A stretch of DNA of 64,000 nucleotides from Catajapyx aquilonaris. Taxonomy: Eukaryota. The stretch lies in contig KZ538417.1 in NCBI GenBank assembly GCA_000934665.2, positions 1 to 64,000 on the forward strand. The letters are read 5' to 3'. Below the pieces are notes generated by a model, which saw only the letters and a list, made by a program, of their open reading frames with translations, did not search any database and was not told where the DNA came from. Below, piece after piece: positions 1 to 64,000 of the stretch (its first letter is position 1; the number at the start of each line of letters is the position of its first letter). The position numbers were made by a program, and so were the translations under genes.

Positions 1-861
1 CTATTATTGATCTCTTAGCAACGACCTGCTTATAAACAAGCAGCTTGTTGATTTTTCCAATAACTGTTGGTGCCATAGAGTTGGATCACCCTGTATATAA
101 TAGAGATTTATTATTTATATTTACGTTGACTGCGTCACGTTACAAGAGCAGACTTTAGCTTACCCTTGTCCATCGCCTGGGCAGAGAAGATAAGCCTTTT
201 TGAGCGAAAAAAATGGCAACTCTTGATCCTCTGAGATCATCCCCTGTCATCCGTTGGACCCTTTTTATCTTCGTGTGTCAGAGGTTGGAGAGGGCGAAGG
301 TGAGGATTTTTTTTTTTTTTTTGGTGGGTCAGGGTGGTCGGAAATGTCCCCAGTGATGACTCTAGCCGTCGCCCAAAATGAGTTGGAAATGACTCACACG
401 TGAAGCCTCTCTTTACAGCCGCCATTTTTGGTGGGGAAGCCTGGGTGATGCTGGGGGGGAAAGCGAGATGGCCATATCTCTTCTTTTTTTTCTCTCTCTC
501 TCTCCTTTTTTTTCTCTCCCAAAAAACGTGCCTCGAATATGATCGGACCCGCCCACCATCCAGTCCAGAATCCTTTGATTCCCGTGCTGACATACACCAT
601 TGTAGCCCAAGGGGTTGGCTTGAAAAAAAAAAACAAAAATGGGGGCAATTTCAAGGGTGGAAAGCCCAATGCGTAAAAAGATGCAATGTGATGATGGGAT
701 CGAGTCCCGGACAGTTTTTCCATTCCCTTGGAGCGCAAGGCTGAAGCCAGAGGGAAATTCGGTATAAGTTTTTCTATAAGATGGTTTTGTTTTACGAGAG
801 GAAAACCGCAACTGGCCGGCCACCGGAAGTTGATCATGAAGCCTATTTAGGGTATGCTGAA

Positions 862-930
862 TCCGAATCCGAAAACAGTTTGTCGCTATCTCTTGCGGTT
901 TAGGCCGTGATACCTGTCCACAGACAGACG
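862..930 (-). mobile_element. Related Helitron-like fragment
   Basis: tccgaatccgaaaacagtttgtcgctatctcttgcggtttaggccgtgatacctgtccacagacagacg aligns closely with 4355-4423; the flanks differ. Confidence 0.6.
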
Positions 931-2650
931 TACTGAGCCTTTTTTCGATTAGTCTATTGGATTCAACCTATTGTTGCTCAGAAACAGCCACGTAAACAGT
1001 TGTATAAAGTGAAGTGACCTGAGATTTGCACTTTGCACTTTGCCTTTCCTAATTCGACCTGAAAGGATGAGGTTGTGGGCTCTGGCCATTTCGGATATGA
1101 ATATTCAAGGGTACATGTTTCCAAGATGGCTTCGGTCACACAGAGAGTGCAGCCAGACTTTGCTTCCTCTCTGCCTCCATAGTTAACAACCACTTACATC
1201 ATTCAAGGGGATGAAACGTTCATGTCGAGAACACGGCCAATAGCAAGAGGCTGGTAATCCAAAAGTTTATGACGGGACTAGTATGTGATTTACATGCAAA
1301 TGGTCCAGGTTTTTTTTTGAGGGGGTCTATAAAACATGGCCACCTGTGAACGCCTGCAGAAAAATCTGGATATATGCGAATGTATCGGTTTTAATTATTG
1401 AACCTAAGCCAAGGACAGTTTCCCGGATTAGTCTGTGTATACAGAAGAGGTGAACTAACCCTTGGCCCCGGATAGTGTACAGTGTTAGGCAGATGCTTGA
1501 GCGTCCGGGCCTAAGTCTATCGATCGAATCCGGCGGGGTTGAAAGGGGAAGCCTTTCGTGGGAAAGACGCTAGTTGGTAGCAGATGTGACTCAAATCTCG
1601 ACATGCTTCCAGGGTGTACCTAACTGGGGGAATCTGCATCACTTGGGTGTGTCCGCGTATGTACAAGGTGAGTCACAACGTACCGCCTCACATGTCTTCA
1701 AGAGAAAGCTTGCAAGTTCATGCTGGGCTGACCTTAATATAATTAACTTGGCGCTTTCCCACACCAGCGACAGAAACTCGTGATGGTATAAATTAGCATA
1801 ACCTTCCCACCATGTGTAATAACACCAAGAGTCGCGGCTACGGGAACCTACCATGTTTTTGAGGGGGGGGGGCACACTTATGTTGTAAAGAGGTGTAACT
1901 GAGCAATTGCTGCTCACATGCGGACACGTGTGTGGACATAATTCTGCGAGATTGTTTTCCTCACAGCGACGCTTTTCAACCCTGTGCCATGACAACCCAA
2001 CTTCATTACACGTCGTCCAGTAGCTCGTTATTAATGGACGCCCGCTCCCTGTTATCAGATGCAAACGAGCTCTAATAATGTACAGTGGGGGGGAATCCAC
2101 ACTCCCTAGAAAAGGCAACAATGGAGCAGAATTGGCCGCATTATGTAGCCATTTTTTTTTGAAACTATATATATTTCTGCGGAGTGTAATCGCGGCACCC
2201 GCATTGAAAAACCTTTCTCCATTTCCAAAGTTAATTGAAGATACGGTATTGAATAGCTTTGCACTTATTTCCAGCCGTTTCCTGCCAGGATCTGCGCCGC
2301 TGTTTGTTCTGCAAATTGCACTGCATTCATTTCATCGAGGTTGGGTTGGTTGTTGGGAGGGGGGGTAAAATGGGGGAGGGCAATGCCATCGACGTTTTGT
2401 TGGCATATTTAGGCCCTTGAATCGCCGAAATTGTGTGGGCGGTTTAAACATGGAAGGCTGCCGCATTTAACGTTTACCTCCTGCTGGTATGTACTACAGT
2501 GGCAATGTCAATAGTACTACAGCGCAATGTGTCAATAGCGCGGTTTGAGATTGCGATACGAAACTGTTGCAACTGAAAGATTGGAGGTGATGCAGGGTGG
2601 ACCAAAATGTTTGATGTCAAATTTACTCAACAGTCTAGGAATCATCTTTT

Positions 2651-2746
2651 ATAGAATTGGCTTGTGTATGTCCGTTGTGACTCCCGTCGCGCCATATATG
2701 AGAGACACATGGTACTACGCCCATAGTGTTGCCAAATTCTGGCAGC
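2651..2746 (-). mobile_element. Family A copy (internally deleted)
   Basis: atagaattggcttg...cgccatatatgagagacacatggtactac...agtgttgccaaattctggca is the reverse complement of motifs at 43081-43194 and 45420-45622. Confidence 0.65.
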
Positions 2747-4313
2747 ATTTTCAATTAATTTTGGCTTGTAATGATAGTAAGTAGAGGCATAAAAATTCGG
2801 AATCCAGCAAGTCACTCTTCCTCTTTATTTGGTCATGAACTATCGCCGTTTTTTGAGCCCCCGGTAATTAAATTTATATATGTTGTCAAACAGCTAATTA
2901 TGACAGGATTAATCGGGGGATGACTAGATAACCCACTCTAAAACCAGGCAGGGTGGGGTTTGGCTTATTAAGGTTTTTTTTCCCCCCACCGGATCACATA
3001 TGCAGTCGACCTCATAATAATAATGGAAGTGATTCGACGGGGTTGGCGATGTCGTGCGACCAGAAATGAATCTGCTGGAATTGTGTACTGTACACGGATC
3101 TCTAATCCTATTAGTGATGTGCGTGACACAACAGTTTTTGTAGTTTATCCTGAATGGGCGAGAGACGAATTCTAATTTGGCTGGTTTTTTGACCTGATCG
3201 TGCCTGGATTGTTGGCGTGACTATTGGCGAAAAACTATGCTATTGTAATAAAAAAAATTGCATTGCCAACAGATAATTTTTTGGCATTGAACAAACCTCT
3301 GACAGCTGAATGAAACTTACCATCCAATTAATCCGGGCCAATATTGCTAGAAATTCATTTCGATGCTAGCCATTTGGCAAATGAAAATGTGTGTAAGGAT
3401 TTCAGGCCTTAAGCCAAATAGAAGGCGGGTTGCATTCCAGGTCTTTGCTAATCATGGAAAATGATTTGCTATCATGAAAGCAGCAGCGCTTTTGCGATTA
3501 TTGATTAGGATCGTTTCATTAAAATCTCATTTAACATTCGGTTGTGTGAAATAACAAACCCGCACCCCACATCCCAGCCACCCACTTTTCAATTAGGGGT
3601 TTTCTAGGTGGAAAAAAAAGAGGACACCCCCGAAAACAGACCTTGTCACCCTCTTGCTATCGATACAATTCCATGAATAAAGTAATTAAAATTAGTAATG
3701 CATTGCATCGGGACGTAATGAGCTGTTAGCGGAACTGATACATTATACGCAAGTTTGTATGCGCATGAATACGTCATTTGCACACTTGGCCTACTGTCAA
3801 CACAATTACTAAAAACCTCTCCTCAGAATTTAGTCAGTTAAATATGGAGGATTAATGACGCCTTAAGTAAGCTCTGTAGTTGAAATGCACTAATTACACA
3901 ATCTGCGAATTGAGTACATATGCACTATAAATGATGTTACACTGCCCTGAGGTCACTTGAGTAAATGCACAGTGGCCTCCTGGCACTTAATTAGTTTGGG
4001 GATTTGCTAGAAAGAGAGGCCTCGGTCTGGATGTTGGGGGGGGCCTCTAATGAATATACTCCGATTGGAATGGGCTGCTGGCCGGTCCATGGTTTTTGCG
4101 GGGGTTCCCTGATATTTGCGTCACGTTCGCAGGTCCGACACTTCGCTTTTCCTTTGAAGCGCCACATGCTTCAAAGGTGGGGAAGTCATAATAAGGAAAT
4201 GTGAGAGGCATACCGACCCGACCGTTTCAGGAAATCGGATCATGTCCGATGGACTTGATGGTAAGGGAATGTCATGTGTGTCACACCACATGGTTGCAAA
4301 AAAGAAAATTAAA

Positions 4314-4451
4314 CAAGATTGGCGAATCACACGAGGGTGATTCGAGTAGACTTTTCCGAATCCGAAAACCGTTTGAGGCTATCTCTTGCGGTTTAGAGGC
4401 TGATACCTGTCCACAGACAGACGGACAGAGCCGTTCTACTTGTATATAAGA
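4314..4451 (-). mobile_element. Non-autonomous mini-Helitron (~138 bp)
   Basis: On the minus strand it begins TCTTATATAC, carries a gtctgtctgt microsatellite near the 5' end and ends in CTTG followed by T. A subterminal hairpin cgaatcac-6nt-gtgattcg (4323-4344) lies just inside the 3' end. This matches the general Helitron layout, although the 3' end is CTTG rather than CTRR and the 5' flank is G rather than A. Confidence 0.65.
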
Positions 4452-4904
4452 CTTTTACGATGAGAAAAAAGGTATAAAAGTAACATGTAGATTTATGGGT
4501 GGTAATGCAACTGGCAGATTAATTATACAGTGGCACGGACTAATTAGAATGTGGATGCCGGAGCATGTGTGTGTAAAAAAAACGCACTCTCATATGAGAG
4601 TATTGGGAGGGGATTATGACGTGCGAGTTGTGTAAGGTGACTGCTGATGAGTGCTTTGTGTTGTGTGCTGACGACAATCCTATTGATGGGCAGTATATGG
4701 GGAGGTATTTCGAGGATTAAGGTCGGACTGTTTGCGTTGGGTCTAGCTCGATGTCGGATTAAAACGTGCCGGACTATAAACGTGTCGGGTTTTGAAAAAA
4801 AAAAATGCGACTGGAAGCGACATGGGGGACAGAATCAGTTCGGTTTTAAGTCTGTCAAAATTGCCATTAGATGCAGTGTAATATGCTTAATTGCACAATA
4901 ATAG

Positions 4905-4987
4905 TGCAGATTCCGCTTAATCGACTTAACCGGATAATCGCATAAATTATGCGATAATCCGGTTAAGTCAATTAAGCGGAGTCTACA
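4905..4987. repeat. ~83-bp near-perfect palindrome, probably a collapsed MITE
   Basis: tgcagattccgcttaatcgacttaaccggataatcgcataa pairs with ttatgcgataatccggttaagtcaattaagcggagtctaca with few mismatches and a 1-nt loop. Confidence 0.8.
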
Positions 4988-5933
4988 TTTCTCAATTTAT
5001 TATGTACATTTTCCATGCTTAGTGAGAGCTGATCAACTGCTTTGCCAGTAATTTATAGTTGGTGGTCTGAGACCGATAGTTGCGAGCGTGTCAGGACACT
5101 TGTGATTCTGTCACTCGGAGCGATTTGGGGCCCTCTATTCCTCCACTCTGCACCTTTTCTCCGCCGTTGTCACGCCTGATAGATGGATGTGGCCCCTTCC
5201 AAAAAGATCGGTCCCCAGCTGAATCGATAGATTCCATGGTATAGTAAAGGGGCTCAACCTCCCGAAAAAAAAAAACGAGAGGAAAAGTAGACTTGTTTCA
5301 GGATACGTGAATCATGCATGGGTCCCAAGTGCAGTTTAGCCGAGTTTTTTTTTGTCACGTGAGTTGTTAGCTCGATATGTTGTATGCTGCTTACTTTAAG
5401 TCCTTAGAGAGTTGGCTGCTGTCGAGACTCCTTTTTGTGGCACTTGCTGCACCCTGTTCTCATAAGGAGAAAGCACTCTCCTTGCTCGAACCGAAGCTGG
5501 AGATGCTACTCTTATAAATAAATTAGAAAGAATGATGGAGTGCTTGTTCCAATGCAGGTAGGCATATTTAGAGCATGGCTGAAACAATGTTGGTTAAAAT
5601 AATAGGAGATACTCTGAGCTTATAAAGCAGGATACATTATGTGGTGTCACCTATAGGATTCAAGTAAGCTTAAAAACTGTGGCAGAGGTTTTCATATCTT
5701 GCTTGTGAGGACGATTCTAACCAAAGATTAGTGATAAGCTAATTCCTTCCTGCGATTGGTCCAAGCTCTAAAAGGATGGGAAGCACAGACATGAAAAGTA
5801 AAGGGAAAAGGAAATTACTTTCAATAATAATACAGACAGCCCACTTACTACATCGCAAGAGACACTAAAACTGGACCTAGCATGCTTATCTGATAATTGA
5901 ATTGCTGCACTTTTAGGATGGGGGGGGGGGGGG

Positions 5934-5958
5934 NNNNNNNNNNNNNNNNNNNNNNNNN
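5934..5958. other. Assembly gap (25 N) after a poly-G run
   Basis: N run directly visible. Single Ns also occur at 21829, 29403, 33364 and 41854, in or near G/C homopolymers. Confidence 0.95.
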
Positions 5959-7167
5959 TAGATTTGGCAACGTGCTGGACTTGTCGAGTATATGCCTGAC
6001 ATGTTTGTTTCCTTTTTGCAAGCTTGGCAAGGGTACTGACCTCTCAGCAAATATTAAAGACCCAGCTTAAGCCAGCTGCTACTTTTAAAAAATAACAGTA
6101 GCAGTAGCAATATACAGTAGAGCAAAATCAGCATAATCTGAACAACATATAAAACATGTTAACTTGGCACCTTCCCAAAACGCCTCATCTTGTTTTTCCA
6201 TCAACAGAAAATTGATTACTCATAAACCTGCCACGATATGTTATATATTATAAACGTCCCCCTCTGATTAATGGACCTGGCCGACACAACATAATATTAA
6301 TCACCGTTATAATAATTTTGACATTCCACATAATAGGCAACACGGTTCTGTGCAACGCTAATTAACGTCCATTGTTGATGAAATAACGAGGATTTTGGCG
6401 GGCCCCCTGACATCGTAAACATCTTGAAGCCTTCTTTTGTTGCCCTTTTTTTGTAAGTCCCCTCCCCCCTCCTCCTCCCCAATGCTATTTTCACTGTAAT
6501 TCTGATGAAAGCATCTAAAAGTATTGGTAAATGTCCCTCGGAGTAAAATATGGAGCCCTAAAAACGTCAAAGAGTATGAGGCAAAATTGCTGATGCTAGA
6601 TAAAGTTATAGATTGCGATACTTGGAAGAGCCCCGGAGTATTGGAGGATCATCGTGGCCTCTTATGAAAGGTGCTGGGAGGGTTGGAGGGTAGGGATAGA
6701 GGAGAATTATTATTATTACTCTTGTTGGATATAACGGCAGTAGTTTTTCCAGCGTCACGCAGCTGCTTCATAAATATCCCTAGCCATAGCCCCCACGACC
6801 CATGTTGACATTTTTGGGGCTCTGATTGCGCTCGTTCTTCTCTCCAGGCTAAGCCATAACTGTGGTCAGTGTCTGGACCTTTCCTATATATACTTTTTTT
6901 TCCCTGTGTTTTATGACGCATTAATTAATAACTGCTGACATGCTTTCAGCCAGTCACAATTTAAGAAAATGCTGATTCCTACCGAATAGCAATTTATTTT
7001 TTACTGAAACGTCTGGACATGTGACAGCAACTTGTGACCACTTCATGTCTGAATTATTTTTCGTATAATCTTTTAAATATTTTCTCTTTGTGAACATTAA
7101 CACATTAATTAAATTTTAACATTTGTACAAGTGTCCTACATATAGGGCGCAAGACATGGGTTAATAA

Positions 7168-7495
7168 GGGTCTAACAAGATAGTGTGTAATAAGAGAGGG
7201 TCTAATGATAAAAGATTTAACAAGAGAGGGTCTAACAAGAGAGGGTCTAATGATAAAAGGTTTAACAAGAGAGGGTCTCAAAAGAGAGGGTCTAACAAGA
7301 AAGGGTCTAATAAGAGAGGGTCTAACAAGAGAGGGTTTAACAAGAGAGGGTCTAATAAGAGAGGGTCTAACAAGAGAGGGTCTAATAAGAGAGGGTCTAA
7401 TAAGAGAGGGTCTAATAAGAGAGAGTCTAATAAGAGAGCGTCTAACAAGAGAGCGTCTAACAAGAGAGGGTCTCATAAGAGAGGGTCTAATAAGA
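7168..7495. repeat. 15-bp minisatellite, consensus TCTAAYAAGAGAGGG, ~22 units
   Basis: Tandem units are directly visible and explain the periodic ORFs (RGSNK / REGLT / RPSLI) on both strands. Confidence 0.97.
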
Positions 7496-9879
7496 ACACG
7501 TTAATGAGAAGCAACAGTAAGTTGTTGTTTCATTATCGAGGTACACTACAGTGTTGTCCAGCTCATGGTTCAAACATTCTGGTCATATATTGTGCTCTGA
7601 TTGCATTTTTTACACCTCCTCCCCCCCCCTCCCCCAATGTGGTCAGTCTCCCCCCTTTCCAACTTTAATTCGGCCATTTTATGACGCATTAATTAATAAT
7701 GATTGTTGGGTGCTGCAGCCGGGCAGTAAACGGAATGTTCGCCTGGGGACCCGGAATAAAGGATATCGGTATCCCCCAACCCGTAGTTAGTACCGGGTGT
7801 AGTATAATTTGCTGGCGGGGCAAGTGTGGCACGAAGCTGGCCAATTGGTCCTCTTGCGGGTATTATCTCCCTCCGGGTGCCACTTTTCCGGGGCGCTAAT
7901 GGCCCGCGGAGGAAATTTAATAACGGTACAGGTAAACAAGGCGATGCAGATTTCCAGGGTTGGTAGGGGGGTTTAACATTGCTTGGTAATATTACACATG
8001 GAGAGAGATTAAAGCTGGCTTTAGAGAGATTGTGCGGAGGCCAGGTTTTTTTCCCCCTCGATTTTGAATGCTATTTACCCGACTTGTGATAATTGCGTGA
8101 CGAATGTGGGAAACCGCGGCGTGCGTGGTTGGGAATTACCACCCATCCCAATGCCCAAGCTCGTTTGGTAAAACATGTCTCGTTTGTTCGATTCCAATCC
8201 ATTTCATGGGCAGCTCATTGGCCCAATATCAGAGGCAGAAGGACATGTCTCATTGCAATGTAGCGAAATAACTCGATTATGAAATGGTTGGAAAAAAATG
8301 TGGGGAATAGAGCCTTTTTCCATTCAGTGTTATTGTAAGCGAGCAGAGCAGTAAATCTATGGGAACTGAAGTGAATAGGTCGGAGTGGGTTGGACTTTGC
8401 CGCGACTTCTTTTGCGGCTAACGAGCGAAAAGTTCCGGCCTGGTGAGGATGATTTGCTGCGGAAAAGGCGGCCCATTGTGTCCTCTTAAAGAGCCAAGCA
8501 GCAGGGTATTTTTTGGCCCCGGATCTATATAACACCCCCCCCCCCTTCCAAATCCAAAAAGGCGCGAACAGCCAATTTTTAGGTGGGGGTGTTTGAATCA
8601 TGGATCAGACCTGCACGTGTCAAATCGGTGGGGGCCAATCAACTTCCAATTAATGTGCCTTTTTGCCGGATTCGGTGTGGGGGGATGGGGAGAAGGGGGA
8701 TGGGGAGAAGGGGGATGGGGGAGGTCTGGCAATTATCACATGTTATGCCTACTTTATTCCGCAAATATTGCGTTTGGAATTGGCAGCCGCGGGTTTGCTG
8801 AAATTATGTAATTCCAGGCAGGACCTTTGCCAAATTAACGTTGGTGCACAGGATTTCGTCCAGCAGATTTCAGTAGGCGATTGCTGTAAAATTTCATTTA
8901 AAAAACCGTTATTTATTTGTTTATTTATTTACTTGCATGTTTCACCTGAAGTTCAGCATATACGTATACTTTTGGCAGGCAACAGCATAACCAACCGGAT
9001 GTTTTAACATAAAATCCCTTTTTATTTCATTGCAAAACAAGTAGTGCAAAAAATGCATAATTTTTCGAGCAATATCTGTCACATGTGCAGATGATCAGCG
9101 GATAAATTCTGAACACATGGTGCAATTAGCGAAATGGATCCTCCCCCGCTTATTTTTTTTATTTTCAAAATGCTGGTTTCCTTTACCTAACAAAGGCCTT
9201 TTGCACTTCATCCTCGTCAGATCCACTCTCTGAAGCCAAGAATGCCCCCCCCCCTTCCCAAGCTCCTGCTGCCGGTTCCTAAATGGCGACCATATTTCTT
9301 GTTTTCGCCGCCTAAACTATGTTAAACCTAATACCGCCATGAATCATAGCAAACGCGCGGTGTTCGAGGAACTGAAATTAACCCCGGGGTAAATTTCATA
9401 ACAATCCTTGACGTCATCTTGGCAAAATTGTAGCCTTTGTTTGATGCTTGTTTTCCTCCCACTGCTGCAACTTGCCTTATAGTATACGCTGCCTCCTTTT
9501 CCGGACAAAAGTTTCCGGGAGAAATGAGCTCATCAAAGTAAATGTCTATCCGGATCAATCCCCCGGCTCTCCCTTTGCCTTTTAGAAATGGAAATTGCGT
9601 TTGTTTCCTGGGCATCCGCAAGAGTAAGGAGCTTTTCCTCCTGGAAGCGCAAAGTTCCAACAATAACTTGGAGATTTTACGCCGAGTGTAAAAAAGTAAA
9701 CTTCCGTCACATCCGTCTCTCCAAAGCATGCAACCATATACCTGTCATCTGGGGCCGGGCAGGATTGGCGACAAAGCTCTGTGCCATTTCCTCGAGCTGC
9801 TGCCAGGTTTTGTTGCTAATAATTTCGTTTATGTCTTGTCAGCATTTATGTATTTCTTGGCGAAACGGATTGTCATACC

Positions 9880-9984
9880 GAATTGGCATGTCCGCGGTGA
9901 GTCATCCTCTCAGCTAGGTGCATGTAGTACCACTACATCTCGCACGATGGTAGCAGTGTGCAAAGAGGGAGGATACGCCATCTG
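9880..9984 (-). mobile_element. Family A copy
   Basis: Its reverse complement cagatggcgtatcctccc...gtgcgagatgtagtggtactacatgcacctagctgagaggatgactcaccgcggaca matches about 45485-45590. Confidence 0.8.
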
Positions 9985-10551
9985 TGTGATGGATTGGAAC
10001 TACGTGCATTTTTCTGGTATTTTTCCTCACCTTTTCTTCAGTATCCAGCAGTAGCGGCTGGGTCTATCGGTTTATCCCTCGGAATAATCGATTGGGTCGC
10101 ATTAGGGCTATTTTATGGAGTGTCCCCTTGGAACTGGATGGCATGTATCGTGCAAGGGGGATAGTGGTGGCGAGTCGTAAATCCGGTTACCCGGAAGGGT
10201 CATTGAGAAGAGGAGGCCTGTTGGGAGACCCCCCGAATAAGTCCGATGTTAGTGGAAGGAGGGGGGTAAAATAGGGTGTGATAACCTTACCCCTCTCCAT
10301 GGATGCTGCCCCGGATCTGTGTGCCCGGTGGCCGGACCCTGGTCAGTCCTGCAGGGGCTCCTATTTCAGCGGCACAGCAACGAGTCGGGTTATCTGGGAA
10401 GCGCATCATTGAATTATATCCGGGGGAGAGCCAGCCCCGGGGACACTGCCAAGACAAAGTATCCGGGGCTGCTGCGGAGGGAGATTCAGGCCTTGTCTGC
10501 TGGCTATGCATTACAATTGGAGCCAAGTTTGTGCCAGTACAATTTCTCTAA

Positions 10552-10662
10552 CATAGATGGCGCAACCTCCCTCCCTGCACAGTGCTGCCACTGGCGGTAG
10601 TGGAACTAACTGATCGGAAATGATGACTCATCCCGGACAAACTCCACAGACACCAATTCTAT
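10552..10662 (+). mobile_element. Family A copy
   Basis: catagatggcg...ctccctgcacagtgctgccact...tgatgactcatcccggacaaactccacagacaccaattctat. Confidence 0.75.
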
Positions 10663-12138
10663 AATTTTGTGCGGGCGTCTCGTTTTTTTTTTTTGCTCAT
10701 GTATCGAGCTCGACTATAATAATTATCGGATAGGGCGCGATGGTATAGGACCTTCTCTCTAACAAATTACCCAGCCTGATATAGACCTCCCCCCCTCCCC
10801 TTCCCATCCTGCTCCATCCCCCCCTCTCTCTAATGGTCCCCATTAGCAGTGGCCTCAACACCCTACATAAATTTGCCTCCCAAATGCACGGTTTGGTCGC
10901 CGCCGCCCCCTCGACCTTATCCACCCTCTGACCCTCCTCCCCCACACATAACACACCTCTCTGGACCATGTATAGACAACGGTCGTTCCCATACTTCACG
11001 TCCCTCATCTGCTTGCTGCACGACCCCTCTCATTTTCATCCTTTTTTTGTGTGTCCCTTCCCTGATATTTGCAATCTAAATTGCCAATTAAAGGCAAATC
11101 ATTCGGGGTGATATTAGATTAGGAACCTGGGAACATGTAGATGCAAACATCATTTTTTTTTTGAAGAACCTGCAGCCATTCAAATTTATTTCTCATCGTG
11201 GACTCTGTGCAACAAATATTTTGCACATTTAAAATTTCTTTTGCGGATATATGTGCAAAATATTTTTTTGCGAGTGTCCCTGAGGCGATGTCCAGCTCTC
11301 ATAGGATTCCAGTACAGAGAGAGAGACTAAATCCTGCGCAATCAGGTCGTGTGCCAGTTAGCTAACGAGCTCTTCTGGCTTTATCCGAGTGGATAAGCCC
11401 ACCCGTTTTGGCCTCCATGCTGCGGGAGAGAGAGAGAGAGAGAGAGAGAAGATCCTTAGTAAAATTGATCAAATGAAACGTAAAGCTGGCTTCGACGACC
11501 ACTTGGGATGGGGAATTCTCTAAAGGGGTACGACGTACTTGGGTGACAGACACACTCCTCTCTTGGGAGGTCAGGAAAAAATATGACCTTTTTCAGGCTC
11601 ATGAAGCTGCGGTTATCCGTTAATGATCGGGAAAGAGGGGGGTGGGGGGAATTTTTATTATTGAACTTAGCCAGATTTTGAACCAGAAGCCGGGTTAAGT
11701 GTTATGACGGCCATTGTTGCCCACCGCTGCGGGTTTAATTTGTGGGAGGAGAGGTTATGTGCAAAGTCGGCTGTTATGGTACGCAAAAGTTGGCAGAAAA
11801 GAGATTTCGTGGTGGACTGGTGGCAGGTCAGGAAAATAGTGTAGTTTTAATGCTTATAGTAGAGACGAAATTAGGGCACTTCATCCTCTATCAGTAATCC
11901 ATGATGTAGGTCAACTAAATTTTTTCAGCCAGTATTGTTTGACCCTGCCGGACATTTATTAACGACACTGCCGGATTCGTCAACTGGACTTCCCCCCCGA
12001 GGCAACCTTTGGGTTCATCAGATATGCAATCCTTGACAAGCGTCATTCATAAATGTCCATCCGCTGACATGGAATCAACAGGGAGAAAAAAAAACTAACT
12101 GGCCAAATTTTACGTGCGACAATGTTGGGAATCTTATA

Positions 12139-12464
12139 CAGGGTGTTTCAACTTTTTTGTCCGAACAGTTATCGGAAAATTGCACGTAGCTGCTACTTTG
12201 TAAGCAGTGACTTTCAACCGGCGATTTATCGAAGGAATGGGAAATGGGGAAAAAAGAGGGTCACACATCCCATGGCATGTGTGACCCTCTTTTTTCCAGG
12301 CTTGACCCTCAATTGTCAGCGGGTATGCCACTTCAACCTACGATTCGCTGGGAATATTCCCCGTTCCTCCGAAAAAATCACCGTTTGCAAGTCACTGCTT
12401 ACAAAGTAGCAGCTACGTGCAATTTTCCGATAACTGTTCGGACAAAAAAAGTTGAAACACCCTG
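12139..12464. mobile_element. Tc1/mariner-type MITE with long TIRs and TA target-site duplication
   Basis: TA|CAGGGTGTTTCAACTTTTTTGTCCGAACAGTTATCGGAAAATTGCACGTAGCTGCTACTTTGTAAGCAGTGACTT at the left end; its reverse complement ends CACCCTG|TA at 12464-12466. TIRs are near-perfect over about 75 bp and degenerate further in. There is an internal hairpin with 21-bp arms at 12248-12297. Confidence 0.9.
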
Positions 12465-15400
12465 TATAGGGTATATCAGTTATATAAAAGGGAAAGGTTG
12501 TTCGTATGCCCCTACCACCATGCGACTATAGACCCCCGAATAATGAGTGTAGTAGTTAAAAATAATGAGTAGTTGGCCTACTTGGAACCCTTTTTCCTTC
12601 TTGCAAAAAAATGTTAGCCTCAATCCTGCTGGCTCCACACGTACTCAGGTTTCGAGGACCAAAGAGTAATAACCCCTGATGGTCAATCCGTCGCGTTGCC
12701 ATGGCCACTAAATGGACCTAGCTGTGGAAGAGGCTTCTCCCCACCAACATGGGGGGTGTTTTTGGGATCCCCCCACCCACCCATCCAACCCCCACCCATC
12801 CAACCCATCCAGGGGTTGAGCCGTAAGAAATGAGGCCCTAATGTGCGTCTCATAACGCGGGGCTTATCCCCAGACCGCAGTTGACCCAAGGACTTACAGC
12901 CTCCACGGTAGCGACCTCCATTTGCAAAACGGGGATGGGGCACCTCGCCCAAACTTGCCATTCCGTTATTTATCTTTTGTTATCGCCTACGCCCAACTTC
13001 GGGAGGGCCTGCATATGCGCCATCATGTGTGGTGTGTGGAGAGAGAGGATCGGGGGGGCCAACGTTTTATGAGAGCCTGGGTTTATTATGATATGAAATT
13101 GCTCGCACGTTGCGCAAACGAGACAAGGAGATCGTCTCAGATTGTCTGGATAAAGTGAGATCCACCCCGAACTATCCGGAATTTTCTGGCTGGCTTTGTT
13201 ACTTGCCCCATTATTGTGAACAGAGTCAACTGGATTCCTCTCTCTATATTGCCTGCTGGAAGCGTGTTTATGGTTCGGTTCAGGTGTAGGTTTATTAAAT
13301 TTGTGGGGGGGCTTGAGCGACAGTTTCAACGGTACGGCTGTCATTGTACTGTCTGCCCGTGCAGAAGCGGGGCTTTTGCCAAATTCCGCAGCATGATTTG
13401 GGCCCGCTTCGGGTGTTCGCACCTGTTGTTTAGCTAGGTTAATGATTGGCAGGGCTGGCGACCAGTCCCTCAAAAAATATTAAATGAATGTTTGCCATAT
13501 TTTGAATAGTGGTGCTATGGAACAACGATATTTCAAGTTCTTTTTCTCCTAATAAGAGTGTATGGACCCCTTTTTCTTTCTGGTTGCAAAAAAATGTAGA
13601 TTGGACAGCGGTTGTGTCCAACTGGTGTGGTTTCGGAGAAAAATGAGATCCGGCCTTTTCTGGCTGCGTGCTTTTCTACTTCTGCAACCGGATGACAACT
13701 GGATAGGCCAAGAACTTTAATGTCCTTCCCTCTCGTCCATTCTCCTTTTTTCCCCTTTCTTCTCAAAAAAAACGAAGGAGGAGGAGGAGGAAAAAGGGAG
13801 GGGGAGGGAGTAATATCCTTTATGTAAAACTGCTTCGTGCACGATTTCATCCGGGAGCAATCCGCTTCAGAACAACCCTGGGATAAATATATGGAAGCGG
13901 ATTTTTTTTCTAAGCAGACGCCTGTTCCTCTGTAGTACGCCATTGGTTTTGCAAGGAACCGTTTTCTGTGGGAATATTTGGGAATTTCACTCTCAGGGAA
14001 ATGGCCACATCACTCACTGTCGTGTAGGTTCTGTTGTAAGGATGCCGTCTCGAGATCTCTCTTCTCTTCTCCTTCCTTTTGCTTGCTTCTTCTTCGGGTT
14101 TTCTTTTTTTTTAGGTGTGTGTGTGTCCTTCTTCAAGCCCCCGGATCCACTCAGGAATGAGTTTAAAAGTAATCGAAGGCAGCTTAGCTCCGGCGTGGAT
14201 TTGGTGAGGTATCGACTTGTCCCATTGGAAAAGGCCAGGAGTTGTAGGCCTGTCATTCCTGGGTGAATAATGGCGGCCGCTCTTTGCTCCTCGCTTCCAA
14301 CCGAAAACATTAGGCTGCGGATACAGCCTGGGCCTCTCCCTGAAAAAAAAAAAAACTATTTCCGGGATGGGGGTAGGAGTAAGGGGGGATCAGTTTTGAA
14401 AAAGCGCAATAAACTTTACTATTTGCATTCGAGTTGCCTGGAACGCAGACTTTTGTAGGATACTCCCAAAGCTCAGTGTATACTGAGGCCTGACTAATGT
14501 GACTTATATTCTGAACCATCAGCTCGAACCTTGCTTTTCAATTGAAACTAATTATAGCAGGATGTGTACTTTTTTTTTAATCGAAGTTGCTTTTAGTGGC
14601 TAGTTCTGGTTGCGTGGAGCTGTCCTTTTGAAGTCCTGTTAAACACCTGGATGAATTGCAGTTCATTTGCAGAGGTGCCTAGGCTTGGTAACCCCCTCCG
14701 CCGGATTAGCTCCCCGGAAATTCTCCCTCCGTCTGCATGAACTATAAGAGATGCCCGAGCATTGCACAGGCAGGACTAAAAACTCCGTCACAGTTAGCCT
14801 TCAAAAGTGCGAAAAGAGACTTGGGGGGATTGCTCCATTCTGGCTTCATTGCAGAGCGCTCGTAAAAGACACGGTGGAAGGGAAAAGCATTTTTTTTTTA
14901 CCTCTCTCTCCCTGCGCGGAATGGAACTGCCAAAGCCTAGACGCCATAGGAATGCATTAAGGCCAGTCCCCTGTGTCAACCCCGGATTTCCTACCCCTTC
15001 TCTCTATTTCCTTTTTTTAAGTTGTAACCTGGAGCAGTTTATTCAGCACCATATGGGTAACGGAAAGAATTTGATTGCTGCGACTAGCAGAATAGCGGTT
15101 TACAATCGCCGTTAGGTAGTAGCGGTTTAGAATAGCAGTAGGCTTCAAAACGTTGTTATTCTATCCTCAAAATTCTAGTTAATTTAATGCACTCTTCAAC
15201 CTGTAGGCCCTGCTGCATAATGCAACAACTACGTCGATGCATCGGGGCCTAAGGATTGTCGCAAAAATTTCTGCCAATTGATGTGTTTTAACGGTGGGCG
15301 GGTTGTGTGTGTGTGTGTACAGTATGTGCATCCTGCCGCCACCGCCCGGTTTCCCATGTTTATAAAAGCTCCATTCCTGTTTCCAATTAGTGCTTTGATG

Positions 15401-15638
15401 TATAGATGACACGGCGAGTTTGTTTCTCATTTTGTGGGGGGGGTGGACTACAGCGCTCAATATTGCTCGTAAAATGAACGGCGGCGCAGGGTTTTTAATC
15501 CAACTCTTTTTTTCCACCCCTTTGTGTCGTATCAAATGTTAATATCGGGACTGTAGGCTTATTGGCCAGTCGAATCGGTCAAGTGGACAATTTTTTGGGA
15601 GAGTGGACTGCAGGATATTTGTTTCTGCAATACTGCTA

Positions 15639-15741
15639 TAGTAGCGGACCCGTTGCCAAATTTTGGCCCACCTCACAAGTTGGACGTAGTGCGATAGACC
15701 ACTACCAGTTGGCACATATAGGCTCTCCCTCTGCACACTCC
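15639..15741 (+). mobile_element. Family A copy (left part)
   Basis: acccgttgccaaattttggc...ttggacgtagtgcgatagaccactaccagttggc...ctctgcacactcc, very similar to 33582-33680. Confidence 0.75.
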
Positions 15742-18700
15742 AGTCTTACTTGCCGATAGCAAATATCAGCCTGCACAACTGTCATACAATAACATTTCAT
15801 TCCTCCTACTGAAACTAGCCCGTATAAGCCCCCATGACTCCGGATTCACGAAATAAAAAAAATACAGAAATTGTATAACATATACTGGTACATTATATGA
15901 GACCCAATCCTCATAAAAAGCTGGATAATTTGTCAAGATTAAACCGTTCTATCCCCCCTCTCAACCATTCGAAATGGTAATGCTATCATGTTATCAGCAA
16001 GCCAGTGTGGTGGGGCTGTATTCCCTTCAGAGAGAGGGGTTTTTCCACTTATTGGGAAATGCCTAAGCACAATCTCTCTAGCTCTCCTCCCTACCCCACC
16101 CACTGGACCGTCGTTTTTGTCTGGAGCCTGAGGGAGGGTTGCAGAAACCAGATAAGAGCTTAACAAAACATTTTCATTCTTCTGCAACTTTGTGTGTGTG
16201 TGAGACAGAAAGAATTGCACTTTTGAATCAATTCTTTTTTTTTAGCCACCATTCTTTGCATGCCAGATAAGCCCTCTTTCTCGTTCATTCCATTTCCGGA
16301 ATTCTTCGCGAGCATTAATCCGAAATGGACCAGACAGTAACATGCATTTTTAAAATTATTTTTTTGAAAGGCAGGAATATAAGCCAACCTTCATTACTAG
16401 GATATTATACACATCCTATCAGATTGGAACCAGAAAATACCGTATGTCATACTAATCTTCATAGTCGAATGAATTTCCACATGTGAAGCTCGCTCGGGAT
16501 TATCCAACAGCCTGCATCTGCCAATGAAGAACACGCGGGCAATTTCTCCTAGGGAGACTCATTAGCATAAAGTCTGGATCCGACATTGGGAACGATTGGA
16601 CCCATCCATTCTCTAGGCCTACACTGACTGGCTCGAAGCGAAAAAAGAGATGGCAGTGGGGGGGACGGGACCGATAAAGCTCATTTCCCCTGGAGATCTA
16701 ATTTTTCAAACTGGCATCCAGTATTGTTGAACAGAGAGAGTGGCCGGTTTGCACACACACGAAAAAAATATATAATGAGAAGAGGCACTGAGAGAGATAC
16801 AGTACATATTGCCAAAAAAAAAGTATTGTAAAAGAGTGGATTCTAAGCCTACTCAATAATGGTGCATTATGCAGTGTTGGAGAGAAAAAAGTTTGGTCCA
16901 GTAGCGGATGTTGTGTGGCGCAGATTGGGCAGCAGATGGACGTCATATTCTGCACATACAAATTTTGGTGTCAGGCTGGTCATGTGTGCTGGGGTTTATT
17001 CACAGCCCATCAATCACATAATTAATTTTCACAGTCACGTCCAACCTAATGGCAGCATTTCAGAAAAGATAGACTTCAACATTTTGTTTGCACTAAAAAA
17101 ATACAATCCGCAGGGTTGTACCGATATTTTATTAAAAACAAATAGAGAGGTTATTACGCAGTCGTGCGGTTGTGTTGTGCAGTTGGACCATCGGTAATTG
17201 CACTTTGCAGCGCCACTTAATGAAGAAAACTGGCCAATTTAATGAGTGCAATTAAAACTAATTTGCATTGTTTTTGAAGCCTAACGCAGTGTGATAAATG
17301 GAGTGGCAGTATTGGGTATTGCAACAAGCTCAACCATTTTCATATGCATGTGCTTCAAGAGTAATCGAATCGAACAGTTTCATTCGATTGAAAATAAATT
17401 AACCGATTATAAATAAAAAAGTAGTGATGAATATACAAAAATGTCCCAAGTTTTCGTCATTACTAAATCATTTTCTAATAACTTTTATTATAAATTGTCG
17501 GATTGCCATTAGGGGTGTAACATTTTTCCTTGTTGCTCATAAAAAGTACTGTATATATTTATTAAAATAATAGAGCTCTATTTATGGAGATGGCTATAAC
17601 TACAAAAGAATTTTCTCACCTGTTCAGCGGATTCATCTGCATGTACTGAACACCCTGTAGGAACATTGGTTTTTCAACGCTTGCTTTTTTCCGCAGCATA
17701 CCGACCAGAAGTTACGAGTTGAGCCGATTCCCCGGGCCAAAATACGGTGCGTTATGTAATCTCTGGGGCCGAGTTTGCATAAAAGAGAGGGGGGGAGGGG
17801 AGGGGAGGGAGGAAAGGTGGTCTGGTGTTAATCGAGGCTATTCGTCGCAACTAGCGTCAAATGCAGTTCCTATGGGGACGTCCGAGTGCGAGTAATGTTC
17901 GGCGTCTGACGTGGATTTAGACCCCCTTCCACCCACCCTCCGGATGCAAGTTGCGAAAACCCTCCTCTCTAAAATCGCAATGGACCCGGAAGTCGCACCC
18001 GATTCATCAGCACTCACTGACCAAAAAAAAAAAAAGAATCAATGATCCGGGAGATTAAGAGTGAACGAACGATTCTCTGTGGGAAGGGGGGGGGGGGGAG
18101 AGAGAGAGTGAGAATTATTATTATTGCTGTTATAGTGATTACACCTCGTGGGAACTAGAGGGCATACCCTTTGAACCTAGAGGTGAACCTGGGCCACAAA
18201 TCTGGGAAGTGTAGATTAAGAGAAGCATATCGAAGTCTGCACCATTTCCAGGATTTTAATTTATTTTAAAAATAATAAAATTAGAAGGAATACACAATTA
18301 CCGATTGGACCAGTCAGAAAATCAATTATTAAGGTGTCCAACTTGATAGGTTTTACTGATATTTATCAGTTTTTCATAATATTGTATGTACTGCACTGAC
18401 TTGCACAATATCTGGCCAAAAATGTCCGACTCTTTCCGAGCCTCACATCATCAGAAAGTGCTGATCATTTGAATGATGCAGGATTCATCCAAACGTATTG
18501 AAGAGACCAGTGTCGCATTACAAGGTCGGGATGTATATAGAAGTGCATGAGAGAGGAATAAAGGTTCAGGGGGGAGACAGGCCTCCTCTCCGATTTCACG
18601 TCCATCAAGCCCTCTCTTCTTCCTCTTTTCCAAGAACCGCAACAGACCTAACGAGGCACAATTGGGGGGCCTCAATTTCCACCTGGATGAGCAGCTGAGG

Positions 18701-20009
18701 AAAGCCCTTCAATGCACACTCGGTTGCACCTCCATATCCTGTCCCCCACTTCAAACCACAGGGTTAATCGTAAACCAAAAATTGGTTTTCCAAAAATGGT
18801 GTGGAACTGATTTTCATCGTGGGACTACTTGGCTCAGTTTTTGACTCACCCTGTGTGAAGTGGCCTGGAAGTGGTGGCATAGCCCTTCCAGTCTCTCTCT
18901 CTCTCTCTCTCTCGCCACTTCCAGCCAAAACCAGCAGCATCCGTGGCAACAGATGCTGCCTTTCTGCCACACTTGGCATGATTATTCATCCCTGGTGGTC
19001 CGACCCTCCACTCCGCAACATGGCTTCCCAATTCGACCGTTTTCACACCCAACACTCCCGCGGTGTATCAGACGAATATTATTGCAGGAGGTTTGCTGCC
19101 TGCCTGCCTGCCTGCCTTTGCATATATAGCCAAGGCCCACCAGAACCTTGTTTAGGCCAATTTGCTCAAACGGAAAGGTTAATTGGTTCTTTCAAGTGCG
19201 GGAGCCCTTTCAAGTGCACCGTGGGGTAATCAATACCTGTGAAACACCATTGTCGAGGTGGGGGTGGATTAGGCCTCCTTTTGCAAGGTTGGAGGCTTCG
19301 TTTTATACTGAGGGAGAGAAGATGAAAGAGCGACTAGGGTTGGTGGATGGGGTTTCTTAACGCAGGGGAGATTTTACGCCTAATTTTATAATCATTAATA
19401 ATTCCCCGGGTGCAAGCGTATTAAGTCAGTGACCGGATTTTACGACAGGATGAATTTTGCTGAGCCCAGCGCATTTACAAGGGGACAAAAATGCAATGGA
19501 ATAATCTCTTCTGCTGGACGAAACAATGATCGTCACTATTTTTGTCAGTATATCAAAAATATAATTAATTGCACACTATTGGAAAATGTTAGCAGATAAT
19601 TGATATTTTACAGCATCCATCGCTGCAACATAAATATGGTTATTTAGCCTGCAAGGTTGTACTTGTTTGTTGAAATTGTTAATTGGCTTTTTTGCATTGA
19701 AAACTGCATGAGTAGCTGAATTACACAATGTTTATGGGCGTGGATCGGTTCAGTTTAGGTTATAACAAATTTCCATGTTGCTATGATCGATAAGACTAAA
19801 AGAGAGGCCTTTTTGCGACACTTCCCCACAAGCCTTCAGAGATAGAGTATAGCAGTATTTGGCTAAGCTTCCAGAGCAACTTCATGCAAGTTCAACTTTC
19901 ATAACATGATGTCATCAGACTTGATTAAACTAACATTTACCTCGAGGGGGTACTCACTCAACTGAAAAGTGTACACCGGAGTACCTAGGAGTACTGTACA
20001 ACGATCCTT

Positions 20010-20053
20010 CGCACGATGGCAGTAATGTGCAGAAAGGGAGGATGCGCCATCTG
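20010..20053 (-). mobile_element. Family A fragment
   Basis: cgcacgatggcagtaatgtgcagaaagggaggatgcgccatctg closely matches 9941-9984. Confidence 0.65.
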
Positions 20054-22006
20054 TTGGAGGAGTAAGGTACTATATGGACATTCGGAGATCCTAGCAGTGT
20101 CTAATGCCATTTTGTGTCTTTTTGTCAGCTTTTCACCATGAGATGAGCTTATTTTTGCTGCAAAGTTTGGATTAGACTGAAACACTATAGGAGACAGGGT
20201 CGGTTCTAATCTTCCCTGACTGCCAGTTGTACCGTTTTGCAAGGCCTTTGGTCCCCCTTGCACTGCGATAGTACCCAATGAATAATACAGCAGCATTCAG
20301 ACGTTTCTGACTAATCGCGCCCTGAAGTATTAACGGCATTTAATTTTAGGAGTCTCCTCGCTTATGATTTCACGGGACAGGAAATCTAGGAGTGAAAGGG
20401 GCCCTCTCTCCTAAGCCCCCTCTCCCCCTCTTTTCCCCTACACCATCATAGTTGTTTGAGAAAAGCTCTTCGTCTGTGTGGGTATGAGTCGAGTGCTGGC
20501 GAATAAAGCGCACGTGTAGGTTAATTAGAGAGTGGTCGGAGATTACACGGGTCGTGCAGGATTCAGGCTTTTTGGAGGCGGCGGCGGCGGATCCGCGGTT
20601 GCTATGGTAAAAGTTGTACTAGGAGATGATGGCCCTTTTTCCTTGAATCGATTTCCGGGTGTGTCCCGGGGCCCCAGGTGGAAATAGGGCCATAGTACCC
20701 AACTCTACAGGGTGTTACGGACGAAAAAATTCCCCGAGTTTGTGGCTCTTATCACAACACTCCTACTTTTTGGGGGTTAGTTGTGTGAGCCCCGCAGTAT
20801 ATAGCAAGCACCCTCCCAAAACAAGTCGTACCCACGGCTCTTACTCTTAATTAGATTCCGGGATTTGCTGTGGGTCCAGAGAGCATAAAAGGATGGGGTG
20901 GCTGGCAATCAGTTCCCATTGTGGACAGGCAACGCGGCGGAAGGGCCAGACAAGCCAGATGCCTTGTTTGCAGGCCTTCACGCTCTGGTTCCTTACATTG
21001 ATTACTGGGCTCCCTCTGACACACTCGCATCATGTTGCCTCCTCAGACGCTGCATCCAAGAGGAACACACTCACACAGCCAAGTATAAGCCACCATTCAA
21101 CCAAATCAGGGACAAAATGGGGTCGAAGACACTTATGACTACATAATGTATATAACTGATTTATTTAAGGAATATTTTGAGTGTACTGAAAGGTTCATTG
21201 CACCAACAAGCGTTTTCTTTGGCTTCCTGCTCACAGGCCCCCTCCCCATGTTTCGTCACACCCGGGCCAGAAAAGCCCATCCAAGTTGGGCACACCCCAA
21301 GGGGCTGTAAACCGATCCGCAACTTGGTTCCGGGTCCCCTCCCACACAAGTTAAAGTCTAGAGATGGAGGAGAGAGACCACCTTTCCGAATATGGCGACA
21401 AGTCCACACAATTTCGTTGTAAAGCGATAAACCAAGCCCAGCCCGTTTTCCTCGGGACATGCATTCAATATCTGGGGGCTATTGGAGGATTATTGTGCCA
21501 TTCGGTCCAATTCTCCTCGGGAGGAAACAAGGTTGTGGCCACTGCTTCAGTGTAATGTGTGTGTACAGTGTATATACACACACCGCTAGATGTAATTGCC
21601 CAGACCACCTTCAGGATTACTTCACATTTACGACTCGGACTAGATTGAAGTCCTCCCCCACTTTAATTGTTGGGTCGTCTGGAATAAGCGTCTTCTTGAA
21701 GATTTAATTGAGAGGAAGATACATGCAGGTCCCCACACCGCGGAATGGGTAGAGGTTGCTACACACACATCAGATTTTATTTCCCCGTTGCTTTTCCCTC
21801 GGCTGCTGCCTGCAGGGGGGGGGGGGGGNGCTCTTTCCTCTGCAGCAATTCGGTGGCCTCGCTGCAGATGACATTTCTGCAAAGTATGGCCGTAAACTTG
21901 GTTCCGAACAGCGCTTCGCGACAGCCCAGTTCGCGCCGAATTCGAGACGAGGATGAAAGGGATTCATCCCTGGCAATCAATTGGGATAGTGCTGAAACCT
22001 CCTTCG

Positions 22007-22044
22007 AAGAAGAAGAAGGAGGAGGAGGAGGAGGAGGAGGAGGA
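22007..22044. repeat. (GAA)n-(GGA)n compound trinucleotide microsatellite
   Basis: gaagaagaagaaggaggaggagga... directly visible. Confidence 0.9.
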
Positions 22045-22867
22045 AAAAAAGTTCTTTTCACATATCCTCATTTTCCTCTAGCTGCTTTTTCACTTGGTCA
22101 GAAACATGGGTATAGGATTACAGCTCTTTTCGTATATTGCTGTTATTGCTGGTTTATAGGTTATTGTCCAGGAATGTGGTCAGGCCTGATAGCTGCGGTG
22201 TCTGGAATCATTCGACAATAAAGTGGGCTCAGATTTGGCTCAAATTGTTCCGGATTGGAGATTGCAAGAAGTATTTTCTCCGTTAGTATCACGTTGGAGA
22301 AAGTGAAGTAAAAAAAAAAACTCAAATCGTTTAGCTAGAATCATTGGCAACTCACATCAATAAAGGTTGGAGACACTGTCTTAGAATAATGCACTGTTCT
22401 GACTTCATGACCTCAACAATTCTGGCTTGTAGCTCCCTCCAATACATTTCCAACAGGTTTGGATGACCGATATAAAATTGGCACTTGAGCCCAAAGAGAG
22501 GCTGAAGTGCACCCAAATGCGCAGTAAGTTCTTCTCCTCCAGTCTCCACCACCCCCCAAAAAGAAGAAGAAAGCCTCTAGATGTGTATCCTCCAAATAAT
22601 CCGGGATATGTAAAGAGCTCCCGAAGGCCTCACTTTGATCCCACCCTTCGTGCCAATAACAAAGGGAATGGCCTCGAGTTGGGACCAAGATTCAGTTAGA
22701 GATGAACTCCGGAAGCCTCTTGAGGACAGAGGACTCGTCTCCTCGACTGCTTGCCAAGGCGGGTTAGAGAGACTATAACCCTGGGTTTTGAGGGGTTCCA
22801 ATTTCCTTTCTGGAGAGAGAGGAGTCCGGTCTGTTCCAAGTGATGTCAATGAGTTTGATCGAGTGAG

Positions 22868-22949
22868 CTAATTAAACATTGTTCTCTCTTGTTGCAGGTA
22901 AGTGCTTGAAACCACTGGTTGAAAAATTTGGACTGCGTGTAAGGTAAGG
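22868..22949 (+). promoter_or_regulatory. Candidate recursive splice site (ratchet point) 1 with downstream cryptic RP-exon donor
   Basis: CTAAT branch-point-like motif (22868-22872), AG-free tract taaacattgttctctcttgttg, CAG (22895-22897) directly abutting the consensus donor GTAAGT (22898-22903). A second donor AAG|GTAAGG at 22944 would define a 46-nt cryptic exon (22898-22943). Confidence 0.7.
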
Positions 22950-23580
22950 TTCAGTGTTTTTGTAATTGAATCGCCCCGAGAGCGCTTCACTCTCAAAGTG
23001 TTGTGGATTGGACGGGTAATGACCGGTAATGACACTGTGATATACGCGTTACAACCGTGTCCGAGCACATGCAAGCCTCTTGATGTAGCCTGCTGGATTA
23101 TGTAATTAGGGGAACATCAAAACGGAACAAATGCCAACAATGGAGCTGAAGATGGCCCTTAAATCAGTGTTGCTCCAAGTACATTTTTTGGGGGCCAATT
23201 TAGGCATAGCAATTTTTTTTGCAAATTGTTTTGCAATGTTTTGTATTCTGAACTAGATGCTGGATTGTTATTGACTCAGCGCAATTTACACGCGATCACT
23301 ATTAAACTACTGTTAGATTCACTGGAGATTCCGCTACAGTCATTCACTTTTGGAAGAGAGATGGTTGTGTCCCGGATATTGGAAACTCCCGTCCGCATAT
23401 CCGGTCTCTGATGTTGACGCCCCCGACTCACTTCCGCTACCCTCGGCGATTCGCTAATTGCCCATATCTAGGCCTACCATTAATTATTGGTTCCAGCAGC
23501 TGTAATAGACCAAAATTAGCTTTCTCTGTTTGCATGAGGTTCACTTCTTGTACTGTTACATTACTCTTTCCATCGCTACT

Positions 23581-23624
23581 TTGTTTCATCCTGGCATCAT
23601 GCAACCCAACAAACACGGTTTGCA
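23581..23624 (+). repeat. Dispersed repeat B (second copy at about 60826-60869)
   Basis: ttgtttcatcctggcatcatgcaacccaacaaacacggtttgca vs ttgtttcatcctggcatgatgcaacccaagaaacacgctttgca: 44 bp with 3 mismatches. Confidence 0.75.
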
Positions 23625-26600
23625 ATTTTTTTACACATTTCATACAGGCACAATAATATCAGAAAAATTCGTCCAAAGTTCTGGCCTCGTTTTCCTCAGA
23701 TGTACTATATGATTGTGGCATCTTGATCAACTTTTTTTTCCTCCCCATCTCCTTGGGTTCCTTTCCCGGACTTTTTGGGGTAGAAAATTGTTGGAGAGCC
23801 CCAGTTGGTCCTGGCCAGACAAAGGCAGAAATCCCTCCGCCATTTCCGTCACTGGGCACAAGAGACAATCGGAGCCCAGATAGGCGTAGATGCGTGTCTT
23901 TATTGGCCGGGTGGCACTTGTCTGGGAAATGGTCTGGGTGGGTGGGTGGGGATGCTGGAGACGAAGTGGCCTTTGCTGGACCCCAAAAGATGCCCTCTGG
24001 ACTTTGGCCCCCGGGAGATACAATAAGGGAAGGAGATAAAGTAGGGTGGGGTGGGAGAGAGAGAGAGAGAAAAAAGTAGGTTTAGTTAGAGGGTAGTGAT
24101 GGAGTGAAGCTGCACAAAAGGAAGGGCTGAGATGACATGTCCGGCAGGCAGACAATGAGCCCTGCTGCTATTACCTGTCCTGCCAGGGAAAAGCATTTCC
24201 GCGTTCGGACCAGCACATAAAGTGCCTCCTGGTTCAGGGCTAGGATTTATCGGCCGGAATCCTCCCAGGCTTAATTTATGGCGCGTGTTAAGCGAGTATG
24301 AAAGAACGCGATTAGTTGCTCGGATGAAAATTTGGATTCATTTTTAGCCATTTTTTGGGGGCCCGCCTTCTATGATTTATGTGGCGACTGGGGTTGCCTT
24401 TTTTTATAGGTGGAGAAAGATGGTCGTAAGAGCTGGTTGTTTGGGAGGACTTGCGATGCTTAAGAGTTTGGCCGCGATTAAAATAGAAATGGGACAATGC
24501 GTTTATTTTGTTAGACTAATGGCGAATGTACTACCACCCTGTAAAGACTACAGGACTATAGTGGTAATATAAGCGAATAAATCGGTGAACTGCCACAAAA
24601 AATGGATTAGCCAGGCTATCGTCACTGCCCCGTTGAAGGCATTATTCAATTTGCACTGTTCACTAGTTAGCTGTTGCGAAATTAACACTCAATGAGAATA
24701 ATGGCGTTGCTAATGGGACGGAAAATATTGAATTAGGCCTACTCATTACATGATCAGATAGTTGGTGGTTGCCACTAAATTTTGTAACAATTAGGCCACT
24801 TTTTGCGTGAAATCTGTGGTAACAAGCCATGGAAGTGGAGCCAGGTTTGACATAAAATATTTCGTACGCTGCAACATACTTTGATTACTTGTTGTGTAAA
24901 GTCTGACGAGTAGGATTAAATAATTATGCCAACCAACTTCCTGATGGCTTTCACGAGTCATTGTTGATCCTAATTTTAATTATGTGACGAGAAAGGCTTA
25001 ATTTTTAAATTATAAGTTATGAATATATTATTTGTTGACTCTACACGTACTTGAATATATTTTCTAATTTAATTTTTATTTTCTAATTATGTAAGTTATC
25101 AATACGAGTAAATTGCTGATCCTAATTTTAATTATGTGACAATAATGGCTTGTTCACCTCTCTAAAACCCTCAGCAACTTGCATAAGGACCGACACGAAT
25201 TTATATATCTTACCTTTCCGCATCTTCTTACCCTCCTGGCCATAAAAACCCAGCGAGAAAACTCTTCCATTGCTCAAGAAAAAAATTTTGCAAGCCAAAA
25301 ATTGGCAAGCTCTCCCCCTCCTGCTCCCTTCCTGACAAATTCCGGACGCACAGACTGTTATGTAAAAATAGGAAGGGGGCCTGGTGTCTCCTCAATTCCG
25401 GACCGACTCCTTGATAAGGTGCGCCATATTTCGGGGGTAGGGAGCGGTGAGGAGTTTGCCGCCATCTTTTGCCAGCGGAAAAGGCAGCAGGAGACGAGAA
25501 AATCTATACAGAAGAATGCCTGGGCGTCTAGTGGCGCAGTTTATGGGGCTTATCAAGGGAGCAGGGGGATGGAGGAGGGTATGGAGGTGGGGAGGGATCC
25601 TCTACTTCTCGAAAAGATAATGACCGGCAGCCGCGGGGGGTAGATGGCGCGCACTTTCCCCAGGTTGTGTGCTTCTGGCTCTTTGACGGAAACACACAAG
25701 AAGAGAAGAAGCAGAGGGCCGTGAGACAGCATTCCTTGAAATATTGGCACTTTAACCTACTTTACAGAGAAGGGAAGAAGAACGAAGAAGCGCCTCCTTT
25801 GCGCCTAATGTCCCGTCCTTTTTTTTTCCCCCTTAGTAATTAAGTGCGGAAAATCTACTGTGTGGAAGGAGTTATTGGTATTAGTTTCGATTTCGAGAGC
25901 CCAGAAAGTGGGGGGTGGGAGTATCAGCATGATTGGGGCTTCTGGACCCAATAGGATGCTTCTGGGAGGGTTCTAAATCCCCGATGCTTGGATGGGGGCT
26001 GTTTAGAGACAAAGCTTCTGCACAAATTACAGGACATGGCCGAGGCGATTTTAGGGAAATCTGCACATTTGCGAAAACGGGGGAGGTTGGACCAGAAACA
26101 TGGAAGAGCTCTTCCTGGAGAGTGTGAGGAAATGGGCCAGGAAAATAGCGAGGACTTTAAAAAAAAAATCTGGATCGCAATTTTTTTTTTTGCTAAAATA
26201 TTGTAAGTGATCCAGCCACCCCCCAATTGTTGCAAATTGGTCTGTTTCGACCGTGTTATTCCGGAGGCTAGTATATAATTCGTGTCATTCCCAGGATAAT
26301 CAGGGATGATCCATGGCAGTCTGGGATAATCCGTAATTCGCCGAGAAGACAAGGAAGGTAAATTTATGGAAATTCATAATCTCACGGAAAGCCATGAATA
26401 TGAAGTGCAGTCAGGGGATAATCCGGGGAGTTCTAATACTTTTTTTAAAAATGAAAAATTGGGGTGAATAGTAATTCCTGAAACGAATACGTAGCATCAC
26501 GTCCACATCACGTCCATTGAAGTACAGCAGGATGTGGCAGAAACCTCTCGACTTAAATCCATTACAATGCCGGATGGTTGCCTAATGGATCGTAACTAGT

Positions 26601-29600
26601 GTTTTTTTTTGTCCCTTCTTCCCATCGCGTCGGTTCTGATCTATTTGGCTGAAGTTCTGCATCAAAGCCTGCGAAGTATGGAGCGACACCCCGCATGATT
26701 TTTCCATTACCAGACATTGTAGGTCAAATGTCCCATTATCTCGGGGCATTTTAATACTTTCCAAGAGGTCCCCCCCCCCCCTTCCTTCTCTGTCGGCTTA
26801 ACACTCTTGAGAACTTTGCGTCGATATATTGACGAGGCTGGAATTCCTGATGAGCGAATGAAGGGTGGGGGAAAAGGGGGGGTTTCTCTCTACCAAATCT
26901 ACTCTCTCAGCTTCCTTCTGGCTCCTCTCGCAAATTATTAGATGATGCAGGCGAAGTCCATCATCGGAGTAGACACTAAGGTATACCTATTACACGGAGC
27001 TAATTATTTTGCGACATTATGAGAGACACTGCTGAAACTGGAGAACATTATTACGAAGAGCTATTAATACTTTAAAAAATGATCTGAACTCTATATTACG
27101 CAGGGTATTAATTTTTTGTGAAAGAAATCGGTCTCTGAGAGTTGGTCAAAATATAATTGTTATTTAAATACCCTGCCAGGAATATTATTTAATATTGATG
27201 AGGAAATGTGTGTCATAGCAAACAGTAAAAATTTTACAAACGAAGGGGTCATATTTTAGGAGCATTTGCAACAAGCCTGGTGCTTTAAAACCACTCGTTT
27301 CCAGCCGTAAATTCCTGCACTTATTGCGTTAAGTTTTTATAATTAATATTGATATAGGCAAAGCCGATATTACATTGGCGTGATGACAATCCCGGTCAAT
27401 TCAAAGTGATGTAATTCGCGTTTATTAATACCCAACCCTGCTGTTGAAACCATTACATGAGGTTGGTGGGAGAGGGGGTTATAGGGGGGATGGGGGGTGG
27501 GGGGTGGGGAGGGGTGGAAAAATGAAAATATCCAACACTTACATCAACATAATTGCTGTGATGCCAAATGGTCCATTTCACCAGCAAACCCACATCGTAC
27601 GTCACTCACTATCACGTGTGGAACGCGACTGCAAACAAATATTCGCAGTATTTGTCATGCGCCAAAAATGTACTAACCAATTACTCGAAACCATATAGTT
27701 GAGTGGGTTCAACCGTCGGATTTATTTTTGAAAATATATATATATTTCTCTTTATTTTTGATGTCATTTATTATGATGCGATCTGACTGTTTTGTTTAAC
27801 TAGCATAATATGATTCTGTTGTACTTATTCAATTATATTTTACATGGGAATTAAATAATTGTACGTCATATGCTCTCTGTTTCACCAAGCTTTTCGCCAA
27901 ATTGAATCCAGAGAAATCAATATTGTAAACAGTATAAACATTTGTGCTGCTGGCAGAGCAGATGATTCGCAACAAATAGATGTTCAGTGACACGCAATTA
28001 TGTATCATGAAAATTTCAGCTAATGAATTAAATATGATGGATGCGAAATGGCGCTGAAATCTAGTGTGTCATAACTCCATATTTGCATTGATATCGAATG
28101 AAGGATTTGAAATTAAATATATTAATTCATACCATTTAATTTCCTTACATGAACAAGAAAGACAATTTATTAGTGAAGAACGTGACACGAATAAAATGAA
28201 AACAATATTATTGTGTGGTTTTACCGATAATTTTTCGTAGGTCCATATACCTAGGTAGGTGAGATTACATTTTACATTACTACAGGAGTTACAGAAAATT
28301 TAAGCAAGTAACACAAGTATGACACTTTGCAAAGAAATGTTATGTTGCGCAATTTTCCTATCAAATACACATTATAATCATAATCAACACGATAAACTCC
28401 AAATCATCAAATGTTTGACTATCAGCATTAAATATAACTCACGTAAAACTGCCCTGGATAGCAATGGGCATAAATTTACTATAATATAATTAAATAACAT
28501 CCGATATCGTTCATAATTGTGATTTTATTGCACAATATTTCCACTAACGGCCGTTTCAGGATTGATAAATGTAAATGTCACATCCCAAATGTTAAATTCA
28601 TGTAGTTCCAAGAGACTGTAGTGAGGGGCTTAACGTGAGTGCACAGCTAGGAGTGTAAGTAGCTGCAGGTATACTCTTACACTCTATTTCCTGTGCACTC
28701 ACGCATACTGTTTAATTCACTGCTGGAACTTTCCTGCATATTGTGCAAAAAAAGGTATAAGTAATATTTCATACGCACTCGGAATATTATGCCTTCCAGC
28801 ATTTCAATAATTCAACTGTAAGATGTAATGTGACATTTTCCCAGAAGTTCAGTAAATGTCTGACTTGAACTGGAAAACATGATTGAAGTAAGCAAGATTG
28901 TACAGTTCCATTAACTTTACCTGATCCTTGAATTAACCACATGCAGTACCGCCATTGTTCCTTTTTTTCCCCCCTTCCCATGTAACCACGGCCGCAGATT
29001 TATTGCAAGAAGCTCTCATGTAAAGCGAGCCTTTATCTTGTGCAGGGTGAGCAAAAGAGGTGGGAAAAGTGTGCGCTGCCAACAAGTGTGTTTCCTCCTG
29101 CTGCATGTCTTTGGATAGGAGGGGTTGAAAAACCAGAGTTTCTGCGCAGGACTCGTTTTCCGCTTGAATCCCAGCAGAAGAGAGGGTCTTGTGCACATCA
29201 GACGAAGAAGATTTTCCTCCAGGGGGTGCAACCGCACTGATTTTCCCCCCCGTCTTAATTCAGCTCTGGCTTGATGCTGCTCTTTGCTGTGCAGAGATGC
29301 CAACTTGTTCATCGTTATACTTTGAACCAAGGGTTTTTGGAACCCGCGGTTGAAATCAATAAATCAGAGCGCCATTTTCCATGAGGGGGGGGGGGGGGGG
29401 GGNGGGGGGGGGGGCTTTTCCAAAATTGATATTTTATTATTTTTTTTGTGGGGGAGGGTTGTGTCACGCACACTGCGAAAATTAATGCGCAGTTTTTTTT
29501 TGCTCTCCTGCTGCGCTAATTCCCCCAATTTGTCAATCTTGCATGGGACAAATTATCCCTGAACACCGCCACCAATGGCGCGAATTAACGCCCATTAATT

Positions 29601-32600
29601 TATTGAAGTCCCTAATTTGCTGGTTGCTGGTCACTCACTAGAGAAGGGGGGGGGGATGCATAATTACGAGTCTTTTCGACGCCCACCATTATAAATAAGC
29701 TTGTCGCCAGACGAAAAGTTGGCCGGAAAAGTTGGATGAATATTCACAAAAAAAATTGCTATATCTTCGCCATTTTCTTTTGATCATGCTATATATTCCA
29801 AGAAATGCGAAATGAGCAAGGTAATATAACCTTCAAGGGATTTTGCCATTGTGTGTATCCGCGAATAAATTAGTGCCGGAGGAATGAGTTTTCTCCGGTT
29901 TCAAGCTAATCGCGATTGCTATAGATAGAGCATTATTGCAAAACCTTCTCCCGGAAATAAGAGCCGTGGTTTTTCCTACAAAAAAAAATAAAATATCTGA
30001 ATGGGGCCTCCCACGATTCACTTTGGGTTTGCAGTCCTAAATTCGCCCAAAGGGTTTCAAATCATGCGTTTCGCCTCAAGTTTCCAAACCCACCCCTTTC
30101 TACTATAGGAGAGAATTGATATTCAAGGCATTGTAATATCCGCCTCCAGGATTGTTACATTCCACTTGAGAAGACCGCGTTATTACTATACTTTGCGAGT
30201 TTTGCAGTGTTTGCGCAAAACAAAAACGAATTCGCGGGCCAATTTCTGAGTCTGTCGTCAAAATATGTACAAATAAAAATAGTGTGCGCACCATCTTTTT
30301 CAGGTTATTATCGATTGACAGTAAATTCATTTTCTCATCTGAGGTGGTCAATCACGCCTAGGTTATCGCTTTTCTAACGAGCTTTGCAGTGTTTACGAAA
30401 TAAAATTTATGGGGGAAAAAATGTGTGAAATACTTGTGTGTGCTCCCAGGTCATTTTTGATTGACAAGCGTTAGTTTTCTGGCCCGAAGCTTTCCAGATT
30501 TCGAGTTTTTCCTCCATATTTTTTTTTGGGTGCCCGTACAACCTGGGCTTCATCCTTTTTTTTTCTTTCTCTCTCTAAGTCTTTTCCTCGCTTCTCCTGG
30601 AGGCATCCGCAGCAGCCTTCGGATTCAGTCCCCATCCCGACTTGCTCAATCTCTGTCAAAATGGCCTGTGGTATCTGCCGCGATGTTTGCCAAGGAGAGA
30701 GAGAGAGAGAGGCCCGCGAGGATTGGGTGGGCCACCCCTTCTTCAAAAAAAAAAAAAAAGACCACCCATCCTCTCGCTTCCTTAAAAAAAAAAACTTCCA
30801 CTTCCAGGACCCAATTCGACCCTTAACAGACACACAAGTTTCTTATTTCGGCGCATTGCCTTTTGTGTGGTCCTGGCCGGCCTCCTTTTCTGCAGAATTG
30901 TCTTTTATTCCGGCTTTCACTTGATTGTGGCCGCTTCCTAGGCCAGTCGTCTGCCTGCCTGCCCCCATTGCAATTTTTTTTTTCGCCACTCAGATATTGC
31001 ACAAACAAAAATATGGCAGAACGCAATTTTTGCTGGAGCAACAAATATTGCAACGGGGCCGCAATAGCGTTTGGGCTCTCGAAATGCAATACATGCTGCA
31101 AAACCTATAGTGTTCCAAGACTTATCACCTAAACAAATGATAGGATTACAGGTGCAGAAGTGAGTTGTAATCGCCTTTGAAATGACACTGGAGAAATTTG
31201 GATGCCAGAAATGAATGTCCTTCTCTCCTAGGCTGGCGTGTAAACTACGCCAGGAGGACTAGTTAATGGCATCTGAGGGCGATTAGTGCAAAGTCCTTTG
31301 CAGGCAGGCGCAGTTAATTAGTCAGCAGCCATTTTCATTGATCACTTGCCCCCCTCCCCCCCCTCCCTCTCTTCTTATCCGTCCGTCTCGTCAAGAGAAA
31401 TCCGGGGCATCCATTCTCAGATTGCCTAATTTCCTTGTCGGGGTCTCGTCTCGGAAACGTATTTTCCAGGGATTTTGCCTCTAGGGGCGCATATTAGGTT
31501 ATTAAGGAAGAAGAAGAAGAAAAAAAAAAAGCACGAGAATTTTTTTCCGCTCGATCTGTTGGTTTCACTGTACATCTGTCCTTTCATCTCGCCTGTCCGC
31601 AGTGCCTTTTATTGAATCAAAATGAGATAGAAAAAAACATGCTGGATATGAATATCAAAAAGGAATTTTAAGGATTTAGAGTTGGAGAAAAACGTTAATT
31701 AGGTAGATGTGACTAATGCACTTTAGCTGGAAAGAATTTTTCTGTTTTTAATCATGGTTTTGCTAGACTTTGGCCTTTTTTGCTGACATAATTATTAACG
31801 GTATGTTAACCACGCTTCAACAAAAATATGTCAGTCTAATACTGCGCAGGAATTCATAATGACCGTTTTTTTTGCATTATCTTTAATTTAAATCAGCACT
31901 ATAGGTCCTAAACGCTCCAAGCAACGAAAAAAAAAGTTCAGTCTTCGTACACGCTTATGTTAATTACGAACCAAAGCACACGTTTTTGCAAGAACGAATC
32001 TATAATTATATTTTCTCTGTCCTTCCTACTCTAACTGGCATAGTTCATAATTACAATTTTAAATGTATGCAAGCGGTAGAAATTTTTAATTATATTTTAA
32101 AGACACTTGTATTTGTACATGAGTGGCTTTTAACACTACACCAGTAATAATATGCTGCATGTGAATTTATAATGTCTTACTTTCTGTAAAGATAGATTAG
32201 GGAAGCATGTCGATTATCATCATAATCGTAATCATCACAGAAGGCATAAAATATAGTGAAAAACAATATATTAAAACTAGTACGAAATTAAAATATATAA
32301 CGATGAATATGTGATTGAATATGATTGCTCAATAAATTACGTTATAAGGTAGTTCCCAAATAAATTACAAATGAGTGATAAATTGTTTGCAAATATTCAC
32401 TTCACTGTAACTCCAACTTCAAATTTGCTAATGATCGGATACTGAAATGTATTAAATTAAAATTAAATAGCTGCTATACAGTATAAATTAATGAGATTTC
32501 AAAACTATGCACGCTTTTACATAGAATTTTTTTGATGATGAAATTTTCACCTCCCTTGCCATAATGCAAAGCATGGCTAAAATTTGCAAGATAAGTGACC

Positions 32601-33581
32601 TGAAAAATGCGATTTGAGCTCCTCTCTACGTCTTTTCTTGCTCCTATTTATCCTCATGATGGGATTGAGTTATAACCTAATGACGACCTTACACTTTGCA
32701 GGGAGCCACCAACAGATTCTCAATTTCCGCATCACTTCACTCCTCGTCTCTATCCGGATATAACTTTTCGATCGTGCGCATTTTAGCACTTTTTCTTTGC
32801 TCTTGCTACTTATACACGCGATGAGGGAAAAAAATGTGGGGGGAGGCTTGGAAATAAATAATTACATGGTGGAAAACAGTTGCTGAGGTTTGCCGATTAA
32901 TTCTCAGCTCGCATAGTGTGAAAAGACGACGGGATTTACGGAGCATTACGAATCGAGTCGGAATTTTTTAATAATGAAAACGCGCTTCAGATGGTAATTA
33001 ACCATTTTCTTGGCTCGTTTTTTATATGCTGTTTAATAAAAATCCGGCTTTGTTGGCAAAAAATCTCAGGTTGTGAAACGAAGAGAGTGGAAAGGAGGGG
33101 TTCAGGTGCCGGTCTTCTCTGGCTCTGATTGAATTAGGTAGGCCTATTTGTTAGTCACAGGGATCCATTACCGCAGACCTCATTATCTCGGGCTAGGGAA
33201 GGACCTATATATGTGTAGTATAGTTGAACACTGGAAGGGCAATTAGCAAGGCTGGCGTTGTCATGGAACTTCCCAAGGCGTGATCCAAAAGGCGACGTTA
33301 CAACTTGAGACTCTCTGCTTCTCTCAAGTCATTAGGTTCCCCCCCCCCCCCCCTTTGTTTTATNGGGTTTGACATCCAGTTGGAAAATCACCTCAGCCCC
33401 TTGGATACACATTGTTGCTGAATTGTGTTGGCGAAATGTCCTTCATAGTTTCTGGGGGAGGCATTCAGTCTGAGTTTCCAGGCTTGAATCAGAAGGAAAT
33501 AAATAGTTTGGGAGAGGACAACGTGAATTCAGCGACGAATTGTTGCTTCAGAAATATTTTAATACTGGGCTAGGTTGCCTC

Positions 33582-33750
33582 GAACCCGTTGCCAAATTTT
33601 GGCTTGGACCACCCCCCAACTTGGACATAGTGCGATAGGCCACTACCAGTTGGCGCATAGGCTCATCCTCAGCACACTCCTGCCACTGTCAGGGCGAAAG
33701 TAGTACTTCATGCACGTTGGTGATGAGTCACCGCTTGGACAAAGTCCACC
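33582..33750 (+). mobile_element. Family A copy
   Basis: gaacccgttgccaaattttggc...cagcacactcctgccactgtcag...gatgagtcaccgcttggacaaa. Confidence 0.75.
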
Positions 33751-35116
33751 AGGGCTCTAATATTGCTGAACGGAAAAAGTGAAAGCTATGTACCTATAGC
33801 TGATGAGTCAACTTGTTTTACGATAGGCCTATATGATTAGTATTAATTTGTTACAATTAGTACAATCCTGTAATGTTTGTAACCATGTCTGTTTCCTGCC
33901 CAAAATTTTCCTCCAACAAACCTCAGTCGCTTCCTCCTTTTATTTTTTTTTTATTTCCCCTCAGCTTCCACCCTGGGAGTGCAGATTACAGCTAATACAG
34001 CTGAGTAGCTGATGAGCCCGACTATCCCACGCGGCGATGTTTCGTGAGAAAACGGCCACTTTTTGGCCCAAAAGGTCCCTTGTTTTGCACTAGTCTTAAG
34101 TGGAAAAAATGAGAGGAAGTGCCTGGAGTGGGGATGTGGATAGGAAGGGGGAAGGGGGGGCATGGAATTTCCCTTCTTCCGCTGGCAAACACGTCCACCA
34201 CTTTTCCTCTTTTTTTTCTTTCTTTCTTCCAAGACTCTTTTGCGGGGAAGGGCAATATTGGCATTTCCCCCATGGCGTCCTCAGACGTCAGCAAGAGGAG
34301 AGACAGAGGAAGAGCCGCGGCTTTGACCTCGGTAATCCGATAGATGAAGGGAAGAAAAAAAAATGGGTGAAGCAAAAGGAAGCCCGAAAAAAAGAACAAC
34401 CCCATAAGATTCCTTCCATGCCCGGTTGCGGCTTTGCCCTGAAGAAAACTCAACCCAGATGACTAATGGCTTCATTTCACACCCGCGACTCCGCATTTTC
34501 CAAATCGTTAAGAAAATTAATTAAAAAAAGGGAAGCTTTAGCTACTTTTTTTTCTCTCTCGCTGGAGAAGAGCAAGGCTCCGTAAGTTTCATATGCCTCA
34601 ATTAATGCGCGTTGTCGCAAAGAGAACCTTTTGTTACAACTTTTTCGTACCTCTACTTTTATATAGATGGAAAAAAAACCTGGGTGATAACGCCTTTTTT
34701 TTGGGAAGATTGTAGACAAAAGGAGAGTGTGTCGTTACATTCTCTTTTCAGATAATCTAACAAGGGTATGTGTGCATTGTCTCGAGCCTGGTATATTAAA
34801 TGTAACCTTATCAAAGGCTGGAGATCACATTAGCCAGTTTTCTCAATGTCGTAAGTCAGAACGATAATGTAAATGAGGTTCTGAGATGTACTGCGAAAAG
34901 TTTGCAGTTGTGATAATGGGCTAGGGCATTAATATGTTTCAAATGTTTTAACTTCAGATAGTTTTTTGCACTGAGAGAATCGACCTAAATCATAGTTTTC
35001 AAAAATCAGTTTTGAGATAATCCATGACATGCTAGTAGGACAGAAAATCCTGTTTTCTGGCTTATTACTAACATTAATTTAGGAGTAAATGGACTTCATT
35101 AGACAATACAGCATAA

Positions 35117-35234
35117 CCTCCTGAGACCCCTGGTACAGTATACTGTACCTTTGTTTTTTTACGCGTTTGAGTTAGTCAGAAGGTGCTGGAAAAAAAACAG
35201 AAGTACAGTATACTGTACCAGGGGTCTCAGGAGG
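35117..35234. mobile_element. piggyBac-type MITE (118 bp)
   Basis: Perfect TIRs of about 32 bp, CCTCCTGAGACCCCTGGTACAGTATACTGTAC, flanked on both sides by ATAA (a variant of the piggyBac TTAA target). CC...GG termini. Confidence 0.8.
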
Positions 35235-38157
35235 ATAACAGTCAAAAATTTAATGCCTTGATCTCTTACGGTAATGATATAAAACCTGACAATACCTACA
35301 TGTTAATATGTTCAAACAAAATATCTCTTTAGCATCGGGTCATTGACACGCACAACGGGCCAAAAAAAAAAACCCTGCGGACATTCCCTAATCTTTTTGT
35401 CCGTTCTCTAAGTCATCCGAAGATGACTCTCGGGGCCTCCTTTGGTTATCTCTACCCCAGCCTCTATAACCCGTCATATTTCTCTGGAGCGGAAATCACT
35501 ACATTTCACCCCCTTATCTTTTGTCAGCTGGGGACAAGCAAATGGAGAAGTTGGCCTGCTTCGGACTCCAGGCATTTTTATAGTGTAGCAAAAGAGTGTC
35601 CGGAGACTTTTTGCTTTTGTCTCAGACGGAGTCTTTCCATTCCCTGAAACTCAGAAGACAACTCACCAGAGCTCGCTTTATTTCTTGTTTTTAAAAAAGA
35701 GCGAAGCTTATGGAGAAAACCGGAAACTTCTTTATAAATGCCAGTAATATCTACGGGACAGGTTTTTGGGGGAATTTTTTGGGGGAGAAAGAGCACGTGC
35801 CCTTTCTGGCACCTTTTAGGTTTCAGAACGTGTGTACACACTTCACGTTTTTTCCACGTTTTTTCCTTCTCAGCACACTTGTTGAACTTCCATTTTTCCA
35901 GGACGTTGTGGGAAACCGGTCTCTCTTTTTTTCCCTCCCTCTACGTATATACCCTCGAAGCCCTTTCCAGTTTTTAGTGAAGGTATCAAATTTCCAGAAA
36001 TAATGAGATTGTCGACTGAACCCGGGTATGAATTTTCAGCGAGACCTGATACCGGGTGTTATTGAGACGTTAAGTGCGCAGAGAGGGAAATAACGAGGGG
36101 TAAAAAAAAACATTTTGCGACCTTACAATCGCTGGCTGACCCCCTGTAGTGACCTTCTTGGTGAATTATTATGCACATTTCTTCACGTTTGTCAATGACT
36201 TCCACTTGGATCACTTCTACTACCTAGGTGATGAGTCAATACGGACAAAGAAACGGACAGACAGAATAAGGGGATTAGTATGTATGTGCGCTTCATGTAG
36301 ATTTCTCAGTCGATTTTGTGGTTTGGTTATACGATTGTTGGAAGGTCAATTTCAAGTTTTATTTTCAAACCAGTAGTTTCTCTCCGTTTATTCTTATTTT
36401 TTCTTCTTCTCTCCCTCTCTCTATCCGTTTGGAACTGCGGCATGGCAACTGCGTTTGGAAATTGGGTTGGGAGGCAATGTTTGCCCCTGGGCTTGGATAT
36501 TTACCGAGACTTTAACTTGCAGAGGCCTGATGCGGAATGTGAAAAGAGGAAAACGAGTCGGCGTCGGTGGCGTCGCATAGCACTAGTTGGGAGGCCCAGG
36601 CTTTTTCTCGGGCATAAAACCGTCGCGGTCCAAAGCCCATGGCAATCCCCAACTTGCCTCATTCCCAGGGATTTTCTTTTTTTCCAGGGAGGGTACAAAC
36701 CTCCCCCCCCCCCCTTGTAAAAAAAAAGAAGAGAAGGGGGAGAACCATTTTCTTTCAATCGAAGCCCAATGCGATTAGAAACATTGCTTTTTTGTGTGTG
36801 TGCCACTGCCAGCCCCTCCTTTTTTTTATTTTTCTGCCCACGGGTCGAAATCCTACAAGTTGTATGTATGTGTGACTCTAATTGAGTTCCGGCCATATTG
36901 GACAAAGAAACTGCAAGTGCTGAGAAAATTCTGCATTTAAAACATCTCATGCAATCTGCTCTGGGCTTTTTTTTAAAAAAAATATTTGGTAGCCTTATGA
37001 TTAATTTTGCCTTGGGTGCTATTAGCTCGAAATGAACCTTGCCAGTTGCAGGTGATGAAGGCAGCAGACCAGCAGCAGACTCCTGCATATTTAAAAAAAA
37101 AAAAATATGCGGAGAAAAACAAAATGTTCAGTACCTGCCGTATGCAAATATGGATCAGGAGATTATTTGGCAATAATCGAACGATGGGAAGGAACCTGTG
37201 AAAATGTTTTGACATGAATAAATTCGGGTCGCTAATGCTCGATCCCAGAGCGCGTGTGGGTGCAACAAAAACAGAAAACCTCCGCCTCTTGAACCGCGTG
37301 AACGTTTGATAATGTATTGTGCGATTATTGATTCAGTTATTACAATTCATTCGACACAAAAAAAAACCGCGACTCGCTTTTTTTCAGTAGTTTTCCATTT
37401 ATTCGCACACACACACGCGCGCGCGTCTATCGAGAGCCCGTCTCCCCTGAGCTTACAGCTGGAAGCGAGAGATTTGCATTCAATCGCAACGCTTGTTTTG
37501 GTTTGTGCTCGCCAAAAAAATTGTTGCAAGTCCTGTAAAAAAAAAAGTTGTGGCACCAGCTGTGTTTATCAAAACATCATTTCTGCCCGAATTTTTGGTG
37601 CAAATTTGCCCAAATTCGCAAACTTGCTAGAGTTAATGTTTTGTGACCGAATATTTTTTTTGTGTGAAACATTATTCCGCAATTTTTTTTTTGGCGAACT
37701 CGGCCCCATCAGAGGTTGTGAGTTAGTTGCAGCTGGGGTGTTAGGGAAGCTGTTTGCGGTTCCGGGGGCTTTTCCGATCTGCCCAACCTGCGGCTTGCCC
37801 CCCCCGCCCGACCATTAAAAGGTTTTATGTTTACGGGCAGTCGTATCCAGCTCCCGTGACAAGGCTAAGCTGGCTAGATTTTCACTTAAGTAGCCTGCGG
37901 ATGAGATGTTTATGGGACGCCGCGACTGGACCTCACGCAAGGAAGCCTATGGGACACTAGAACATCGCCACCATTCACTCAACTACATGTCGTCCCAACA
38001 CTAGAGAACACTCCGGATAGACTTCAACCGAAATCTTGAAGCAGACAGATGAAATTATTTGGTTATTTTTGACTATAATCATCAATATGCTAATCAGCTG
38101 ATTCTCTCCGCCTGCTTATTTGTCCGCTCTGATAGTACTACTAACTCTTGCACTACT

Positions 38158-38263
38158 TGAGAGTGGCAGGAGTGTGCAGAGGGAGAATGAGTCATCTGAG
38201 CGTGAAGAGTAGTACTATGGGGGTTATCGGAAGTGTTGCCAAATTTTGGCAACGGGTTCACTA
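38158..38263 (-). mobile_element. Family A copy
   Basis: tgagagtggcaggagtgtgcagagggag...gtgttgccaaattttggcaacgggttcacta is the reverse complement of the family's left part. Confidence 0.75.
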
Positions 38264-39059
38264 ATAAATATACACTAAAAGGTATCGTGCCTATATAATT
38301 CGGAAGAAAGCAGCATGCGCCATCTACCGATTTCTTTCCAAAAGATGCGAGTATTTCTCGTTAACATGACTTTTAGAAAAATATTCGCCGCCCTCTGAAA
38401 TTCTGACTTTGAATGTAATGATCGCGACTAGCAATAACCTGCAATTAATAATAATACTAATAATATATCAAACACAATATTGAAGGACAGTAAGAGTCCC
38501 CAATTAGCTGTTCTGTTTGACACTGAAATTACCGGCTGCAAAATTGATGAACATTGTTTAAACAAGATGTGAAGCATGATACGAACAATATTATAATTAA
38601 TTCATGGCTGATAGATATTGTACCCAGCAGTGTACAGATAGGAGCATGTGACTGTAGCATAACAATCGGGTTAATGGCCAGTTGTTATCAGTTATACATA
38701 CGTATAATAACATATCAGAATCACAGCAAACATAGGGGACCACTTTAATTGTCATAGCGTATTTCATTGCCTAATTTTCTCTTGATTTTTTGGAGGGAGT
38801 TTCTAGTACCAGTAATGAAAGGCGACTTTTGGTCTTTCCAAGCAGGGATGTGGGCAGTCCAGTTGTGACACGTGGCAACGCCGCTCTTTCTCTTCCTCTC
38901 TCTCTCTCCCTCGAGGACGGCTCCGGAATTAATGAGACAATTATGCCTGGAAATTCAGGAAGGAATGCTGGTGTCGGCGGGATTGGACCCGGAGACTTGG
39001 GCCCTCGGCGGCTCCCAGGCCAACTTTCCGGGGGAACCAGAAAAAGAAAGAGACCAAGG

Positions 39060-39061
<2 letters not shown>

Positions 39062-39100
<39 letters not shown>
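39062..39100. repeat. (CT)n microsatellite
   Basis: About 19 CT units; similar GA/CT tracts occur near 11426, 18892, 24056, 30695 and 55281. Confidence 0.95.
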
Positions 39101-39101
<1 letters not shown>

Positions 39102-40772
39102 ACTCAAAACAGGGGTCCCTGCTGACGTTCCTTCCCACGCAGCTCTCCAGATCTCCAATTGATTACTGCTCGTTATGACCTATTAGGCACGTTAGGCGGT
39201 CATTTAATGGTCTTGTGCTCGAAGCTCCCTGATTTTTTCCCCCAGTACTTGACGAAAATAACCCTCTGATATCACCTCCAATATTTGGACTTTTCATAAT
39301 TTAATTTTTTTACATAAAAATATGATAGCCTACTATAGACGATTTTTTACAAGCGCAATCGAGTGAGCACCCACATTCGCGCAGTTCCATTGTTCTGAAA
39401 ACATAGTACCAGTAACTCCCCATGAGCCTCTGAAGTTCATTGCAGATCCTTGGCAACGTTGCAAACGCCGGCCATTTTGTCCCCCGTCCAAGCGTAGCGT
39501 TGGAAATAACTGCAGTACACCCACTGTACAAAGACCTTACCAGCTATTATTGTTAATTCCAACCGTGCATGCTGCGCGAAATCTGGTGCGCATTCAGTTG
39601 CGCCCGTTCTATAGTCGTAACTGTTCAGTGTAGTATAGTAAACAGAAAAGCCTTAAAAATATGGAGTCCAGAGTAAAAGTGTCACACGAAGACGGAAAAC
39701 TTTTGTAACTGCCAACAGCCATCACATGTTAATTTCGAGGGGAAGGAAAAGCTTGCTTTTTCTAGACTGGAAACAAGGCAGTGTGTTTTTTTGAATGGCG
39801 GCCACTTAGGAGCATTCCAGAGGGTCTTTGGCCCCCTTAGTAATTTGGTAGCACTGGAGGACGCTTGCTTACAAGGGCCTTTCCACAAACTTTATGTGGC
39901 TGGGTTGGAACTCCAAAATGGGCTAATTTTTCAATGCCTTGGCCTGGAGAAGAAGAAGAAAAGAATTATATGTAAGAAAAAGAAGCGTCCGGTTCCAGAA
40001 CTGGTCCGGTCTCGTGTGAACAGGCAGAGTCCACCTAACTTCATTTTTGACGATCTTTTGCGATGTGGAACAACAACAGACATCCCATTTAGGATCCCTT
40101 TTCCAGACCATTTTTTTCTATTTTTTTTTCATCTGGCTACAAGTCATAAGAAGGGAAGGCCATAAATGGAAGGGCCCAGGCCGTAAACACCATAAGCGGG
40201 GGGCATTAGAGGTAAGGTGGGCCAGACGGTTCTCTCTCTTTTTTTTGGAGAAGAAGCAGAGGTTGAGGTTCCCCCCTGTTGTTCTTCTCGACGGCGACCT
40301 GGTTGGCACGTGAGCAGCAACGCTTTCTTTTTTCGGCCACATCTAGGACCCAGGAAGCGTGTAAGGGGAGGTATGGGGGTGGGGGGTAGAAAAAGGCGAA
40401 AATCTTATAAATGTTGGGGGCTGGTAGGGGCTGAGTTAGAGGGCGCCGGGCCGCCCTGGGACCCAATAAACGAGACAACGACTAAGCTCTCTCCTCCATA
40501 TCTCTTGCTCAGCCTGTTTGTCCCGACTTGGAGCCTTTTCCTCAGGAGGATATTACTTCCTTCCAACCCACCACCCCTCTCGCTCACTTTCTTCTTTTTC
40601 TACCAGTTTGGGTAAAGGTTCCTATACGATTCTTCTTCCACAACCCACCGTGAAAAACCCACCTTGATAAACTTGGCTCATTTCTCAAGTGCGTGCGAAA
40701 ATAAGGTTTATTGGACCTTTGGACGCCTCTGTGTGTGCTGTCGACAACTTCTTTGTGCAAAATGACGCCCAA

Positions 40773-40866
40773 GCATAGAATTGGCTTGAGTCTGTGCCTC
40801 TGTTTGTCCGCTGTGCACGACCCTGAGAGTGGCAGTAGTGTAGAAACGGAATGATGGACTCATCTG
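40773..40866 (-). mobile_element. Family A copy (right end)
   Basis: gcatagaattggcttgagtctgtg is the exact 24-bp reverse complement of 45599-45622, followed by tctgtttgtccg and ctgagagtggcagtagtgt. Confidence 0.8.
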
Positions 40867-43080
40867 TGTCGGTTTAGAGGTTCATTTGGCGTAGAAAATG
40901 AAAAAAAGGCAGCTAACAGCAGGGAATCCGAAAAGTTTATCTCCAGACATTTATTACAAAGTGAATTCAAAATGTTAGATGTTATGTTTTGGAAAAAGTT
41001 TTCCAAAGCAAACCAACTTTCGGGTTTTAATGAAGTCATTTTTTTTCATCAAAGCAGAAAGGTGTTTGTAATATTCTTTTGGGGTGTTGGCAAACCCAAA
41101 CTTTGTGCTAAATTTTCCAACACATCTGATTTCACCTAGAAAGCGAATACAGAAAAATTAGACAACTCAAAAATTCTTGCCGCTGCAAAAAAGTGTGCGT
41201 GAATTTCCAAAAAGTGTTTATTCTGCAAAAAAATATGGCTAATGTGTACAGTACTATACCTGACAAATGGAGATATTATATCTCCATTTTTTTCCAGGTA
41301 TATTGTTTTAGAAATAATATTGGCATAACATCGGCTCCATCAACCTTTGCAACTGTTATCGTCTTGACATACTAAGCTGGTATTAACTATTTGTGCATTC
41401 TAATATTCGCAATGACAAAAAAGAAAAGCAAATCTGCCTTTTTAAAAAACTTTCATCATAAATAGGATTGCACGTCTTTGGGGGGGCCGTTCCTCTGACG
41501 CTTTACCTTTCAAGTTGGATGCCACTTACTTCATCCTTCCTTGTTTCATTGGGAGCCTTTGATCTTCATTTTGGTGCACGTTTTCTTTGTCATCTGTTAT
41601 TAGTGCAGAAACCCTTTGATTTGGGCGAGGAATTAGTGAGGCGGAAGGAGCCAAGTAACGAAAAGAGGAAGAAGGAACCTTGGGGGGAGGGGTGGGGAGG
41701 GAGGGGTTGGATATAACAGCCAGGGCTGTTCATCTTCTTTTCCTCCAAACGTCCCAGAGGAGTAATGTAGTTGGGACTCAAACTTACGGGGGCTTATCTT
41801 TAATGACTCTCTCCTGCTCATTTCGTCATCCTCGCTTCTCTCTCATATTGGCTNGGGGGACTCCAACTTCGCTCTGTATTATATGTTGCAATTTTTTCTC
41901 TCTCTCTCTCTCTCCTTCTGCTTCTCCTATAGTATCTTTTTTTTGAGCCTTCCTATTAATGCTCGCAATTACAGCCTGGGATTTTTACAAAATTCGCTCT
42001 AATGGCCTGCGATATCGCATTTTGGTCTGGGGTCCTTTTAAGCCTTGGGGACTCTCTCCGGGAGTTGTTTTCAGTTCGTTGGATGCTGTTACCAGCATGG
42101 GGCCAAATGAATATCAATTTTTTAGAGCAATTTTTAAGATTGTACCACTGTCAGTTTGAACTGGAACTTTTTTGATAATATTCGATTGTTTCGTACAGCA
42201 CTTCACAATCCCGGCAAACAAAAATTTGGTTGAAATTTTTTGGGGGGGTAAAAATTGATATTAATCCGATCCTCTCACAGTTTAGTGCGGTGAAGCGGCT
42301 TAATGCAAATCCTGGTTTTCGCCAGCAGACATCCGGATGCTTGGGTCAGCAGCCCGGCAAGGAGAAAAGCCACACCTTGGGCCACTACATTAAACATTTG
42401 GTTTTATCTCCTCCCATCTCACCCACTCAACAATGCTTGCTGACCGCAGTTCTTCCGTGCCATTTGCTGCGGTTTAATCTCATGACCTCATCTCTAACCA
42501 GCAAAACTTTTTTTTTAAATTGCAAAACGCGATTCATTATTGGCTGATTTTTTCACACAGTTTTTGTGGACCTGCTGCTGTGCACCTGAATATATTGGAA
42601 AATCATATAGTGCAATTTTACATGAGATGAAAGGAACACTTCACGCGGCAAAACAAGCCGAATAATCAATACTAATTTAATTGTTATTAATTGAAATATT
42701 TAGGCGGGTATATAGTGTTGATTGAATACCATACAAATGCAGATTTTGCTATTCCGGAATTACGTCTATACATGCGGCCTGGATTTCATCGACTGAAGCA
42801 TCCGCAAGCAAAGTGCGGACTCTGTACACATTATTATCGCCAGTTGGAAATAATATTGTTGCTTGCAAGATTTATGGGGCGGAGTCAATGGACTCGTCAA
42901 ACCGCAATCGCTAATGGAAAATTATGCCTCTGTGCATTAGATGCATTTGGCACGTCATTAAGGGATTACGCTCGTTGCTAACTCAAACTCATCACCCGCA
43001 TGTACCAAAAAAATTATTGTAATTACACTGGATCTAGGTATCAACTCCAATTGTTCAGAAATAATTTATTCGAGAGTACA

Positions 43081-43194
43081 AAAACCTGGCAACACTGCCC
43101 TGTAGTACCATATGTGTCTCATAGATGGCGAATCCTGCCCCTCTGCGCACTACTGATGACTCACCGCGGACAGAGTCACAGACCCAAGCCAATT
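43081..43194 (+). mobile_element. Family A copy (internally deleted)
   Basis: tggcaacactg...ctcatagatggcg...gcactactgatgactcaccgcggacagagtcacagacccaagccaatt. Confidence 0.75.
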
Positions 43195-45179
43195 ATTTTC
43201 TTTAAAAAAAAATACCGTACGTATTACAAGGTTGTTGGCTCTTTAAAAGAGTAAGCCATGACTTTGGTATACACTGCATAACAAACCGAGTGTTAGGTGC
43301 GAAAAGCCCAATAAGGAGTCGGATAGACACGGTTTGGTCGGGTGGTCAGATTTGCATAGTTTGCGGGCTGGGCAGGCCACACCACTCGTTCGATTAGCAT
43401 ACAAAATCCCGCCTCCCTGATTGGCGCCATGCAATGAAAGGAACCCCTCTAAATAGGAAACTTTGCACGTCTCTAACCGGAGAACTGCTGGGGCGTCGTT
43501 TCCTCACTCCTTCAAGTCGTCTCTGAAAAGGTAAAAAGACGCAAATCTGCAAAAAAAAAAAAAAAAGGCTTTTCAACTCGATAAGAACGATTAAGGAGAG
43601 GCGGATGGGAACAACTTTTTTTTTGGAAGGAGGAAAGAGAACATTTTTAAAAATGATGGTTGGAACAGGAATTGTTATTAAGAAGTGCGGCTCTCGATGT
43701 AACTAGGCGTAATTGAAAGGAAACCCTTCTCGCTTTTGTTTTTTTTTTGGTCCGATGCCGCGAAACTTTTTTGGGGGATGTAAAATTCTGCCTCTTTATA
43801 CACTTATTTTTTCCACCTGGAAAAATTATGTGCGGATTCGATTCATTCGCTGGAATGAGTTCAATCGATGATTTTTCCGGTCGGTTGATATTTTTTTTGC
43901 CTTTCGTAAGTATTACGCAAAAAGCCTGAAGGAAAATCAGCACAGCGCAAAATATTGGCTTCGCTACAACAACTTCTTTTACAATTTACATCACACCATG
44001 TCATTTAATCTATTAACTGACTAGCAGTATTCACACCGTGAAACATTATTGCACAAATGTTGAATTACTGAACTGTGGACATTCGTCCACATTTTGCAAT
44101 CTCATGTAAATAAAATCGTCATTATTTTAAAATAAATTTTGGTGTTTTTTTTTTGTTTGAAGAAATACGTATTAGTTTTCAAGCTATGATCGATTTATTT
44201 TATACGGAATTGTATTGCCCAATAATTGAGAAAATATTTATTATTCATGATTAATCATAACCTTACAGTGCTTCAAAGCAACACACTTTTCCTTCAAAAG
44301 CCATCAAAATTTGATCGATTTCTTTTGTCATGAATAAAATACACCAGCTTAATGGAGCTGAAATGAGCAAGGCCACAAAGACGGATTGTTCGCCCTAGCA
44401 ACCGGTTTGAATAGTATCAAGGATCACTTACCGTTAATGAAATTTCAAATGGTTTCTTCTCGTTTTTTAAAACTCGTTGCTGGGCAATTCAGTACATGGC
44501 AGTGTGACACTACCAATCAGAGTAGCTTTTTATTCAGCTTTTGTATAACAGGTTCATAACCCACTTTGCATGAATGTTACTACAGTACAGCTTCATTCCA
44601 GTCAATCAACCCCTGTGGCACCCTTGATGTGCACAGAACTTTAATCGAGTTTTTTTGGGGGTGGTAAAACAGTGGCGTAAATTAAGGTTGCTCGCCTCAT
44701 TGCCTCCACTCGCCTTTCACACCTGAACACTTTTGCAGGTAGGCCCTGCAGTTTTTATTTTATGTACACAAAAAAACCCGCAACGTTATTTTTTCAGACT
44801 CGCCTTTTTTTCCCCCTGCCTGGCTCTCGTTGCATTTCCCAGTGCTCTTTCCTCAGTTTTATACGAGTATCGATTGGAACCTGATCTCTGCGAAAAAGAG
44901 GCAAATCTTGTTATTTCTGGAGCGTACCAGGCTCATCCTCCCCCTCCACCCCCCCATCCCCCCACTTTCCCAATCCGCTCTCTTTGTTCCACCCAGTTTT
45001 CCAAAGGTTGCATGTTAGTTTGCAGTCCGTAAAGTTGGATGGACAGCCGTGTTTATTGTAATCTTGTTCTGCTTTCGATATACAGTACACACCAGGCCTA
45101 TAATGCACTTTGCTCTTTGACCACAGGGTGTACCGATCAAATCGCAGAAAAATAGCTCTTTAATTATACGTAAAATGCA

Positions 45180-45420
45180 ACATTTATTGTTAATTTTTAT
45201 TTGTTTCTTTATTTCGTTTTTTTTTATTTCCTCTTTATTGTTTTATTTATTTGTTTATTTCGTTACTTGTTTACTTCATTGTTATTTTTTATTAATATAT
45301 TTGTTTATTTCGTTACTTGTTTATTTCGTCAATTGTTTTTTGTCTATTTCGTTATTTATTTATTTATTTTGGTATTTATATGATTGTTTATTTTGGTATT
45401 TCTTTTGTTACTTATTTCCT
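45180..45420. repeat. T-rich degenerate (TTTA/TTTG/TTCG)n low-complexity tract abutting a family A copy
   Basis: Repeated ttatttatttcg / ttacttgttt units; source of the hydrophobic F/L/I/Y-rich pseudo-ORFs. Confidence 0.85.
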
Positions 45421-45622
45421 AGTGAACCCAAGCCAAAACTTGGCCACGGCTGTCCACTTACAAGTTAGTGTTATTACTCTCTCATAGATGGCGTATCTTT
45501 CTCCCTGCACACTACTGCCACTCTCAGGTCGTGCGAGAGGTAGTGGTACTAAATGCACCTAGCTGACCGGAGATGATGACTCGCCCCGGACAAACAGACA
45601 CAGACTCAAGCCAATTCTATGC
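45420..45622 (+). mobile_element. Dispersed repeat family A, most complete copy
   Basis: Ordered motifs tagtgaaccc / catagatggcg / ctgcacactactgccactctcag / gatgactc / ggacaaacagacacagactcaagccaattctatg recur in other copies in the window. Confidence 0.8.
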
Positions 45623-48037
45623 AGTATATCAGATTACATTTATTGAGACATTTAAAATTCAGTTATTACTATAGTTAATGCGTCAGATTTCTTTATTATT
45701 ATGGAAGCGATTATGCTGGTTGTATTGAAGAGGACTTGAGAGTTGGGTTTTGGTTTAAGAAGTGGTGTGGCGTTGCAAACTCTTGCTATCGAGAGTCGGG
45801 GCTTTTGCTTTGCACTTCCATTAACGACCTTAATCTTTCGAGTGGCTTGGCACTTCACTTGCCAAAAGCCTACAATCGCAAGCAGCAGTTTCAAACATTT
45901 CGGGATTAGCTTATGGAGACCAGAAGAGCGCGGAATCAGCTTTTATCCAAGACTCTCTGTTCTCGTGATGCTGCTGGGCCGGAGCCCAACAATAAAGCAA
46001 GCAGCAAGCAAGCCTCTTCCTTGTTGCATTGCACAACAGTGTAAACGCGACCTTCTTTTCGGTCGGATTTATTATTCATAAGCACCCCCTGACGTGGGAT
46101 TCTGGAAATTCGGGATTGCCATGCTTGGATTCTAGTGTAGTTGTAAGCTCATGTGCATGAATGAGTAATGAAGGATGGTGGCACATGTTTGCCTTCAGAT
46201 TTACGGTAATCCGCCTGCCTGACGCAAGACTATTACGAATACGCAAAAGTCGCGCATGGTTTTTTTCTGTCTCTTGTACACAAAAGGCTCCTGCAGTACT
46301 GCATTTTTGTATGAATTTTCAATAGTTTCATCTGACGTCATACATTTTTGGGTGCTGCATCTCAGTATATGAATCAATCACTACGATTAGCATATAAAAG
46401 GGCTTGGTTTTATGATTGATCCCAAGACACCAGAATCCGCTCGTACAATGAGTGATAGGCACTACTTTTTTTTGTTACTATGCAGCGTTGCATCCTGCTG
46501 AAAACAAGAAATCAGCTGTCTTCTCCGCGTGATTAATTTAAAATGTTTTCAGGCACGTTCGGTATAGAAACCATTTATCTAAGAAAAAAAACCGTTATTT
46601 ATTCGAAGCCGGATGTGTCCTCCTTCCTTGGTGAAAAGTAAGCTTAATTGAGGAGGCCCTTCTTAGTCCGCCCACCTGGCTTCTTTTCCCAGCTAACATT
46701 TTCCTTTCCGCTTGACGTGTTTGTGCGGCGATCTGTCAAGGGAAAAGGGCCCCTGACAAAGACGAACCGCCCCGCAAAACTAAATCCTCGCTGCCCCGAT
46801 AATAGCTTGTTTACTCCTCCAACTTTGGACCCCCATCACCTTACCCTCCTTAGACTTTACCAGGGGAATTAGCAGGGCCCCAGGTTCACAGCTTTGTTTG
46901 TCCATACTCGCAGAAAACCGCTGCCCAATAGGCTTTTCTATACCCGGCTAATTAGGAGGCTGGGGTCCACCATTCTCAGGGAGCCTTGTCGGTTTTTTCT
47001 ATACTCTTTCAGGTGGAGCCTTTAAGGGGCTTCTGTGGCCTGATGGTGTTCCTGTAATCAGCTTAGAGCGCCAAGTAGAGCGCTCTTCATATGTAGGCTT
47101 AAGAATATAGAGGAAAAATATGAAGCGCATATGCTGGAAATAACATCTACGCAACAGTTGATCCGATTCACAAATAATGCAACACGAGTCCGATACCAAA
47201 AATGTTCTCTCAAGTTCCCCCTGCAGCAAATGGGCATCCTAATATTAACATGGAATACGAGTCTTAATCACGGGGCGTGCTCATTTCCATCGGACCCTGC
47301 TTACCTGCGAGGTGCCTCTAATCACGCATTCCCCGCCACTGATTAGGCTAATTGGAACCGGAGCGCATTTTGGCTGTCGAATTACGGTTATTAATGTCGT
47401 TTAATTCATTGCCGTCTGCTTGTCGCCACCAATTTTTAGAACCGATCGATCCGGACGTGTTTATCTACATGGTTCGTTTTGTACGAAGGAGAAAAAAAAA
47501 GTTGGTAGCTGCGACCCCCTTCTAAACAAAAAGGACCCAATTTTGGGAGGAGAAAAAAAACTGGGAGTGAAACAGTACTGGAAAAGGAGAAGTCTTGTTT
47601 TCTTCCCAGTTTGGCACCGTAAAATATGACCCGTCCGTTGGGAAAACTGTCCCTTTTAAGCTCGGTGTTTATTTTATAAATTCCCGTCAGGGAAGCCTTT
47701 TGTCCAAAGTCCCCCGGAGTTTGGTCTTGACTTGGTGGAGAAGAAACGAATTACACTTTATTTATGACTTCTATTTTAACCCCCCACCCCTACTCTTCTC
47801 TATAGTCCTAACTCTTGCTTTAATACTCGGCTTCTTGTATTCTGCTTTTGCAACAACCTGCGAAATTTTGGAGAAGGCCGGGAAATGTAAACTACCGGAG
47901 GTCGTATGATTAATTGTTTCCTGGGTATTGAAGAAAGCTTCCTGTCAACATTTTCCGGCTGCACTTGCAACACTTTAGAGAGACGCAAACAAGGTCAAAG
48001 GACCGTCAACTGGTTGAAGACTCTGGATTCAAAAGAT

Positions 48038-48200
48038 ATGTTTCATCCTGACTGTTCAGAGCAACCCGTAAGCCTCTTTAATGTTGCTGGTTATCTAACT
48101 TACAGGATAAAAAAAAGTAGAAAGATTTCATCCTGTAAGTGAGATAACCAGCAACACATAAGAGGCATACGGGATGCTCTGAACAGTCAGGATGAAACAT
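48038..48200. mobile_element. Foldback/MITE-like inverted repeat (~163 bp), superfamily unassigned
   Basis: Arms of about 70 bp: atgtttcatcctgactgttcagagca...gttgctggttatctaacttacaggat and atcctgtaagtgagataaccagcaac...tgctctgaacagtcaggatgaaacat. No clear target-site duplication. Confidence 0.8.
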
Positions 48201-48219
48201 GAGTGTGAAAAATCATTTA

Positions 48220-48344
48220 GGGCCGGTTTCACCGAGCTCAGTATATGATAAAACCAGGGTATTTCTCAAAATCCCTATCTATTTGTATGGATTTTCCTAA
48301 AGAAACCTGGTTTTATCATATACCAAGCTCGGTGAAACCGGCCC
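48220..48344. mobile_element. PIF/Harbinger (Tourist-like) MITE with TTA target-site duplication
   Basis: TTA|GGGCCGGTTTCACCGAGCTCAGTATATGATAAAACCAGG...CCTGGTTTTATCATATACCAAGCTCGGTGAAACCGGCCC|TTA. GGGCC termini and a 3-bp TTA duplication are typical of this superfamily. Confidence 0.88.
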
Positions 48345-49070
48345 TTAATGTTTTCTACAGCTTTGCAGCCCAATTACCAGTAAACTGCAGCGTATATACA
48401 ATCACCCATTTGTATTACCAACCCAGATATACCTAATCGATCATCTGATTACATATCAACGCGGAATTATGTTGGTGCCAACATTACTGACATGCAATCA
48501 GATCAAATTGTTAGTACACTTACTGCACCTATAATAACTATGAACATTGGTCTAATAGGAGTGTAAATGCCACCTGTGACTCTTCCTTTTGAAACAAAAA
48601 AAATCGCATGTAATCTGGCATCTGGCTCGAACCACATGAGCATTAGCATGTAATTATCGCCAAAGACAGATGCGGACCGACTATGTGTAGAGCTAGAAAG
48701 AGTTGGAAAAAAACGCAGGAAAAAGAATTACGGGTTTGTGCAAAGCCAGATCCCTCGGAAACATTTCCTCTGGCTCGTTATTCCCTTCCTGGGGAGGAGA
48801 TTCCCTCGACTGCTCCGCTGCTCAGCACCCCACCCTTCCCCCTTTAGAAAATGTTAGAGAAAGAGAAAAGATCCTCCCTCCCCCACCCTTTTTTTTTTTA
48901 AAAAAAAGGAAGAAAAATGATTCTGGGCTTTGCCTGCACGTGACCCTCCCTTTTGTCTTATTTCCTTTCCTTCTCACTTGTCCTCCCGTGTAATCCTCCC
49001 GTCTGTTATTTTCGCATAGAGATCCTGTCGCCTGGTGAGAAAAAAAAGAGACGTCTTTTTGTCACTTTTT

Positions 49071-49343
49071 TACTCTATAGACGAATTTTAAAAAAATGAG
49101 CGCAACCTAGTGCGCAACACAGTTCGCGCAACTTGCAGGGTTGGAATTATCAATGATAAGTGTGGCACAAGCATAGTGAGTGAGTGCACTTGTTTCCAAC
49201 GCTACGGTGAGGGGAGTATGCCGACTTTTGCGATGTTGCCAAGGCCTGAGGAGTAATCGTGGCAACGTTGTTGTCAGAACAATGGACTTGCGCGAGTATG
49301 TGCGCACTCGGTTGCGCTCGTTAAAAAATCATCTGTAGGGGTG
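49071..49343. mobile_element. Degenerate MITE with imperfect TIRs
   Basis: gagcgcaacctagtgcgcaacacagttcgcgcaa (from 49098) is the imperfect reverse complement of ttgcgcgagtatgtgcgcactcggttgcgctc (to 49319). Similarity extends outward to tactctatagacga / tcatctgtaggggtg. A related fragment lies near 39586-39608. Confidence 0.6.
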
Positions 49344-52300
49344 AACAATCAGCGTACTTGGCACAAATCAGTTGCAGTAATTATGCATGTAACATATGTA
49401 ATGAAAAAGTGTGGGGCGTCATTTTTGAGAGGTTGTTGTAGTATACATTTTTTGGAGGAGATATGACTCAATTAATCGCACAATCGATGGTGCGAATCAG
49501 ATTTTGGATTTTTTAAAATTATTATTCGGATGCCAGCTCGCGAATCCGAATGGCACCTATTTGCATACTGCTTGCGTTGCTTTAAAAAAAATGACAGGGT
49601 GTTAATTCGCGAGTACTGCATCTAATGGGTACCCGATATGTCCAATGCTTTACATATCTGGGCCTGGGAGGATAACAATGGGCGATGGCGTCGCAATATA
49701 ACGATGCAGAACGGGACCGATTGTGCAGTTGTCGATCATTTTGATTGCAAAAAAATTGGCGATGAGGTCCATTCTGCGCGCTATTTTTGGGGGGAGGGAT
49801 GGCGGCACGGGCCTCATCCGGTGCGGAAAATTTGCGATTGGAAGGGTTTTTTTTATTATTATTCGCGAGAGAGATAACGTTTGAGGTGATGGTTTTCGGG
49901 ATTAGCAGGAAATGAGATTTTTTTTTGTTGTATTGCAAAAAAAATTGGGCATTGTTCCATATTTATTGCCGGAGACCAGGAGCAACCCACCGATTTTTCG
50001 CATTGAATTATTGTGAACATCCCAGAGCTTTTAATTGTAACATACAGTTCAAAGCTTTTGGGGGTGCTACGGTTTTGGACTGGAAATTGCCGCTTTTTTC
50101 AAACTGGATATGCGCACAATATTTTCTGCCCCCTTTCCAACATTGGGAAGCATTTTTGCGTAACGTTTCATGAGCGACAATATGCATAATTGCGAATTTC
50201 TCCGGCCGCGTTTTGAATATGAAATTTTGTGCCCCCGGAACCGAATTGTTATCGTCACTGTTATTCGCATTAGTTGATGAATAACAAGTTAGGGGAAAAT
50301 GTTAATTTATCAGGAAATTAGCCAATTTTGGTGAATTTTGCGAGCAATTGTTTGTTCTTACTAGTGTTGGAATGACAATTTTTTTCCGTGAAGTGGCTTT
50401 CCTGCTCAACTTGTTTGTTTCTCATTCAAACACGCAAGGACATTGATAGGGAAATCTCTCTCGACCCAACCATAATCCAACTTCTCATTGCAAATGACAT
50501 TAGGCTTTTCCTCTCCCTTTTATTTGCGGAGTTCGCATGTTGACCGTGCGTAATCCCCCTTTGGTAAAACTGTGAGGTTCAACTAAAAGAACATGCTCCT
50601 TTTTTTTGGAAAACGGGGGAAACCAGACAGTAAAATCAATGTCGTTTTCCCCTCAGCATTTAGTGATAAATGTTGCAATAATGGCATAAGAAGAAGGCGT
50701 TAATTTACACATCACTTCCCCCAGCGCTACCCGATTTTATTTTTTTTACTCTGTGCAAAACCTTCCCCCCCTCGACTCTCCATGGGTTGAATGTGTTTGG
50801 AATAATAAATGAGGCGAGAGGAACAAAAGTCCTCTTTAAATTTTGCGGTTAGAGTGTCATAAGCGGAAGGCAAGCGATATCTATGGCATGCTTTACAACG
50901 CCGTGCGGGTTCTGTTTGAAAACAATTGGGAAGGGTTAGTGTCGTCGGTTTGTCACTTTTTTAACGACATTTTGTGTGTGTGTCCCCCACACCGTTCATG
51001 GCATTCCAGTTTTTTTTTTACCCAGTGTTCTCTCAACGGCTGATAAACGGAATATAAAAGGTTGGGAGGGAATGTATTTTGCACCTCGTAAAAAAAAAAT
51101 ATCTAACACATAGAAGAGAAGTGGCGGAACAAATTTGGTAGCCTATTAACATCCCAGAAATGCTGAATCAGGAAAGTCGTTTCGATGCTTAACTATTTAT
51201 TAACCGATCAGTAAAAAATTGATTTCCATTCACAGTTGCATGCAAAAAAAAAATTATTGCGGTTAATTCGGGTTTGCAGATCCTGACATATACAAAACCG
51301 CTGCATAAATGTCAGTAACACAACCTAGAGCAATCAGGCATTTTAAAATTTTGCAAGCGGACGATGCAACAGATTTTCTGACAGCTGGCGTTACCTTTTC
51401 ATTCGAAACAATTATGCAATAATTTCAAAACAATATTGGGTCCTGAATAATAGCGACAGGGGTGTGACACGAACATGTCCAAATGAGCTGTGGAGGTTGG
51501 CACACATGGCTTTGAATCAATTTTGGAGTCTGCCAGTCGATAACAATGCAGTTAATAAATTTTGCAAATTATAGTTTTGAATTTTTTCCCTCTTACAAAA
51601 ATATATTCACTGGTTCAAATTCTGCAGGTTTTGAGTTTGAAGGACGCCACAGAGAGAGAGAGTGCTGGCACACCGTGAAACCCTTCTCCCCCAAACCCTT
51701 AGAAATAGGGTGCAATCGAGTAGAAGGCGGTCGTGAGGATCAAAATCTCGATTGGAATGGAAAATGAATTTTTTTTTTCCCCAACGAATATATCTGACTG
51801 ACGCGGAAATCCGTTTGGAAAACGAGAAGCCACGGGAGGGGTGAAAAGTGAAAAGGGCTTTTTTTTCTCTCTCTTTTTTCCAAAAAAAAATGGGCTGGCT
51901 TTTAGTCCTCTCACACTACAGCAGTTGGACTGCAGAAAAAAAACCAGGATTAGTCCCCCCTACTAGTGGTAGGTTGTGGGTTAATTACCTCGAAACCCGT
52001 CACTTCACTCATCTCATTAGAGACATGCGCTTTTAAAGCGGACTCCTAGAAAAGCGCTTTGGCTTAGCTAGAAGGAGAGCGGTCAAAAAAAAAGTGACCC
52101 TCCACTAATTTTGGCTCCTAAAAGTCAGACGAAATAATTGGATAGGTTTTGCGGCCAGATTTTGGACAAGGTTTGCTCCGAGTCATCAGAAAAGCCTGAT
52201 GAGGGGTCTTTAAGACTTGGGGTCCATGGTGCTTCAATCGCTCCTGGCCATTCGCCCGGCGTGTTTATCCTGCTTAATTCAGTCCTCAAAGGCAAGGCGG

Positions 52301-53926
52301 GTTCTCATCACGCCTGCCAAGCAACTTTGGTTACAAAGACCAGCGTGCATATCAGCATATCCGAGATATCAAGCCTGAGGCAAGATCCGGCTAATTAATC
52401 CTGTGGAGAGAGAGAGAAAAAAAAATGATGCGCAAATTCTGTGACCATCAGATGTCACAATATCAACTGGATGTGTGATTAGGAATAAACATTTTTTTAA
52501 AAGGTGAGTGGTTGTGTAATCGGAAGAGAGGGCCTTTAGTTTGAGGAAGCCATCATCGGATGAGCTCCCACGGAATATTGCCCTCTCCAATTACGCAAAG
52601 TACCTGTCGCAGGGGCCTTTGCACAAAACACAAGTTTCCTTTCCGCTTTCGCACTTTCCTCTGCAGCACATTCATTCCAAGCCATCTCTTCATTGGATGG
52701 GGAAAAAAAGGGGAGACGACACATAGTTTTTCAGCTGAATGAAAATAGCCACAGTACATTGTTGCACATCCGGCGCAAACATTTGAATTAACATTGCAAA
52801 TTATGTGTTGTACAGGCTGTAATTTAATTAGGTGCAAATTATATGAAACACTCGGGAGTACTTACCATGTTTTTATCCCAAGTATTCGTACTCTACCCCA
52901 AACCTTTTAAATAATTATTGGCGTCATTTAAATTAAATTGGGTTCAGATTCTAGTCACCTGTCGGTATATGTCTACAGGTAGATATACCTGCCTTTTTGT
53001 ATGCGAATTTGACACTGTGCAAAAATTGTGCGGGAGTCAGCCAGACTCCATTTGCAAAACGGGTTTTGCCAGCAAATGAAATCCAACATCAGGAGTGGAT
53101 TAGAGAGAGAGGCTCGTGCAACCCGAAGCCAAAGCGCATGATTTACACACATTTGCAGGGGTCTGTCAGCACGCGGTGTTTTGTGCTATTGAGAATTAAC
53201 CACCATCACGAGAGCATAAATTCCACCACCCCCTCCACTCCCACCCACTCTCCCCTCCCAAAAAAAACCGTCAATGTAGACTAGCTTTGCAAATCACTTG
53301 GCACATCAAACGACCGATATTGCAGTTAGGCTAGTTCAGGGGAAGCAAAATATTTTGCTGCGGTTTTCCTTGTTTTCCAGGCCAGTTGTGTCCGCATTAC
53401 GGCCTTGAAAAATATTGCGGGTATGTGTATGTGTGTGTGCTGCTGACTCGGGTGTTTAAATTGGGGCTCATTAGCGCAGAATTGCGAGTGTGTAGTGCAT
53501 AATCGTGCTCCGCGCGCAGTTTACGGGATTATTTTAATCAGGAGTTAAATGATGACCGTTCATACATCATAGGAAGGCTAGGCCTGGCTGACTTTGTACC
53601 AATTATTTCACAATTATCGTAGCTGACGAGCGACCGTGTCATAATCTTGCTCACGTATCAGTAATTATCTCTTGCGGATGATTAAAAGTTATAAGCCACT
53701 TATACCTGGCGAGGACCCCTCTCGTTTTATGAATTTGCGGATGAATGGTTTTTCGGTCGGTGAAAATAAGCTGGATCAAACAAAGTCTCACGTCTGGAAG
53801 AGAAAGGTTGCGAACTTATCTTCGCAAAAAAAAACTATAGACATTATGCGATTCATAAAATAGATTCTGGGCCACGAGCTGGAAAAATTAATCCTTATTT
53901 TTCCAACTCCTGGATATACGTATTAT

Positions 53927-54011
53927 TGTCATATAGCTTGTTTCAAATATTCAAAAACAAGTTGTTTTTGAATATTTGAAACAAACTCTAGAGAAAACAA
54001 GCTATATGACA
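53927..54011. repeat. Nested inverted repeat
   Basis: Inner perfect palindrome ttgtttcaaatattcaaaaacaa-g-ttgtttttgaatatttgaaacaa overlaps an outer pair tgtcatatagcttgttt / aaacaagctatatgaca. Confidence 0.85.
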
Positions 54012-56732
54012 TAGTTTTTTTTGCGAATCACTGGAACAACATACAAATTATTATTTTTCAGTTAATGTGAAGTATTTTTGCACACTTCTATGCCAGCAAT
54101 CAGACTCATTGAACCATTTTGGCGCGATGTAAAACCGGACAATCTAATTTTAATGGTGGTCGCCAGGAACCCAAAAATCTGCAGGATTGAATACTAATTA
54201 TAATTTAATTTTCTTACATTGCTCCACATTATACTGCGGTAAATGAAATACACAAGGCCTGGGGGTTTCATTATTACCCAAGAGTATAATCCTGTATAAG
54301 TTAGGGTATAGAACTTGGGCAAACAAAACAAAAATATTCGCACAGTGTGAAATCCACGGCCTGTACAACACAAATAAATTTTCCAACCAGCTGCGCCTGT
54401 ATTGTGCCTGCGCTGCGTTATGCTTTTAAACTCTAGAAAAAATAAAAGCTCGAATCTGCATTTTGTTGCTGCCTACGTTCAGGAAAATCCGGGCAAGAAT
54501 GAAAGCAAACCATTGCTGTTTTTTGTCTGGCTTTAAAAACACATCCTGTCTTGATGGCCCAAATGGAAATGTACAAATTCACATTTGTTTAAATTATAGT
54601 CCTTGCCATACAATATGGTGTGTAGTTAGCAGAGGCGATGGAAGTATCGTAGGTTGTGTGCGAGACATCTGATGTAATCGCCTTGTACACACAGCTCTCT
54701 TCAGACGTTTTTGTCTGAATTCTTCGGTGAATTTCGCGTGTTCCAGACTGCTTGAAGGAAAAAAAAGAGGAGGTTAATAAGCGAATCACCGATCAGGCCT
54801 CCGGGTGCTGGAATTGGGGGTGGTAGAAGAGGTGATTACACGATAAGGAAGGAAGCAATCATTCCTAGGATTCCTCCAGAGTTTTCCAACCTGGAAAGAA
54901 AAAAAAGAGAGAACAGACTTGTAATTCAGCAGATTGTAAAAGTGGCCCAGATTTCTACTCAGGATCACAGCCACTTATACACAGAACATGAAAACTAGGA
55001 CCGTACTAATTGGCATGCTCATTAAATACTCACATTACTCTGTCCAATTTCTCTGATTCTATTGTTTCTCTCTGTACATGGCCAGGATTTTCTTTCTCGG
55101 CCTCGGGCATGACAAATATTAGGTTGGAAGTCGGTTGCATATGAATTTGTGTGTGTGTGTGTTTCTCTGGCTACATTATAAGGCGACGTTTCCGTAAGCC
55201 CCACTTCCCCGCTGCAACACGCGTGTTTTACAGGAAGGATTTGCTTAAGAACCGCCGCTCTCTGGTATAGGTTCCGGTGCAGAGAGAGAGAGAGAGAGAG
55301 AGGTTTCTCCCTATTTCACCCAAAATTTCCATACCTGGAGAGGGCCTGAGATGGGTTCCAGGGCGACAGCTGCCAGGAATCCTATGCTTCCGGGAGCCTG
55401 GCTCTTTCCATAGAAATAGGCCTACCCAGACCAGCCTTCCCCATCAGCATACCACCTCCCTTCAATATGGTTTCGCCCCTTGCTTGGTTGGCTCAGGTCA
55501 ATGGTTGAACCTCCTAAATTAATATAAAAGGGGACCACCCATTACGTTTGAAAGCTCCAAGATACCTAATCGTCTTATTCTCTCTGTGAAGGGCTTGTAG
55601 TACATATATGTGTGCGCCACTTTGATTCTAAGGACAAAGTATAACATACTATGCAACCTTGTCAGGTGAGGAAATGCAAAGTATGTCAATCCCCACTTTC
55701 CACAAGGAATCAATTGGGAGGCATATAGTCCAGCAGATGAGGAGTGGAGTCCAATCCCGGGACTCCCCCAAAATCCGCGGATTCCAACTGAGGATGACAT
55801 TCTTGGAAAGGAGGGCGAACAATGCTTGTCAAAGTATAGTGGAGGGAATTGGATGCGAAGACGTTTGATTTGCCTGGCATCCACCTTGCGCCTTTTCCAA
55901 TTATTGAAGCAGCCTCGGTGCTATATACTAGGGAGGGAAAGACTGGCTTAAGACCCACCCCACTACGGAGAACACAGGATGAGACGGAAAGCCGGGCACT
56001 TAATCCGCAATAAGACGGATGGCGTCAAAGCGGATTAGACTCTAACACCTAAGGTCTGAGGATCATAAGATATTGCATTAGACCAGACCCTATAGCAGAT
56101 ACACTGCTGGATACAAAATCACCTCTCGTAAAGGAGGGTTGCACCAACTTCCAGGAAATTTTTTCCAAGGGTTGGTGCAACCGGTTGATGAATTTACGCA
56201 CGACGCATAATTATATCAATCTATCAAATCTGCGTGGCCATATTAAATCCCGAGGACTTTGCAGACTCCACAAGTGCATATCTGATTCGAGGTAGAGAAA
56301 AGGGGAGGGGACGACGCTTCCCGACGCTGCCGACGCCTGTGGGGAATCCCCCTCCTGCGCGCTGCTTTTCCTAATTAAATTAACTCGATTCAGAACTCGG
56401 ATTTCGTCATGATGTGAATCCTTGTCAGCGACGGTTTCCTATTATCTTTTCCTGGGGAAAGGAGGCGCCCTCCAGGGAAGTGGGCAGGGGATTTGGAAAT
56501 TAATTAAGCATGAAAGTTTGTCAAGTCAAACCCTTCTCTCCCCCACCCCATCCAGCACCGTCTTTTCTCCGCCAGTGATGTTGTCCTAACGAGACGCATT
56601 CACTTTCCGACACCCTTGTTTTCACAACATGCTCTGAAGCAATTCAACCAACATTTTGAATCATCACGTATGCAGCACATGTTATGAGCGGATTAGGAAA
56701 ATTCATGCAGTGTGTTAATTCAATGCCAGCTC

Positions 56733-56793
56733 TTTTTCAGTGCAGAAAGTTGTGGTTGGAATGATTCCAACCACAACTTTCTGCACTGAAAAA
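56733..56793. repeat. Perfect palindrome, 30-bp arms with 1-nt loop
   Basis: tttttcagtgcagaaagttgtggttggaat-g-attccaaccacaactttctgcactgaaaaa, checked base by base. Confidence 0.95.
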
Positions 56794-57930
56794 TGGGCTG
56801 TAAATATCTACACAGCAATCAGGTGAGTTTGTCTCGATCTGTTTCCAACCTGTTTCGCTTGCCTGGACTATTTTTTTCCAACCCACCTCCTGCCCTTCCA
56901 TTCAGGCTCAAACGTTCTCATCGACATCAATCATACTTGTAACTTTGTTCCACTCCATTCCACCTCCATTGCTGTGGCAGAAGGGTTGGAGTGTTACTGG
57001 GGGAAAAAAATTCCAAACGTCTATGAATGGAAGTTAATGGAACTGCCAGCCCGTGTGTTTGAGGCTGCTTTCACATACCAAATACCGGTTCTAAACCCGC
57101 CTCATCAGACTATCTCCCACCCCCTAAAAAAATCCGGACCTTTTTTTTCTCGCACTGAGCTACTCCGCCAAATTACAAATCCAAACCGTGAATCATGTTA
57201 GTAGCCCAAAGTCAATCCCGGAAACCTTTATCCGGGGTGGGGTGGGTCCATATCCCAAATTGGATATCCCCCAACGTATCTGTGTCTCTCCTCCGGTTTG
57301 GTGGGTAGATATGAAGCTTGCTGGTCCGTGTAGTTAGTAGGGGGGGGGGGGTTGTGTCTGAGAGAGAAAATCCGGATGGGGTGTCCCTTCCTCCCCCCCC
57401 AGAAATCCGGGGAGGCTCTTAAAAGCGACGCGTCCCCCGGCCAACATCCTCCCCCTTTGCAATTATGCTAATTTTGGGAGTAAACAAATCCGGGTTTCCC
57501 AATTTACAAGCCTGGCCCAACCCTCCAATAATGACGACCCCAACCATTCAACGTTTAGATTGACTTCATTTGTCTTCTCCTCTGTATTGAAAAAACGGCA
57601 CGAAGTTGTCAAGATTTTTTTTTTTTTAAACGAGTAAGATGAAAATTGCTGTACCGAGCACTGTGGGGATGTGCAATTGGAAACCGAACCCTCTCTTCAT
57701 GTTTCATCCCTTCCATTGTGTCATATTTCCATTATGGAAAGTTCATACAGGTGCACTTTGAAGTGCAAATATTTTCAAACTCCGGGCATTCAGTAGTGGT
57801 TTGGAATATAAAAACCGGGGTGAAACTAGTTGAGATTCCGGGCAGTGTAAGTACGTGTCCTGTGACATATTGCCATCTGGAAATATGATAAATCGACCGG
57901 TTTGTGTGAGAAACATAGGCGGAGAAAATA

Positions 57931-58122
57931 CCGTCAAACGGGGTGAGATTGTGCCAGCCCATTTTTTTGGACAACAGTGCGCCCTACCGTCATTTATTCG
58001 TCATTGTCAACCTTGAGCTCAATGTAGTGAAACATGTCTAAATACGCTAGTTTACGCCTGCTGCCAGAAGGGCGCACTGTTGTCCAAAAATGCGCTGGCA
58101 CAATCTCACCCCGTTTGACGGG
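57931..58122. mobile_element. TA-flanked MITE (pogo/Tc1-mariner-like)
   Basis: TA|CCGTCAAACGGGGTGAGATTGTGCCAGC...TTTTTGGACAACAGTGCGCCCT at the left and AGGGCGCACTGTTGTCCAAAAA...GCTGGCACAATCTCACCCCGTTTGACGG(G)|TA at the right; TIRs about 55 bp. Confidence 0.85.
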
Positions 58123-59634
58123 TATTTTTATTTATTAAGTTCGTTTGCAGTTTTTGCCAAATTTTTGGTCTCCCCATACAGCCAGTATCGTTTCAACGAT
58201 AAGTGAAACGAGCCGGTCTTCGCTTCCTCATTAACGCAAAGCAGAAGGTTAATTAAGTAGAGTCTCGGGTTCCTTTGTGGCAGCACCGCAACTCTGCGAA
58301 GATGCGTTTGTTGTATATCAGAGGGGGTCTGGGTATTGCGGGATGGGGGCCCTTGAACAATGGAAGGGCCCGAGGTCTTTCTTAGCTCGGGGGGTGATTT
58401 CGGCAGCAATAACACTGGTGGCAGGCAGTGGGCAAGGGGAAATCGAGTCCCTGGGTTTATACACCCGCAAACACGGGGAATAATAACCGGCTGAGGCCAG
58501 ACATGTTGGATGGAAAGGTGGGCTAGCTGATGCCAATTCCATTGAGTGGCAAACAGCGAAAGTCCATTAAAGTGGGTCCCTATTTCAGCGAGAGAGAAAA
58601 GCGGGGGCCGCAAATAAATTCCTGGGGCCCACCCTTGGCAGCCAGTGGGTAGTAGGAAAACTCTCCTTGGAAGAAAAAGAGAATTGTAGAAAGGAAGAAG
58701 AAGGCTCCTTAATCGCTTTTGTTTGCCATTGGAGCTCCTAACTTCCACGGCCATCTCCATGGCCATCAAGCCGCAGGGAAATGAGCCTAAGCAAAAGTCC
58801 CCAGGGATTGTTGCGCTATCACCAAACTCTCTCCTACCTTTGGGCCTCCTTTTTTCCAGCTTCCTCCGCCATTCCAACATCCAATAAACCCTCCTTTGGT
58901 CCTACCATTTTCCTGCTTTGTTGTTGTTCCAGAACGATTGGCTTGGCCCATTTCACTGCACGAACTTCTTTTCCGCACTAAAGGGATGCTGCGAGGACCA
59001 CATCTGGTTATTGCTTGCCATACTTCTAATTGAATGGGAAAAATGAAACAACCACATATCACCCTGCATGTAATGGGGTAGCTAACTTCAAACATACGCA
59101 TTTATTTGAACATAGTAGACCTAACAGCAACATGAGAAATGGGATCTGCAGCATCCATATGTTGCTTTCATATCGGACTGACGCTGCAATTGGACCCAAT
59201 CCTGTTGATAGCAGAACCCTGCAGGGGGGTGGAAACCGTATTATCCGAAATTCTTCCGATACACCTTCTCTTCCCGCCTCTTGCTCGAGACCCCCCCAAA
59301 AAAGCGAGTGAATCCATCTCTTGTTCTCTCCTTTTTATTATCCGATGCCTGAGGGTCAAGTGCGGCGACCATTCGTGAAATTAATGGAAAAAGCGATCGA
59401 TTCCCGGAAAAGCAAACAGAACGCACTCGTCCCCCCCCCCCCTTTCAAGCAACCAACCCCTGGTCCAACCAGCCAAACCTCCAAAACTAATTACAAAGAT
59501 GGAGAATCCGTGTCTACTAAATTTCTGAAAGCACTCGAAGACGACGAGTCAGAAAGCGACGGCCATTATGAACCTTTCCTCAAAGTCAAATGAGCGCTGG
59601 GTTATTTTTGACTAACAAATTCGCGGTTCAAAGA

Positions 59635-59841
59635 GTAGCGGTGATTAATAGTTGCTACTTATCGCAGCTACTTTTAATAGCGGCGAAAACTTTGGATGTG
59701 AGACAAATCCTGGACAAATCGCAACTTTTTATTAGCGGTGATTATTAGCACTTGTCGGTGGCTACTAATCGCAGATATTGTTAATAGCGGTGATTAATAG
59801 CAATTTTGAGGTGCTTCTAATCGCAGCTACTTTTCAGTAGC
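59635..59841. repeat. Degenerate internally repeated element (tagcggtgatta(a/t)tag and ct(a/t)ct(a/t)atcgcag motifs, x3 each)
   Basis: The two motifs alternate three times; probably a transposon subterminal-repeat remnant. Confidence 0.55.
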
Positions 59842-62800
59842 TGTGACCGATTTTTGGAGATCTCGCGTATAAAGGGGGATGCACAACAACTCGTTAACGA
59901 GTGTGAAATGTGGGTGGAGTTGGGAGGAGACCAGCCAGCATTTGGCTGCAGATTAACACTGGAAGGTTGTCCCGTTAATTACGCAATAATGGGACAAACC
60001 ACTTTTGGGTGGGTAGCCGCCTTTCATCGAGTTTTGGGAGGGGGAGGACATTCCTTATTCATTTGGCGGGGAAAGGCTGCAGCAGCCAGCCCACCCTACT
60101 CTCCGCTCGATTTTCCATCCGGTTCCCTCATCCTAACTTGTTGGGTTAAATTGGGTCAGATCTGCCCCCTAATGAGTGAGACTGGGGCAATTTGGCCCCG
60201 GGCAAAGGCCCCCTCTCCAACTCCAGGCTGCCTGATTACTCAGACATGCGTTAAGAAGACTGACTCGTTTTGGCCTCTTCCTTGCTCCTCCTATTCCGAT
60301 ATTCAATTTGGCTCAAACATCGCCATTTTCTCGAGGACGAAACCCTTCCCACACCCACCCAACCACCCTTTGAAAATCGCCCAAAATGAAATGATGCTCG
60401 TTTTATTCGCTGATATTGGCCCCACGGTTTTTTTGAGAGGAGAGTTGCGAGGTTTTCAAAGGATAGGAGGGAGGCTGGGGGGAGGATAACATGGTTATTT
60501 GCATACAACTTTGTTCAAGTCGACGAAGGGCCCAACAATTGCGAGCGGTATCGGCCTGAGCCCCGAAATATACTGGAGCGAGTGAGGGTAATGGAAAAGT
60601 ACTGCATTTACTTTTTGCGAGACGATCAAAGGATGAAAATTTTAAAGCCCGATTGACTTCATCACTTTCTTTTCAAATATTGGCAGGTTATATGATACAA
60701 TATTTGGAAAATGGAAATTTTGGCAATTTTGGCCAATTTAGTAATATTTGCACAAGTAATAAATTTGTACTCATAATATTAGAAAATGTACAATATTAGT
60801 AAAGGTATACCTTTCCACTTCGACGTTGTTTCATCCTGGCATGATGCAACCCAAGAAACACGCTTTGCATTTTGGAATATTTGGACATTTTGCAACAGTT
60901 GGAAGTTTGCAGAGACGAAATTGTGATTTATTTTGATAACTAAAGCTAGAGTTTGCATTTGATTGCCAGGAATGTGTGCGCTTTATGCGTGAAGCATTTC
61001 GCAATATTTTGCATGGCTCGTCCTGAAATTTTGTGCAAATGTAGGCGATTTAACACATGCTTGCACAAGGAACTTGCATGCGGGCAAAAACTTAATACTG
61101 TGTCCTGTGTTTGTCGCCCTTGAATGCCGGCCATGAGCCATTTTGCATCCTGAAAAGTGAATTACACCACATTCCTTACCACAATTTACGAACATGTGTC
61201 CTCAGGCGTATTTTCCGCAAAAACTTTTCTTCATACACAGCACTCTTTTGTCATCTTTTTGCAAATTCGCAGGCTTGCTCTGATTACAATTTGTTTAATA
61301 ACAATTAGGGTGCGGTCAATATTTGTTCTTGAAACCACCTGAGGCAAAGTAACTCATCATGTTAAAATTGGCAGCTCATGCAATTAGTTTAAAATCTTCA
61401 AGATGGACTATAAACCCAGCTGCTGACTGAGCTCCGGCGGTGCTGCAATCCATTTACTTAAAGACAGAGTAATCTCGTGTTGGCTCATACTGCTGATCAA
61501 AGACAAGTCTGAGATGAATTTCTGGACAGCACTATTTTGGCACAAACATATTATTTACTCTCAGAAATATCCGTAGCTCTTACTCTAATGATTTCGCGCA
61601 AAATTTTTGCGAATAAATTATAATCGGTCTGGATCCAGAAAGTGTAATTTTTTCTGCCTCCATGTTAGATACTCCTGTGCAATACTCCAGCACTAAATCA
61701 ATGGAGCTGACACCGGGTGTTCATTTCGTTAAAGGAGGCTAAAGGAGCTGGCTTTTTTGTTACGAAAAGATAGCACTTTTCGCAGTTAAGAGATCAGCAG
61801 GCGTAAATCACCTGTGTAGTGTCAAGCCTGGAAATTGCAGACTTTTGAACCCTTTTCTGGCTTTATGCTAGGGTATCGGGTGTCGTCGTCCGGCGTTCAA
61901 TTTGCGAACCAATTGGCGGGGAGGGGCTGCAATGTGAACGCGTGCAAATTGCCTTTTAATGGAACAATGGAGTGGAGGAAATACTTTACAATCCCCGCAG
62001 GTGCCAGGGGAAATTCCGGCTCAAATTCCGCCGAACAAACCCAGCTAGCAGCATGCAGGTCCGTGCAAATCCTTTTCCTTTTTTTTCTACAAGCTAGAGC
62101 GAGAACGGAAAGTCCGCTTGATTCAGCCTGGAGAAAAGCCCTCCCAGTCCTGTTTTCCAGAACAAGCCAAAAGCTTCAGGCTCCCACTGATGCTTTCCAG
62201 TCCCATGCTTCGATTCAAGCTGGAGAGAAAGACCTGGTTGTGTGCAAGGGGTTAAATTTCCTATATAGGGAACCCTCAGGGGACCGTTCAGACGCCCCCG
62301 CTTTCCGAGGAGACAACCACGACAGGTGTCATATCAACTGTGGAGAGGCCTCCAGACACTATTTCGCCTTCATGAATATTGCGAGAGGACTCAATTTCAG
62401 ATATGACAATGCTGTGAAAGACGGCTTTTTTTCAGGCGGCCAATCAGCTTGAGCTATCCGCTCTGAGTGGCCAACAGCGTTGCCATTTAGAGGAAGAGCA
62501 TATGCCTTGTTTTAATCACATTTTCTGTTTTCTGAGAATGTGATATCAGTATATCCTACACCCTACACAATGATTCAATAGTACAGTAGGCTACCTAGAA
62601 ACTTTGGCTTGTAGGAATCACCTTGTCCAGTGTGCAACCGAGCTGGCAATGCAGCACTTGCACTGGCCAATCCCAAACATGTTTGCTCTCTGAGTGGCCA
62701 CCGCAGTGTTGCCATATTGAGCCAGCCCTCATTTCTAATTGCACGAAGAGTGTCAGCATGAGTGGTCAGGATTATCCATGCCGTTGGGCGTAAACAGGGC

Positions 62801-63528
62801 AGGTGTGTGGAGGATATGGGTATATCCTGACATTTGGCGCAATTCCCATGCCTTAACTAGACTGCAGAGGGGCTCGAGGATGGGTAAAAATATCTATCTC
62901 TCTCACTTTGTCGTTTTGCAACTCATCTCTGGGGAGTTTCATTTTAATCCGTGTGTCATCCATAATGGAAAGAGTTGGTATCCTGGGCAAGGGGTTCGAT
63001 CGGAATGGGATGAAGGTCCGGTTTTTTGGGGGGGAACATGAAAGCACCACATGAGTTGGGATTGGTTGGAGGAGCTAAAAAAAAACGAGTATGTAGAGCG
63101 GAGATAGGGGAGTGAGAGTGTGTAGTATATGTGTGGCGGGGGTATGTCATGCGTCACGCACCATAGCCGCATGCGAATGGAGCCCCGTGTTACTATTAAA
63201 AGAGCCTTCACAAACACGGGTACAAAGTGTGGCGGACACGACATATGCATTTGGCAACATTAACCCCCACGGTTGCTGTCATGTAAATGTTGAGATGACC
63301 GTGCACCGACGAGCCTTGTCCCGGATCAGAGTGCCCGCTTTGATTATTGTGTGTCTGATTAAATGGGCTAACCGCCGGAACAAGTTGGCCGAGCAAATGT
63401 TTTTAGAGTTGTTTTTTTTTTTACTGTACGTGGGGGTTGCGGGTACGGAGCAATGTCCGACCTTATTTTTAGGTCGACTTGAAGGATAGAAAATTTCATC
63501 AAAATTTGGCAGCTAGTGTAAGATTGTT

Positions 63529-63633
63529 CTTAACTGAATATTTCTTTCTCTTGCAGGTAAGTGTTGTCGGCCATAACTTCGTTGCTCAAGGGGTTCTCCA
63601 TGTGGAATTTTTTTCCAATTTTGTCAGGTAAGC
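63529..63633 (+). promoter_or_regulatory. Candidate recursive splice site (ratchet point) 2 with downstream cryptic RP-exon donor
   Basis: CTTAAC branch-point-like motif (63529-63534), AG-free tract atatttctttctcttg, CAG (63554-63556) abutting GTAAGT (63557-63562). A second donor CAG|GTAAGC at 63628 would define a 71-nt cryptic exon (63557-63627). Shares the 13-mer TTGCAGGTAAGTG with site 1. Confidence 0.72.
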
Positions 63634-64000
63634 AATTTTTTGACAGTACTTTTCTCGTACAGTACCAGTATTATTTAACAAAACGAAGCAGCAATTCCTC
63701 CAGTTCTCTCGAGTTACAGTCGGTATATAGCAAAAGAGAGGTGGTGCTCATCGATTCCTGGGAATGGGAATTGGTGAAATGGTAGCTTCATCATCATCAA
63801 GCACCAATTTTCCTCTAGAGGAGCATTTGGCGAATTGGTTTCTCGATTCTCGCCTTGCACAAGTCAGCCCTGTCTTTCTCTACAAAGAGTACAAAAAAAA
63901 AGATCAGGACGAGGTAGAACTGGAGGCGGGAAAAAAATAAGTGGTAGGGAACTTTTGGGAGCAACATTTTTTTTCTCTCTTACTCTCTTCCTAAGGGCCA

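Follow-up and report, generated by a model that had tools for sequence, protein, structure and literature searches.

Hatton 1998 and Burnette 2005 reportedly described intronic ratchet points in Drosophila. Related in their parts are the dual-specificity sites, poison exons and decoy exons, in which an AG/GT (the slash marking the splice junction throughout) is usable either way or short non-productive exons lie within long introns; these classes are recognised from alternative isoforms of the mature RNA or from retained introns. Intronic ratchet points of the Drosophila type are expected on the sense strand within long introns (over about 11 kb), to have a strongly conserved acceptor/donor motif between poorly conserved flanks, and to give junction reads, lariats and sawtooth coverage in total RNA. 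Fly ratchet points, as described in PMC8605326, are accompanied by a cryptic RS-exon that measures about 50 nt, has its own downstream donor and is generally out of frame; in Bx and kuz, weakening of the ratchet donor led to inclusion of that exon. A TT at positions -5/-6 was reported for 196 of 197 fly ratchet points vs 44% of ordinary introns, and the segments removed in flies span 2.6-63.6 kb (10.1101/006163).

Outside Drosophila, composite donor-acceptor sites have been called from sequence. In the long introns of mosquito, honey bee, flour beetle and sea urchin, such ratchet point (RP) motifs were found to be enriched on the sense strand (Shepard et al. 2009, PMC2773006); in the locust, a study dealt with a recursive site predicted in NPF1 (PMC8892266). 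Long introns of vertebrates are without enrichment of the motif on the sense strand, the ratio being 0.9-1.5 (PMC2773006, Table 2). Vertebrates do have annotated RS-exons, which number in the hundreds according to PMC6224609.

The stretch of DNA analysed here (the window, 64 kb) contains two + strand sites, at 22897/22898 and 63556/63557, both of which read exactly (Y)nTTGCAG/GTAAGTG. The junctions are 40,659 nt apart (63556 - 22897). Their common 13-mer, TTGCAGGTAAGTG, is present in two exact copies in the window, at 22892-22904 and 63551-63563, both on the + strand. With one mismatch allowed the number is still two, against an expected 0.07, and at least two copies were reached in 0/100 shuffles. 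The 9-mer within it, CAGGTAAGT, was found in only these two places when both strands of the window were searched; 0.38 copies are expected for both strands together and 5 of 100 shuffles reached two. Markov simulations gave a per-strand expectation of 0.10-0.25 for this 9-mer, and the rate of about 0.25 per strand put forward in the sequence-only reading of this DNA was thus about right.

At site 1 the branch-point-like CTAAT (22868..22872, +) places its branch A (22871) 26 nt before the G of the acceptor. Branch points follow the consensus yTnAy, which this CTAAT fits. The AG-free zone is 28 nt long, there being no AG between branch point and acceptor, and the pyrimidine tract with its acceptor TTGCAG (22878..22897, +) has a pyrimidine (Y) fraction of 0.76 at -20..-4 and TT at -5/-6. 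The adjoining ratchet-point donor GTAAGT (22898..22903, +) matches the intronic consensus at 6/6 positions. A second donor, AAG/GTAAGG (22944..22949, +), lies 46 nt from the site and would define a putative cryptic RS-exon 1 of 46 nt (22898..22943, +), which is not a multiple of 3 and, read by hand, has stops in two of three frames.

Site 2 is built in the same manner. The branch-point-like TTAAC (63530..63534, +) puts its branch A (63533) 23 nt before the acceptor, within an AG-free zone of 32 nt; the tract and acceptor TTGCAG (63537..63556, +) again show a Y fraction of 0.76 and TT at -5/-6, and are joined directly by the ratchet-point donor GTAAGT (63557..63562, +). A downstream donor, CAG/GTAAGC (63627/63628; 63608..63633 with its upstream tract, +), 71 nt from the site, closes a putative cryptic RS-exon 2 of 71 nt (63557..63627, +), again not a multiple of 3 and with stops in two of three frames. 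Both the motif common to the two + strand sites and the AG-free pyrimidine tracts with branch-point-like motifs about 23-26 nt upstream had been pointed out in the sequence-only reading and were found as described there.

The second donor of site 2 is preceded by a T-rich tract (Y 0.82, AG-free over 35 nt) and is therefore itself a third composite acceptor/donor-like site, counted under relaxed criteria and with TG at -5/-6 in place of TT. No description of a tandem double ratchet, as site 2 would be (63556 plus 63627), was found in the text consulted on ratchet points. A weak fourth composite-like site, a T-tract followed by TAG/GTGTGT (14114/14115; 14095..14120, +), came from the relaxed composite scan and is doubtful because its donor coincides with the beginning of a GT microsatellite.

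We lean, by a modest degree, towards reading 22897/22898 and 63556/63557 as Drosophila-type ratchet points of a + strand pre-mRNA, each probably provided with a cryptic RS-exon and a second donor. The likeness to Drosophila lies in the juxtaposed (Y)nNCAG/GTAAGT, the TT at -5/-6 and the full-consensus ratchet donor (PMC6110457; PMC8605326; 10.1101/006163), in a short out-of-frame cryptic exon with a second donor, of 46 and 71 nt here vs about 50 nt in the fly reports, and in tens of kb without recognisable exons, the segment falling within the reported 2.6-63.6 kb. Unlike most of the fly ratchet points in supplement 5 of Pai et al., the tracts here are weaker, being 76% Y and interrupted by G. 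Also unlike Drosophila, site 2 has a downstream donor that resembles an acceptor as well, which makes the composite site a tandem one, and the sites are known here from sequence. The predicted invertebrate RP-sites (PMC2773006) and locust NPF1 (PMC8892266) resemble the present case in that a composite donor-acceptor was called from sequence; those predictions had gene models, whereas the sense strand here is taken from the sites themselves.

If the sites are used in this way, the downstream donor would lead to exon definition of the cryptic exon (46 or 71 nt), and the upstream exon would be spliced onto the ratchet-point acceptor. The resulting junction would rebuild a donor that outcompetes the downstream donor, and removal of the following stretch of intron would then take the cryptic exon with it. 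On this reading the 40.7 kb that separate the sites would be excised as one of these stretches. Vertebrate RS-exons (Sibley et al. 2015 in PMC5126111; Blazquez et al., PMC6224609) are described as similar in that the exon is defined first, as proposed here, that the regenerated donor competes with the RS-exon's own donor, and that inclusion brings stops or frameshifts, as it would here. They differ in that many are annotated and constitutively included.

The most probable of the alternatives, which we nevertheless consider unlikely, is that both units persist in the mature RNA as genuine exons of 46 and 71 nt (5'UTR, non-coding or alternative) that begin with GTAAGT by coincidence or are regulated through it. 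They would then be expressed RS-exons or dual-specificity sites, and not ratchet points that are skipped every time within a single giant intron. An acceptor with a donor 46-71 nt further on is also how an ordinary short exon is laid out, and one frame of three is open in each unit. Both downstream donors (AAG/GTAAGG and CAG/GTAAGC) are strong. At the intronic positions the ratchet donors match at 6/6 (GTAAGT) and the downstream donors at 5/6 (GTAAGG, GTAAGC), while positions -3..-1 of the regenerated donor, being exonic, are set by the upstream exon; since the downstream donors nearly equal the ratchet donors, skipping of the cryptic exons is not assured. Expressed RS-exons do exist in flies (PMC8605326), and hundreds are annotated in vertebrates (PMC6224609). 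Against retention, the 46 and 71 nt lengths both break the frame, and the open frame of exon 1, followed by hand into exon 2, meets a stop right at the beginning of the latter; it is impossible that both units are coding in series. Furthermore, GTAAGT as the first six bases of an exon is rare in ordinary exons, but is present at both. In flies, expressed RS-exons number fewer than 50 vs more than 500 intronic ratchet points, cryptic ratchet exons being about ten times as numerous as expressed ones (PMC8605326).

The putative intron segment that would be removed in one recursive step (22898..63556, +; 40,659 nt) has no coding match on either strand and no other composite site inside. Pfam was searched with 454 stop-to-stop ORFs of at least 58 aa from the whole 64 kb, comprising all 155 of at least 84 aa and 299 of 58-83 aa (those of 58-83 aa containing X, derived from N, were left out), and no match above the curated cut-off was obtained. 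Matches below the cut-off were seen for 1/23, 5/132, 0/150 and 0/149 ORFs in the four batches. Homology searches with three long ORFs agreed: no homologue was found among 647 candidates for ORF 58128-58898(-) or among 112 candidates for ORF 61820-62449(+), and ORF 59821-60486(+) gave two marginal matches (E 1.7e-4 and 4.1e-4) in 10 and 5 short stretches. The latter, none of which reached 1e-10 or better, were taken as noise. Within the scope of the Pfam search (454 ORFs of at least 58 aa) and these three homology searches, the earlier statement that no recognisable coding exon lies between the sites holds.

Quite improbable, in our judgement, is a second alternative, in which both sites are genuine splicing elements that do not share one intron, with unseen exons (non-conserved, UTR or lncRNA) or two transcription units between them, in which case the 40.7 kb would not be removed as one recursive segment. 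Exon detection here consisted of Pfam and homology of ORFs of at least 58 aa, and short or non-coding exons would for that reason be invisible to it. Depletion of donors on the sense strand was sought between the sites by counting AGGTRAG on both strands and was not seen, with five such donor-like sequences on the + strand vs two on the - strand. A length of 40.7 kb is also long for a segment of the fly type, about 2.5 SD over the fly mean (18 +/- 9 kb) and inside the range reported in 10.1101/006163. What counts against separate introns is the absence of any other composite site or coding signal in between, together with the strand, 13-mer and architecture that are common to both sites.

Composite sites and donor pairs were also counted over the whole window and in simulated sequences. 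The + strand has five AGGTAAG, four of which are inside the two site pairs, and the - strand has two; no simulated window, out of 2000 each for Markov orders 1, 3 and 5, had two close donor pairs on one strand. Under a strict definition of the composite site (Y of at least 0.75, AG-free zone of at least 15, YAG/GTAAGT) there are two on the + strand and none on the - strand, with 0.006-0.014 expected per strand. At least two strict composites on one strand, and likewise two composites each with a downstream donor, were never obtained in 2000 simulations per Markov order (1 and 3). The thresholds applied in the simulations were set only after inspection of the sites. Relaxed composite sites number four on the + strand and none on the - strand in the whole window. 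The background of RP-like sites on the antisense strand is given as about 0.1 per 100 kb, and the density on the sense strand, for long introns of invertebrates, as 0.5-2.2 (PMC2773006); this window carries about 3 RP-like sites per 100 kb, on a single strand only.

That splice-like motifs in non-transcribed DNA came about by chance and were picked from many screened windows is the least probable of the alternatives. In its favour, the 9-mer alone is only modestly unexpected (two copies in 5/100 shuffles), two places that share some 13-mer are nothing unusual within 64 kb, and the stricter criteria were framed with the sites already in view. Against it, every such site is on one strand and the counts never arose in simulations (strict composites 0/4000, donor pairs 0/6000, composites with downstream donors 0/4000), which makes chance very unlikely, the estimated chance rate being well below 1e-5 per window.

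An origin of the sites from a dispersed repeat or transposon was considered and rejected. The two sites are alike only in the 13-mer, their flanks are unrelated, and no repeat identified by self-BLAST covers either of them. The sequence-only reading had named membership in a dispersed repeat without strand bias as an observation that would speak against it, and neither related flanks nor a repeat at either site was found. A metagenome scan with a gapped pattern returned 25 loci, close to the rough chance estimate, and 0 of these were BLAST-similar to the window. The 539 D. melanogaster sites given in supplement 5 of Pai et al. (PMC6110457) include neither of the two, and 22-mers of the sites had no match in the literature searched.

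Strand asymmetry was considered as a further indication of the sense strand. On the + strand T exceeds A in 24 of 32 bins of 2 kb, with an overall TA skew of 3.3%, and G exceeds C in 25 of 32. Coding strands in general are reported to carry more T than A (PMC5786239), and those of invertebrates tend to C over G (PMC5786239, citing Touchon 2004). Because the + strand has T>A yet G>C, the two skews disagree in direction if the DNA is from an invertebrate. As a test of the sense strand, then, the TA skew favours the + strand, the GC skew is ambiguous, and the result is not decisive.

On the favoured reading the window would be intronic, its + strand would be transcribed and the sites would be in use. 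The CpG observed/expected ratio of the window is 0.73, which differs from the Drosophila value, and its CpG content is not vertebrate-like. A tentative and rather doubtful extension of the favoured reading is that the DNA may belong to an invertebrate outside the drosophilids whose genome is depleted in CpG, and in which the two sites would be constitutively used ratchet points. Recursive splicing had been proposed for this locus in the sequence-only reading; the case from sequence has become stronger than was claimed, through the downstream donors, the TT at -5/-6, the restriction to the + strand and the simulations, but the suggestion of a lineage in which the process is undocumented is unsupported.

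Provided that the two sites are in use, they would add to the known recursive splice sites and, depending on the organism, could show that the Drosophila mechanism of ratchet point plus cryptic exon operates elsewhere. If in addition the genome is non-drosophilid, the complete fly grammar, by which we mean the TT at -5/-6, the cryptic exon of about 50 nt set by a second donor and the competition between donors, would not be a dipteran peculiarity, and site 2, with 63556 and 63627 in tandem, would moreover amount to a double ratchet. The requirement for a downstream donor turned a weak 9-mer match, seen in 5/100 shuffles, into a signal that was never reproduced in simulations, and could serve, at little cost, to pick out recursive sites from the sequence of genomes that lack annotation.

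Searches of the window for RNA genes found no tRNA and no Rfam match at the gathering score. Eight matches to miRNA families were recorded below threshold, all of them on palindromic hairpins.

Within the window, the 13-mer TTGCAGGTAAGTG occurs in two exact copies, at 22892-22904 and 63551-63563, both on the + strand (0.07 expected; at least two copies in 0 of 100 shuffles), and allowing one mismatch revealed no extra copies in the window. With both strands scanned, its core CAGGTAAGT is found at just these two positions (0.38 expected; at least two in 5 of 100 shuffles). Each copy is part of a composite site, that is, an acceptor fused directly to a donor. In site 1, gagCTAATtaaacattgttctctcttgTTGCAG runs into GTAAGTG at + strand junction 22897/22898, with a branch-like A at 22871, while in site 2 tcTTAACtgaatatttctttctcTTGCAG does so at + strand junction 63556/63557, with a branch-like A at 63533. 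At both sites the stretch from -20 to -4 has a pyrimidine fraction of 0.76, and the AG-free zones measure 28 nt (site 1) and 32 nt (site 2). The sequence-only reading, which had noted a shared 13-mer, the + strand, pyrimidine tracts and a branch-like A, is borne out in every detail. Pairwise alignment of the 220-nt flanks of the two sites found no similarity beyond the 13-mer, nor did self-BLAST of the window find a repeat overlapping either site. Unrelated flanks together with the self-BLAST rule out a repeat origin of the sites, and the common 13-mer is simply the acceptor and donor consensus occurring twice.

Both sites are followed by a second, strong + strand donor, AAG/GTAAGG at 22943/22944 (46 nt downstream of site 1) and CAG/GTAAGC at 63627/63628 (71 nt downstream of site 2). 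Four of the five + strand AGGTAAG heptamers (22896, 22942, 40210, 63555 and 63626) are accounted for by these two donor pairs; the - strand carries two. According to Joseph et al. (PMC8605326), a fly ratchet point is a tandem acceptor/donor encompassing a short cryptic exon, the RS-exon, with a donor downstream that the ratchet donor normally outcompetes. The RS-exons of the fly are variable in length, about 50 nt, and the exons implied here are 46 and 71 nt. The TT at -5/-6 that Duff et al. (bioRxiv 10.1101/006163) give for 196 of 197 fly ratchet points, versus 44% of ordinary introns, is present at both sites (TTGCAG). The distance between the sites, 40,659 nt, is inside the range of fly recursive segments in the same report (2,596-63,580 bp, mean 17,953 +/- 9,039 bp), but long. 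The 539 recursive sites of D. melanogaster in supplement 5 of Pai et al. include neither of the two, one unrelated entry there carrying the same 13-mer, and the 22-mers around both sites were not found in the literature text searched. As a small oddity, the donor at 63627 has a T-rich AG-free tract upstream (pyrimidine fraction 0.82, AG-free zone 35 nt), and site 2 is possibly a tandem ratchet (63556 and 63627).

On balance we lean towards both sites acting as ratchet points, each with a cryptic RS-exon, in a pre-mRNA of the + strand. The cryptic exon would be recognised by exon definition via its downstream donor, the upstream exon would be spliced to the acceptor of the composite site, a consensus donor would be regenerated at the new junction, and the cryptic exon would then leave together with the next intron segment. 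What the sequence shows is the splice-site grammar, its confinement to one strand and the improbability of chance; that the stretch is transcribed, lies in an intron and is spliced at these sites is inferred. It is rather unlikely that the units are instead retained as exons in mature RNA, whether as expressed RS-exons or as dual-specificity sites. Neither implied exon has a length divisible by three; inspection by hand found stops in two of the three frames of each, and the sole open frame of the first hits a stop codon where the second begins. A further possibility, which we consider improbable, is that these are real splicing elements that do not lie within one intron.

For long introns, Shepard et al. 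(PMC2773006) counted, per 100 kb of sense and antisense strand respectively, 2.2 and 0.10 ratchet-point sites in fly, 1.03 and 0 in mosquito, 0.81 and 0.10 in beetle, 0.54 and 0.066 in sea urchin, 0.48 and 0.12 in bee, and about 0.1 on either strand in vertebrates. The 64 kb has two to three sites, all on a single strand, which fits the sense strand of long introns in invertebrates and does not fit the background. The strand of transcription is the weak point of the case. On the + strand T exceeds A in 24 of 32 2-kb bins (overall skew 3.3%) and G outnumbers C in 25 of them (2.6%). Coding strands in general have more T than A, and their GC skew runs towards G in vertebrates and towards C in invertebrates (PMC5786239, citing Touchon 2004), so the TA skew favours the + strand and the GC skew is ambiguous. 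Depletion of donor-like heptamers on the + strand between the sites was not seen (5 on + vs 2 on -).

The window is 43.5% G+C and contains 29 N; its CpG observed/expected ratio of 0.73 is not vertebrate-like and is below expectation for Drosophila. No tRNA was found in the window and no Rfam family reached its gathering score. A Pfam scan covered 454 stop-to-stop ORFs, comprising all 155 of at least 84 aa and 299 of 58-83 aa (those of the latter size with X from N being excluded), and gave no match above the curated cut-off; matches below it came from 1/23, 5/132, 0/150 and 0/149 ORFs by batch. Long stop-free frames are in excess, with five ORFs of at least 200 aa against 0.26-0.85 expected (simulations with at least five numbered 0, 0 and 1 out of 400 for Markov orders 1, 3 and 5). 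None of these ORFs, at 1639-2331(-), 36501-37127(-), 58128-58901(-), 59821-60489(+) and 61820-62452(+), matches Pfam, and the excess might stem from patchy composition or from coding sequence that decayed very long ago. No homologues were found for the 257-aa ORF at 58128-58901 among 647 candidates or for the 210-aa ORF at 61820-62452 among 112. The 222-aa ORF at 59821-60489 had no credible homologue among 1.84 billion representatives, with two marginal fragmented matches (E about 1e-4). With neither Pfam matches above cut-off nor credible homologues, protein-coding exons and transposon proteins are not recognisable on either strand of the 64 kb, and the earlier statement that no recognisable coding exon separates the sites holds within the reach of these searches. 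This lack suits a giant intron and a gene desert equally.

Chance occurrence of the paired sites is very unlikely, given the large margins in windows simulated from Markov models of orders 1, 3 and 5 trained on the window (2000 runs each), even with composite-site thresholds picked once the sites were already known. A single close donor pair (at most 100 nt apart) arose in 90, 13 and 47 runs at orders 1, 3 and 5, but two on one strand in none of the 2000 at any order. Strict composite sites (pyrimidine fraction at least 0.75, AG-free zone at least 15 nt, YAG/GTAAGT) number two on the + strand and none on the - strand of the window, versus 0.006-0.014 per strand in simulations, where two on one strand occurred in 0/2000 runs at orders 1 and 3. 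The simulations likewise yielded two relaxed sites, each with a downstream donor, in 0/2000. Relaxed donor criteria give four composite sites on the + strand (14114, 22897, 63556 and 63627) and none on the - strand; that at 14114, where a GT microsatellite comes after a T-tract, is doubtful.

Recursive sites or their enrichment are in print for Drosophila species, human and mouse. The same goes for lungfish (10.1101/2024.12.11.627982), for locust, with a predicted site and U2AF65 RIP (PMC8892266), and, by computation, for mosquito, bee, beetle and sea urchin (PMC2773006). The two sites are a sequence-level prediction and would be additions to a well-described class, more telling if the host were outside the lineages examined for recursive splicing and RNA data confirmed their use.

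Self-BLAST located near-perfect palindromic hairpins of 59-392 nt scattered in the window (4905-4987, 12135-12468, 35114-35237, 48038-48200, 48210-48354, 53932-53990, 56733-56793 and 57925-58128), that at 56733-56793 being 98% self-complementary across 61 nt. At a permissive threshold the only Rfam hits were sub-threshold miRNA-family matches on three of these hairpins (e.g. mir-34, at 32 bits where the gathering score is 53); the hairpins may represent MITE-like elements or else genes for hairpin RNAs. A tandem array at 7167-7495 has about 22 copies of the 15-nt unit AGGGTCTAATAAGAG (83% matches), the translation of which is the sole source of the weak low-complexity Pfam matches. A small dispersed repeat family (roughly 40-150 nt, 67-95% identity, both orientations) is found at 45480-45620, 9889-9989, 10542-10662, 20009-20054, 38133-38190 and 40773-40810; beside it, at 45189-45357, is a T-rich 50-nt tandem repeat. 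A 63-nt direct similarity (86%) between 23566-23628 and 60811-60873 is probably also a small dispersed repeat; one copy is 669 nt downstream of site 1, the other 2.7 kb upstream of site 2, and the similarity lacks collinearity with the sites. Single N at 21829, 29403, 33364 and 41854, a 25-N gap at 5934-5958 and a 30-nt G homopolymer broken by an N (29385-29414) mark the assembly as draft-quality in places, none of them near site 1 or site 2.

A metagenome scan for the architecture of 13-mer, gap and donor returned 25 loci, none with likeness to the window. In L003 and L012, L015, L018, L019, and L020 and L022, a pyrimidine tract and TTGCAG/GTAAGTG are succeeded by a brief exon-like segment with a donor, around position 601 of each. 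The contigs bearing these loci apparently derive from eukaryotes, and the pair L003 and L012 has the look of orthologues in which the motif is kept and the adjacent bases differ.
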